In this document: in pieces, positions 1-64,000 of the stretch
Layout: each line of letters opens with the position of its first letter
Numbering within the stretch: the stretch's first letter is position 1
DNA from: Styela clava
Lineage: Eukaryota
DNA length: 64,000 nt
Direction of reading: 5' to 3'
Assembly (NCBI RefSeq): GCF_964204865.1
Contig: NC_135264.1
Coordinates: forward strand, 7,068,001 to 7,132,000
Translations under genes and position numbers: made by a program
Notes under the pieces: generated by a model
Database searches by the model: none
The model's input: the letters and a program-made list of their open reading frames with translations, nothing else
What the model was told of the DNA's origin: nothing

Positions 1-510
1 TAATAGATTCGAATATTTTACAGGCCCCTGGCGTGTCCAAAAGCTACCGGTATGCCTCTGGGCATATACGACACACGAGTAAGGGCCACGTTTACTTGAA
101 TATGACGTCACCACAAACCGGGAAATTCATTCCTTCCTCGGTTGCTGCTGCATTATTGCTTTGCGTGTCTACTTGTTCGCGCTTCGTTGTTAGTTTGGTC
201 TTTGAGTTGGCGCTTCCTGGATTTAAATCTGAAATTGTGAAACTCCATAGTACGAATAGTGAACCTGTGGTACCAATAATATATCAGATTCCCACAACCA
301 GCCAACTGAGACTTTACTTACCTAGATTCAGAGATTTGAAACGCTGTTGACTGGTTGAACGCCTTCTTTTTCCGTCGCCCTGCAAGCTTCAGTCCGATAC
401 CGGTACTTGAACACAGCAATACTAGTTTACTTACTGCTGGAGGTTGACGTAACGTCACTTACGGACTTCATACTGTCATACAGTCATAGGATATTCCGAA
501 CAGTTTAAAA

Positions 511-3500
511 ATGGTGTTTGACTTCAGAAGGTAAGCTTGATATTTTAATAGCATTATAGGGCCTACTTTTGAACTTTTTTTCCGTTTTCTCATTTTTGAT
601 AAGAAATAGGCCTACCATACCGCTGAACGGTACGGTAATAATATTAGAACTGTAGAAGCTTTTCTGTCTGTCTGTCAGTTTGTGATAGACATTTAACCTA
701 ACTTATCAAAGATCTGCGGACAGACAAATCCGAAAATGGAAAAGGCACATACGATACTAACACAATCTCATCAATTTATTTAGGTTCGACGTTTACAGAA
801 AAGTCCCAAAAGACCTAACACAACCTACAACAGCCGGTGCAGCAAGTGAGTTCTTTATTCATTCAATTGTTAGAAAAAACAATTGTTAGTACGGCAAAGT
901 TGAACGATTCCAAGAATACAGGGATACGGTAGCTCTTAGCTAACAGGGAATGCAAACACTTTTATTACAAGACAGTCTGAGCCTTCATATCGGCAAACCG
1001 GAAGCGCAATTTAAAAAACGTCACCATTAGATTTCTTAATAATAAGGATTATTATATCATTCAAAAATTCTTATGAAAAAAACGCAATTTTGTAACAGCC
1101 AACGCTCCTCGCAATCAATTTAAATTATTATTGAGACAAGCATGCCACGATCTGATGCATTGCCATCGTGTCAGACGCCCTCATTTCAGAGACAAATACT
1201 GTATATGTGTTCTATTGAACCAAATGTCAGAACATCTTGGAATCAGAAAAACTTATTGTTTGTGAAAACAATGTAGATATAACTGTAGGTGGTAAAATGC
1301 TAATTCAAAACGAATGCTTTTAATACTTTATCAATAAACACTGTTATATTGCTAAGATAATAGAAAACAAAGTGACAAAATACTTCGAATTAGTCGACTC
1401 TTTCTCACTGCAAACAAATTTCCACAGGTATTGAATGCAAAGGTTTAATGTCCAGCAAACTGATGTAGCCAAATTTTTACCAGATTCATAAATCATAGTC
1501 CCTCATCCCATTATTCAATTTTCACCATGAATGATTAACAGTTTTATGACTTAATAGTGATTTAAAGAAACGCTGGGAATTATTTACAATAACAGTATTT
1601 TTTTTTCTCTTTTTCAGTTTCAATAGCCTGTTCTTTGTTTATATTTTTCCTCTTCATCTCTGAGCTTGCAAGTTTCATCACAGTAGACGTGTAAGTATAA
1701 TTTTTTATATGAAGTGTTTATATGACTGCCATCAACAAGGCTCTGTATAAGCAACCACTAATTTCCTCGATTCGGCACTACCTACCCGATTCATCACATT
1801 CTGGGTGAGGTGGTGGCCGGTGAGTATAGGATTCCAACCACTTCAAGCATTCAAAACAACTTAATGGAGGAATGGACTCAATAAAATGAAACCTCCTTTA
1901 TATTTTTCCCAATTTATTTTCATTGCTTTGTGTCAGTTCAATATTATATTGCCAGTCCGAGAGGCCATTTTGTTTTATCTTACTGGTCCGCTAAGGTAAA
2001 AAGATTGAGAACCCCTGCACTAGGCCACCCAGTCTCTAAAAATTTGATTTAATTTGCCCAAATTCATATTCTGAACCAGTTTCATTCCATTTTAAATCTG
2101 TAGACTTTATATTTCATTTTACTTGCGAGCCGTAGAGGTATTGCTTCCTGGGTCATCCATGTATTATATCATTTGCTCTACCTAGGTAACTATCTAGTTT
2201 CAGATTAGTGAATTGCAAATTGGCAGATGTGTGTTAATAAGCTTTTATTCGGGCTTACTTGGACACCAACAGACTTCTTTTTTGGTGCAACTTCTACTGT
2301 GTTAAACTTACTTCTGTCCGAAATATATTTTGACGTAATGACACCAACATTTACAGTACAGTACGTATTTCTTTTTAGTGTAAGTGAACTATATGTTGAT
2401 GACCCACAGTCTGGAGATAGAATTCCCGTATATTTGGATATTTCATTGCCAGGGATGGCATGTGAATGTAAGTAAAATACTTATTTATTTTCTATATTCA
2501 TATATATAATAAATTAAGGTCCTATTTTTCAATTCTATTGTTATGTTAAATTTCAACAAATTAGATTTTTCTGCTTCAAGGAATTTAATTATTATTTGAT
2601 CAAGATATAAAAACTATAATGCTAATACTGTGATAAAATTGTTGCGTATTGATATGCCTCAAAAAATTTTCAGAGTATATAAAAAAAATTATCATGGTAT
2701 ACATACAATTAAAGTGACTAACTTGTAATAATTGTAACATTGTCCAATTTATATACCGGTAGTTTTATCTCTTCAATATACACAAGTTTTTTATGTAAAC
2801 TTTTATTATAGATGTTGGGCTCGATATTCAAGATGAAATGGGAAGGCACGAAGTAGGATTGGTTGATAACACAAATAAAGTTCCAATCAATGAAGGAGCC
2901 GGATGTTTGTTTACAACTTCATTCCATATCAATAAGGTGAGAGATTTTGTCATTGCTGTCTTGAACCTGAAATTTATGTATGGAACTGCAAGTTAGTGTT
3001 AAGTGTTAGGACCACGCTCGCCATCACACTGCGTTACTCTGCTTGGTTCCGCAGGTTCAGATCTTGTTAAAAATTATGTGAAATAGCACAGAATTGCTGA
3101 CTCTGTATTTCAATGTAGTTCATGTATCCTCTGGTCGGTTATATGGCTTTCTCTACCATCAAGTAAAGGCATTCAAAACAAATATTCGCATACCTAGCAT
3201 GATCAGTAACCGGACAAGACGTCATGGTTAATTTTATTTTTTCAAGTCATCTTGTTAAGCTTTTTGCTCCCCTGGATAAATAAAAAAATACATTCTTATA
3301 AATAAGTAAGGCTTTCATATTTATTAACCAAACTGTACTGAATTTAAGTAATTTTTGAAATATTTTAGGTCCCTGGTAACTTCCATGTATCAACACACAG
3401 TGCACCAAGTCAACCTCCTAATCCTGACATGACTCACGAAATTCGGGAATTGAGATTTGGAGATAGGATCATGGTAAATTTATTTCTTTACTCTTTACTA

Positions 3501-5316
3501 ATTATTTCACTAGAATATTAACATTTATGGTTTATTACATTAACCAACTAAATTGTGAGCAGATGAGAAGTATAGTCCAACACTAAATTTAATATACCAA
3601 AAGTGGGTACCTGCTCAGTCATAAATGATGTTAAGTGAGGACATACATACCTGTCGTAAATGCACGATTACATACTATATATGTGACGTAAACTTATCTG
3701 AATTTTCTATTTTAGTCGAACAACATTAAAAATGCAGCTTTGAATTCATTGAGTGGAAAGAAGACATTGGAAAAACATGGTGAGTTATATATCTAATTAT
3801 CCCAGTCAAAGTGTGATTGTGTTGATTGTGATGGCGTCACATTTTACATATCTTGTCTTGGTTCAATTCCCATGCCAGCCACTTCACCCAGTGTAATAAA
3901 TTGGGTAGACGAAGCCGAAACTGAAAGATTCTGGTTGCTTGCACATAGCCTCATTTGGAGCAAAAATTGTGAATAAGTGTCATGTAACAAAATTCAATTG
4001 TTCTATATTCATCTATTCCTATATTCACATGGTTGACTTAAGTTCATTTAAGCAAGAAGAAACATGCTAATATTATTGAAAATTACGCTTCGCTTGCCTA
4101 ATTAAACTATCAATATTATATCTATTAGACTCATGAAAAATGGCGTTTTTAGTAAACGTCAAAAAACTGTGTTATCAATTTCTGAGGAAAATACAAAATA
4201 GATTCCAGAACTAAAATAAATTTCGTTTCATATAGAAATAACGATCATATACTTATTCCAGCTTTGTCTTCTCATGATTACGTTATGAAGATCGTACCAA
4301 CCGTACATGAAAATATAAACGGAGATATGCAGTATGCATATCAATATACGTCAGCTTACAAAGTAAGTACTGGTCATGTTCAATTTTAACAAATAGTTAT
4401 TCAAAACCTAACTTGAAACATTATTCATGTACTCTGAAATCTTAGCGAAATTATATTGCTGTGTTACAGTGATCGTTAGCGCCTTAGCGACATTACAATA
4501 ATGTTCATTTGCAAATTACAATAAAAGGAAACTGATAAAAGGAAATCTGGTTTACGAGCCCGTTCTGAGAATATCATTATGACACACGTTGTACAAAATA
4601 TCACAGGATACAAAATACGGAAATGACATAAGATATTCCAGGATTCACTTTACTAGTCTAGAATTGATAACTAATATTTGTTGTTTCTGAATACACCTTA
4701 TTTTTGGTCATATTTACTGTAGTTTTAAATTTGTAAATATTTTGTGTTTCAGGATTATATTTCATATGGACATGGTCACAGAATCTTGCCTGCGATCTGG
4801 TTTAAATATGAATTGACACCAATCACAGTAAAGTATACAGAAAAGAGACAACCATTTTATCATTTTATAACAATGGTAGGTTACTTTTTAGGACATGATT
4901 AATATATTTACAAAGTACATTTAGATCTGTATTTGATTATTATATGCCAAATGGTGTAATATTATTTGTGAAAACTTACAACTTTTCAATTTGTTTATTT
5001 TTAGTTTCTTCAAGTGTCTTTTTTACATTGATATTATTTAAATACTTTTCTTTTGGGGATTGTGATTTTTTCTATCAAAACATGATTTATGTCCGCGGAA
5101 AGATAGTTTCATTTAAAGTTACAGAATATGAATATTTGCAAAACAATTAGCACAAATTTTCATGAAATGATCTAGTTTTTCAATTAATAAAAACATTATT
5201 TATTTCAGGTTTGTGCAATTATAGGAGGAACTTTCACTGTCGCTGGCATCGTCGACTCTTTCGTGTTTTCAGCAACTGAGATGTACAAGAAATTTGCCCT
5301 TGGAAAATTATCGTGA
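511..5316 (+). CDS. ERGIC1: Endoplasmic reticulum-Golgi intermediate compartment protein 1 (ERGIC-32), about 289 aa, 10 exons
   Basis: Exons 511-530, 784-845, 1618-1690, 2379-2467, 2812-2936, 3369-3473, 3716-3779, 4262-4362, 4753-4875, 5209-5316, all GT-AG and phase-compatible (870 nt). Translation MVFDFRRFDVYRKVPKDLTQPT...ELYVDDP...GLDIQDEMGRHEVG...INKVPGNFHVSTHS...PAIWFKYELTPITVKYTEKRQP...CAIIGGTFTVAGIVDS...YKKFALGKLS follows known ERGIC1 end to end. Confidence 0.96.
2985..3305 (+). mobile_element. tRNA-derived SINE-like repeat in ERGIC1 intron 5
   Basis: Degenerate A/B-box-like head (GGTTCAGATC) and A-rich tail; the 3' part has a diverged reverse-complement copy at about 41680-41855. Confidence 0.55.
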
Positions 5317-8300
5317 TCAAGTCTTTTATTCTGGAAAATTTTTTATATCGTCTTAGGCAAATGCTAATGATTATCATTATTATAGACGCTCTTATTACAA
5401 CAACAAAGACATTATATTTAAAAATGATAGCTGTTTTCATTCAATGTTGTATTGAATGCAATTTTAATATTTTATTTATATAATAGCAGGATTCCCCAGC
5501 ATACATGGTGAATTCTGTTTTGACTGATATTTTCACTCATTGGAGCATACATAAATTTTTATTTTAAAGATTCCCTTTTTCTCAGCTCAAATTGATTTAT
5601 ATTTAATCAAAAGTCGAACTTATCGAAAGAAAATGTTTTCAGAGTTTTAATCTTTCATTAATTTTAGGACAGCTTGTCTCATTTTACATTGATTGTAAGT
5701 CTAGCATGGCATAAAGATTCATATTTTTTCATCATATATAAAATAAACATCTAATATTATCCTGTCGACGACTTACCAAGCTTGCCTAATACACGGCAAT
5801 ACTTTATACACATGGATTTTACTTTTATCAGTCATGTTTTAATCTTTACCCGATTATAAAAAATCTGTGAGCAGGCAGATAAATGTAGAAATTATTTTAT
5901 CAATGCAGTAGCAAAATTGCAGTTTATTTCATTATCAGTTCAGCAGTCATGTTTATACACAATATATATAAATATATAAAAGATTTTTTTTATCACAAGG
6001 AATTCTGAAAACTAGCTAACAGTGTTTTGATATTCATGAAGTTATTTTTGTTTTGAAATATTTTCCTGGAATCATGTAAATGATTATTCGTTTTACGAGT
6101 TTTACCAATTGACTTCGTTATTCTATAACCACAATCTGGAATTACTGAATTTTGAGCAAAGTGTCTAAAATTCCCGCACAATGGTCAGGCATTTTAGTTG
6201 GGTATTTAATGCTTTATTTCATTTGGTCTCTACTCTCTATCGATAAAAAATTTATGCTGAATTTCATTTTTGTAAATTTGAATTGGGTACCTTGATCTTT
6301 TTACAAAAATAATCTCAAAACTTTTCAAAAGATGAGAGTTTGTTTTCACATGAAAAATATTTCGCTTCTCATTCTGACCAATTCTTGAAATCCTTTTTTC
6401 TTTTTGAATAGGTCTACATAGATGTTTTTTTCTAAGTGTTTAAAGTGACCTAGTTATTATTTAACAATATAGATGTATGGTTTTTATGCAACTTGAAGTG
6501 GATGGTGCAGTTTCGTTTTTGACTCAAAATATTTTATCAGTTACATTAGCAATCGTAGAATTAGTACTTTTTTGAATACAATACAATAAGTGCTGTTTAT
6601 CTTCTCAGTGATAAGCATAGGTAAGAAAGGGAAATTCATTTTACTCACTATTATGGCCTTCCTTTTTATTGCTTCGCTCTTTAAGTACAGTCATGGCCCA
6701 CATTGTTATTCATATGTGTTTGATTTTAGCCCAAAATAGGTCTTCCCTTCTTGAAGTGTAACATTGCCACAAAACTTGTTTTGTTTTTTACTTGTTTTTG
6801 TTGAAGTAATGTTGAGTGTGTTTTATAGATCCAATCCATCATTCATTCTTATTTTTTGTTGGTTGTTTATTACTTTGACATGCTGGACCAATTTGACTTT
6901 TTTTTGAAAATTGGAAATAAAAATAAAATTTGGCTTAATTGGATTTTTGTTCTTAACACACGCTCGGCTTCATAAACATTGAAAGCAGCTTTCAGCTATA
7001 TCTTCCTACATTATCTTATTGACGCCCTGCTAAAATCTTGTAAAAATTTACTAGGCCAACCTCCAAAAAGATTTAAAAATGTCAATTTATATTTACTGTA
7101 TTCACAAATCATGTGTAGGTAAAAAGTATTAACTGCCGTACACATTACTACAAAATTTGATAAAGACGATTTTAACAAAACGGGCTGCTTTTTAACTGGT
7201 TATTGGATTATTTCATTCGAACCGTTTACAGTGTCTAAATTTTATTTTGCCTATTTTTATGCTAGCAGGCAAAATTATTATTTAGTATAGTTATTATTGC
7301 TTGAATTTAGTTTATTAGGTTAGTCATTTATTTATCGCAAAACTAAGCTAATATACCAGTTACCAGTACATCTTCTCTGGGTTGACGACCTAATGTGCTG
7401 AACATCACCCGTAATACCTAGTTGTTCTTGTCTATTGAAGTGCCTTTCAAACGGACTCTTGTTTTAATAATAAATTGAATCGTATGTTATATCTACATTC
7501 ATAGATATGCATCCATGTAAGTGTACTTGAAATGAATTGCTTGGGCGACTCCACCTGCATTTGCCGGTGACGTGTAGTGCAACAAGCGTTACGTGGCGAG
7601 GATGACCCTTTAGGAGTAAGGGTATGGAAGGTGGCGAGAGCGGTACAGACTAAACGTGTCTCATAGTCGCAAATGCTGGAGGGTAATAGGTAATTTCGAT
7701 AGCACACCAGGCGCCCGTCCCGATTTGGCGAGATTGAGGCGCGTTTTTGTTTCAACGCTTAGGCATAATATTATATCAAAACCTGTATGTTAACCGAAAA
7801 ATGCATATATGGATTGTTATTTTGTTATCGCGATGTTCGGGTCAGTTGAATCGATATTTTAATAGATAGAACCGAGATTTATCGAATTCGAGTTTTTACT
7901 TTTTGGAATTTGTACCTGTTACCCACTTGCTGTTCTTACTAATTTAACGAAGAAATAAGTAGTTGAATGTGAAAATCGTAGACGCAGAGGCTGGGCTGTG
8001 ACATTTTTGTCAACCCGGAATAATGGGTCAGGGCCCATGTCGCTTTTTTGAGTGGTTCGCAATCGAAGGGAATCTTTTTACGTATGATCTCACCGCCATG
8101 TGAATTAGACGAAATACTTGTGGATATGTTAATAATTCCTAACGGAATACCACGTAATACATCTCTGGAAATTGGGCTGTAGGGCTGAGCATCTCTTTAA
8201 CCAATCCCCCTTTCAAAGTCGTTCAACAATTTATTTGAATATGGGTTGTTGAAAAGCAAAAGTTTGAACAAAGATAATACAACAAAACTTAACAGAGACT

Positions 8301-8386
8301 TGCTCACTTATGCCTATTATTCTACTCTTAATCATTTTATCAAATTCAGTTGCGATTCTCCGTTAGTGAGTTTTATTATTCCAGCA

Positions 8387-10244
8387 ATGACGCCTAATGA
8401 AGAAACTGAAGTTAAGCAGCGTGTTAAAAAGGGTCATCCGCAGAAATTATGGAAGCGAACTCAGAAGACTGAGAACAGAAAGAAACGACGGGAGGAGAAG
8501 TTGGATAAGTTTAAAGAGTGGCGTAAACTGGCACGTACATGCGAATTCCACGCCCGTCGACATTGGATAAAACTTCTTATTGGTGCTTTCATCTTTGTAC
8601 TGCTTATTGCCATGTACAATATGGCAGATCTTGATGATCAACGAACCCCTCCTGTGACGGATAAGGTAAGGGGACGTAACAATTCTGAAGTTGCTGGTTA
8701 CGTAGGTCTCGTTCATTTCACATTGTACAACAGAGCTACATCTCATATCCGTCATATTTTCCAAACTCGCAATATCGTCATGAGTAGCATGGTTTTCTTT
8801 ATGTAGGCTACTGACAAAATCGGTTGGGTTTAATAGTTACGGTGAAAATCGATTTTTTTTAACTTCTACATTCTCCTCAGCAAGAAATACATCGACAAGA
8901 ATATGGGAAAAAGATGTACATATGTAAACTTCGTGTTGCAAACAACACTTTTTACTAATTATTCTAATTGATCACTTTTAGGCAACAGATAGTTACACGC
9001 TATCAAAGTTGATGTCGATTTGCTATTCGATTCAACAGCTCTTTACTATTTAGAATTTCATTTGCAGAAGATTTCTATTAATCTTCAACAAACCCATTGG
9101 TGGTAAATTAGCACCACTAAAGCACATATGCCCAAAGCAGAACTTTATAGGGAGACATTCTCGCTACCGTTTGATTTGAATAGTAATTCATAGATTACGG
9201 TCTTAAAAGAATTTTGTCAGTCTGAGGTCTAAATTTTTTATTATTTCAGGTGATAGTTGAATTTGCACAAAACGGAACATCTTTGGGAACAGTTACTCTT
9301 GGTTTATTTGGTCAAGTTTGCCCCAAAACATCCACTAACTTCATAATGCTGGCAACTCATGAAAAGGGATATGGCTACCGCGGAACTCAGCTTTTTATGG
9401 TGATGCGTGACCACTTGATAGCGGTGAGTAAACAAACGTGAACCTGTGAATTGGTTTAGAGACATGGCAAGTTCGTTGAGATGGGTGCCGCTGATCGGCT
9501 ATGTATACTAGTTGTCCTACCGTTTTCCGGTAATTCAATAAATTCCCGAAGCGGCCCAATTGAAAATAAACTCAAAATTGCATATTACAGGGTGGTGATA
9601 CGGAAAATGATGACGGAACTGGCGGCAAGAGCGCCCTCAAGAAACCATTCCTAAATGAAAACTTCGGCGTTAGTCATACCGGACCTGGTTATTTAGGGAT
9701 GGTATCAATTGGAAGCGGCCATGGTATCAGCCGACGGATGTCACAATTTTATATCACGCTCGGTGCCTTACGACACATGGATGGGAAGAGTGTGATATTT
9801 GGAAAAGTGTTAAAAGGTTTAATATACTATTTTCTCCTCTTTTTTGTTTTATACCTTACTCCGCCCTTTTCACGTATTCTTCAGGGTGGTGCCATAACTA
9901 GAAAAATATAACAACTCTTGGAGATCTACAAATCACTGCTGGCCATAATTTGATGACGAGATTCATTCATAAATATTGAAACATAATACTGCATATTAAG
10001 CAGTTAATAGCTACACATTTCTTTTTCGTTTGATCCAAAGTTTTTTTTATTTCATTTATAAGTAGAACATTGAAAACCATCATTAGTCTTCATGATAAAA
10101 ATTAAAACACTTATTAATTTATACACTTTTTATTTGTATTTAGGTATGGAAGTCTTTAATAAAATTGCAGAAACACCGGTTGATAAAGAGAGTCGACCAC
10201 TGAAGAAGATCACTATTAAAAACATGGATCACACACCTAACTAG
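8387..10244 (+). CDS. Cyclophilin-family (PPIB/PPIC-like) protein with basic N-terminus and single TM anchor; predicted catalytically inactive; about 259 aa
   Basis: Exons 8387-8665, 9250-9423, 9591-9816, 10144-10244 (780 nt, GT-AG). Scaffold motifs PPVTDKV, GLFGQVCPKTSTNF, GGD, DGTGGKS, NENF, HTGPG, SQF, DGK, FGKVLKGMEV. Hydrophobic segment WIKLLIGAFIFVLLIAMY at about aa 60-77. Confidence 0.92.
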
Positions 10245-12112
10245 AAAACATTAGAATATATATATGTCTTTAATATTGGAAATTCTAAATCAGTAAATAT
10301 ATATGACATATTGTACTAAAATATCCCATGCGTGATTTCCATTAAAAATGGGTGAAGTTCAAAAACAAGATATCACATTTCAATATTTTTGGATATATAA
10401 TATATATATGTTTCATAGTTCTAGTAAGAAATACAAAAAAAGACATTCAATTTTTAAAAATTATAAAAAACTCGGTGTAATTTGCAGAGGTCTATTTTTA
10501 TTTCAAACCAAATTTAGGTCTAATATTCCAAACAAAGTATACGCTTTGAGATCTGACTGAAGAATGGCGATTTTGCGGTATGGCAGTCATTGTGGAATTG
10601 CTCTAATCAGTCTTTAAAACGATTTTTAGTTTTTGGTGAATTTCAAATCAAAATATTTGGTGATGGTGTTTTCTTATACAACAACAATTTGTTGTTTACA
10701 AATAAATAAAAACCTCAATATAAGAGCAAAGTTTTCAAGCCTCGCTATATTTTGCAACTTACATTAAAGGGGATGATGCGGCGGAGTTTCATGATAAATG
10801 AAATAGGGTAGACTGTGTATGGGCAGAAATTTTTGACCCACTCAAACATATAGACTACTTGCACCTTGCGCTCTAGTGGCTTTGATAAAAATTTTGATTT
10901 GTGTAAAAGTGTGAAACTTAAAATTTCACTACCTATTTTCTGGATATTTTAATATCGCTCCATATCGTGATAAAATTAATATGATGTTTCAAAAAACGTT
11001 TGGTGGCTTTTGACTACTTAATACACCAACACATTATTTGATAAACGATAGGATCTTCATCCATAGCTTTTTATAGGCCGACGGTGACAGGGCTTATGAA
11101 CCAAACTTTATATAAACACATATAAAAGTCGCTACCCAAGCGAAGACAATTTACAATTGACGAACGAGCTTTTCTCGCGGTGAGGCAAACGAACAACGAA
11201 AAACAAACACGCCTTTCTTTACCTGAAGACAAACAAAAGGACTCATATTCCCGTCTGTTAGGTAATTCCAACGGTTCTCTCTCGTGTCTGAAATCTCTGA
11301 AAGAACAAGTGAGAGACAACAATAATTCTGACCAACGACTTGCCACGTTTTAAAATACATAGCCACATATTTGATCCGTTGTGTTTTTGGACCTATAATA
11401 TATCACTAAATGAGAAGAGTTCAGAATGTTTACAACTTTAACATTAGTATGTTAGCAAATTGCTACGGGGGTCCAATTTTGGCGAGAATTGTCTGATCAA
11501 GCATCGTATATTTATATTATTTTTCAGCGAGCATAGTGTAAGAGATGAATATAAGTAAATATTGGGTGTTATTTTCCATCAAAAAGTTTTTATTTTACCA
11601 GTACGAAGTTTAAATCTCCAAATTACTTGAATTTGTCTTTGTTTATTTTTTATCACTTTCCCTTTAAAACCGTTGGCCATAAATCCTCTTCAAATCTATT
11701 GTTTGGAATAATAACTCGCCGAGTTTGTAGTTAAATATGCTATTGAGAGAAAAGCTAATAGAAGTGCCGTTACAGCTTAGGTCAGTTTTATGGCGTGGGC
11801 CGAAGAATCGAACGTAATTCCTTATAACCTCCAAGAAACCGTTTTATTATTATAGCTAACCTATTGTGTGTGTAATGACAGCACGAACGAAAGTTTCTTA
11901 TCCAAATATATTTAAAATATATACATACATATTTAATATTGAATAAAATCTGGGATAATTGTTAGCTCAGCCAACGGCCGCCTTTGTTATACATCGCCTC
12001 GGAGATTTAAAGATCCATGTCACCTACATAAGAAATGTACTGAGGAAAAAATTTTCGTGGGCAGGTTTTCGTTTGAGGGCAAGCCTGGCAAAGTATTCAG
12101 ATCCAGACAAAC

Positions 12113-15100
12113 ATGTCCCAACTGGTTATTCAGAACGACATGACGGTAAGAAGATTTGTATTTTATATTGTGAATACGAGGGCTAATGTTAGGCTACGTC
12201 TCCTTCGCGCTTTAGACGTGTTTAGGCGTAGGCTGTTTTTGTCAATTTTGTGTTCAGGTAGGGTATGCTTAGTTTTATCAGCGTAACGCATATCTTTAGG
12301 CTAGATTTCAAAGTGATTGGTGCAATTTGTTGGAGCCGAGACAAAATTTGATAAAGGAAACATTTTAGGTTATCGAGCATATAACTATTCTATATTCAAG
12401 TGGCTAATAGCAAGAAGCCTTGTTTTGAAAGTCAGGAAAAATTACACTTTTGAAGATTGGAGATGTTTGATAATACTGCCCAGAAACACTATTTCAGCTA
12501 AATTTCAAAATTTTGTCAGTGGCACATTTCACATGTGATGTACCACAATTAATTCATTTTCTTCCGACCTTCAGAACGTATTTTCAAACAACGACAGTGC
12601 TTTAAGTGCAATCGCTGCTTTTGCTAGCCAATCATCAACGTTGGACGGGCAAGATCATCATGCACAGCATACTGCGGCAGCTCAAAATGTCTATGTTCAT
12701 ACTAGTAGCCCCAACACGGGTGACCCGGCCGTTACAACTCACAGTCCTTACACCCCAGGACCCCCATTTGAGTATCAAATGCCACAAGAAAAAATGGTAC
12801 TTCCCGTGAAGTAAGTGTTTTTCAGTTATAGATAAATCAATATTTAATTTCATTGATCTTAATCAGAAGTTAAAATTTTTAAGTTTAACACTGACCTTTT
12901 TTGTTGGCAGCGATTACCCAGGCGATTATGGATTTGAAATATATTTTGGAGAGAAGACACCATCCGCTCCAAAAAATGCACAATATACGGTAAATATCTT
13001 TCTGTATTGTATGGATTGTTATTTAATATTGAAATCCATATTTTAATTTCAATTTTATCTTAAAATTTGACGTAATGTTTCAAGTGATAGACAAATTTTT
13101 GTATATTTTAGCTGGCATTAGTTCTCAGCTGATAAAAATTTCCTTGAAAAATTTCAAATAATATATTACGGTCTCATGTTTTTATATCTATAATCACGGG
13201 GCCACAAAACTCTAAAATGCTCTAATTTGCTATATTTTTTCATACAGCATTCTTCAATTCTCAATAAACTATTTGTAAAAATGAACGTTACCTGCCCAAT
13301 ACATTTCAAGTGTAATGTTCCTCCTCCTCAAGGATGTATTATTAAAGCAACACCGATATTTAAACGAGCGCAACATATCAAAGACATTGTAACGAGATGC
13401 CCGAACCATAAAATCACAGATACAGGTTCGTTCAATTTTGATTGCATCTTCGCAAAACGATCAGTAGGTTATTTATTGGATTCGCTAGGTAGATATCTCC
13501 GGTTTTTAAAATCCTGGTTGAAACTTCTCTTTGTAATCAAACCCTGTTCAATTACACATTATCTATTGAAAACTAATAAATGTTTAACCGGTGAAAGAAT
13601 GACTGGAACAATTTCTAAATTGTAGTAGAATTGCTAGTAATACACGACAAAGATTACATGTATTTTGTTCTGATGGAATTTCAATATGAAGAATAAAATT
13701 CTTGTTCAAGTGTAATGAATGATATTTAAGATCATGTGTAATCGGGACTTATTTGCACTCCAATATCCGTGACTTTTCCAACTTCAAGTCCCAAATATTT
13801 TATCTTGTTGATACAATAAACTACAATCTGACAACGACTGTTTTCAGTTGAAAACAACCTTTAACCTTCACAGAGTTTAAAATGCCAAGTCATGTCCCCC
13901 ACAAAGCAATATTTTCCAACTATACAAACAATGTTCTTTACGCTTTTCAAGTAAGCAAACAGTCGTTGTCATTGATAGCTTTAATATTAGAAATTGTCTG
14001 GCAACGGCAATTTGTGTTTGATGGGATGGTTTGCAAGTGTTTGCAGCGACTCAGCCAACAACAAAAATATTGTAATACTGTATTTCAAAACTACAAATTT
14101 TAAATTTCAATATTGGCTACTTGGATTAATTTAATATATTCATGTTTTCAGGAACTCCAAATCATATTCCCGTGAACCATTTAATACGCGTAGAAATGCC
14201 TACCGGTCGCCATAATGTGCAGTATAACTACGGTGCAGATGGAAGAGAGAGTGTATCAGTATTATATGAAAATCCACAGGTATGTCAATAATTTATCAAT
14301 TTTTTACATACAAATCGGTAGATCGTAGATTGTGTGGTTTCTTAAAAAAATAAATATTTGGTACATCATGAAAATTATTAAACAATCTGGATTAAAATAT
14401 ATATTTTGTAGCAAAATCAAACGTCAAAAAATCAAAATTGTTTTGCGCAATGGACAAATAATTCAGTCTATTTATAAAAGAAATAACAACTGTATATCAT
14501 AAATGCATGATTTCCAAACTAAACCATGTTTTGGTGTCTTACTTGAGCATTTGAATTTTACGTGTTTTTTGTCGCTATACTGTCGAATTTTTCTCGCCCT
14601 CTTCTATATATTTAGTGCAATGTGGTCTCAGAGAAACGTATTTTGTTATTCACACAAATATACAGTAATATGCTATGTTTATATTTCAAGGTTGGAACAG
14701 AATACAGCACAGTATTATTCAAATTTATGTGTTTGTCAAGTTGTGTGGGCGGAATAAACAGAAGACCTCTTATGTTGGTGTTTACGTTTGAGAATATGGA
14801 GTGAGTTGATGCTACCGTTGCTTTTCTTGTGTATACAAAATTTTTGAAATGTTTATTTTAACAAATTTGAATTGTCCAATAAAATTTCAATTTAGATGAT
14901 TGGATAACTGGACAATTTATTAATTTTAGTTGTTTTTCCCTGTGTTTGAAATGTTTTGAGAAGTTCTTAAGTTGTGGTTAGAACTATATTGTTCTTTAAT
15001 CAATTATTTAGTAATTTTTGATTCGTTTTTTTATTGATTATCAAACTATTTTCACAGAGGTCAAGTTTTAGGCAGAAGGGCTGTGGAAATGCGTGTTTGT

Positions 15101-15235
15101 TCATGTCCCGGAAGAGATCGTGCCCAAGAAGAAAAGCGTGTCATGAGGAGAGACACTCTCACTCATGGACAATGCAAAAGAGAGGAACAGAATTGTGATA
15201 TTCCAGAAATTCGCGAACGAAGTGAGTACATATCG

Positions 15236-15272
<37 letters not shown>

Positions 15273-16709
15273 GAGAGAGAGAGAGCGAAAATGTCAATTT
15301 ATTTCAATTTTTTTTATAAAAATCGGACAAAAAATAGGAACACGTCGGATCTTTACCTATATAAAATTAAAATTGTTGGTTTAAATTGACCGAACAGATA
15401 CGCACGATCAACAAATTAATCCAGTCCGTGACTACGCCAATACATGTTCCACCGAAAATTTCCAGTAGATCCAGAAAACTGTCTGATCGTAATGTCAAGT
15501 CCAAATTATCCGAATTACATTTATTACACTTACAAAACGGTAAAAACAAAACTCGTTGTGGGCATACTCTTTCATATTTTTGTTCATTTCAGATACAGAA
15601 ACAGTTGTTTCACCAGTTTCAAGCTTACTCGGAAAACGAAGAAGACAAAATGGAGATCCGGAATCGGAAGAATATTTTTTAAAGGTTTGTTTCTTTGTTA
15701 TATAACAATAGCGTCCTGATGCATTATCTTAAAAACACTGATTTTTATTTAATCTTGGGCACTCGCGCCACTAATCTTGGGCACTTAATATGACTGTTGA
15801 CAATGTTACATCTTTGGTAAATATACTTTGTATTCTATTTATGTGTCTATTTATTTTGTTGTAGATTCGTGGGAGAGAAAAGTACGACATCTTGAAGCGA
15901 GTTAAGGAAGCTCTTGACTTAATGGAATACGTAGCTCCCCGACAACAAGAATTATATAGAATTCACGAACGAGAAGAAGGCAACAGACTCGTGAGACAGT
16001 AAGTGGATTTTAGATAACATTGTTCGATTGATATTGCACTTGACTGTAACTCTCAATAATGCTGAAACTTTTTCCACATCGAATTTAAAAACTTTATATA
16101 CAATTGAGTAAATAATTCTCGTTAATTTGGGAATACAAAAACGGATTTCAAACGCAATTTCTATGCAAAGTAAGAACTTTGCTCGGGTCGATTTCAGATT
16201 TCTCCTTTGGCTATAAGATGCCCGCTTGAATAATAACCCCCAAAACGCCATCTACAGTATATATATATATATAGGGTACAGGATAAAAATAAATGTAAAT
16301 AAAAATCTCTATTTCGCACAATATTAGTCTAAGTTATTCATTTATGTAGCTCCAGCAGAACTATAGTTGTCATATTGATAAGAGTAGCGACAGTATCAAT
16401 ATTTGCTGCAAGACACAGTCAATGCAACAATGCATTCATTTGTCGTGTTGGCATCTGTTCGAAAAATAGCTCATTTAAACCTTTGTTACTATCTGTTGGA
16501 CTATGTTGGATTAAACTTACATTTTCTCATTTCTTGTTTTTATATAAAGTGTTGCCCAATACAAATCTATATTATTTTTTTTCAGAATAGCAACGAGATT
16601 TTTGAAGCGAGAACATGATCAACATTTAAATAAAGGGACAATACTGCAATCCAAACTAATCAATAATAATAGCAGTGGCGGGGGTCACTCATCGAATTTC
16701 AAATTTTGA
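12113..16709 (+). CDS. p53/p73: p53/p63/p73-family transcription factor (DNA-binding and oligomerisation domains; no SAM), about 425 aa
   Basis: Exons 12113-12145, 12575-12810, 12911-12989, 13248-13425, 14152-14279, 14691-14800, 15058-15221, 15593-15684, 15865-15998, 16586-16709 (1278 nt). Motifs [50 protein letters not shown]-like KRRR and tetramerisation segment [27 protein letters not shown]. First and last exons are less certain than the core. Confidence 0.92.
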
Positions 16710-17610
16710 ATCGTATTCCAAGAACACATTGTAATCATCCTGTTTTGAAAAAAAATATAATTAAAATTAATATTTTTCACCGCTCCGATATGTATATATA
16801 TATCGCTTTTGTACGTTGTCTATTTCTTAGTTTTTGATAATATATATTTTTTTGAAATATCAGATATTTTTAAATAAAAAATGGCAATCAGTACTATACA
16901 TCTGTGACAATTTTGAGATATATTATTTTTTCAGTATTTTTGTTGAAAAAGGTATATTTTCTGAAATATTTGAATACATTATATGTGTGATTTATGAATT
17001 TTAATTTGTTTATTGCTTTTACAAAACTTAAATGTTTGATGGGTCGTTTATATATCAGAAAGTATATGATAATGTTATAGACGTGTTTGGGCAATATGTT
17101 ATTATATTAATGAATGATTTTTGCTGCATATTACATATTAGGATTAATGCAAATAAATAATATATCATATATATAGTAGCGTTCCGCAGTTTTGCTTTCA
17201 CTGGCGATTAAAAGTCTCTGTCAGAATTAATGCAATTCAATCGATGTTTCCACGATAGTTTACCATGGTAAAATTTCTCATATTTATTACCTGTGCACCT
17301 TACCTTGAGTTCTAGTGAGTCTAGTAAAGTTACTATTTCAAGTTAATTATCTCACTTCGAGTTCTAGTCGGTCTAGGTCCTAGTAACTATTTCAAGTTCA
17401 CCACCTTACCTCGAGTTTTAGTCAGTCTAGTATCTATTTCAAGTCTACCACCTTACCTCGAGTATGGCAAGTATTTCAAGTATATCACCTTACCTCCAGT
17501 TCTAGTCAGTCTAGTTGCTAACTCAAGTCTTTCACCCTACCTCGAGTTCTAGTCAGTCCAGTAACTATTTCAAATCTACCACCTTTTCTCGAGTTCTAGT
17601 CAGTCTAGTA

Positions 17611-18449
17611 CAGGTATCACCAACCCGTTGCCCACGGGCACCAATTCGCCCGTGAAGACCGCATGAGTCGCCCGCAGGTCTTATCCGAAATAAGCTTAAT
17701 AACGGCGCTTATTAGTAAGCCACATCAATTAATTTTTGTCATGCTATTCTTGTATAAATCACATATATGTCTGCATGAGGGAACTGGAAATGACACTATC
17801 TTAGTTATTGTAACGATCATCCTGATTTGTATTTGACCTCGGTAATGTAAATCTCCGTGAATCAACATTTTCTGACATGAACTTCACCAAGATTAAACAC
17901 GGAACACGCCTCACTGATGAAGATCTGCAAGATTCGCTCAGAGTTGCAGTGACAAATTACACGCCAGAGTACAACACACTGGTGAAGAATATGAAATGCC
18001 AAGTTTCCCACTAACTGACGAGGAAATAGACCAGATTTGTTTGATTTTGGTTTTCTCCTGGTTGCAAATAAGATATTCATAATTTGTTGAAAGTGTTTGT
18101 AAAATGTAACATTTGATAGTACAACTGTTAAGTCCATTTTATCTTAGGCTTGTGCAGGGTGTTTGTGAAAAATGTAGGTACATTGGGGTTTCCTGGTATA
18201 TTACAGTAGTGATCATTTCAGAATCAATTTGAAAAACACTCAGTTTAAAAATGTAAGTATCATTAATATTAATTCATTTGCTATGTTGTAATAATCGTTT
18301 ATAATTTCCTAAAAAATCTTTGACTTTATCTGTGTCTATATTTGACTAAATACCAGTAATTATCAATAGTTGGGCTTAATCGAGCAAATTGAATTTTGTG
18401 TGTGCATTGAACTGGTAGCCCTCGGCTTCGGAAAGGTTGGTGACCCCTG
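17611..18449 (+). mobile_element. Non-autonomous hAT (Charlie/Buster-type) element with transposase C-terminal remnant
   Basis: Ends CAGGTATCACCAACC / GGTTGGTGACCCCTG; 8-bp TSD GTCTAGTA / GTATAGTA. 17859-18014 translates ESTFSDMNFTKIKHGTRLTDEDLQDSLRVAVTNYTPEYNTLVKNMKCQVSH*. Confidence 0.9.
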
Positions 18450-19657
18450 GTATAGTAACTATTTCAAGTCTACCACCTTACCTCGAGTTCTAGTAACTAT
18501 TCCAAGTCTACCACCTTATCTCGAGTTCTAGTCAGTCCAGTAACTATTTCAAATCTATCACCTTTTCTTAAGTTATATTCAGCCTAGTAACTATTCCAAG
18601 TCTACCACCTTACCTTGAGTTCTAGTAACTATTTCAAGTCTACCACCTTTTCTCGAGTTCTAGTCAGTCCAGTAACTATTTCAAGTCTACCACCTTACCT
18701 CGAGTTCTAGTCATTCTAGTAACTATTTCAAATCTACCACCTCACCTCGAGTATTAGTCAGTCTAGTAACTATTTCAAGTCTACCACCTTACCTCGAGTT
18801 CTAGTCATTCTAGTAACTATTTCAAATCTACCACCTCACCTCGAGTATTAGTCAGTCTAGTAACTATTTCAAGTCTACCACCTTACCTCGAGTATTAGTC
18901 AGTCTAGTAATTATTTCAAGTCTATCACCTTACCTCGAGTTCTAGTCATTCTAGTAACTATTTCAAATCTACCACCTCACCTCGAGTATTAGTCAGTCCA
19001 GTAACTATTTCAAGTCTACCACCTTTTCTTGAGTTCTAGTCAGTCCAGTAACTATTTCAAGTCTACCACCTTATCGTGAGTTCTAGTCAGTCCAGTAGCT
19101 ATTTCAAGTCTACCACCTCATCGTGAGTTCTAGTAACTATTTCAAATGTACCACCTTTTTTCGAGTTCTAGTCAGTTCAGTAACTATTTCGAGTCTACCA
19201 CCTTACCTCGAACTAGTCAGTCTAGTAACTATTTCAAATCTACCACCTTTTCTCTCGAGTTCTAGTCAGTCTAGTAACTATTTCAAATCTACCATTTTCT
19301 CTCGAGTTCTACTCAGTCTAGTAACTATTCCAAGTCTACTACCTTACCTCGAGTTCTAGTTAGTCTAGTAACTATTTCAAATCTACCACCTTACCTCCAG
19401 TTTAAGTCAGTCTAGTAACTATTTCAAGTCTACCACCTTACCTCGAGTTCTAGTTGGTCTAGTAGCCTAATTATTTCAAGTCTACCACCTTACTTCAAGT
19501 TCTAGTTAGTCTAGTAACTATCTCAAATCTACCACCTTACCTCCAGTTCTAGTAAGTCTAGTAACTATTTCAAGTGTATCAGCTTAACTTCAGTCCTAGT
19601 CAACCTAGTTGGTAATTCAAGTCTACCACCTTACCTCGAGTTCTAGTTATTCTAGTG

Positions 19658-20181
19658 CAGCGTTTCCCAAACTGTGTTCCGCGGAACACTAGTGTACCCA
19701 AGAGTCTTCCGAGTGTTCCGGGGAAAAAATCTAAATACATTTAAATTGGTCGCCATGGCGATCTAGGGATCGTGAAGTTGTTGCTCAACATCGAGTCACA
19801 GTCGACCCAAAGCGGACTAACTATAGTAGTTGCATTTTCGTAATTCAGTAACCGTCGGCCCAGCTTATTGGTTGTTAGTTCATTATCAAGTTTACAGCAA
19901 TCCTTTTGGTTTTGCCATAGGCAAAAAGTATGTCTAAACTTTAAAGAATGAAGGCAAAAGGTCAACTCTTCTTCCTCCATCTCTCCCTGGTTTTACTTTG
20001 AAATGCTGAACAAGTTACTCATGTTCGCTAAACTCGATTCAGCAGGTAAATAAACTGCAGGTCTGCAGTTAATTGCGGCAGGTACTTCTCTATCTCCATT
20101 AGACTAACATTACAGGCAAACAGGTGTTCCGCGAGGCGAGATAAAAAGTGTTTCGTGGCCGAAAAAGTTTGGGAAACGCTG
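19658..20181. mobile_element. hAT (Charlie-type) MITE
   Basis: Perfect 16-bp TIR CAGCGTTTCCCAAACT; TSD-like TTCTAGTG / AACTAGTG; interrupts a minisatellite unit. Confidence 0.88.
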
Positions 20182-22027
20182 AACTAGTGACTATATCAAG
20201 TCCACCACCTCACCTCGAGTTTTAGTTAGTCTAGTAACTATTTCAAGTCTACCACCTTACCTCGAGTTCTAGCCAGTCTAGATACTACTAAACTATTTCA
20301 AATCTACCACTTTACCTCCAGTTCTAGTCAGTCTATTAACTATTTCAAGTCTATCACCTTACCTCCAGTTTTGGTCAGTCTAGTACTTTTTTGAAGTCCA
20401 TCACTTTACTTCCGAGTTCTAGTCAATGCAGTGACTATTCCAAGCCCATTACCTTACCGTGGGTCTGTGAGTTCTAGTCAGTCCAGTCACTTCTAATTTA
20501 GTGGAAAGTAGAAAGCCCCTTTGGAAAAAGATTCTGGTTATTTAGATCAGATCATTAGTATCTGAAATCTATATGTGACAGCTTAGAGAATCATGTTCTA
20601 ACCAGTGGTGAGAAGAGAAAATTAAGAAAATAATTCGTTTTAAATCTTTTAAAACCCTAATTTGGTAAAGATGAAATGAAGAAGTTGTAGTAAGTAGGCT
20701 GTGTCCAATAGTTCTGAAGCTGCCAGATTTTAAAAGAAATTGAGCTAAATGTTTTACCTTAAAATATTATCTGGTATATATATTCATTAGATACCGTCAC
20801 TACCTTTTATTTTTTCATTTTAGTTTTTGCAATTGCAGCCAAGCGACAAATTTGAATCTTAAACCATGATATTTTACAAAAATAGTCGGTGTTTATTTGT
20901 TCATTTTTTTTTAATTTTATCAAAAACACTAATTTTGCTACGAAAATTTTGAAATAGGTCAAACACGCTCACGTGTTGCCAATAACAAAATTTTCTCGAT
21001 AATCAGAAATGAAAATGGATAAAAGTGGGAAAATTGAAAAAAGTATCAATAAATAGAGGAATACGAAGAGTACAAGGTGCCATGATATACAGCAAAAATC
21101 TTAGATGAACAGCAATATTTATAAAACGTATTTATTCGGACGAGTTGTAATTCGGAATTTGAATACAATAACTGAGTAAAATGCAACAAAACAAGGTTAA
21201 TGAAGAAGTGCAAGCTATGGATAGACCTTCTGCTTCACTGTGACACTCAAAACTTGAAGGTCACACAACACTTTTAAACGTCTATTTTGTCTAAACGTCT
21301 ATAAATTTCTTAAAGCAATGCAACGTGTATCCATATGCAAAAGGGGAAAGATTGTTACGATAGGAGACTACATTGACGTGCATAAATCACCGTAATAAAA
21401 ATGTGATTTTTCTGTGTGTGCAATGTTTGAATATTGTATACAATATAATGTTTGTTCATATTGTTGCCATACAGAAATTTTCTAATAAAAACATGTGTGA
21501 TGTTTAGTTATTCGCAATATTTCGCAATGATTTTATAATTATAATAATCGCTCCATTTACAGATCAAGTTAGTTATGGCGCTACGAGTCACTTTAACGAG
21601 ATAAAGCTAGATAAAATCAAGTGGCATAATTTTCAACATTTTCAAAATTTGGGATAAACGCAAATCAACAGCATCCGGGAAAACACTTTGATTTTAGACT
21701 AGTAAAGTTTGACAGCGGTCGGTCTAGTGGTTGGAAAGTCAACAACCGCCGCCATTCCTACCCCAACAACAACAACCGAAAGTTCTCTCGTGTTAAAATT
21801 GTTTGTATTCTAGATTTTAGCATAAGTCCGACTTTGCCCAACACTCCTGAAAACAATCCTGGAAGAAAAACAAGTCCATGCAATTTTATATAATTGGCAG
21901 GAATTACATGTGCTGTTTCACGATAGAAACTGTTGGACCACGCGGGTATCATACAGATCCGATTGATTTGCTCCATATAACATATGAATGGATATTTCCA
22001 TATTTTGATCATTTCATGTCCCACCTA

Positions 22028-25000
22028 TCAGGATATAGGACAGCAAGTTTTTCGTATACTCCTCTCCTTTTCCGGTGGGTTGAGAATAATGTAAATGCTT
22101 TCATCAAAAACGTCCTTAATCCCGACCATTGTCAAAGCTGAACATTCTCGGTAACCCGCTGCTCCGAGTTTTTTGGCTATTTTTTGTCCGATTTCTTTAG
22201 ATATAACCTTTTGCTTTCTTGAGTGAAGATCTTGTAATACTTTCGGATCATCTCTCAAGTCAATTTGGGTTCCAACCTGTTAACAGAACAAAATAAATAT
22301 TGGTCGTCTGGTCTGACTGAGCCAATGGCCCTTGGTATCGTCGACACGCATTTGGGCGAATTTTCTTATTCTCAGTACTACTGGTTACCTTGTTTCGGAC
22401 AAAAACAGGTCTATTGCATTTTGCCAATCTGTTTTATTTATAGTTCAATGCATCGCTTAAGTTACCAGGCATTCACGAAAATAAAATTAAAAGTCCAATT
22501 TCATACAAAGAATAAATTAGGCTTAAGTCAAGAATTGGGAATATTTGACACTACTTGTGATAGTTTAGCGGCGTCCATGATATTCTTCAAGCAATAATCC
22601 ACAGAATCTTTCAGCAAATACACTGACGTAGCGACGTTTTTCAAAATGTAAAGATAACGGCACTTGTGTACCAAGCGAATGAATGATGGCCTAGCTAAAA
22701 GACTAAAAATGATGGCTAAAAATGATAGCTAGACCTAATGATAGTGGAAAAGCGGAATGATTAATCATGAACAATGTTTTGCTTTAACTATTGGCATTAC
22801 AATGCCTTGCTGTGTACGTGCTCATGAGTTTGACCCAATCAAATTGAAAAGCGGTGAAATTGACTTCCGTTCGATTGTAGCAAGAAATTTCAACAATAGG
22901 TCGTTCGAACCTTGCAAAAGAGTACATGAACCCTGCAAAACCTTCGTATATTTGCTGTAGGGATATATAACCTTTCTTGAAACCAATAAAACCGACCAGG
23001 TCCCAGGGGTACTGCATAATATACGTAGATTTGTAATTGAGTTAGGCCTAGTCAGTCAGCGAGTCTATATTGCGCGCGTGAATTTGTGAGAAGCGTTTGT
23101 AGAGCTGCCAAGAGCGGAAGCTGGTAAAGGCCAAGTGTACGGTCCCATAGAATGAACTAGGAATCGTCAATGCAATAATATTCAAACACATAAAAAGGTA
23201 GGCGAAAATCACTGACCAAATTTTTGTCTTATAAGCACGGGATTTTGTACTGACAATAATATCAACTGAGCACTGGCCTTGTAATCTGCAGGTTAAAAAA
23301 TATAGATGGGACTTACCAATAAAAACGGTACATTAGATTTCGTTGCGTGCAATTCTGGAATCCATGTTTCTTTAACATTGTTGTAAGATGATGGTACGAC
23401 TACAGAAAAACAAACTAAAAATATATCTGCTTTGTTGTAAGAAAGAGGTCGCAAACGATCGTAATCCTCTTGTCCAGCTGTGTCCACAAGTTCCAGAATA
23501 TATGGAGTTCCATTGACAGTGATATTAGCTGTAGAAAAACATAAATGACAAATGAACTACGAATGCCGTTAAAAAATGTAGTGTCACTCTTTTGCCTCAA
23601 AATTATGAAGTAAAGTATCCACCTTTTTTGCTATAGCATGGCTTGACGACATTGTTGTTTTGCTACCATATATAAGAAAATTTATTCTCTGTTTCTACAA
23701 TTTTATCAATCAATGTCTGGTGATATATGCACATATATGTAAAAAAGTCGACAGCCAGTCTAACGACGGCGGTAGCTTCTCTCTGTATGGATAACAAAAA
23801 AAATATGGACACGAAAATATGTCAAGCAACCATAATTGCATTACAAGTTCACTTGCACATCATGAAGCAAAATTTATGCATGCAAAAATTAAGCTCTACC
23901 ACTGAAGCTGACATTTAAATTATAAGCGAACTTATATAGAGCGTGACATGATCAAACACAAAGTGCGCTGATGCATTTGAAGTAAATAGCTGACTCTAAA
24001 ATATAACATCATTAACATATTGTACTAAATTTGTTTGCGAAAGTTGGGTATCGTTTTCCACCAATACGGCAAGAATGTTGAAAATCCGAATAATATCGAG
24101 AAACAAGCCATAATTTGGGACGATAAAATACACCGATTAATCCTAAACATCATAGATTCATTAGGCTTAATAAATGTAATACTTCAACAAAGTCCCTACA
24201 AGATGCTGGACAAATTGTCTCTTTCAAACTCAAACACCTCAGACCCAAAACATGTCAATGTAATTTTAGAATAATACATGTATAGTAAAAATAAAATCAA
24301 TAATCATAACACAGTCTACGTTACTGGGCTAGGAAATAGCGCGTCATCTTATTTATTACATGTACAACAAAGGAATTCCCACGTGCTTTGCTACCATATT
24401 TGGTCAGTTGCTTCATTGTAATAAATTTCAACGTGGGCAGACATTGGCTCGTCGTATGTCGTCATTCTTACAAGGTTTGTGAATGACATTGTCATATTTG
24501 TGCAATGAAACCTGACAAAACATTGCGATAAAATGGCATATACTATAAGTTAATAGTTTTTAATGCCATGACAAATTCGAAATCAAATGATTAAATTGTA
24601 TTAACCTTTTTATATTGCTGTGGCACTTGCTTGTTTTTAAATATTTATGTTTGTACATCTTTGCAATGATGTTGTCTTACACAATGGCCGAAGTTATAGC
24701 TCTGGGTTGAACAATGAAAAAGACCAATTACCGACAACGAAATTCATAGCCAGCAAGATGCGACCACGGTTACACCAACGCACTAACGATTAGACCATGC
24801 TGCCCCCATTCAGTAGCGTTTAATTGAAAAAATACTGACGATTAGGAAATACATCGCTGAGCTGTGGTGCACACGCACAATAAGGTTTATTATTATTAGT
24901 TTGTGTGATCATATCTTGGCAGTTTTACATATAGGTTTGTATTATGACATCACACCGGAATTTAGCACTCATATGTAATCGCTGGCGTTTCACATTATTC

Positions 25001-27497
25001 ACTTGCAAACATTGTTAAGTTAATATGCAAATAAAGAGTCCTGCTGCACACTAACACAAATATATTTCTGTAACGTTTCGTCTGACCAAAATCACTTTTT
25101 AGTTTGCGTGTCTTCATCTGTTTTCTGAATGTCATCTTATATATTGACATTGGTCATTGATTCGGATTTTGGCACAAATTCAATAGACCTTCAAAATGAG
25201 ACTGTAACTCCGCATTCAAAGACAAATTTTTGATATTGTCATGTCGGCGTCAAGCTAATCAATCGTTTATTTGAATATAGATAATTAGATGCAGTCTGGC
25301 GAAAAGTTGATAAAATTGAAATCATTGCCAAATACAAAAAAATAAACTAATATTGATTGAAAAGTTCAAAAAAATTGTATATATAAACCTATGTGGTGTA
25401 AATCTCGATTCATTCATTTTATACAATACCAAATATTTCAAAATTACAGTAAATTTAACGTAGTATGCTCAAATGTATTAAATGGCCTTTTAATCAATCG
25501 CTGACCCGGGAACAATGTCCACCCAAATGGGTATTGATTTAGCATCGCTGTTTGGTACGTTTTCCTAGCGAGAAATTGCTTGTGTCTATTCTTGACCGAA
25601 GCGCACACTTGGCTCGGCCAAGTATAATCTATGCCTATTTTCAATGTTGTATCAAGCTTGCTTCGTATTACATTACCAATTTGACTAGTAACGATTTTAC
25701 ATGACTTATACGCATCGCCTAATGATAAGGAAGGCAGCCTGTAGTTTGAAATAAACATTTATTTATGTCCACCGTCTATCACGAATTAGGAAATTTGCTA
25801 TGTAACTTTTTTGAAAAATGCTAACGATTTTGACAACATTTTTATTGAATAAAACGATGGCGTGAAAATGTTTGATCTATGACGATCTAGGTATCATATA
25901 TATCATCGCCTAAAGAGAAAAAAAGTGGTCTTACCATTTGCCTAAGCTTCGATTTAATGCCTACTGATTGACTCCCAGCACTTCATTATCATTTATGAAA
26001 TTCATGTGATTTTTCAATTTAGAAATCGTTGGATATAGAATTCGTTTTTATGGATCACAAACATGTTTAAAAATAAAATTGGTTCAATCGCATTCGCGAA
26101 GAAAACTTTATTGCATCGACTTTATTGAACTTAATGATGCAGAATTTTCTCACTTAGGTGATATTTTTCCCAAACACAATGGTTTAAATTATTAAAAATA
26201 CTCTATGTTTAATATTAACAACTTAGTCTTGTCAAAAGAGGATAAAACGATTCTGGTTGGGTCGAAAAGCTTTACCAGCAGTTACATTTTAAAAGTAGTT
26301 GAGAAGAAATCACTAAAATTGTTTAAGTAAAGCTATATTGGCTACGCAGCATGGTGTTTTTTAAGTTGTGGTTTAGTTGTAATTTTTACACAATTATCAC
26401 CTCAAATACAACTCAAATTGTCGGTCATATTTTTGGCCAAAAATTGCTCAAGGATGAAGCAACGACCATGCTATAAATTATCGAACCAATCCTCATAAAC
26501 TCCTTGGCAACTGCGGATCTTAATATCCTTTTGAAGGTTCGATATTACCAGTTGATTTTCGCGTTTCAGTTTCAAACACTACTAACCAGTAAATTACCGA
26601 ACGATATCGGGAATGGATATAAAACATTCAATGGGTTTTCATGACCTGTCAAATTTTACCTTTTCACAAACGTGGTACAAACATGAATTGAACATAATGA
26701 AATAAATAAATAACACAGTGATCAATAACTTTTTGATAGAGCGATTGCTATTAAAGATAATCAAAATTAGTAAATTTAACATCAATTTGTACGCTCTGAT
26801 AGCGAACAACGTCAGTTAACTTATCCAATTATATAAAGATATGAGGATCCTAAATCAAGTTACTGTGAAATCTTGTAAATCTCATATAATTTTTAACTTG
26901 GAGATCAATATTTTACAATGATAACAAAAACATAAGTTGGGATTTTAGTATTGAAAATTTAAAGTCGAATGATTTCATTATGTCATGCAATCGCCACAAA
27001 AAAATCGTACACTTTGAGCGTGGTTCATGTTTGATCGTATTCAAAACGATTTATACCCAAAGTAACACCTATAAGCTAATGTTTGGGCAATAAAATACGC
27101 AACAAGATTATATAAGGGCATCGGAATGCGTGTAACTATTTTGTCGAACATGGGGTTTTTTATTTGCTTTTTCTTCATGTTGACATTAAAGTTTTATTTT
27201 GGAACTGAAGAATTTTTAGAAACTGGTTAATTTTATAATAATGTGACATCATACACCCGTACCGTTTATTACGTCATTTGCAATCTGCTTCATTTTAAAT
27301 TTTATGTTAATGTGGTGTCGGTTACAATAAAGATATTTACCTGCGTATTGGTCTAAGATGGTCGGCACGTATTCATCTGGGAATCCGCCTTGGCTGTAGC
27401 TGAGAAGCATACTAGTTTTTCCCACGGCTCCATCCCCAACGGTCACGCATCGGAGCATACTTGCCATTTTATCTTTATCTATTTTGTTGTCATTCAT
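22028..27497 (-). CDS. Rho-family GTPase, Cdc42 subfamily (RhoQ/TC10- or RhoJ/TCL-like), about 205 aa
   Basis: Exons 27497-27341, 23528-23317, 22276-22028 (618 nt). [45 protein letters not shown], short N-terminal extension and C-terminal CCPIS (CAAX preceded by a second Cys, as in TC10/TCL). Confidence 0.92.
24645..24807 (-). mobile_element. Short SINE-like element in Rho intron 1
   Basis: The - strand starts GGGGGCAGCATGGTCTAATCGTTAG (tRNA A-box-like); similar heads GGGGAGCATGGCCTA at about 42634 and 51533. Confidence 0.4.
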
Positions 27498-30400
27498 TCA
27501 TGCATGTACGGATGCTGAATATCCTGATCAATTGTATTCTTTTATGCTCAAAGTCTATTCATACACTTTACAGTATACAAGTTACTGTTAATGCTCCGGG
27601 CATAAAAATAACTCTTTGGCATATGCGAACATTATAATCTACCCTGAATAAAATTGAAAACAGCTGTTGAAGCGATGTTCAGATTTCTCTGCAACAATCA
27701 ATACAGATTTTTTATATCAAATTTGATATTTTACATACCATAACACGGCTCAAATACTGACATTTATAAAATGAAAGTCATGGTGTAGAATTGAAATGTT
27801 ATATCAAATTCCGCTAACGTTACGCTACCTTCGTTTTAATTATGTCTAGATTTTTTCACACCAATTCAAACTGAAGTATCTGTTGCTTGGTGGTCAGAGC
27901 AAGCAAGCTACACTGCTTAGGGCGTCGTGAAATGAGCGCGAGACACACACAATCACGAGCCTTTAACTTATGCATGCTTTGTGGCGCGGCTATGCTGGCT
28001 CTTTATTGAAGTATTCCGTTCATTAGTGACACGAATTTCAAATTTACAGACATTCGGACTTAGCTACAATCAGAAAAGATAATCCGTCTTACGCAAAACC
28101 CTGCCTGCGGCCAACGCTTAGCCTCCTAATCAGCGTACTGAACGATACAGTAGCCTGCACTGAAATGCAATACTGCTGAGCCGCTCCGAGGAAGCGAATC
28201 GGATATTACATCATCGAGACAGCAAGGATATCATAAAGGCATCATAAAGCTTTCAACGCCTCAGTCAACGTAGGATATAAGCCTAAACAAGAGGTGTCTG
28301 CTAATCGCGTTGACCGCGTACATGTAGCGTCTGGTGGACTAATTAGTCACAGTCTTATGATCTGCGTTTGCCTGTTAAAACAATTTAATGTACACGAGAA
28401 GCGTGATAGGCCTTAGCTGCCTGCACAAATAATTTAATTACGGTTATTTGGAATAAGAGCTGCCTTATATCGACATGACCGCCATGCTTGACGTATTTCC
28501 CTGTTTCGATTTGGAATAATTGTCCTGGTTGCCAAAGATTGGATTATACGTTAAGCGCGCTCGCACCATGATACACGGTACGGCCATGTATGTTACGTAG
28601 TAACAGATTTGTCACCAGCGTCATATCCCATGTTTTAAAATACAATGACATCTGCGGTGATGACGTCACTGACACAAACTGTTGTTATTCTGATATTAAA
28701 TCATGTTGCAGTATAGTTAGCTTATTAAAGGACATACTTGATATGTCGGTGGTAAAAATTGTTGCGATGAAAGATTAAACCAAGGTCGAATGTTAGAATA
28801 CAAAAAGAAAATCACCACGACACGCTTCCTTGAAAAATATTGCCCGGTTCATTTTCTCAAATCTAACGATAAATGGAATTTCCATTTCTAACAAGTGAGT
28901 AAGTAATGCACTTCTTGTTAGTTAATTAAGTTTCAATATACATACTTTATGTAGTATAGAAAGATAACACCAGATTTCTGTTTCTTCGCAAACAGCAAGC
29001 GACAATTTTCACCGCGGGTTATGCTCACTATATATATTTTTGCTGATTACAATTCACAATGGAGCTTTCACTCAATATTGCTGCTCTATCTATACAACAC
29101 ATACCAATCGAAATTGATTAATACTATGTCGCCGTGGCCACAAATAGTAGCCGACTGCGAAGAGCCGTTCTTTATTGTTCCATTTGGAATGTATATTTTG
29201 GTATTATTTCTTTTGAGTTGTTTTTCGTATTGAGTTTGAATTGTTGTATCACTATAAGTAACATTTTAAAATTTTTTTTTAATAATTTTACTACCAAATT
29301 ACTACTTCCCCCTATTGCTGCAGTGCCACTTTGGCCCGATTCTTACACATTTCTCAAGGGGAAGGGGTTGTTATTTATTGAACGGGTCCTGAAAGACAGA
29401 AAATCATGAGAGGAAAAAGGATAGAACTGCGAAATTGAATTACATTCGATTATCTTATCGAAACCGCAAAATCTTTTCCGTGCTTCCAGTATCTTGTACG
29501 TAAAATCCAGCTTTCAAAAGTATGTTCTCGATCATGCGCTCAACCATCGAATCCGTCCAACCATTATTTCACTGGTAGGGCCTCTTCATTTGGGGCATTT
29601 GACACAGTCCAAATCGCAAATTTGTTAATATTTACAGGATGATAACATAAATAACTGACAACCATCTCTGCTATCAATGACTTGAAGTACGTTAAATGAC
29701 TTCTCAATGCAAAAGGAACAAAGTCTTTATAATTATGTCGTAATAGGCTACTCGTAGCGGTACTATTTATACCTATATATTCTATATTTAACCAACAGCA
29801 TTTCTACTGGGTATGTATCATTTGGATTTTTTTTGACTTTTCAAGTATGTTTTGTGGTAATACAACCGAGATTGCGTCAACATAAACTTGAACTAAAATT
29901 AATTTACCCCCCCCTCCCCATTATTTGGAGTCAAAAATAGATAAATTATGAGTAACTGCGGAGGAAACTTTCACCACTCAATGAAAACAGTCAATGCAGC
30001 AAGTGTTGACTGATATACTTTGAGATAAGTATATCTGTAGTATTTCTATGGTATTGCACGAACACTGAATTACGCCACAGTCTACACCGAGTGGTAACGC
30101 CAAATATTTATTTAGGCGAGTACTATTCAATAATACGAATCCACTGGTTCAAAAATTTCTCTAGGGTGTCCGGTGTAAAAAAGTTCGACAATAATATATC
30201 ATCAATTACTGAAAATATGCGATCAGTCAGAAGTGAATAGTATATGGGTGAAAATACTAAAAGTAGCAATAAAGATCGTTTTTCTGGCACAGTATCATAA
30301 AAATAGTCTCATAGTTATTGTTTCAACATGAAAAAAAAATTTTTGACACTCAGAAAGATATGATAAAACAAATGAAACTCCAAAATTAGCAATAGCCTGC

Positions 30401-30633
30401 AAGCTTGATATCACTATGTATATTGGATAAAGATAGCTATAGAAATAGAATTGACACTTCTTGTATAGTTTTACAGTGACAAATAGGCTTTTAAATAAAC
30501 AACATTTTTAATATTTAGCAATCCCTCTTTTTATTGAATTAGGAATGCTGTGCTAACATAGGCCAGGTTAGTTAAACAGTATTTTCGATTAACGCCAGTT
30601 TACTACAGAAAACATAATCCTATCTCCTTTTTT

Positions 30634-33600
30634 CTATAACGCATTATATAATTCATTATCTACAACTAATTTCTCGTCTGAAACACTACGTTTATTTTTC
30701 TTTTGTTTGTTGACTTCGCTGTATATAGGAATATCGTTGACTTCTTCTACTGGAGAATCGTTATTTGATATGTCGTTCAAATCAATGGTTTTGCTTTTCT
30801 TCAACTTCTGATGTGTTGTATGGAGCCTAAATTGAAAGTATCAGTACAATGAATTATGAAGTACATACATTTTAAAGTACAGCAATATAGGTGTCAAACT
30901 ATCCACAGCCATAAATTGACATTTTTACATTTTTGTTTTCATTGAATGTAACTTCGGGTTTTTATCAAGCAAAAATTTAGACGTCCTTTTGAAAAAATAT
31001 TGAGTTTAACAGTTTTATTCATCTTACACTTATGAAAAGTAAACCTGTTCGCGATATGAACAATTACTTTCCTCATAATGTCTTGATGCAATTCATCACT
31101 ATATATATATATATATATACAGAAGTTGATTTCAAATATTTTTATAGTGAAGAAAGCGAAGAATACCTTATCATCTGTTAAATATTCTTAGTTTATTTAT
31201 TTCACTCATACCTTACAGCCGATAGTATCAATGCAATCGCTAAGATTCCACATAGGATCCCAAGAATAATGACAACGAGGCTTTCAGTTGTTTGTCCTTT
31301 ACTGTTTTCGTAAACGACATGGTTCACCCCTGCTCAAAATAATACATTTTCTTAATATTTTGTTTGATATGATTATAGCTTTAATGTCTATTCTTACACT
31401 TTGTTTAATGTCTATTCTTACACTTACGTCCAAGAGTAACGGTAGCGGCTGCGTTAAGTGAAAATTGAGATGTACCTCTGGTAGCTTGATCGGGTTTCTG
31501 CGTTGAGCTTATAAATGCGGCATCGGTGGTTGATACTGCAAACGATTTATTAAATTCATTCACATTTGGAGTTATAATGCAGGAGTGAATATTATCTGGA
31601 TTGGAGATTAATTTTGCGAGCATGAAATTCGTATCTTTCCGTAATTAAGCTATCAGGTTCATCTCATTATTAACCAAAAGTGACCAATAGTCTTCGAGTA
31701 GATAGGCACATTGTTGGGAATACAACACCCTCGGTTGGGTAATAAATTGCTAATATGCTCCCAGTACAGAGAAGCATGTGTGGTGTTTGTTAGGAATAAA
31801 AATATTAGCGTTGCTGCATGCTTTTTCTGTAGTTATGTATACCCATGCACCACAATCAGTTTTGGGTATCCACATCCACAATTCTACATTGAAATTACCA
31901 CTTTTAAAGACTTTTTAGCCCATTGTAGGTATTTTTGGGGAGTAAAATATTTTCAGCTTAAAATTTGCTTAGAGATAGATGAGTGAATAGGGAGAGCAAG
32001 ACCTCATTGGAATTTTCGGCAATAGTGACTACCACTACCAGAGCACTTTTGCAGTGTATTTGTGTCAAAATATACCAGAGTCCAAATTAATTTGCACAAT
32101 AGGAAATATGTCTGTACGTAAATTATCTGAAGATAACAAGTTTGTGCGTCATTTTGTTGTCGATAGCTTTTTTACCTCACTCTCTTTTATCGCAACCTAA
32201 CCTCTAGATTACGTTAGAATAATTTAATGATCACCTGAGTCATTATTATAAGCAACGTAGCTGTATTTTATTTTGAATATGTGCCAATCTTTGTAATCAT
32301 GATTGTCGCTTTCGAACAAAACTTTTGGAGGATATGCGTCTTTTCCGGTGAACCAAATCTTGTGTGTACATGTGGTAGTAGCATTGTGAAGGATTTCACA
32401 ATCAATTTTGTCAGGTTTAAATATAAAGCAAACACCTGGTTGGAAGTCACATATGTTCTGACCTGTTTCGAAAAAAAATTTGTAAGATCACATACATTAT
32501 TCAAAAAAATAAGGTAAAATTTTTGCTAGTTTCATAATATGTTGATTATGCCATAACTTACTTGTCGAGAAATGTAGCGTGGATGCAATTTGGATGCCAT
32601 TGACTTCTTTATTATAAATTACAGACAGCTTCATAGGTGACCCATAGGGCTGGGCATTTTAATCGAAACGAAATTTTGCTTTCGAAACGAAATCGAAACG
32701 AAACACACGTTTGTCACAGACAGTGAAACATGTCACCAATATTACCCAACGAATTTATTGTACCGTATATATACTGGCCACGGTACATATTTTCCAGAAT
32801 TAAAACTACAAAAAGGAAGCACTGGTGGCTAATTCGTAAGCATGAACCGATAATGATAATTCCACAAACGTTTCTGCTTAATGACAAAGCAGTGACCAAA
32901 TGGCACCAGAATAATACGAATTACGTCATTGTTAGAGATGGGGCTCACAAGCAGCATAGCATATGGGGCTCTTAACGTATCAATGCTCATTTTCTATTTT
33001 ATCCGACGCCACAGATCCTCTTGATCCAGTACATTGTAAAAAATATTTTTTAATCTGAATTCCGAATACATTCTAAACTCCAGGAACATAGGAAATGGGC
33101 TTTCATGATATTATCGGTGAGTGAAATTAGTTATTTTTGCTCTAGGGAAATGGACTTAATTAATAAACATTACAGTAGTTATGAATTGTGGCCTATCTTG
33201 ACCAGCACAGAAAAAAGAACAACTAGGCGCCCAGAGAAATGTTTTAAATTATACGGTAAAATTAACATTAACTCATTGACTGTTTATCGTCAACGTGACA
33301 TCGACCTCGTTCAACTAAATTTCGCCACAATTATCCCTTCCCACAAATATTGACTATTGTGCTACTGGGGGGAATTGATTTTTATTTTGCTTATAACGCG
33401 ATCATCGTCGTAATGAAATGAGTGGACCCGATTCACAAATTTCCATCCGCCAATGACGGAGAATTAAGACTGAAAATCGTGTTTTATTTTTCTTCAAGGC
33501 AGCTCTGTGATTTAAATATTTCATGTCGACTGTTGTGGTTTTAGTATTGTTTTTAAGTTAATACCACAAACTTGAACTGAACGATATTATTATTAACGAC

Positions 33601-35032
33601 GGCAGTCTAACAATAAAATCTGCGATATATACTAAATAATATTTAAGAGCTATTTCCTATGAGGTAAATGCAAGAAATGCTCGGTCATTATCAAAACTAA
33701 GGATGAAAAAGAATAATTACGACAAAATTTGATTTTATATTTATTGCCGCGCTAACACAGACTATCTCGACAATGTTGAAATATACGATAATAATTGTAA
33801 AATATTTTCAATCAAAAACTTCCCCGATAAGTTATACTGCAAGTCGGCGCTGACTTGAATCATTTCATGTCGACAGTCATTTATTGCGCGTCGCAAAGAG
33901 TGTCTTCGATTACGATAAAACATAAAAAATGAAATAATTGTGAAATGTTTTCAATCAAACCGCGGACGGCGGCGCTAGGACTTGTGTGCGATATTCAATA
34001 TTCTTATAAACACTAAAAACGATATTTGAGAGTCGCAATATTCGAATGAATTCGGATATTAATTTCGAATTGGACATCGCTGAATAATACCTTGACTGAT
34101 TTCTGGTTGCATTTGCTATGACGTCATAATATCCGTTTCGGAAGTCGAATGAGCGCCGTTTCGACATATCAGTGTTTCGAAACGTATCGAAACAGTGTTT
34201 CGAAACGCCCAGCCCTAGTGACCCATTGGTTTAGCAGTACATCAAATAGCCTGAAAAACCTAGAGGTCGAGACAACATCAACGGCGATTTCTTAGTATTT
34301 GTTTCATCTGTTCTGGGAATAATTGACAATACTAAATGAATGACAGCTCACAGCTATCTGGGTATGTCGACTGACATTTATTTTCTTTGGGACAAGCTGC
34401 GAAGCTCAGAAAAAGAAAGTTTGTTAATGTAACTGTACAAGTACAACAAAGAAAAATTTTGTTGGTGAAAAACACTCGAAGCCAATTGTGAGCCAATTCT
34501 ATTTGATATTGGTCTAACAGAAAGAGGATGCCTACCTACAGGAGTGCCAAAGTAAAATCTTGCGAGATAATTTGATTCCCCTTTTCTTCAACGAAAATCT
34601 TTATGTGAAATATGGTATATAACTGTGGAATAAAGTAGGCCAACGGAAATATATCAAACAAACCATTTAAGCTCAGTCGTACGCTATACCACCATTATTC
34701 ATCTCTGTGTTTTGCAACTAATTTCATTTTATCTATTTTCAAGATGATTGCTTCTCCCTTGGATGTCGACGCGTCGGAAAATTTCCACGAGCAATTTTCG
34801 TTCTTACTTTTTTGATAAGGTGGTGTTGATATATATCCTTCAGTATTGTTTAGATACAAATTTTCAAGACTGCAATATCCTCTGGAACAATTTGTCAAAT
34901 AGGCTAAATACAACAAAAATATTTGTTTAATATACCCGAATTTCGATTAGAAGTGTATAGTATTGTACGCGTTTACTTACCTAGGATAATATTCGCGTAC
35001 AAAACGTACTGGGAATACGACATTGCTTTCAT
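30634..35032 (-). pseudogene. CUB-like single-pass receptor, copy A (subfamily alpha); one in-frame nonsense codon, otherwise intact
   Basis: Exons 35032-34981, 34903-34664, 32462-32235, 31535-31428, 31329-31212, 30826-30634 (939 nt). Leader MKAMSYSQYVLYANIILAYL, GYISTPPY...NCSWKF, TM LVVIILGILCGILAIALILSAV, tail with PIYSEV and DNELYNAL. TAA at 34697-34695 where copy C has TAC. Confidence 0.8.
32645..34217. mobile_element. Non-autonomous hAT (Ac-type ends) element in intron 2 of receptor copy A
   Basis: 11-bp TIR TAGGGCTGGGC, perfect 8-bp TSD GTGACCCA, subterminal CGAAAC repeats. The paralogous site near 45134 (GTGGCCCA) is empty. Confidence 0.92.
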
Positions 35033-36997
35033 TACTGAATACATTAATGATCAAGCTATAGTGCAGTAAAATAAGAATAGTTGTTTTCAATTTTTTTTTG
35101 TATGTGGAACCACCGTAGTAAAAATTAGTCTGTTAGATCTATAACGTTCACGACCCCTTTTTCTATCCCTGAAATAATGATATACAAAAATTACGCAGCA
35201 AAGTAAGTTTCGGCATCTTTTATCAAGTTGTCTACAATTTCTTCCTACCTTCTATCCTAATATATAAGCTTTCATTTCAAATTTGAATGTAAATGATGCG
35301 TGAGATATTTATATCTGTCCCCCATGGATCATCGACATGACTATGTTGTTTAGTAATATATTAACCTTGCTCAGTTTGGATGATTCATCAGTTTTCATGA
35401 AGTGACTTCCTCTGCATCAATTTCATTTAAGTTCCGTTCAAGACTTTTTTACAATGTACTGATACCGTTTATACTAGGAAGTTTCATTTTTTACCTCTAA
35501 CTATATTTCTACTTAGACTGCTACATAACTTGTATTTTCTGGATACAAAATGAAGATGCGTTTAACATTTAATCGACTAGTAGTTTGGACTAGTCATTCC
35601 ATTCGTTTGCACTAATTTTGATCGTGAAATGACGCTTGATGAAGTATCCTGTCTGAGTATGGTCAGTATTGAGTAAACAGTATTGTAACTGGTAACCCTT
35701 TGTGCGTATAACCTTTTTCACCAACATTTCAACTAATGCATAGGCTGGATTTTGCTCATTTTTTATATGTTAATATTATCTGGGGATCGTGTACGAACTA
35801 CGAAGTCATGCTGAGTCGTGGTTTCGGCCGATATATTTTCACTGGGGGAGATTTAACCATCCAAGCTCTGTTCAGTATATAGTCATGTCTTGAAATGAGA
35901 TGACACTTGTTAAACAGACTGGACACCTAGTTTTATCAAACCCAAACTCAAACCTTAAAACATCAAATGTATGTTTCTGGTGTCCAATCCTGTTTTTGCT
36001 TTTGACACTATCATGGGCACTATTTCAGTGCTTAACAGTTAACATGCCACTCGAAACATGACAGAAATGCTCAAATATATGGATACAAAAGTCAAATGAT
36101 TGCATCATAAAGTTCTCCCAATATGAAATAACCCTATTTTCAACGATTAATTGACCATTTATTATGAACGTCGATTTTACTGAATAAGATATTTATTAGG
36201 ACTATGCGACTCTAAAATTTCGTAGTAAGACTTGTGGTTTTCCTTGGTACTTAATTAACAAAAGCAACTCACCGGGTTTTACAGTATTCAGTAACCTGAA
36301 TAAAATTTGCTTATATCTTATATTACAAAAAACCTTTCAGAGCGACTGATTAATAAACATGATATATGTTTTTGCATACTTGTCTGCACAATGCTCACGC
36401 TCACTATGTAATGATAATAGCCCACACACCATAGGTTAACAGGAAATAGTGGATGCCTAGTTAAATATTCTGCATCCTTTTAATCCAGGTACGGTATATT
36501 GGAACAATTGTTATACCTAACTCTAAAAAGCAAAAACACTTTTATAAAACAGCTCATCATTGCAATATTTATCAATGCATATAGTGGACTATACATAACT
36601 TAATTCTAAAATGACATAAGTTTATGAATCGCTTGTGGAGAGACAGTAGATGAGTGGTGTGTTGTTACACTGATAATAATTTTGCTCAACTTGGGAATCA
36701 TGTTTTTACCGTTTTAATTTCTATTTCATTAGTAAGAGACAAAAGTCTAGAATTCGCTTCACAACTGCAAATTTAGAAACTGACCACGTCTATAACAGTC
36801 GTGTATGGAGTATCCATATTCATTCATACCACTAGGAGTGCCATTGAGCATTTCCTTTTCAGCTGGTTTGTCAAACTGCCGTCAATGTGGGATTCGCTTA
36901 TGTGCAAAGTCATTATTATAGTGTTGTTGTCGTGAGTTAGTGTTTTCGTAACTAGTCAACACTTGCAGTTAATTTTCTGTGTGATTACCACATTTCC

Positions 36998-37236
36998 GGT
37001 AACTCCCGTAGTATGTGCAACTAGATGGCGGGTACCGGAACGTAGTATGTGTATCAGGGAAAGGTTAGGCCATAATTTCAGGTACAAATACTACGGGAGT
37101 CACTTGGCTAGTCCCCGAACTCGTAATAGAACTAAAATAGGGAAAATTTGAATGAAATTATGGCCTAAACCTAACCTGGTACACATACTATGTTCAGGTG
37201 TCCGCCATTATGTTGTGTACATACTACGGGAGCGCC
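36998..37236. mobile_element. MITE with about 85-bp imperfect TIRs (possibly Merlin-type)
   Basis: Arms beginning GGTAACTCCCGTAGTATGT and ending ACATACTACGGGAGCGCC; direct repeat CATTTCC(G) on both flanks. Superfamily assignment is tentative. Confidence 0.8.
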
Positions 37237-37708
37237 CATTTCCGTGCCTTTTTAGATGTCACAGCATTCGATCTGTATTGTACTGATAGTGTCACACTAA
37301 TTTTTTTTATTCATTTCTACGTATGTTTTTCCAGGTTTTCACACATCCGATTACGAGTCATTTCTTTGGGATTGTGACGTCGTAGACTATTTGCGTATCT
37401 TGTGTTTTATGGTATTTGTACTATATTTTCATGTTTTACTGTCGATTCATCCCAATATTCGTTTGTATTGAGCTCTTACATTTGTCAAATTATTATAGGT
37501 TCACTTGGTTGGAACCGCAAGAAGATAGTTTGCATCATTAGCAATTTAGTATCCAGGAAAATGGCAAAAGAAGCCGGAGTGGTGATACTTATCTACGCCC
37601 AATAAAGGTACGCCATGCACTTCAAGCACTATTGGGAGAGATTGGCGACAATTTTATTTAGCATTCAAACAAGAAATTTACATGAAAATATATCTGCTAT
37701 TTAATACG

Positions 37709-38000
37709 CAGGGCCGGATTTAGACGATGAGTGGCCCCTAGGCTATGCCATTTGATTAATTCAATTATTTGACCCTTTTAATTTTTCAACTTTTCATACG
37801 GTAAATATTCGGAACAAAAAATATTGAGACGATTAAAAAGAATTAAACAAATATCAATTTCATGAATTTTCCAACTGTTTTTTATTCTGGAACAAGTCTT
37901 CACGATTAAAAATTTAATGAAAAACAGTCTAATAGTTCAAAATTAAATGTCTAGACCCCGAGGCTGGAGGCTTCAGGCTATATTGGTAAATCCAGCACTG
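37709..38000. mobile_element. hAT (Tip100-type) MITE
   Basis: Ends CAGGGCCGGATTTA / TAAATCCAGCACTG; TSD degenerate. A related terminus occurs at about 49544. Confidence 0.65.
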
Positions 38001-38574
38001 CTTATACATATTACGTAATACCAAATTAGTCCATTGTTACTTTATAGTTTGATATCTAATAGACCTTTAATATCTCTTGAATTAAACAAGCTTAATATTT
38101 TTTGAAACATTCCAATGTAGAAAAATGTATACAAGGTCACGTAAATAATGTTTGTAAACAAACCAAATACATTAAAACTATGTTTAAAAATATTTAAGAT
38201 TGAATACCACATAAAATGGTTGTGAAAAGGATTAAATTCTTGAAATATTCATCTATTGTTAATCTGAAAATAATATATATATATAAATACACTTCATTTT
38301 TGTTTAGTTCAAAAACATAATATCTGACAAATGCACACTCTACTTAACCCTAAAATTCAATCAACCTAAAATACAATATTTCACAGATTATATCGATAAC
38401 GCTGGAGGACTGAAGAAGTGTATCTTCTATCTAGCCGGCTTAAAGTATATTAAATTAGTCGAGATTCGTACCTAGAACGACATAACAGGAAGATGATTCA
38501 ATGAATCTAAATTCAACAACCAATTGACTTGCCGTAAAGTTTCGAAGAGCTCCAAGCATTTTCAAAAAGCTTAT

Positions 38575-40080
38575 TTATAAAGAAGAATATAGTTGGTTGT
38601 CTACCATTATCCTTTCGTCGTGATTTATTGATTGAATTGAAGTTGTGTTAACCGTGCTGTACACTGGCATCTCTTGCAGATCTTCAGTTGCCCCAGCAAC
38701 TTCATTCTCGTTGATAGAGGTATCCTCATTTGCACCAGAAGCTGATCGATATTTAATTAATCTGAAAAAAGAATTTAAAACTGAAATTCAGTCATTGCGA
38801 GAAAGTGATATAGCTTTATATATATATATATATTGTAGTTTAACCATACCTTACTGTTGTATACATCAGCAACACTGTCAAAATGACACAAAAACCGCCT
38901 AGAACGATTACTAATGTAATGTAGTTGGCTTCTTTTGCTTCGTTAAATCGGTCTTTAGTGCCAACGGGAATGGTCGTTTCCAATTTCGGACCATCAGTGC
39001 TGTTGTTAAAATAGCCTGTCTCAGAAGTTGCGTTGTCAGCTGCCGTCGTTGTTGCAGCTAAACTGGCCGTTGTTGAAACCGGTGTCCTGGTGGGGACTAA
39101 AATGAATTCGTAAAATTCAAATTCAAATTACATTATGCATTGAAAATTTAATATAAATCATAATACTTACTGATGTAATTGTTACAGTCCACATAGGTGT
39201 ATTTTATTCGAAAATTGTGTTTACTCTCGTAATAATTTCTTTTGTTTTTGAATGTAAGCTTGGGTGGATATGTAGCGTTCCCCAAAACCCAAATTTTTTG
39301 ACTGCAAGTTGAAGTTACATTCGATAAACGTTCACAGGTTTTGTATATTCGTGAAAATATGAAACAAACACCTTGAATGAAATCACAAATATTTTGCCCT
39401 AAAAGTAAGATAGTTCAACATTAATAAAAATAACGTTACGTAAGATTTTAGGATGTTTGCAATTTAAACAGATATACCTTGTAAATCCAGTTCTCCAGTA
39501 CACCACCAAGTTGAATAGTATGAGTATATTAATTCCATTCGTTCAATTTGTAAAACAATCATATCGTTATTTTTTTCAATATTTTCGGGGAATGTCCACA
39601 CGCAGTTTTGAACGTTTGACCCGCTTGCTTGTGGCGAGTTGATATATCCAACTTTCTTTCCAAGATCATTTGTCTCCCGACAGTCACCTCTCGTTGATGT
39701 CGGAAAATATATATCTGAAATGAGAATCGTTGAATTATGCTTAGTTTTTTATATTCTGCATCATGTTGCCCCCGACAAAAAAATTTTGTTTTAATGATTT
39801 GTCTGATTTGTGAAACCATTTAAAGAAAACCACAATGGAGTTGGACCAAGTTGGAAACCGATCCAATTTGTATCATTTCGCGGCTTAGACATTACAGTTG
39901 TTCTATTGATTTGTTGCATGTATTCAACTCGTTTCATATATGACTTTGTGTTTAACGTTTTAGGGCAGATTATTATTACAGCCAATTTAATTCTAAATAA
40001 CCTCGCTTGAATGAGACAAGTTTAATAAGATTCTTACCTGCAATTAATCCGAGCAAGATCCAATAACTTGTAGACTTCAT
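38575..40080 (-). CDS. CUB-like single-pass receptor, copy B (subfamily beta), intact, about 313 aa
   Basis: Exons 40080-40038, 39714-39478, 39398-39171, 39096-38850, 38761-38575 (942 nt, open). Signal peptide MKSTSYWILLGLIA, GYINSP...NCVWTF...IVLQI...WWC...NFRIKY, S/T stalk, TM YITLVIVLGGFCVILTVLLMY, tail with PVYSTV and DNQLYSSL. Confidence 0.88.
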
Positions 40081-41679
40081 TTCTATTCTGCCTGCTCTCT
40101 ATAATGTCAAATTTAGCTTCTGTTCTTATTATTCTGTTGTTCATTGCTTCAAAAAACAAAGAGCAAAAGCTGGTTGTGTTCAACATTAAATGCGTGCGTT
40201 ATCATAACATAGCATTTACCTTTATCATCCCAACACTCCCCACCATTATTACTTCCGCGGAGTGTTAAGAACATGATTCATTATATTATATCATAAATGA
40301 GAATCATTTTACTAACATTAGTAGTCAAAATTTGAATGTTTATGATATAAAGCAATTTTGAATTCTTCCGGCTTGAAGTTCTGCCTATTTCGAAATCAAA
40401 TTGGCACATATAAACTTGGGTAGAGTTGCTACGAATATATATGACGTTGAATTGACTTTTTGTTTAAGAATATAAGTTAATAATTCCAAGTCAAGAAGTC
40501 ATATTGAGGCTGGCTGGTGCCCCTGTTTCTGTTTTAAGCTTGTTAGACTCATATCATAGAATAAGTATGAGATGTATAAGATTCAGATATACTATAATTC
40601 CATGGCAGGTCTTTTTTACTAGTGTATAATGTGCTGATTTCAAATGACAGTATACTGTATCATAAAATAATATGAATGTTTAGTTATTTCTAGAAACTTT
40701 GAAATTTGAGCAATTTTTTAAAAAATAACCTCTTTGGCAAATTTTGTTTGTAAGCGTTGTATTAATTTGATCTCATTTGAGATACATTTGCATGCTTTAA
40801 CCGATCTGATGCTGTCTGACTTAAAGCTTGGTTTAGAGAACGGGTCGATGGTTTTCTAATTTTTTTTGTATTTTATCTTTGCTTTGTTTTTGCGTCCGAT
40901 ACATTCTGCATCAGCCTGACATTCGTCTGAGCGTCACTGTTCTGTTATGAAACATGTCTACTTAAGTTCTCAATTTGAATGATTTTCTATCTTGCAACTC
41001 GACTTGTACAATCATCTAAATTGACTGTAGACAACAACTTACCAAGCTCACGATAAATGAGACATTAATATATTCCCGATTCGCTAACACACATTTAATT
41101 ATTCGACTTCCTTGTTGCTATCATACATAGACAGCCCAATGTGATTGATTCATCTTCGTAACGAAGCCGCTTTTTACAGATAGATATATAGATAGATACC
41201 ACTACACTCACGCTTCGTTTTGAAACTTTGTATGTCTAATGCAGGCTGTCCATCACGAGCCCTAACAAGGTGGAAATATGGTCGTGTTTCTCATGTAAGG
41301 GATGGGATTTATGTGGAACTCATAATGGGTATGATAATCCAATTTTGGGGGTGCAAATGGATGTTATTTTGAACCTATGGATCGTTTTGTTATTAAATTG
41401 TACTTTTTCTTTATTATAGAATTTTATTCCCTATCGTTATGAAAAAAATCGCTTTTCTCGTTGATTACTGGACCAATTGTTTTAAAATTAAAGGTGGTTA
41501 AAGCTTGTATTTTCGCTAGAAGGCTATTACTTTTATTTTTATTAAATGTTTCTGTTAGCTCTATGGGATTCGTTTTTTTGTTTTGTTTGTTATGACGTCA
41601 TCAAAATTTGCGTACCTCGTGGCGATTCCGCGAACGTATATCAGCGGATTTCGTGCTTGGCGAAAGTGTGAAGTTTTTT

Positions 41680-41855
41680 ATGAATAAGATAGGATTTACA
41701 TTTTTATCCCGGGGGAGAGGAAAGCCGATAAGACGGCTTAACCATATGATAAACCATGGTCTCTCGCCCGGTTACCATTCCATGTCGAGTATGGATTTCG
41801 TTTTATTTTTCTATCGGAAGCATGGGCTTGATGGCGGAGAAAGCGTGACCAGAAA
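41680..41855 (-). mobile_element. 3' portion of the same SINE-like family
   Basis: Reverse complement shares TCTGGTC...CCATCAAG...GTAACCGG...CATGGTT...CTCCCC.GGATAAA with 3130-3300. Confidence 0.55.
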
Positions 41856-43667
41856 AATCATTAAATCTGAAGACAGCCTCTAAAACCCGGTACATTCCAT
41901 CTAGCCACTGATCATCTTACTTACTAGCATTAAAATATCTAAACAAATCCTAATCTAATAGTCATAAAATAAGAACTTGGTAACCTTTATTAGAGGACTT
42001 ATCATACTTTAACGGTATTTAGCAATATATATTGAGATAAACTTTATTAGACGGATTTCTAAAATGGTATAAGTTTATGGATCACGTGTAGAGTGACAAT
42101 AGTGGCGTTGTATATTTTTGTCTTCACATGGGTAGCAATTTTGATCAATTTCGTGTATAATGTTGATATCATTTTCTTAACCGGACATAGCAAAGTTAAA
42201 AGCTTGAATTACATTTTTATTTTTTCAATAGAAGACAAAATTCTAGAAGTCGCTTCCCTAAAAATGGGTAAAAAATCAAGTCCAAACGATAATTCCATTC
42301 CATGTATCGCTCAAAAGACAGTATATAACAGATAATATCAACAACGTAATGAAAAGAAGTGTGTCTTCGGGTTAATGGTATCATATTGGGCATTCCACTT
42401 TCTTTTTAAAATATATCATGACGACATATATATACTATAGATATAATTTTTTTTAATCGCGTGATATAGTCTACAAAAGTTTATTAACAGGAAAGACATG
42501 TACACTAAACTCCCAATGAAAATGATTGCGAGTTGATTAATTTGAAAACAATTTTACAAATTCAAGACGGTAATAAAACTTCACACCATCAGAAAACCTG
42601 AGGTCAGAATACTTGTTTCTAGCCGCGAGAGATAGGGGAGCATGGCCTACTAGTTGCTGACGAATCAAATTGTCATTCCATATTTTGAAAAAACGGGTAA
42701 ACGATAAAACAGATTCGACCGTAAAAATTTATTAATTCTTAGATTCGTTATTGCGCAGATAAAATAACATAGCTATATATATATATATATTTATTTTTGT
42801 TTTCAAAAAAGAAAGGCTATATTACGTTAAGGACTGTTCAATTCATCAAAATTAGCATATTTTGTTTTAGTGTTAAAGAAGCATAGTTTTTCGAAGTCGA
42901 AAAAATTCACTTATTTGGTCGTATTTAATTTTTTAATTTGTTACCAATACCCAACCAATTAATCAAATAGGAATAGGCCATAGTATATATCAATAGCTTG
43001 ATAAAAAGTGTATCTTTGGCTTACAGTACATTTAATTAGCTGAGCTTCGACTGTGTCACTCAAAAATCTCTGTGAGTTTTAGGGATTCGTTTTTTTTTTT
43101 GGGCGATTTTGTCTACTGTGACAGATTGAACACCCATTCTACTTAGTTTTGGCCTTATTGTCCGTCCATATATTTGAACATCGCTCTCGTGTTTAATTTC
43201 ATATGGTTTTGTTTAGGTGGGTATGTTTTCTCGGTAAGATATGTCGAGGATTCGAGAATCGAAAATTTAAGAATCGGATAAGAATCGAATATTTGTAAGT
43301 AGCCATACTTTGCATCCTTATTCATGAGTACACGTTGTGGTAAAATACCAAAAGCAGCGTTGAAGATCGTTTTTTTTCTGCTGACAACGGATTCAAAAAA
43401 TAGTTTCATATAGCTATTGTTTCAACAAAACTTGTTTCAAATAGTATTTTGTTGTATTTTTTAATAAGGCATGTAAAGATTGCTTTCACTTTCTACAGCA
43501 TTGAAATATTTTGAGATCACTCAGAAAAATATAATAAAACAATGAAACGTTAAAATTAGTGAAAATTACTAATAGCCCACATGCCTGATATTCAATATAT
43601 AAGACAGCATATACAAATATAATTGTCACTACTTGTATAGTTTTACATTGACATATTGTCTTTGTGA

Positions 43668-46461
43668 TCAATCGTTAAGATTCCACATAAGATTCCAAAA
43701 ATAATAACGATAGTGCATGCAGCTGTTTGTCCTTGACTGTTTTCGTAAACGCCAGTTTCTATTGCTTCATCGCTATTCGTTGTTGAAGATGCGACATGCT
43801 TAACCCCTGGTCAAAATAATACTATATATTTTAACGACATCTTAAACTTAATATTATGTTTTATATGATTATAGTGTTTAATGTCTATTCTTACGCTTTG
43901 TAGTACGTCCATGAGTACCGGTAAATGCTGTTTTACGTGAAAATCGAGATGTACCTCTGGTAGCTTGGTCGGGTTTCTGCGTTGAGCTTATAAATGTGGC
44001 ATCGGTGGTTGATACTGCAAATAATTTATTAAATTCATTCACATTTGGGGTTGTCATCTAGGGGTGAATATGACCTGGCTTGATGAATAATTTTACAAGC
44101 AAGGAATTTATACTAAGTCATAATTAAGCTATATATCAGTTTCATCTTATTAATGACCAAAAGTGAACATAGCAGATAGCAACGTTGGTGGGATTACAAT
44201 ACCCTCCGATGCGCAATAAAGTGATATTATGCTCCCTGTGCAGAGAATCCTGTGTGGCTGTGGGAATAAAAATATCAGCATTGCAGCATGTTTTTGCTGA
44301 AGTTAAGATTTCCCATGCAACGCAATCAGTTTTGGGTATCCACGTCCACAATTCTACATAGAAATTTATACTTCTAAAGACTTTTCAGCTCAATTGGTCA
44401 TTATTGTTATCTGTGGAAGGAAAACATTTACAGGGTAAAATTTGCATAGAGGTAGATGAGTTATAATAAAGGTGCATAATACAAGACCTAATTGTATTTT
44501 CGGCAAAAGTGACTACCTCTACCAGAGTACTTTTGCAGCATACTTGTATGAAAATATACCAGTGGTCAAATTAATTTGCACAATAGAGATAATATGTACG
44601 TAAATTATCAGAAGAGCACAAGTTTGTGTATTATTTTGTTGTCGATAGCTCTTTTCATGTTATATACTATTGATTAATTATGACTCTTTTACCTTAACTT
44701 ATACATTTCGTTAGAAGAATTTACTGCTTACCTGGGTCGTTATTACAAGCAACGTAGCTGTATTTTATTTTGAATTTGTGACTCGTTTCGTAATGTTTAA
44801 TTTGGCTTTCAAACAAAACTTTTGGAGGATACGCGTCTTTTTCGGTGAACCAAATCTTGTGTGTACATGTGGCTGTGGCATTTTGAAGTATATCACAATC
44901 AATTTTGCCAGGTTTAAATATGAAGCAAACACCTGGCTGGAAATCACATATATTTTGGCCTGTTTCAAAAAAAATATGTAAGATCACATACTTTATCAGA
45001 AAAATAAGGTGAATTTCGGCTAGTCTCAATCATAATGTTTCGTTTCATATGTTTAATATGCCATAATTGTCGAGAAATGTAGCGTGGATGCCATTTGTGA
45101 CTGTTTTATTATAAGTTACAGACAGCATCACAGGTGGCCCATCGGTTCACCACAGAGGTCGAGACAACATCAACGGCCTTTAGTATTTATTTCGTCTTTT
45201 CTGAGAAAATTGACAATAATAAATGAATGATAGCGCACAGCTATATAAGTATGTTGACTGACATTTCTTGTCTTTGGAACAAGCTGCAAAGCTCAGAAAA
45301 AAACAAGAGAGCTATGCTCAAATATATGACACGTTTACCGATTCTCAGAAATTCACCAACATTTACAGACATCAGTTATAACAGTGACTGCAAGCCCCGC
45401 TTTTACGAGACAGTTACGAGTTAGTTCAGTGTCACCGCGCTGTGTTAGGGTACCGGAACTGCCCTACCTTTAGAAGTTCTCGTGACAGCGTGAATTAAAA
45501 TTGCGAGATGGTCCGACTCACAACTGTAGTAACACCAACGATCCGAGTCACGACTGTAATACAACACCACTTGCTTCCCCATTCCTCAAATCTTAGCAAA
45601 GCAAGGATTTCGTTACGAACCACCGACGTTCGATGGCACGTGATCGAAAGAACATGAAGAGGAGTGCCAGCATTAGTGTCCGCTGAACGTTCGGTGAAGT
45701 CATAGCAAACAGAAACAAATCTCACAGAGCTAACAGAAATATTTGAAATAAATAAAAGTAATATCCTAAAAATGTCATTTTTAACCACTAAAAATTTATA
45801 AAGCGATTGGTCCAGTAATCAAAGAGAAAAGCGACTTTTTCGGTTTTCCACTAGGTGTCCAAAAAGTAAACGATCGTTAATTTTGTTGGCGGAAAACGCT
45901 TGAAGCCAATTTCATTTGATATCGGTCTAACAGGAAAAGGGTGCTTTATAACAGTGTGCCAAAGAGTGCCAAAGTAAAATCTTGCAAGATAATTTGATTC
46001 ACTTTTTGTTCAATGAAAATTTTTATGTGAAATATGATATATAACTGTGGAATGAAGTAGGCTAACGAGAATATATCAATCCAAACAAACCATTTAATCT
46101 CAGTCGGACAGTATACCACCAGTATTCATCGCTGTATATGTAACTAATTTCATTTCATCTATTTTCAAGATGATGATTGCATCTCCCCTGGATGTCGACG
46201 CGTCGGAAAATTTCCACAAGCAATTTTCGTTCCTAATATTTTGATAAGGTGGTGTTGTTATATATCCTTCGGTATTGTTTAGATACAGATTTTCAAGACT
46301 GCAATATCCTCTGGAACAATTTGTCAAATAGGCTAAAAAAAACAAAAATATTTGTTTACCATAACCAAATTTCGATTAGAAATGTATAGTATTGAAGGCG
46401 TTTACTTACCTAGGATAATATTCGCGTACAAAACGTACTGAGAATACGACATTGCTTTCAT
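43668..46461 (-). pseudogene. CUB-like receptor, copy C (subfamily alpha); frameshifted and 3'-truncated
   Basis: Exons 46461-46410, 46332-46091 (242 nt, 1-nt deletion near 46137 relative to copy A), 44959-44732, 44014-43907, 43806 to about 43668. Homology to copy A stops inside the TM exon and no cytoplasmic exon is visible. Confidence 0.8.
45302..45865 (-). mobile_element. Helentron-associated (HINE/DINE-1-like) non-autonomous element in intron 2 of copy C
   Basis: On the - strand it begins TTTTTGGACACCTAGTGG and ends GTGTCATATATTTGAGCATAGCTCTCTTGTTT (short subterminal inverted repeat, 3' hairpin GAGC-ATA-GCTC, T-run target, no TSD). Absent at the paralogous site near 34415. Related pieces at about 41440-41670, 43070-43195, 49119-49366 and 36068. 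Confidence 0.65.
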
Positions 46462-46980
46462 TACTGAATATATTAATGATAAAGCTATAGTGCAATAAAA
46501 TGAAAAAAGTTAATTTCAATTTTTTTGTATGTGGAACCACCGTAATAAAAATTAGTCTGTTAGATCTATAACGTTTACGGACCCTTTTATCTAGCCCTGA
46601 AAAAATGATATACACAAATTACGCAGCAAAGTAAGTTTCTGCATCTTTTATTAAGTTGTCTACAATTTCTTTCTACCTTCTATCCTATTCCTAATATATA
46701 AGATTTCATTTCAAATTTGAATGTGAATGCTGCGTGAGATATTTATATCTGTCACCCATGGATCATTGACAGAACTATGTTTTTTAGTAATATATTGACC
46801 TTGCTTAGTTTAGATCAGTGCTCTTCAACCTTTTTGTTATTGTGGAAGCCCTGATAAAATTTTTATGGAACCCCAATTAACAGAATTAAAAAAAAAACAC
46901 GAAATACTCGTAACACGAAAAGCTGAACAACAACTCTATTTTGTAGTATATACTTTCTCTAGTCTCGAGCAATATCTACA

Positions 46981-47350
46981 GATCCTGAGTAATTCAATAA
47001 ATAGTCTTGCTGCACACTAACAAAAATATATTTCTGTAACGTTTCGTCTGACCAAGGTCAAACTTTCTCAGACATACATATATATTTCAACTAAAGCAAG
47101 AATGTTAAATTATATTCCCAAATTGCTATTCTTGCTTTAGTTGAAATATGTATGTCTGAGGAAGTTTGACCTTGGTCAGACGAAACGTTACAGAAATATA
47201 TTTGTGTTAGTATGCAGCAAGACTATTTATTGAATTACTCAGGATAGTTATCTTCACTCTTGCTGCAGCATCCTTGCATTATATGCATACAGATCCACCG
47301 ACGCAAACGCATAGAAAACGAAAAAGTAGTTGGTCTTGTAGAAACCCAAT
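46981..47350 (+). mobile_element. Penelope-like retroelement fragment (inverted pseudo-LTR pair)
   Basis: Inverted arms 46982-47103 and 47128-47245; 11-bp flanking direct repeat CAATATCTACA (46970-46980, 47351-47361); each arm carries a hammerhead-type motif. Confidence 0.72.
47144..47203 (+). ncRNA. Minimal type I hammerhead ribozyme motif
   Basis: UAUGU-CUGAGGA-A-GUUUGAC(CUUG)GUCAGAC-GAAAC-GUU-ACAG: conserved core boxes, 7-bp stem II, palindromic AACGUU stem III, stem I UGU/ACA. Predicted cleavage after 47189. Confidence 0.75.
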
Positions 47351-49577
47351 CAATATCTACATTCTTTGAACATCATGTAACTATGGTGCAACAATAGCGT
47401 TCTTGTAAGTTGCATAACAATGACTAAAGTAACGAAACAACCGAAAATATTTCTGTTTTGTCTATTAACTGCACTGTGACTAAACCTCCTGTTTAACGAA
47501 TTGGCCTACTTGGAGTTTGCATGAGATTGAGATGGTCTAAAAATATTTATAATGACGCATCAACATGCTGAAGCAAGAAATGATTTTCCCTGAAAAAGAA
47601 AAACGCGGAACCCCTGAGGAACCCTATAAACTCACGGAACCCCACTGCATGTATTGCGGAACCCTAGGGTTCCGCGGAACCCCTGTTGAAGAGCACTGGT
47701 TTAGATGATTCATCAGTTTCCATGAAGTGACTTCCTGTGTGTCTATTTCTTTTAAGTTTCGTCGAATTCTAACAATAGTTTCACTTTCACCGCCAGCACA
47801 TAACTCCAACAGTTTTCTAGCCTGGGTTCAAAATATTGATGCGTTTAACATTCAATTGTCTGGTGGTTTGGACGAGTCATTCCCATCATGCGCTTGAACT
47901 CGTTTCGATACGGCAATGACGCTGGATCAAGTATCCTGTTTGCGTATGTTCATTGCTATGGCCAAACACCAAAAATATGATGTAAACTAGTAGGAATACT
48001 AATAGTATATATTTAAGTAAGTATAGTATTTATCTGCCTAACTGTTGACTCCAGAGAGCGGTGAAAGATCATCTACAAACATTTTACGTGAGTGAAATTC
48101 AAATACAAAAGATAAAAGTGATCATTTTCACAAAATATCATCTGCTTTTTTACGACCTCGATATGTGAAATTTTTTGTTTTCTGAGCGAATTTCATCACT
48201 TCATCATAAAATAGGCATTTGCCAAAAAATCAGGATGAGATTTGGAAACATTCATAATAAAAAAACAATTACTTCGTATACATTTTTTTTAACTTGATTT
48301 TACATGCAACATTTCAAAGCAACTGATATATTTCTGCGCGTACAATTTCAATTCTTTTGCACAATGCTCATCATGAGATGATAATATACCCAAAACCGTA
48401 GCTCAACAGGAAAGAGTAGGTGTTTAGTTGACTGTATTCTGTAATCCTAATATATTGCACTACTCTTATACCACCTACATAGCAAAACGTTCATAACAGG
48501 ACCTATCTTGGTTTCTAAGTATTCAGTAATATTTAAATGGGCTAGAAATAACTAGACTAATAACTAGACCCAACTAGAAATAATGAACATAACAAAATTA
48601 AAAGTTCGGATTTAATATTTATTTTTCAGTTTGAGTTATTACTTTTATTATTACTTTTCATTACTGCTTATGTATATACCTACCCCTTCAAACAAAATTC
48701 TAAATGGTTGGTGAAAAACGAGTTAGACAATGTTTTCATTTCGCATCATAGAACTATTAATATCCGCACGAATTTTGCACAAAATTTAACCGTACGACGT
48801 AACTGGTTAAATTACCATCTACGATTCATTTTCTCGTGGTCCTAAAATTGACCTGTTTTTGAAAGCCAGTGTATCATCATACCTACAAATATTCTTTCTT
48901 TGGATTTATTTCTTCTTTGTTCATTACTGCTAAGTCATATAAAACAATCACATATGGCATAAGCTGTAACGTATAGCCCTCGACTTTTTCGTAATAGGAA
49001 CCGTCTGTTTATGCTTAAGCAATTCAGTTCTATTAAGATATTGTTATGTTATTGGACAAGAAATGGACATACACATCGTTTTATTATTGTGTTGTTAGGA
49101 TTTCTCGTTGTTATTGTTGTGGAAAAATCGCTTTTCTCTTTAACTACTTGACCAATTGTCTTGAAATTTTAATTGGTTAAAGATTGTATTTTTCGCTAGA
49201 AGGCTGTTACTTTTATTAGTGCTATGATCAAATGGAATCAAAATTAAAAATTGCGCACCTTGTGGCGTTTCCGCGTTAGTGGTCAGGCGATGTCGTGACG
49301 GATTGCATACCCGTACTACTTCGTTTGGGCTTTCGTGTCCATATATTTGAGCATCGCTTTTTTGTTGTAAAAAGGGATCGTTGGTTCAACAAGTTATTGT
49401 TTAGTTGAACTTTGAATTGGAAAATCTTTGAAATCGGTAATTTATACTTGAGTCTCTACAGAAATTTTTGATTGTTCCATATGCTAGCGAACTACTGTAG
49501 CCTACCTATTTTGCTTTATTATGGCAACTAAACCAAGGGAATTCAGGACCGGATTTGGACAATGTGAGGCCCTAGTC

Positions 49578-51232
49578 CAGTGATTCTCAAACTAGGGTTT
49601 GAGAGCCGTATGCGAAAAACGAAAATGGTCAATTTCATCATAATCGCTGACTGTCTTTGTCACCGCGATCGTTTCGGCGGCGATATCCTGAAGTTGATAT
49701 TCCATATTCCCGCCCTTTCTCGTTTTTTTGTAAGAATAAAAGGTCACCGGATATCGAAGTTTCATATTTGTAGTATACCCTTGCGTTCACATCAGCGACA
49801 GCTGTTGAATACATTAAGGGCTGATTTAAAAACCAAATTAATTTTATTTTGAGTTTTATCCTCTGCCTTGGATTTGATCTTCCTTTTCATCGCTTGTAAA
49901 TTAACCGTGCCTGTTTAAAGGGAACGGTAACCGAGATGCAGATATTTAATAAAATGATAATTGAGTTTCTCATGCTTTCATGGTGTTCGTGTTATTTTAG
50001 TATTGGACTATCAAATTTACGATTGTGTGAATCCTGAATGTTGATTTAAAATAGCGATTAAATAAATTGAAAATAAAGGAACTTCTAGGCCTTTGTTCCT
50101 ATTATAGGGTCCAGACGCCAATTATAACTAATTCCTTCAAGTTTTAACGTTTTTTTTAACAAAACAACACCCCGATAGTTATTATAGCTAAAATACTTAC
50201 TGAGTAATGCTCAATTCTTTTTACGGAATTTGCAAATTCAGCACTTCACTTAATGATTTTGATTATGTCATGCCTTAAGGCTCAATTATCACTGCCCAAA
50301 TGCTTCAAAATTTAACGATTGTTATCATTTTCGATGATAATAGACGCAACAATTCTTGAACTAGTCAGTGTGCATTGTTACAACGAAATTCACGATTGAT
50401 TTTACGTTCTTCTGTTGATTCAACGGCCATGCATGGTCGAGTAAAATGTTTACATATTCGAAACATTACTTGGCCAAGGATGGAAGGGATCGCCAAAGAG
50501 CTAATACAAAGTGCTTTAAAGGGAGTAGGACATGACATTTCTTATCTGGTTACAACTCAATGAGTGTTTTTCATACAAGTAACTCATACCAACTTTTGGA
50601 AAAACTTTTGGTCATTTTTAAATCCATGCTATTTATATAACTAGAGTTTTCCAACGACCTAAAATCGCCTTTTTCACAATGAAACACCGAGAAGTCATTT
50701 TAACATTTATTTTAATCAACTTTATGTTCGTTAAGAAGTCCAGAAGTGACTAATGACATGTCACCAAGCATGCGGAGTTTAAAATCTGAGAAATTTATTT
50801 TAAATACCTAATCTGGTTTGACGTTTCTAAATTTCGGTCGGTACGTTTTTTTGCAAAATATGGAATTGAAACGATGCGTTAAGTGCAAAGATAAGCATAT
50901 AACACTATAACGCAAAGACAACGACTTCTCAAATTTGTCGTTTTTTTCTGACAGCGATCACCGTTGGGAAATCTTGCACAATTCAAGATTGAGTTGGAGA
51001 CGCACGAGTTCGGATTCCAAGCAGAGCGGCGCAGGTCACGTGGTACCGGATATTCGAATAGTAAAATGCCATTCGAACACTTTATTATTGGAATGTTACG
51101 CCCAGCCCTAGTTGTTACGTGTGTTGTTGTTACGATGATTTGGTATTTTAAATAAGCGCTTAAGGTTTGTTGCTATTTTACCTTGCGTTGTTTGTGTGCG
51201 GCTCTGGGACTAAAAAAGTTTGAGAACCACTG
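49578..51232. mobile_element. Non-autonomous hAT (Charlie-type) element inserted into the end of an older hAT MITE
   Basis: TIR CAGTGATTCTCAAACT / AGTTTGAGAACCACTG; TSD-like CCCTAGTC / CCCCAGGC. Joined flanks restore the CAGGRCCGGATTT...GGCCCYAGGCTA terminus seen at 37709. An internal GCCCAGCCCTA end at about 51110 matches the 32645 family. Confidence 0.78.
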
Positions 51233-53567
51233 CCCCAGGCTATAGGCCATTTGTGACGCTCATCTTCAATGGTGACGTCACGTGGAATTTACTATGACAT
51301 CATAATAAGCATTCCACTTTTCTTTTGAAATATATCATGACGACATATAATAATCTTTTAATTCCGTCATATACAAAATTTTATCTACAGGCAAGATACG
51401 TACTCTATTCACCCAAGGAGAATGATTGCGAGTTGATTGATTTAAAAACATTTTAAGAAACTCAACTGTAATAAAACGTCATGACACCAAAAAACCTGAG
51501 GTCAAAATATTTATTTCTAACCGCGAGAGATAGGGGAGCATGGCCTAGTTGCTGACGAATAAAATTATAATTTTATTAATTGAAATAAAGGGGTATACGA
51601 TAAAAAGACACGACAGTAAAAATATAATATTTCTTAGATTCGTTATTGCTCAGATAAATTAGCATGGCTCTAAATAGATATTTTATTTTAAATAAAGGCT
51701 ACATTACATTAAAAACTGTTCAATTTATCTAAATTAGCATATTTCGTTTTGAAGATTGAAGAGGCAGAATGTTTCAAATCCGGAAAAATACAGTTATTCA
51801 ACCGTATTTGATTTTTTACCTGGTAAACTGTATATATTTTGAACACAAATTTTAAACCGAATAAAAAATTGAACAAATATCAAATAACAATATGTCAATG
51901 ATTATATATATCAATAGCTTGATGAAAAAGTGTATCTTTACCTTACAGTGCATTCAGCTTCGACTGTGTCACTTCGGAAAAGTTTATCGACATTACAGAA
52001 ATCTGATTCAAGTTTGATCCAATGGCAACTAAATTTAACAACGGTTTGATACCGCACCAATGTATACTGACTAACCGTCAATATTTCCGCCTTTTTAAAA
52101 ACGTAGTTTATAAAGAAGAATATAACTGGTTGTCTACCATTATCCTTTCGTCAGACTTTTTTAATTGAGTTAAAGTATTGTTAACCGTGCTGTACACTGG
52201 CATCTCTTGCAGATCTTCAGAGCCAGCAACTTCATTCTCGTTGATGGAGTTACCCTCATTTGCACCCGAAGCAGATCGATATTTAATTAATCTAAAAATT
52301 GAATTTAGAACTGTAGAAATTCATTCCTTGCGATAAAATGATATAGCATTATGTGTGTATATATCGTAGTTTAACAATACCTTACTGTTGTATACATCAA
52401 CAAAACTGTCAAAAACATCCAAGAGCGATCACTAATGTAATGTAGTTAGCTTCTTTTGCTTGGTTAAACCGGTCTTTAGTGCCACCGGGAATGGTCGTTT
52501 CAACATTCGATCCATACCTGCTGTTGTTGAAAGAGCCAGTCTCATAAGTTGGGTTGTCAGCTGCCGTCGTTGTCGCAGCTACACTGACCGTTGTTGAAAC
52601 CGGTGTCCTGGTGGTGGCTAAAATGAAATCGATACTTCGATTTAAACTACATTATGCATTGAAAATTAAATATACATCATAATACTTACTGATGTAATTG
52701 TTACAGTCCACATAGGTGTACTTTATTCGAAAATTGTGTTTACTCTCGTAATACTCTTCTTTGTTTTTGAATGTAAGCTTGGGTGGATATGTAGCGTTCC
52801 CCAACACCCAAATTTTTTGACTGCAAGTTGAAGTTACATTCGATAAAAGTTCACAGGTTTTGTATATTCGTGAAAATATGAAACAAACACCTTGAGTAAA
52901 ATCGCAAATGTTTTGCCCTAAAAATGAGACAGTTCAATATTAATCAACATAACGTTAGGTAAGTTTTTAGGATGTTTGCAGTTGAAACAGATATATATAC
53001 CTTGTAAATCTAGCTCCCCAGTACACCACCAAGTAGTTGACTCATACAAGTATATTAATTCCATTTGTAAAACAATCATATATATCGTTATTTTTGTCAA
53101 TATTTTCGGAGAATGTCCACGCGCAGTTTTTAACTTGGTTTTCCGTTTGCTAATCGTGAGTTGATATATCCAACTTTTTTACTTAGATCATTTGTCACCC
53201 GGCAGTCACCTCGTGTTGGTGAGGAAATATATATATCTGAATGAGGAATCGTTGAATTAATGCTAATTTTTTATATTCTTCATCATATTTCCCCCCGACA
53301 TAAAAGTTTGGTTTTGATCATTTACCTGACCTGTGAACTCCTGAATATCTAATGCTGTACTGTACGAGTATCCCCTAATAGAAACAATGCCTACAGACAA
53401 AACGCCTTCAATTTGAAAGATTGCTACAAGATGTGATTGGGAACTTCTTGCATAGATCAGATTTAAAAACAAACTGTGTTAAACATCCCAATGAACTTGG
53501 GAATTCCATGCGATACAGGCAAGATCCCGTGTTGCCCAGTCGCCTGGTTTAATTTTCTATAAAGTTT

Positions 53568-54262
53568 CGGGTGTCTCCAAAATGTCGTGTCCTACGTGTC
53601 TCACTTTTCCCACGTGTCCTACTTGTTCGACGTGTCCCACTTGTATCACGTGTCCCATTTGTCTCACTAGTTCCACGTGTCCTACGTGTCCCGCTTGTAG
53701 CACGTGTCCCACTCGTTTATTATATATGCACATAACACACGAGATAAACTGCCTGGTTATATTTAGTTTTGATAGATATGTTTGCAATCTTGCTAATTCA
53801 TTGTCGCCGTTAGGAATCCGTATTTTTGACATTTCGCGGAATAGAGAAATCTGTACTCGTAACACCGATCCGCTTTATCGCAATGCTGCCACTCAGCTTA
53901 TTTTTAAGATATACCCGTTATCATCTCACGAAGTAAAATTTATTTTAGTACTATAAAACCTAATTGGATTAATTAATTTATTATCACAATCCGCGTTGCG
54001 TTTACAACTTTGTATAATGTTTCAGTGATTCGATTCGATTTTAGTCATGGTATGGTTTCCAACGCTAACCAACCATAATGTGTGCCTGAGGCGAAACAAT
54101 TGACGATTTTAGCAAAATACACGCGGTATTAGCGACTAGTGGGACACGTGGGAGAAGTGGGACACGGGACAAGTGGGACACCAGGTACTAGTGAAACACG
54201 TGGGACACGGGGAACAAGTGGGACACGTGACACAAGTGGGACACGACATTTTGGAGACACCG
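53568..54262. mobile_element. MITE with 9-bp subterminal tandem repeats (Merlin-like)
   Basis: About 24-bp TIR CG(G)GTGTCTCCAAAATGTCGTGTCC, perfect 8-bp TSD TAAAGTTT, CACGTGTCC/CACTTGTCC arrays in mirror orientation. The paralogous site near 61506 is empty. Confidence 0.88.
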
Positions 54263-55389
54263 TAAAGTTTCCTATATTTGACGTCTTATACCAGCTAGAC
54301 CAGAATAGGCAGTACAGTAGTTTTGATAGCTCAGTATTTTGTTCAGATCTTACTAATGCGAAGCTCATAGACTCCCGAGATATTTCCGTGAACCTCAAGT
54401 CCACCGCCCATCGGTTGGAAACCCATTCAGTTTGTCGGCATGCGCCGGCAACGCTTTCAATTCCTTACTGTATGTATCCGCTGAACAGCGTTTATGAAGG
54501 TTTCCCATCAGTTTCCTTGTTTATTTCCGTAACTATAACCAATCAGCAAGGAGTCAATAATGACGCAACACGTAACAATTGCAATTTCTGCACCCTGCCG
54601 CACAGACACTTCTGTCGCTAAAACAGATATTCAAGCATGGTTGCAAACATTGCCTCGTTTTTGTAGTTTTGAATGATTTTTGTCAGTTTTCAGTTGTATT
54701 TCAAGAAATTTATTGTGAATTAATTAACCTAATTGTCATTATGTTTTCCGCAGAGCTTTACTTTAGTTGCAGTAATCGAAATTGAATCTCGCAAATGCTG
54801 CGATGGACAAAGCTAAACTTAGCTATATGTAGGGTGCTATCGATATGAACCCAAAAATAAAGACATCAGGGAAACATAATAATAGAATAACAAAGAACGA
54901 AATGTAATAAACAAAATGTATTCATGCAGTGGCGTATCTAGGTAAAATGTCGCCCATGGCAAAGGTTTAAAAATGCGCCCCCTACTTCGCTTGTTTCCTT
55001 TTTTCGTTTACATGAAATTGGTTGCTCTCAACTACGCAACATAACAAGCAAATTAATAACTACACAATAAACAATAAGCAGTAGGCGATCGGCAATAACA
55101 AGTTCTTAGAATACTATATATATTTCGTGACGCAAATTTGCCAATGATTTCATCAAAATTTGTTTTTCTTGTTTCACCCCTCTTTATACTTAATATAGCC
55201 AGATCACAAAGGTTTCCTGGCTAATTGAAGATCGAAGGTATGACAGAATTAATTTTAGTTTACTAAACGACCGATCGCAATTTTCTATGGATACTGCCAA
55301 TGTCAGCAAAATTTGCAAAGCTATCCGGAGATTGGGGAGATCCAGAAAAGACTCTTTGACACACACTGTTTTCTCGTCATAGTCTATAT

Positions 55390-55696
55390 CTTACATGGGC
55401 AAACTACGGCCCGCTGGCCAAATCCGGCCCGTTGGCTATTTAAAACTGGCCAGCCTGATGCTTCCACAACCAAACTAAAACCAAATTTTGATGTTTTAGC
55501 TGAAAAATAGCTCGAGGAATTTGTTTAGATTGCGATTAAATTTAGTTTCTGCACGAGGCTAATTGTTTTGCACTTTTGCTTTTGTAATACTGTAAATATT
55601 GTCCATAATATGTAACTTTTTACGTCACACTTACATTTCCCGTCACTATAGGCGGGCAAAATGGTTGGCCCGTGAACCGAAGACCTTGCCCCCCTG
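55390..55696. mobile_element. hAT Charlie-type MITE nested in the transposase remnant
   Basis: Perfect TSD GTCTATAT; degenerate ends (GGGCAAACTACGGCCCG ... TTGCCCCCCTG); subterminal GGCCCG repeats. Confidence 0.82.
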
Positions 55697-56185
55697 GTCT
55701 ATATTAACAGACCTCACAACTTCTGAAACCTGATCTCGATGCGCCTGGTCATGAGTTGAGTCAAATATAAGACCATATGACTTTGCTTTTTTAATTTTTC
55801 CTGTCAAGTTTTTGCGAACATGAGATGCCATAATGTGAATAAATTCGTTTTGAACACCTGGGGAAATGTAAGAGGTTGAATGTGGATGGCTTCCAATGAA
55901 ACCGAGATGCTCTCGCAGCACAGGATCAAAGACGGCAAGGAATTTTATTAAGCCAAGAAAATGACCAACATTTGAATTACTATCTGCTTGAAGTGACTCC
56001 CTGTGCCCTAACAAAGCGAGATTTTGTTCCGCCAGACACTTTATTCCATGCGATATTCATTTAAGAACCCCACTACATTTTTGCCTTTCCTTTTTAATTT
56101 GTACATGGAAATCGGCGTCAATAATTCTTGTTTATTGCTCAAATTTCTTTACACGCTGTAAAACATTCTCTCTCATTGTAAGAAT

Positions 56186-56654
56186 CAGTGGCGTAGCAAG
56201 ACTCTCGTGACCCCCCTAAAAACTCTCGGACATAAGCTGAAACAACGCTTTTTTTATTTCGTCAAAAAGCATAACATGTCGGCAATGGTAACCTAAAATT
56301 TGCCGTTTATCTTGGTTACTTTAATTTTTTCATACGTTCATCCTCTTCTGCCCTTTTTCTGCGTTTCTGTGCGCCACTGAGAGGTTTTGCTTTTGACATC
56401 ATTCTGACAGCCTTTGTAATTTTGCCGGTGCGATCAAACCACAAGACGCCGAAAATCGACGACTCCATGGCATTGTTACGTAACAAAACGATTTGTGCAG
56501 AACTAACATCATCGTTATAAGATGTGCATTACTTGTTTTGCACTGCAGCTTTTGGTTTGCGGCTTAAATTTCTAAATTCTAACCGCTTTGGCCCCTTTGC
56601 GCTGTGGGCCCTCCCGCGACCGCGGGGGTTGCGGGGGTGGATGCTACGCCACTG
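56186..56654 (-). mobile_element. hAT Tip100-type MITE nested in the 54927-56988 element
   Basis: 13-bp TIR CAGTGGCGTAGCA; TSD GTAAGAAT / GTACGAAT; carries a transposase-like N-terminus MSKAKPLSGAQKRRKK on the - strand from 56399. Confidence 0.87.
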
Positions 56655-59482
56655 GTACGAATATTCATAAATTTTCACTCCAGTACGATATCAGAGCTAA
56701 TATGAGGTGCAGTAAGTCCAGTACCGTATCAGTTTCGGCTTATTGATGTTGAATTATGACATCACCGTCAATTGCGCTAAGTGACTGAACAAACTGCTTG
56801 ATCGTTGGAAACTGCAAACTGCATTGACTTTTGTTAAATTTGTTCTGATTTAATTAGAAATACGAGTTTCATTCATTTTCATGTTTTATTGAAAATTATA
56901 CAATTAGAACTTTTCGCGTTTTTTGCGCCCCCGTCCGAACGGCGCTCATGGCACGAGCCATGGCTGCCATACCCTAGATACGCCACTGTATTCATGCTAG
57001 TGCGACCCGTGTCTGATCATACTTTGCAAAAGATTTGCTCCAGCAGTTCTTTATTCTTAGAAACAATCTGTTCCATCTCACTTTTAAGTTGTATTTTGAT
57101 TTAGGTTACACGCAGTGATTTTGGTCGGTAGGCTATTGTTTTGTCACTGTGTCAATTAATTTGCTGTTATTACGTAATGAATGCACGTAGCAATCAATGA
57201 TGTAGTAAAATATCATTTCTAGCAAATCAACCATTCGATTTGACCAATTTAAATGTCTGATATTTGAACCTCTACCCATAAAATAAGGACACATGTTGAA
57301 AAAAGGACGTTTTTTAGAAATAAGGGCAAAATTATTTTCGAAGACAAATACCATCGGAATAAGGACAAATCTTAGAAATGAGGACGTTATGGCAGCCCTG
57401 GCTTTATAGTACCTGCAAGCGGCACATGGTTGATTAATTTTAATGAAAATGATGGTTTCAAACACGTAAACCATTTTACATGCGCCAACGCATCGAAATA
57501 CTTCCAGAATAAGCATGAAGTTTACAATTGTAAAGTATAGGGGTAATTTTCCCGCAGTCAATGGTCGGGGAAACGTCCATACCGCTGGTGCGCTATCAGT
57601 CCTTGTCTCTAGAGATCGCCCTCGCCCGCTATTTCCCACCTCGAATGAAGCGATATGGGCATGTTTTTGTCCGTTTTGCGTGTTACGCCACAAAGAATGT
57701 AGTGCCACATTATAAAATACTCCCATAGCACGTTTCTTGTGTCTTTTTCCTCACGCTAAAAAAGAGCTTTGTCGGTGGTTCGCGGCCATAGTAAAAAACA
57801 GTAAAATGGTACGCGGTCAGTGAAAGGTTGAAAACCACTGAAACGTTTTAAAACAGATTATTACAGCCAATTTAATTCTAAATAAACTCGCTTGAATAAA
57901 ATAGCGTCATTTACAAGTTCGATAAGATTCTTACCTGCAATTAATCCGAGCAAGAGCCAATAACTTTTATTCCACATTTTTATTCTCCCCGATTTCTTTC
58001 ACCTCTAAATTATCATCAACATAGCTTACGTCTCAACACTTCGCACCATTTATACGAGTGAGCTTTTATGATTGTTGATACTTCTGCGTAGCAATTAGTT
58101 CATAAATTCCAAGTGATATTAATTATTAACATGATTTATCATATAATAAAACAAGGAGAAGCTTTTTGTTAACGTTTTCGCGTTGGTGGCAAAATGTGAA
58201 TGTTTATGATACGAGGCAATTTGGATAACTTTTGGCTTTGTTCTGCCAATATCGAACTAAAACAAATTACCTTAAGAAAATTGCTTACGAATACACGATG
58301 TTGGGATGACTTTTAGTTCAGCAATATAAGTCAATAATTTGAAATCACGCGGTCACATTAGGGCTGGTGTCTCTGTTCTAAGCTTGTTGGACTCAACTCA
58401 TAGAATAATTATTCTTGTCCTGCCATATTACTGTCCATGCAAGATTTATGTGTACCGTACAATCAATGCGGGTCATTTTTACCAATGTATAATCTAAGTA
58501 AATTTTAAATGGCGGTATTTTGAATGAACATATCGTAAAATAACATGCCCGTTTAGTTGTTTCCATGGAACGTTCTATTTGACCATTTTTTCAAAAAAAA
58601 AAAAATAACCTCTTTGATAAATCTTGTTTGTGCTTTATATTGAAATAATCTGAAACCGGTTTGACGCTGTTTTGTCGAAAAGCCCATACCACGAGTAAAC
58701 AATAAGCTAAAAGTAAAATGTCCCGCTGAGGACATTCAAATCAGTGACGTACAATTATGAGCTAAATTATTCAAATATATATATATACAAAGTTTTATCA
58801 GACCAAGAATATGTGTAGTGCTGGAGGCCTTCCACATTAGACTAAATATTTTCGAGTTGAATATAATTATATACCTATATATTTTTTGTAAAAATTGAGA
58901 ACAAAAAACGCCTTCATTGAATAATTACGGATTCAAGACACTTTTATTTAAAAAAATAGTATTTAGAAAAATATCATATGTAGCTAGATGTACATTATTA
59001 TTATACAGTATGCACAACGTCCGATACTGCCAATTAACAGTATACAATATTCGTAAAGCTAGAGACCATACATCTAATATTATAAATATTATCCCTCGCG
59101 CGATGATAACAAATGACAGATTCTATTCAATCTGATTTTTGCGAAGTACATTAGTTCTTTTTGATGATGAGTTGTTGTACGGGAGTATCTCTTAACATGC
59201 ATTAATTTGATATTTCGCCAAAGCGCCTTCGTAATATTATATGAATAACGCAATGAAAAGAATTGTATCTTTGGATTAAAGTAGCCTACTTTAAATATTT
59301 AGTTGGATTCGATTGTTGCACTCCGGGAAAGGTATATCTGGAACGACACAAAAATATTTTGATCGATGTTGTTTTAATGAAAATATTATACGTTATTTCA
59401 ACAACCGCTTGATTCCACATTAGGCTACTACGTATTGGCCAATATCCGATCGTAGAAATTCAAGCGTTTTCGAAGAGTTGAT

Positions 59483-61839
59483 TTATGAAGAATATAGATG
59501 GTCCTCTACAACAATCCTTTCGCTTGAATTTTCATATTGATATGAAGTTTCGTATATCGTGCTGTATACTGGCATCACTTGCGGTTCTCCAGTTGCAGCA
59601 GCAACAACTTCGTTCTTTCTGATGATGTGACTTTCAATTGCTTCAGATGCAGATCGATACTTGATTATTCTAAATAAAAATGGAATTTTTTGCTGCCCTG
59701 TTTTTTGTTGGCGTGGTAGTGGTATAACTATATATATATCGTGGTTCAACAATACCTTACTGCTGCATATATCAGAGATACTGATAGAATGACGCAAAAA
59801 CATCCAAGAACAATCACTGATGTAATATAGTTGGCTTCACTTGTCCCGTAACAGTGGTCTTTGGAACCACCCAACGCTGTCGTTTCTAGTTTCGGTTCAT
59901 TAGTTCTGTTGTTGAAAGAATCAGTCCCAGAAATTACGCTGTCCTTTGCCGTCGTTGTCGAAATCGTTGCCCTGGAAGTGTCTGAAAAGAAATGAGTAAA
60001 ATTACGCTACTTCGTTTAAGTTTTTAGCAAATATTGAAGTTTTTTTTTCACAATTTCGAATATGAAAGACGCATTTTTAGTCTTATAGTACAATTGAAAT
60101 TGTTTACAATTAACCTGATTGTTAGAAACGAGAGTAATTTTCCACATAATTTTGCTCAAAGCCCCACTAGTAAACAAAGTTAAATAACAGACACTGACAA
60201 TAGAACTCCAAGCGACCTCAGACATGGTAATTTTTATTTGTATGTTTATCCTTTCGACAGTGATGTCAGTGAATTATCAGAATTTAGAAAGAATTCAATT
60301 TCACACAAGGAAAACAGAAAAGTGGATGGGCAGTCGACGACATTGGATTACTTTTATTAAAAAAGGTTAGCATAGAAACTTTCTTGGCAAATGAACATTG
60401 AGTTTAATTAATAAAAACTTTCATGCGGAAACGACCAAAGAAAGTTCAGATCTTATTTTAGCATTCCGTGAGCGCGAAACAGCGCGCGATATTAACCAAT
60501 GGAGAGCATCTGGAAAGGAACCTACTACAAAAATCATTCAAGAAATAAAACAATCTATACTAGAGTAAAATGTATATTGATATTGAACATACAGTACAAA
60601 TAATATACTTACTATTATAATTATTGCAATCCACATAGGTGTATTTTATTCGAAAATTGTGTTTACTCTCGTAATACTTTCCTTTGTTTTTGAACGTAAG
60701 CTTGGGTGGATATGTAGCGTTTCCCAACACCCAAATTTTTTGAGTGCAAGTTGAAGTTACATTCGATAAAAGTTCACAGGTTTTGTATATTCGTGAAAAT
60801 ATGAAACAAACATCTTGAATGAAATCACAAATGTTTTGCCCTAAAAGTAAGATAGTTTAACATTAATTAGAATACCGTAACGTAAGATTTTAGAATCTTT
60901 GCCATTTAAACAGATATACCTTGTAAATCCAGCTCTCCGGTACACCACCAAGTTGAATAGTATAAGTATATTAATTCCATTCGTTTAATTTGTAAAACAA
61001 TCATATCATTATTCTTGTTAATATTTTCGGGGAATGTCCACACGCACTTTTGAAAGTTTGACCCGCTTGCTGGTGGTGGCGAGTTGATATATCCAACTTT
61101 CTTACTTAAATCATTTGTCACCCGACAGTCACCTCTCGTTGGTGTCGGAATATATATATCTGAATTAGGAATCGTTAAATTAATGTTTATATTTTATATT
61201 CTGCCTCAAGTTGCCCTCACAAAGAAGTTTGATTTTGATGATTTGCCTGATTTGTGAACGCCTTCGAAGAAAACCAGTCAATACTGTACTGCACGAGTGG
61301 CCTTTAATATAGATACAATGCCCACAAACGGAAAATGACTTCAGTTTGTAAGATCTGCCGGAACCTTATTGCATAGATGAGATTCAAGAAGAAACTGTGT
61401 TAAACATTCCCTTGAACTTGATAAACTTGCAAAGTTTAAAGAAAGAAAACCATGCGATACGAGCAAGATCCCGTGTTGCAAAGTGTCCCGGTTTATTTTT
61501 TGTTATAAAGTTTCCTAGATTTGACGTCTGATGGTAGCTAGCAAAGGTCACAGACTCACAGAATATTTCTGTGAACCTCTTGGAGTCCACGTCCATCGGT
61601 AGAAAGCCGACTCAGTTTGTATCGTTTTGCGACTTAAAGAGTACGGTTGTTTTGTCGCGTTGTTAGATGTATCCAACTCGTTTCATAAGCGCCTTTGCGT
61701 TTAAAAATTTCATGGCAGATTATTACAGCCAATTTAATTGTAAATAACCTCGCTTGAATAAAATAGCTCCATTTACAAGTTAGATAAGAAACTTACCTGC
61801 GATTAATCCGAGCAAGAGCCAATAACTTTTATTCTTCAT
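59483..61839 (-). CDS. CUB-like single-pass receptor, copy E (subfamily beta), intact, about 307 aa
   Basis: Exons 61839-61797, 61159-60920, 60840-60613, 59981-59756, 59669-59483 (924 nt, open). MKNKSYWLLLGLIA, GYINSPPP...KCVWTF, TM YITSVIVLGCFCVILSVSLIYAAV, tail PVYSTIYETSYQYENS...EDHLYSS. Confidence 0.88.
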
Positions 61840-63844
61840 TTCTATCTAGTTCTATTTTAGCTCCTGTTCTTATCACTCTGTTATTCATTGCTTCAAAAAA
61901 CAAAGAGCAAAGTCCGTTGTGTTCAGCACTAAATGCGTTCGATATAATGATCATAGCATTTATCCTTATCATCTTAACACTTCCCACCATCTTACGAGTG
62001 GGCATCTAAGAATGTTGATACTTCCGCATAGTTATTAATTCATAAGTTCCAAGTGATATAAACTTGATTCATCATGTAAATAGATGAGAAGCATTTTGCC
62101 AACGTTGTCGCGTTCGTGAGTAAATTTGAATGTTTATGATATGAAACAATTGGGATTACTTTTGGCTTAAAGTTTTTTTTTGCCAATTTCGAATCTGCAC
62201 TGACAAAAATTAACTTGAGAGAAATGCTTACGAATACACGACCTCTAAGGGACTTTTAGTTCGGTAATAGAATTCAATAATTTAAAATCACGCAGTCACA
62301 TTGAGGATGGTGTCTCTGTCTAAGCTTGTTAGACTCAATTCCTAGAATAATTATGCCTAAACTGTCGATAAAAGATTTATGTTTACCGTACAAACAATTG
62401 TACTGATGTATAATGTGAATAAATTCTGAATGACGGTATAGTGTATCCTCAAATATCATGTATGTTTATTGTTTAGTTACTCCAAGAAACTTTCAAATTT
62501 GAGTGATTTTCAAACAAAACCTCTTCAGCAAATCTGGTTCATGAGCGTTGTATGTTACCGATGCATTCTGCATCAACCTGACATTCGTCAGAGCGTCACC
62601 GTTCTACCTTAGGTTCTCAATTTGAATGATTTTTTATGTTGTAACTCGACTTGTACAATTATTGACTGTGGGCAACAACTTACCAAGCTAACGATAGAAC
62701 GATAGATGAGGCATTAATATATTCCCGATTTCCTAACACACACTTAACCATACGACTTAATTGTTGCTATCACACATAGACAGCCCAATGTGATTGGAAT
62801 GATTCAGCGCCTTGACGGAGTCGCTTTTCAATGATAAATAGATAGATACCACTGACACATCTACACTCACGCTTTGTCTTGAAACTGTGTATGTCTAATG
62901 CAGACTGTCTATCACGAGCCCTAACATGGTGAAAATATATTGATCGAGCTTATCACGATTCACGGGTGCAAATTGTTGTTATTGTGGAACTATGGATCCA
63001 TTTGTTATTAAGTTGTTCTTGTTCTTAATTATAAAAATTTTCTTCCTATCGCTGTAGTAATATGAAGCAAACTCCAATGGTGAAATTGCAAATGTTTTTT
63101 ATCTGAATTTGTAAGAAAATTCCGAAAAAAGTCATATTTCTAGTTGTATTTAATTTGTAATGTATATTCGAGCTAAGGCAATATTAATATTAGGCTTAAT
63201 GCATTTTGTATATATTATTTCAATTAAACTATTTAGAGCAGCTGATTATACATTCTGTAATGCATTTGTTTTGAGACACTTCCTAAATTTCAAATGTAGG
63301 CTATTCGAAATGATGAATTATTCAGTATTGACCATCCCTGTGCTCATGCTTATCATCAAATAATAATAATAAAACATAGATCGATAGGAAAGCGTAGGTG
63401 TCTACTCAAATACATCCTCTAATCCAAGTGTATCGAGATAATTCTTTATCCGTCTGCATAGCAAAATCACGTTTATTAGAAGACTTATTATAGTTTGACA
63501 GTATTTAGCAATCCATATTGAAGTAAACTATATTAAACGGATTTCCAATTTGGAATAAGTTCATGGATCGCGTGTCGAGTGACAATATTCGCGTTGTATA
63601 TTTTTTCTTCACATTGGGAGCAATTATTGGTCAATTTTGTTTATTAGGTTGATACAATTTTCTTAACCGCACATCGAAAATTCAAATGCTTGAATTAGAG
63701 ATCTATTTTGTCAATGCAAAACGAAATCCTTGAAGTCGCTTTCCCGTTGCATATGTACATACTTAGAAAAATTTGTAAAAATGGGCAGAAATTTAAAACA
63801 ATAATTCCATTTCAGAAGCATCGTTCAAAAGTCAATATATCACA

Positions 63845-64000
63845 GATTATATGAATAACGCAATTAAAAGAATTGTATCTTTGGATTAAAGTAGCCTACT
63901 CTAAATATTTAGTTGGATTCGATTGTTGCACTTCGGAAAGGCATATCTGGAACGACACAAAAATATTTTGATCGATGTTGATTTAATGAAAATATTTTAC
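63845..64000 (-). repeat. Duplicated 3' flank of a beta receptor gene
   Basis: Near-identical to about 59236-59391, which lies just downstream of the copy E stop codon. Confidence 0.85.

Follow-up and report, generated by a model that had tools for sequence, protein, structure and literature searches.

A putative membrane-anchored pseudo-cyclophilin of likely cyclophilin B origin in Styela clava

Introduction

The inactive cyclophilins of man are mostly nuclear or cytosolic. PPIL4 is a human cyclophilin that lacks Arg55 and, like PPIL2, PPIL6 and SDCCAG10/CWC27, it has the cyclophilin fold with substituted site residues; some of these proteins bind proline peptides, and the inactivity of human isoforms is tied there mainly to position 121 (PMC2911226). 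In plants, rice OsCYP21-4 has an N-terminal transmembrane segment followed by one cyclophilin domain in which two of seven key residues are kept, and it is reported as inactive in vitro and Golgi-resident (PMC4589654). Golgi placement of CYP21-4 is attributed to its N-terminus, and the protein has been proposed to act as a PPIase-independent chaperone (PMC4589654, PMC5517489). The family, which comprises rice OsCYP21-4 and Arabidopsis AtCYP21-4, is described as land-plant-restricted (PMC4589654). Inactive cyclophilins, including a membrane-anchored one in plants, are already known. Among animal proteins, Drosophila NinaA is a type I protein with a C-terminal anchor and a largely kept active site. 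It is a secretory-pathway cyclophilin, tissue-specific and integral to the membrane, with rhodopsin as its one client class (PMC7641896).

The gene described here lies at positions 8387-10244 (+) of the window, the whole stretch of 64,000 nucleotides of Styela clava DNA that was analysed. PPIB and PPIC (PDB 3ich/3ici, 1cyn, 8k0f, 2esl) are its best matches in both sequence and fold; the signal region is homologous to theirs, and intron 1 is common to the gene and the PPIB of this genome. The styelid protein differs from them in nine site changes, a 59-aa basic extension and a 4-residue insertion; an acidic linker takes the place of the basic N-terminal patch, and the docking residues and the C-terminal tail are gone. 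With CYP21-4 it shares an N-terminal hydrophobic segment followed by one cyclophilin domain without most key residues, and a CYP21-4-like protein was the third match (0.91) in a feature search of the ESM Atlas. Since CYP21-4 is land-plant-restricted this likeness would be convergence and, compared by description, the styelid protein is to be regarded as an analogue and not a member of that family. NinaA offers an animal precedent for a client-specific membrane cyclophilin, although its anchor is at the end opposite to the putative N-terminal one of the styelid protein, while the inactive human cyclophilins differ in being often multidomain and without membrane anchor. An earlier note, made from the letters of this DNA alone, had presented a type II membrane pseudo-cyclophilin with a rebuilt active site. 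Its architecture has a precedent in plant CYP21-4, whereas searches of the open-access literature brought up neither a report on this gene nor an account of a PPIB-derived type II pseudo-cyclophilin from an animal.

Gene structure and transcripts

The gene consists of four exons (8387-8665, 9250-9423, 9591-9816 and 10144-10244, all on the plus strand) that amount to 780 nt and are separated by GT-AG introns. The 259-aa product is identical at every residue to P0001, that is, NCBI XP_039257675.2 of Styela clava, which NCBI names 'peptidyl-prolyl cis-trans isomerase 6-like' ('PPIase 6-like'). Exon 1 (aa 1-93) encodes the basic extension, the hydrophobic segment and the acidic linker. Exon 2 (aa 94-151) carries the first strands, an NGT sequon (9271-9279) and the changes R55M (9397-9399), F60H, M61L and Q63A in CypA numbering, and exon 3 (aa 152-226) carries A101V, N102S, the loop insertion (about 9708-9740), F113Y, W121H, L122M and H126S, as well as a Gly at the position matching PPIB K97. 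The last helix and the last strand are encoded by exon 4 (aa 227-259, plus the TAG stop codon).

Contigs of four runs (X1, X3, X5 and X9) were aligned to positions 7800-11000; the runs are RNA by inference, and weight was placed on intron-skipping joints alone. Contig joints of the GT..AG type bridge all three introns in X1, two of them in X3, one in X9 and none in X5, whose contigs cover only exon 4 and the 3' end. One contig spans position 8351 through exon 3. The gene is intact, as the earlier note had inferred, and spliced. Untranslated stretches flank the coding sequence at 8351-8386 (+), where contig cover starts at 8351 (X3 record 5) and 8364 (X1 record 3), ends that are not proof of the true transcript start, and at 10245-10706 (+), where cover extends to 10675 and AATAAA/ATTAAA hexamers lie near 10341 and 10701. 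The share of the words of the gene present was 0.30-0.36 in four runs from one study and 0.05-0.08 in five runs from two others. Contig depth is unsuited to ranking expression, and therefore no tissue restriction is claimed. Among the contigs a single coding difference, the synonymous 9623 C>T, was found at the gene. An earlier RefSeq version, P0095, differs from P0001 at four of 259 residues (V9I, L64F, K119R and M145I); all four changes are conservative and none falls on the nine site positions, in a comparison made at the level of amino acids.

The donor of intron 3 is weak (GTTTAA, window positions 9817-9822) and yet is joined in X1 and X9, the X3 contigs breaking nearby. Upstream of the gene, a pyrimidine-rich tract at 8340-8351 ends in CAG, and the AG at 8348-8349, 2 nt before the 5'-most contig base, is a possible cis- or trans-splice acceptor; an upstream coding exon, if present, could extend the N-terminus. 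Neither of two ATGs further upstream (8241 and 8310) is in frame. Judged by searches with exons 1 and 3, the gene is single-copy in the Styela clava genome. A tandem copy or a genomic donor of exon 1 was considered and rejected, since the genome search returned one match, exon 1 itself.

Active site and fold

The nine canonical site residues of Davis et al. 2010 (PMC2911226), R55, F60, M61, Q63, A101, F113, W121, L122 and H126, all differ from the family consensus and now read M, H, L, A, V, Y, H, M and S, respectively. When the protein was compared with P0064, a CypA-type reference sequence with CypA numbering, the ten substitutions given in the earlier note (R55M, F60H, M61L, Q63A, A101V, N102S, F113Y, W121H, L122M and H126S) were all confirmed, and three further changes were found, namely H54F, A103I and T107R. 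Such an extent of change is found in none of the 85 aligned relatives: 76 have no site change, four have one, three have two and two have three, which is the maximum. The loss is selective, with 0/9 site residues kept against 38 of the 58 other positions that are conserved at 90% or more among relatives (Fisher p=0.00023); on a wider list of 13 site residues, 2/13 are kept. R55, Q63, N102, F60 and H126 are replaced non-conservatively, by residues that occur at these positions in 0/85 relatives. Retained residues include G72, T73, S110 and Q111, and three of the changes (M61L, F113Y and L122M) are conservative. The 4-residue loop insertion, placed after position 104, is also as previously noted: 11 residues separate positions 102 and 110, against seven in 94 of 96 rows, and the only other row with 11 is the second RefSeq version of the same gene.

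His at position 121 allows cyclosporin to bind and occurs in five human isoforms (PMC2911226), and W121H is found in 3/85 relatives. The W121H change reported in the earlier note, which called W121 important for cyclosporin binding, is present, and it permits such binding (PMC2911226). Since His121 is permissive, the case for inactivity rests on R55, F60, Q63, N102 and H126. When the residues of an active PPIase are required (Arg55, Phe60, Met61, Gln63, Ala101, Phe113, Trp/His121, Leu122 and His126), the protein offers only His121, the permissive variant. Judged from these residues, PPIase activity has very likely been lost.

The scaffold of the domain is retained. Pfam PF00160 is matched over aa 103-254 with 112.5 bits (cut-off 21.7). 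An AlphaFold2 model, built on an 87-row alignment of canonical cyclophilins, has mean pLDDT 82.5 and pTM 0.64 and shows one long helix (18-86) followed by a domain of cyclophilin topology, a beta-barrel capped by two helices, in which the pocket-side loops 158-168 and 192-200 have pLDDT under 50. The top Foldseek matches of this predicted model are CypB and CypC (E 6e-19), with TM 0.83-0.86 to CypB chains. The kept scaffold motifs of the earlier note are borne out by the 38 of 58 conserved non-site positions, whereas at variable positions (under 60% conserved) 11/51 residues are kept. This pattern of conservation indicates constraint on the fold but not on the pocket. A pseudogene was rejected: in a neutral, substitution-only simulation, 3/1000 runs were still stop-free at 45% identity, and the scaffold positions are retained as stated.

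The earlier note had gone further and called the site systematically rebuilt. This part is not sustained, as selective loss of the pocket on a kept fold is expected both from release and from rebuilding, and orthologues that might distinguish the two were not found. The search with exon 3 against longer proteins returned only the protein itself (1/77 candidates), and that with region 40-160 did likewise among 98 candidates. With the whole protein, 94 of 583 candidates matched, all but the protein itself at 35-45% identity, and the site pattern was present in 0/85 aligned relatives (eight of the 93 other matches, P0047, 50, 51, 52, 61, 65, 76 and 89, were left out of this alignment). Exon 1, used as query instead of the whole domain, found only itself among 1.84 billion representatives; a metagenome scan confirmed 0/129 pattern matches; and aa 1-95 gave no usable match in the ESM Atlas. 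Since relatives that evolve fast are overlooked by word-based searches, and ascidian proteomes may be thinly indexed, these blanks do not amount to absence from other ascidians. Without orthologues, a rebuilt and a released pocket are therefore not separable, and for dN/dS the paralogues are too distant.

The N-terminus and the predicted membrane anchor

The protein begins with a Lys/Arg-rich extension of 59 aa (8387-8563, +), predicted to be cytosolic and helical, for which no relatives were detected. Residues 1-59 contain 21 Lys/Arg and nine Asp/Glu, and the net charge over aa 1-60 is +12. The hydrophobic segment that follows (aa 60-77; 8564-8617, +) is the sole one in the protein; its best 19-mer has a KD value of 2.17 and its core is short, about 14 residues. 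The basic N-terminus preceding a single hydrophobic segment thus matches what had been noted earlier. The segment is homologous to the core of the PPIB signal peptide, aligning to residues 16-33 of the human PPIB precursor and to exon 1 of the PPIB gene of this genome. In the pairwise alignment Ala80-Asp81 (8624-8629, +) coincides with PPIB Ala33-Asp34, the signal cleavage site of PPIB, a register that the multiple alignment moves by one column. The transmembrane helix of the earlier note therefore stands as a hydrophobic segment, but as a homologue of the PPIB signal peptide that retains Ala-Asp it is also compatible with cleavage.

Several properties distinguish this N-terminus from that of PPIB and PPIC. 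A short N-terminal signal peptide is not found, the homologous segment starting about 60 residues in. The start of the hydrophobic core is at residue 64; of 42 other N-termini listed, 39 have theirs at residue 18 or earlier, and the remaining three look like mis-predicted or over-extended models. The resulting n-region is more than three times as long as that of nearly all relatives and, among the PPIB-like paralogues with modelled N-termini (a set that does not include the tandem pair on C9), only this gene has a long extension before the hydrophobic segment. Long n-regions, Asn at -3 and the absence of a helix breaker disfavour signal cleavage; here Asn stands at -3 of Ala80-Asp81 and no Pro/Gly helix breaker precedes it. 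The charges that flank the segment, +4 before and -3 after, give a single N-proximal segment with positive-inside bias and therefore fit an N-in/C-lumen (type II) topology. From these features the segment is predicted, and likely, to be an uncleaved type II signal anchor.

A downstream start that would give a short, cleaved signal was rejected, there being no Met at residues 2-75 and one contig running from 8351 into exon 3; with the upstream ATGs out of frame as well, a short-signal isoform has no start. The only sequon of the protein, NGT at N101, is present as previously noted but is no evidence of topology, the same motif occurring at the same place in the signal-less CypA-type P0064. An amphipathic juxtamembrane helix was also rejected, no 18-mer window having beaten its shuffles (best fraction 0.07).

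Likely origin from cyclophilin B

In phmmer searches PPIB chains scored 135-144 bits and CypA/CypD 103-105 bits, and identity to PPIB/PPIC over the domain is about 42-47%. The residue at CypA position 71 is Asp, as in the PPIB of this genome. The PPIB gene of this genome and its two tandem neighbours have intron 1 in common with the gene (phase 0, ahead of the first strand); it is the only one of the three introns to coincide with any of the five of that PPIB. A 39-row tree, made up of 10 sequences from this genome and 29 out of the 93 further protein-search matches, puts the gene on the longest branch (3.1 substitutions per site) and outside the cytosolic clade (100/98). AU tests did not reject its grouping inside the cytosolic clade (p-AU 0.077) and marginally rejected a direct sister relation to the PPIB of this genome (p-AU 0.038). 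An origin by duplication of a PPIB-type gene is likely on the basis of similarity, the signal homology and one intron; the tree is no proof of it. A single nucleotide separates the position of intron 2 (9423/9591; phase 0, before Gly64) from that of an intron in the C13 paralogue (L039:6041/5129; phase 1, inside Gly64), possibly through a one-nucleotide intron slide beside the Q63A change.

CypB docks on the P-domain of calnexin/calreticulin through K9, T36, K97 and K183, located opposite the active site, K97 being essential (PMC7687155). With the numbering mapped through amphibian PPIB (offset 32), these residues are lost in the styelid protein, K9 being replaced by Pro (P89), T36 by Val (V116) and K97 by Gly (G177), while K183 is absent; the PPIB of this genome keeps three of the four. 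The C-terminus has neither the PPIB tail nor a KDEL/HDEL-like signal, whereas three paralogues carry HDEL-like endings. With docking residues and tail lost, service in the calnexin cycle like that of PPIB is, judged from sequence, unlikely.

Possible function

We propose, with a probability of about 0.58, that the gene encodes a signal-anchored, luminal and catalytically dead derivative of PPIB that, tethered in this way, binds or escorts a limited range of secretory proteins. In the model, the gene would have arisen as a duplicate of PPIB, and the gain of the 59-aa basic extension together with the loss of the second Met of PPIB would have converted the signal into an uncleaved N-in/C-lumen anchor. 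The short hydrophobic core, the basic cytosolic flank and the missing luminal retrieval signal would be consistent with residence in the ER or the Golgi. Catalysis would be absent because Arg55, Gln63 and His126 are lost, and the domain, on the analogy of CYP21-4 and NinaA, would bind clients other than those of the calnexin cycle. The client-specific chaperone or receptor role put forward in the earlier note is an inference.

Other explanations share part of this evidence. The hydrophobic segment could be cleaved as a signal with a long basic n-region and the dead domain secreted, with an extracellular role, in the tunic, the haemolymph or the coats of gametes, for instance. Homology to the PPIB signal, the Ala-Asp pair in pairwise register and the short core would agree with cleavage, and the C-terminus without the HDEL-like signal of three paralogues with secretion; but the length of the n-region, the Asn at -3, the absence of a Pro/Gly helix breaker and a model helix that continues to residue 86 make this unlikely. 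Alternatively, the pocket may have been rebuilt for a new ligand, M143, H148, H213 and M214 lining the former proline pocket beside the inserted His/Arg loop and forming a soft-metal (Cu/Zn/Fe) or specific-ligand site, and the protein would be a luminal carrier or surface receptor and not a chaperone. His/Met make up four of the nine new site residues against 0.52 expected from BLOSUM62 (P=0.0009), although the test is post hoc and gives P=0.046 if Cys/Asp/Glu are also counted. The loop insertion is unique among the 96 rows, and positions 60 and 121 adjoin in the pocket (PMC2911226). Nevertheless, the gain was accompanied by the loss of His126 and Met61, leaving a net His/Met gain of two, L122M is conservative and W121H is common in the family, so that we regard a rebuilt pocket as quite unlikely. 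The most ambitious form of the idea is just as doubtful: a PPIB copy turned into a type II receptor or carrier with a His/Met pocket, at the extreme of an undescribed radiation of ascidian secretory pseudo-cyclophilins (three without Arg55). If it were true, a new ligand would have been acquired by the cyclophilin fold within the secretory pathway of animals.

It is improbable that the gene is a weakly constrained duplicate, slowly decaying or folding only as a spacer or stalk, with pocket changes due to drift and no client. The longest branch of the tree, four amino-acid differences between the two gene versions and other degenerate duplicates in the genome would fit such a history, and pocket loss with core retention is what release from function alone would produce. 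However, the open reading frame, splice sites and scaffold have outlasted a saturating divergence that few neutral runs survive, the four polymorphisms are conservative and lie off the nine site positions, and 9623 C>T is synonymous. A residual or altered prolyl isomerase activity, or proline binding, directed to a special substrate, perhaps with R199/R200 of the inserted loop replacing Arg55, is very improbable. Although G72, T73, S110 and Q111 are kept, three changes are conservative, the His at 121 is a permissive residue and proline peptide is bound even by inactive human isoforms (PMC2911226), the non-conservative changes of Arg55, Gln63, Asn102, Phe60 and His126 to residues seen in none of the relatives count against it, as does OsCYP21-4, which with 2/7 key residues is inactive (PMC4589654).

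As a tethered, catalytically dead PPIB derivative, the protein would represent a copy that keeps its fold although the two surfaces through which PPIB is known to work, isomerase pocket and calnexin dock, are lost, and hence a natural experiment on the role left to a luminal cyclophilin that has neither. It would also be an example, predicted, of a signal peptide turned into an anchor. Taken with the two paralogues that lack Arg55, it suggests secretory helpers peculiar to ascidians, a proposal whose weight is limited while it rests on one species.

Related genes and genomic neighbourhood

The genome contains at least seven PPIB-like genes, including the presumably dead copy at 8387-10244. All nine site residues are kept in the canonical PPIB and in its tandem neighbour ending in HGEL, five in a copy ending in HSEL (R55C) and eight in the C13 gene. 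In an intronless pair on C8, one gene has R55K and keeps 2/9, while the other retains R55, keeps 3/9 and ends in HSEL. Hence two other secretory-type cyclophilins of this genome are without R55 (R55C and R55K), and by these counts the gene at 8387-10244 is the extreme case of a local trend of site loss among PPIB-like genes.

The canonical PPIB and its HGEL and HSEL copies form a tandem cluster on C9 at about 2.42-2.44 Mb (L036:5900-8289, L037:1-2519, L038:2430-6628), and the HGEL and HSEL endings of the duplicates resemble ER-retrieval signals. The HSEL copy on C9 has, besides R55C, an altered 101-109 loop and an upstream exon of His/Asp/Glu-rich repeats, and its sequence suggests a possible pseudo-cyclophilin of the ER that carries a metal-binding tract. 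The two open reading frames on C8 (L040:4567-5235 and 5403-6077), adjacent, intronless and signal-bearing, encode 222 and 224 aa and are probably retrocopies.

About 3 kb downstream of the gene and on the same strand, the window contains a p53-family exon (13194-13625, +; PF00870, E 4.5e-15). At 53495-54621 and 55646-56056 the window has tandem-like repeats that are short and rich in Thr/Cys/Pro/Gly, together with a fragment of DUF4371 (E 3e-7, slightly under the cut-off) that suggests a transposon remnant. Finally, four copies of a cyclophilin gene that we take to be PPWD1-like lie on C1 at 25.90-26.05 Mb (L012-L015), with identical matched exon translations and a spacing of 36-78 kb, as the result of either a recent segmental duplication or an assembly duplication.

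What the first reader, a model, noticed from the sequence alone, without database searches (positions are those of the whole stretch)
30634..64000. Tandem birth-and-death family of CUB-like receptors with tyrosine-motif tails: candidate immune or recognition receptor cluster
Seen: five paralogs in order alpha-beta-alpha-beta-beta. They share a signal peptide, a two-exon Cys-rich domain (second exon exactly 228 nt in all five), an S/T stalk and a TM with GxxCxIL. The four copies that retain a tail carry P-[IV]-Y-S-x-[VI] plus a distal LY motif. Only B and E are open. Known: GYIxSP, CxWxF and a terminal FxIxY are CUB-type strands, but the insert CFIF-x6-C-x9-C is not part of the canonical CUB pattern. 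YxxV/L and NxLY are SH2- and PTB-type docking motifs. Inference: tandem expansion, high pseudogene rate and signalling tails are the signature of diversified immune/allorecognition receptors. I do not recognise this architecture as a described family.
Basis: partly seen in the sequence, partly recalled or inferred. Interest (0 to 1): 0.82.

Follow-up and report, generated by a model that had tools for sequence, protein, structure and literature searches.

The report
Sea-squirt CUB-fold tyrosine-tail receptor cluster
The sea squirt Styela clava carries a small tandem cluster of unnamed, transcribed genes for surface proteins that join a very divergent CUB-fold outer domain to a short tyrosine-motif tail; half the copies are broken, and an immune role is still only a guess.

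Summary
On the minus strand of window 30,634-64,000 (Styela clava, C19:7.098-7.132 Mb) lie five paralogs in the order alpha-beta-alpha-beta-beta. A sixth, open beta copy starts 95 bp past the window end.

All copies share a signal-peptide exon, a two-exon Cys-rich domain whose second exon is exactly 228 nt with AG/GT borders, an S/T stalk, a TM helix and, except C, a tail with P-[IV]-Y-S-x-[VI] and a distal LY. B and E are open. A has one TAA. C has a frameshift and a roughly 740-bp deletion that removes the tail. D has frameshifts and a 4.3-kb transposon insert.

B equals RefSeq XP_077976723.1 ("uncharacterized"). Introns 2-4 of B appear spliced in contigs of a run guessed to be RNA.

Pfam finds no CUB, but two AlphaFold models place the domain among solved CUB domains (top 23 hits, Z up to 9.1 and 9.7).

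Only S. clava proteins match among 1.84 billion representatives. The cluster is a satellite of a larger C6 array that this scan has already reported on other DNA.

dN/dS is 0.14-0.55 in the ectodomain, so there is no sign of diversifying selection. The tyrosine tail suggests SH2/PTB docking (Csk-type YSxV). The immune or allorecognition reading is untested.

The parts
30634..35044 (-). Copy A (alpha), 6 exons: signal peptide 35032-34982, first domain exon about 34904-34663, 228-nt exon 32462-32235, stalk exon about 31536-31420, TM exon about 31333-31208, tail 30826-30634. Broken by one in-frame TAA at 34697-34695.
   Evidence: the RefSeq model XP_077965591.1 (P0002) bypasses the stop through an internal donor and so lacks half the domain
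38575..40080 (-). Copy B (beta), intact, 313 aa. Exons 40080-40038 (signal peptide), 39714-39478 (CUB N-half), 39398-39171 (228-nt CUB C-half), 39096-38850 (stalk + TM), 38761-38575 (Tyr tail + stop).
   Evidence: identical to XP_077976723.1; exon junctions 38761|38850, 39096|39171 and 39398|39478 seen in RNA-type contigs; AF2 model and fold search
43646..46473 (-). Copy C (alpha), pseudogene. It has a 1-nt deletion in the first domain exon (about 46333-46092). The 228-nt exon 44959-44732 is intact. The end of the TM exon and the whole tail exon are deleted (about 740 bp relative to A).
52108..57977 (-). Copy D (beta), pseudogene. Tail 52290-52108; TM exon frameshifted at 52412; 228-nt exon 52917-52690 intact; first domain exon (about 53250-52995) has +1 and -5 indels. 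The signal-peptide exon 57977-57936 is separated from the body by a 4.3-kb insert.
   Evidence: the insert carries a DUF4371 (hAT-type) remnant; RefSeq now annotates only a 171-aa fragment (P0011)
59483..61839 (-). Copy E (beta), intact, 307 aa. Signal peptide 61839-about 61797, first domain exon about 61159-60920, 228-nt exon 60840-60613, stalk/TM about 59981-59756, tail 59669-59483.
   Evidence: equals XP_077965735.1 (P0009); all AG/GT sites kept
53586..57800 (.). Transposon-derived insert in intron 1 of D. It has inverted arrays of a 9-nt unit (53586-53712 and 54139-54245) and a DUF4371 transposase fragment (55646-56014, minus strand).

Best explanation
This is a species- or lineage-restricted tandem family of small type I membrane glycoproteins in Styela clava. 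Each intact gene (B and E in the window, F just outside) encodes a short signal peptide, one divergent CUB-fold ectodomain of about 140 residues, an S/T-rich N-glycosylated stalk, one TM helix with a conserved Gly-x-x-Cys, and a disordered tail of about 60 residues. The ectodomain is a CUB beta-sandwich whose C-terminal half, the 228-nt exon, carries four extra cysteines and a short helix. The tail has two conserved islands: [MI]-P-[VI]-Y-S-x-[VI]-N and [DS]-E-[RK]-[IL]-x-V-[DE]-[ND]-x-L-Y.

Shown here: the gene structure, intactness or breakage of each copy, transcription and splicing of B, the CUB fold (predicted), restriction to S. clava in the protein libraries, membership of a wider S. 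clava superfamily (C6 and C10 arrays), purifying selection on the ectodomain, and mosaic divergence that points to unequal crossing-over or gene conversion.

Inferred: the proteins act as cell-surface receptors or transmembrane adaptors. On this reading the CUB domain binds an extracellular protein or glycan ligand. A Src-type kinase phosphorylates the two tail tyrosines. The proximal pY-S-x-V then recruits an SH2 protein; it matches the Csk-binding YSSV of Cbp/PAG, so a damping or inhibitory output is the likeliest. The distal V-D-N-x-L-Y offers a PTB- or SH2-type site. Which cells use it, and for what, is not known.
For: Gene models and lesions. Public proteins identical to B and E. Splicing: run X1 (study P1) shows all three junctions of introns 2-4 of B; a contig of run X5 (study P2) shows the exon 2/3 junction only, with E-type bases; DNA run X9 covers the introns. 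Fold: the model of B has pLDDT 72-90 over residues 30-170. Foldseek top hits are almost all CUB. The VIA-align wide search has CUB domains as its top 23 (Z 5.8-9.1; Kremen 5fws_A at Z 9.1, rmsd 2.3 A, 97 residues), followed by unrelated jelly rolls at Z 5.5 or lower. The same is seen for the 33%-identical paralog P0003 (Z 6.3-9.7). The exon-2 profile's best PDB sequence hits are the neuropilin-2 CUB a1 domain, in register with GYIxSP...CxW (E 0.12). ESM-Atlas neighbours are CUB clusters (0.85-0.89). Restriction: the 228-nt-exon profile against 1.84e9 representatives gave only three true hits, all S. clava. Superfamily: hhalign against the C6/C10 exon profile gave 98.5% probability, E 3e-15, with reciprocal genome hits. 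Selection: dN/dS is 0.14-0.22 for the 228-nt exon, 0.26-0.55 for the first domain exon and 0.38-0.43 overall. Tail motifs are kept between alpha and beta, which are only 36% identical overall. YSSV is the Csk SH2 site of Cbp/PAG (PMC3492796).
Against: Pfam CUB (PF00431) does not match any exon or any full-length member even at E<=10. A full-length profile finds no CUB chain in the PDB by sequence. The fold evidence therefore rests on AlphaFold models built from only 7 sequences, with Z of 9-10, only a little above the tool's background of 7-8. The signalling steps are inferred from short motifs that can arise by chance. The distal motif is not fully kept: E and F have D-H-L-Y-S-S at the C-terminus. 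The runs are only guessed to be RNA, and their contigs mix alleles and paralogs. Intron 1 and the signal-peptide exon were not covered by the RNA-type contigs. No ligand, cell type or phosphorylation data exist.
Confidence: 0.6

Rival explanations
1. One reading: a diversified innate immune or allorecognition receptor cluster, analogous to NK-receptor clusters. Variable CUB ectodomains would recognise non-self or polymorphic self ligands, and the tyrosine tails would transmit inhibitory or activating signals in haemocytes.
For: Tandem expansion with half of the copies broken. Mosaic exchange between copies. An older annotation of the species holds an intact D-like gene where this assembly has a wreck. 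Contigs from other individuals differ at the most variable loop, codons 147/148 (RN to GK), with 8 of 13 differences non-synonymous. The cluster belongs to a much larger array family on C6. It is restricted to one species in the libraries.
Against: Ectodomain dN/dS is 0.14-0.55, with no excess of replacement changes. Both subtypes carry the same tail, so there is no activating/inhibitory pairing in this cluster, and no charged TM residue for an adaptor. The motifs fail the ITIM, ITSM and ITAM rules. There is no expression or challenge data. The contig differences may be paralog cross-mapping.
Confidence: 0.25
2. A non-immune surface protein. It could be a CUB co-receptor or auxiliary subunit, as NETO, LEV-10/SOL-1 or Kremen are for channels and Wnt receptors. 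It could also be an adhesion or gamete-recognition molecule, with the tail serving sorting (YxxL) and scaffolding.
For: Single-pass CUB proteins commonly act this way. Kremen, Gpr126, neuropilin and Neto2 CUB domains are among the best structural matches. Purifying selection fits a fixed partner. The distal Y-x-x-L at the C-terminus of A, B and D fits a YxxPhi sorting signal (sequence).
Against: There is no LDLa, kringle or other companion domain and no orthologue outside S. clava. The high rate of copy loss is unusual for an essential auxiliary subunit. E and F lack the terminal Leu.
Confidence: 0.2
3. A decaying recent expansion without present function: all copies are transcribed relics on their way to becoming pseudogenes.
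For: Three of six clustered copies are already broken. RefSeq models of A, D and F are truncated or patched.
Against: dN/dS is 0.14-0.22 on the 228-nt exon. All AG/GT sites are kept in B, E and F. Tail motifs and cysteines are conserved between alpha, beta and the 8.5-Mb copy at 33-36% identity. Homology to C6/C10 arrays shows long persistence.
Confidence: 0.07

Closest known systems
CUB domain (Pfam PF00431), as in neuropilin a1/a2, C1s/MASP CUB2, Kremen, Gpr126, TSG-6 and spermadhesins
   Same: Predicted beta-sandwich superposes on about 100 residues at rmsd 2.3-3.4 A, Z 8-9.7. The N-half motifs G-Y-I-x-S-P, C-x-W-x-F and I-x-L-x-I are in CUB register. It is extracellular.
   Different: No Pfam or sequence-profile match. 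The domain is about 140 rather than 110 residues. The C-terminal half has four extra cysteines (C-x6-C-F-I-F-x6-C-x9-C) and a short predicted helix.
CDCP1/Trask and DCBLD1/2 (vertebrate single-pass CUB proteins with Src-phosphorylated tyrosine tails)
   Same: The design principle is the same: CUB-type ectodomain, one TM helix, and a short tail that works through phosphotyrosine docking (named from established knowledge, not tested here).
   Different: No detectable sequence similarity. This family has one CUB-fold domain instead of three CUB-like domains or CUB-LCCL-FA58C. The tail motifs differ (YSxV and NxLY rather than YxxP/YxxL). It is a tandem multigene family limited to one ascidian.
Cbp/PAG1 transmembrane adaptor
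   Same: The proximal tail motif P-[VI]-Y-S-x-V-N resembles the Csk SH2 site YSSV of Cbp (PMC3492796). Both are short single-pass proteins whose tails are docking platforms.
   Different: Cbp has almost no ectodomain, has juxtamembrane palmitoyl cysteines and has nine tyrosines. Here there is a folded ectodomain, a mid-TM cysteine and two conserved tyrosines. There is no homology.
Larger CUB-like tyrosine-tail receptor arrays of S. clava reported earlier in this scan (here seen at C6:18.2-18.6 Mb, C6:1.33 Mb and C10:15.6 Mb)
   Same: The second domain exon is homologous, with the same four-cysteine pattern (hhalign 98.5%, E 3e-15; reciprocal hits). The layout of domain, stalk and TM is the same.
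   Different: Only 25-33% identical. The C6 first exon lacks the G-Y-I-x-S-P motif that the C19 copies keep. The C6 TM lacks the Gly-x-x-Cys motif. This is a separate chromosome and a small cluster of 6 copies plus 1.
Botryllus fester / uncle fester and vertebrate NK receptor clusters
   Same: Tandem, fast-turnover clusters of single-pass receptors with tyrosine tails in a related animal group (PMC12582321 and PMC12065747, listed).
   Different: Those use SCR/Ig or lectin domains and canonical ITIM/ITAM logic. No sequence or domain relation to this family; the function here is untested.

Membership tests
CUB domain (PF00431) | Match to the Pfam CUB profile at or above the gathering score | tested here: not met
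   No CUB hit at E<=10 for single exons or for full-length P0001, P0002, P0003, P0008 and P0009. A full-length profile finds no CUB chain in PDB sequences. The best sequence-level signal is the exon-2 profile against neuropilin-2 CUB a1, E 0.12.
CUB domain (PF00431) | Ten-stranded beta-sandwich superposable on solved CUB domains | tested here: met
   AF2 models of B and P0003: top 23 VIA-align hits are all CUB, Z 5.8-9.1 and 6.3-9.7, with 96-113 residues at rmsd 2.3-3.6 A for the matches at Z 8 or more, followed by a drop to unrelated folds. Foldseek top hits are CUB, probability up to 0.99 but E only 6e-3. These are predicted models from a shallow alignment, not experimental structures.
CUB domain (PF00431) | Four conserved cysteines forming the C1-C2 and C3-C4 disulfides | tested here: inconclusive
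   Cysteines at the C1, C2 and C3 positions are present (R-G-x-C, N-C-x-W, W-W-C in beta). The alpha and 8.5-Mb copies have Y instead of the third. The C-half has four or five other cysteines whose pairing I could not read from the model.
CUB domain (PF00431) | Ca2+-binding acidic triad of ligand-binding CUBs (Glu/Asp/Asp plus Tyr) | not tested
   This needs a residue-level structural alignment, which the tools do not return.
ITIM / ITSM / ITAM immunoreceptors | [ILVS]-x-Y-x-x-[ILV] (ITIM), T-x-Y-x-x-[IV] (ITSM), or two Y-x-x-[LI] spaced 6-12 residues apart (ITAM) | tested here: not met
   The proximal motif has Pro at position -2 (M-P-V-Y-S-T-V, I-P-I-Y-S-E-V). The two tyrosines are 24 residues apart (21 residues lie between Y-x-x-V and Y-x-x-L), and E and F lack the final Leu.
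CDCP1 / DCBLD / NETO / Kremen type CUB membrane proteins | Companion domains (several CUB, LCCL, FA58C, LDLa, kringle-WSC) and orthology across animals | tested here: not met
   There is no other Pfam domain. No relative outside S. clava among 1.84e9 representatives at E<=1e-3.
S. clava CUB-like receptor superfamily (arrays reported earlier by this scan) | Homologous second domain exon with the pattern N-I-C-x6-C-x-[VI]-x(7-8)-C-x(8-9)-C-x3-W, followed by a stalk and TM exon | tested here: met
   hhalign A1 against A7: 98.5%, E 3e-15. Genome searches hit each other's loci. The C6 loci show the same exon order.

The most novel reading that the evidence does not exclude
The C19 cluster and the large C6 arrays together would form a haplotype-variable recognition-receptor system of a solitary ascidian, built on a remodelled CUB fold instead of Ig, lectin or SCR domains. 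It would signal through Csk/PTB-type tyrosine docking. The C19 genes would be the least-diverged members that tie the whole system back to canonical CUB. On this reading the intact-versus-broken D copy and the RN/GK loop differences between individuals are real presence/absence and allelic polymorphism.
Probability: 0.2. Interest if true: 0.7.

Novelty: new variant of a known kind. Interest (0 to 1): 0.42.

Why it matters
Tunicates are the closest invertebrate relatives of vertebrates, and their surface-receptor repertoires are largely lineage-specific and poorly charted. This cluster shows that S. clava has built a multigene receptor family on a CUB fold so diverged that domain libraries miss it. 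It also supplies the members that still carry recognisable CUB motifs, which anchors the fold assignment of the larger arrays. If the tails do recruit Csk, SHP or PTB proteins, the family would be an independent invention of tyrosine-tail receptor clusters. It would give concrete candidates for haemocyte, gamete or tissue recognition in a solitary ascidian. As it stands, this is a well-defined gene family of unknown role.

Tried and rejected
Pfam on every exon and on full-length proteins found no CUB and only noise hits.

PDB sequence search with the 228-nt-exon profile and with the full-length profile found nothing relevant.

P0004 and P0005, from the big protein search, looked like distant hits. 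They are repetitive, unrelated proteins; P0004 carries bacterial-type repeat domains.

I checked whether the cluster continues past F. No further copy lies in L001:2500-10000.

I looked for an activating/inhibitory pair between alpha and beta and rejected the idea, because both have the same tail motifs and no charged TM residue.

I considered the PDZ-ligand reading of the C-terminus (S-S-L). It is not conserved: A ends N-A-L and E and F end Y-S-S.

Literature searches for CUB receptors in Styela or ascidians, and for the LOC and XP identifiers, found nothing on this family.

The contig differences cannot be used as polymorphism counts. Four X5 differences equal copy E's bases, so they are probably cross-mapped paralog sequence.

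No joined spliced model was handed to any search tool. Exons were searched by reference, and full-length searches used the public proteins P0001, P0002, P0003, P0008 and P0009. The only join was inside a script, to check B's reading frame.
Full report
WHAT IS THERE

The window is G000:C19:7,068,001-7,132,000 of Styela clava (species from the RefSeq names). It contains no N. A six-frame motif scan and ORF maps show that all the features described lie on the minus strand. They form five gene copies:
- A, alpha, 30,634-35,044
- B, beta, 38,575-40,080
- C, alpha, 43,646-46,473
- D, beta, 52,108-57,977
- E, beta, 59,483-61,839

The own-genome search adds two more. A sixth beta copy, F, starts 95 bp beyond the window end (L001:95-2400). 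A seventh, divergent copy sits at C19:8.50 Mb. No further copy lies in the next 7.5 kb.

GENE MODELS

Reading the minus strand of B gives five exons with consensus AG/GT borders and compatible phases:
- 40080-40038: signal peptide
- 39714-39478: first half of the domain
- 39398-39171: second half of the domain, 228 nt
- 39096-38850: S/T stalk and TM helix
- 38761-38575: tail and stop

The frame is 942 nt, or 313 aa. That join was made only inside a script, to check the frame.

The big protein search with a profile of the 228-nt exon returned a public protein, P0001 = XP_077976723.1 "uncharacterized protein LOC144432454". It is identical to this model. All full-length analyses used that record.

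E and F have the same five exons with every splice site kept. E equals XP_077965735.1 (307 aa). The RefSeq model of F (XP_077965490.1, 263 aa) stops in the TM exon, although an intact tail exon with its acceptor is present.

The 228-nt exon is exactly 228 nt, with AG before and GT after, in all six clustered copies.

BROKEN COPIES

- A differs from an open frame by a single TAA, where C has TAC. RefSeq's model for A (XP_077965591.1) avoids the stop through an internal donor and so lacks half of the domain.
- C has a 1-nt deletion in the first domain exon. It has also lost about 740 bp, comprising the end of the TM exon, the intron and the tail exon.
- D has +1 and -5 indels in the first domain exon and a frameshift inside the TM motif. 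Its signal-peptide exon (57,977-57,936) is separated from the body by a 4.3-kb insert. The insert carries a DUF4371 hAT-type transposase remnant and inverted 9-nt arrays.

TRANSCRIPTION

Public runs hold parts of the B stretch. The tool only guesses that these are RNA; none is on record as RNA.

Laid at 97% likeness or better:
- Contigs of run X1 (study P1) cover the exons and the 3' UTR but not intron 1. They carry the joints 39096>39171 and 39397/8>39477/8. They also have a loose end at 38763 whose letters are the end of exon 4.
- Introns 2, 3 and 4 are thus removed exactly as modelled.
- A contig of run X5 (study P2) shows the exon 2/3 junction as well.
- The DNA run X9 covers the introns.
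- Four differences in the X5 contig equal copy E's bases, so that contig probably comes from E or an E-like allele.
- The 43-nt signal-peptide exon was not covered.

WHAT THE ECTODOMAIN IS

Sequence-level tests are negative or weak:
- The Pfam CUB profile does not match any exon or any full-length member, even at E<=10.
- A full-length profile finds no CUB chain by sequence in the PDB.
- The only sequence-level signal is that the first-exon profile's five best PDB hits are all the neuropilin-2 CUB a1 domain. The alignment is in register with G-Y-I-x-S-P and C-x-W, but E is only 0.12.

The fold-level answer is clear:
- The AlphaFold model of B (7-sequence alignment) has pLDDT 72-90 over residues 30-170, a TM helix, and a disordered stalk and tail.
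- Foldseek's top hits are almost all CUB domains (E from 6e-3, probability up to 0.99).
- The Foldseek-independent VIA-align search of 48,161 chains puts CUB domains in all top 23 places. These include Kremen (Z 9.1, rmsd 2.3 A, 97 residues), Gpr126 (Z 9.0), C1s CUB2 (Z 8.7) and neuropilins (Z 8.6). Unrelated jelly rolls follow at Z 5.5 or lower.
- A second model, of the 33%-identical 8.5-Mb paralog P0003, gives the same list (Z 6.3-9.7).
- ESM-Atlas feature neighbours are CUB clusters, at scores of 0.85-0.89 that count only as a lead.

About 100 of the roughly 140 residues superpose. The remainder includes a short predicted helix (116-121) and the extra cysteines of the 228-nt exon.

My conclusion is that this is a CUB fold, probably a highly diverged CUB homologue, but not a member by the Pfam criterion.

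RANGE AND RELATIVES

The 228-nt-exon profile was searched against 1.84 billion representative proteins. It gave five hits at E<=1e-3:
- Three are S. clava proteins: B, A and the 8.5-Mb copy.
- Two are unrelated repetitive proteins.

The word search added only the E, F and D-like RefSeq proteins.

Within the genome, weak hits on C6 and C10 turned out to be true relatives:
- A profile of their corresponding exon aligns with the C19 profile at 98.5% probability, E 3e-15.
- That profile finds at least 11 exons between C6:18.205 and 18.596 Mb, and also hits the C19 copies back.

This matches the large arrays that earlier agents of this scan reported on other pieces of this genome. The scan has therefore found this superfamily before on other DNA. 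The C19 cluster is a small, separate subfamily. Its particular value is that it keeps the G-Y-I-x-S-P / C-x-W-x-F motifs, which the C6 first exons have lost.

HOW THE CLUSTER EVOLVES

Self-comparison shows these similarities:
- A to C: 80-90%
- B to D: 86%
- E to F: 92%
- D's 5' flank to F's 5' flank: 91%

This suggests an alpha-beta unit duplicated once, followed by beta-only duplications.

Synonymous divergence is mosaic:
- E versus F has dS 0.03 in the stalk/TM and tail exons, but 0.42 in the first domain exon.
- B versus E has dS 0.13 in the first domain exon, but 0.63 in the stalk exon.

This pattern points to gene conversion or unequal crossing-over.

dN/dS:

| Region | dN/dS |
|---|---|
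| Overall | 0.38-0.43 |
| 228-nt exon | 0.14-0.22 |
| First domain exon | 0.26-0.55 |

The intact genes are therefore under purifying selection. There is no gene-wide sign of diversifying selection, though three sequences cannot test single sites.

An older RefSeq record (XP_039257787.1, 313 aa, intact) is closest to copy D: 96% in the 228-nt exon and 89% in the tail. It has been replaced on the present assembly by a 171-aa fragment of the broken D. Either haplotypes differ in whether D is intact, or the assemblies differ. This is a hint of structural polymorphism, not proof.

THE TAIL AND THE LIKELY MECHANISM

Alpha and beta proteins are only 36% identical overall. Their tails nevertheless keep two islands:
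- [MI]-P-[VI]-Y-S-x-[VI]-N
- [DS]-E-[RK]-[IL]-x-V-[DE]-[ND]-x-L-Y

The motifs fail the standard immunoreceptor rules:
- The proximal motif is not an ITIM or ITSM, because Pro occupies position -2.
- The two tyrosines are 24 residues apart, with 21 residues between the two Y-x-x-[VL] motifs, so this is not an ITAM.

What the motifs do resemble:
- V-D-N-x-L-Y has the hydrophobic-x-N-x-x-Y shape of PTB sites. This comes from established knowledge and is partly lost in E and F.

The 8.5-Mb copy has a short tail without tyrosines.

From this I infer a surface receptor or adaptor. Src-type kinases would phosphorylate the tail, and the tail would then recruit SH2/PTB proteins, most likely with a damping output. 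None of this is shown.

Confirmed:
- the anatomy
- the CUB-like fold
- the birth-and-death pattern
- spliced expression
- the lack of a described family

Untested:
- the step to "immune or allorecognition receptor". It gets no support from dN/dS or motif rules, and it is not excluded.

The finding is a real, undescribed and lineage-restricted receptor family. However, this cluster is a minor satellite of arrays already reported by the scan, and its function is unknown.

Noticed in passing
L001:95-2400 (C19:7,132,095-7,134,400), minus strand: A sixth, intact beta copy (F) lies just past the window end. Its RefSeq model (XP_077965490.1, 263 aa) ends by reading through the TM-exon donor, yet an intact tail exon with AG acceptor and the same Tyr motifs follows. 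The annotation is probably short by about 60 residues.
   Followed up: partly
window 52108-57977 versus public proteins P0008, P0012 and P0011: The older S. clava annotation has an intact 313-aa D-like protein (XP_039257787.1) and a 406-aa isoform that joins an F-like first domain exon to the D-like 3' exons. On the present assembly the same accession became a 171-aa fragment of the broken D. This suggests haplotype or assembly differences in gene content.
   Followed up: partly
window 53586-57800: A 4.3-kb insert in intron 1 of D. It has two inverted arrays of a 9-nt unit (CGTGTCCCA at 53586-53712, its complement at 54139-54245) and a DUF4371 hAT-type transposase fragment (55646-56014, minus strand; E 6e-6, below Pfam's cut-off).
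   Followed up: partly
L002:8240-8860 (C19:8,500,239-8,500,859), minus strand: A divergent seventh family member (LOC120333921, 252/257 aa, 33% identical to B). It has the same domain and TM motif but a short, lysine-rich tail without tyrosines, making it a tail-less variant 1.4 Mb from the cluster.
   Followed up: partly
L003, L004 (C6:18.26 and 18.45 Mb), L005 (C6:1.33 Mb), L006 (C10:15.6 Mb): Homologous second domain exons of a larger array family. There are at least 11 exon hits between C6:18.205 and 18.596 Mb, on both strands. The first exons there lack the G-Y-I-x-S-P motif.
   Followed up: partly
window 39235 and 39240 (B codons 147/148), and 39372: Contigs of several runs read G-K instead of R-N at the loop that differs most among the paralogs (RN, GK, EE). 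They also read Ser for Gly at codon 103, a state seen in no paralog of this assembly. These are either alleles or unassembled copies.
   Followed up: partly
window 34697-34695 and 34840-34830: The RefSeq model for copy A avoids the in-frame TAA by using an internal GTAAGA donor after P-P-Y-Q-K-S. The resulting protein lacks about half of the CUB sandwich. Whether that isoform is really made was not checked.
   Followed up: no
window 8387-10244 and 46981-47350: Other first-stage notes on this window describe a type II membrane cyclophilin-like gene, and a hammerhead ribozyme in a Penelope-like repeat between copies C and D. I did not examine either.
   Followed up: no
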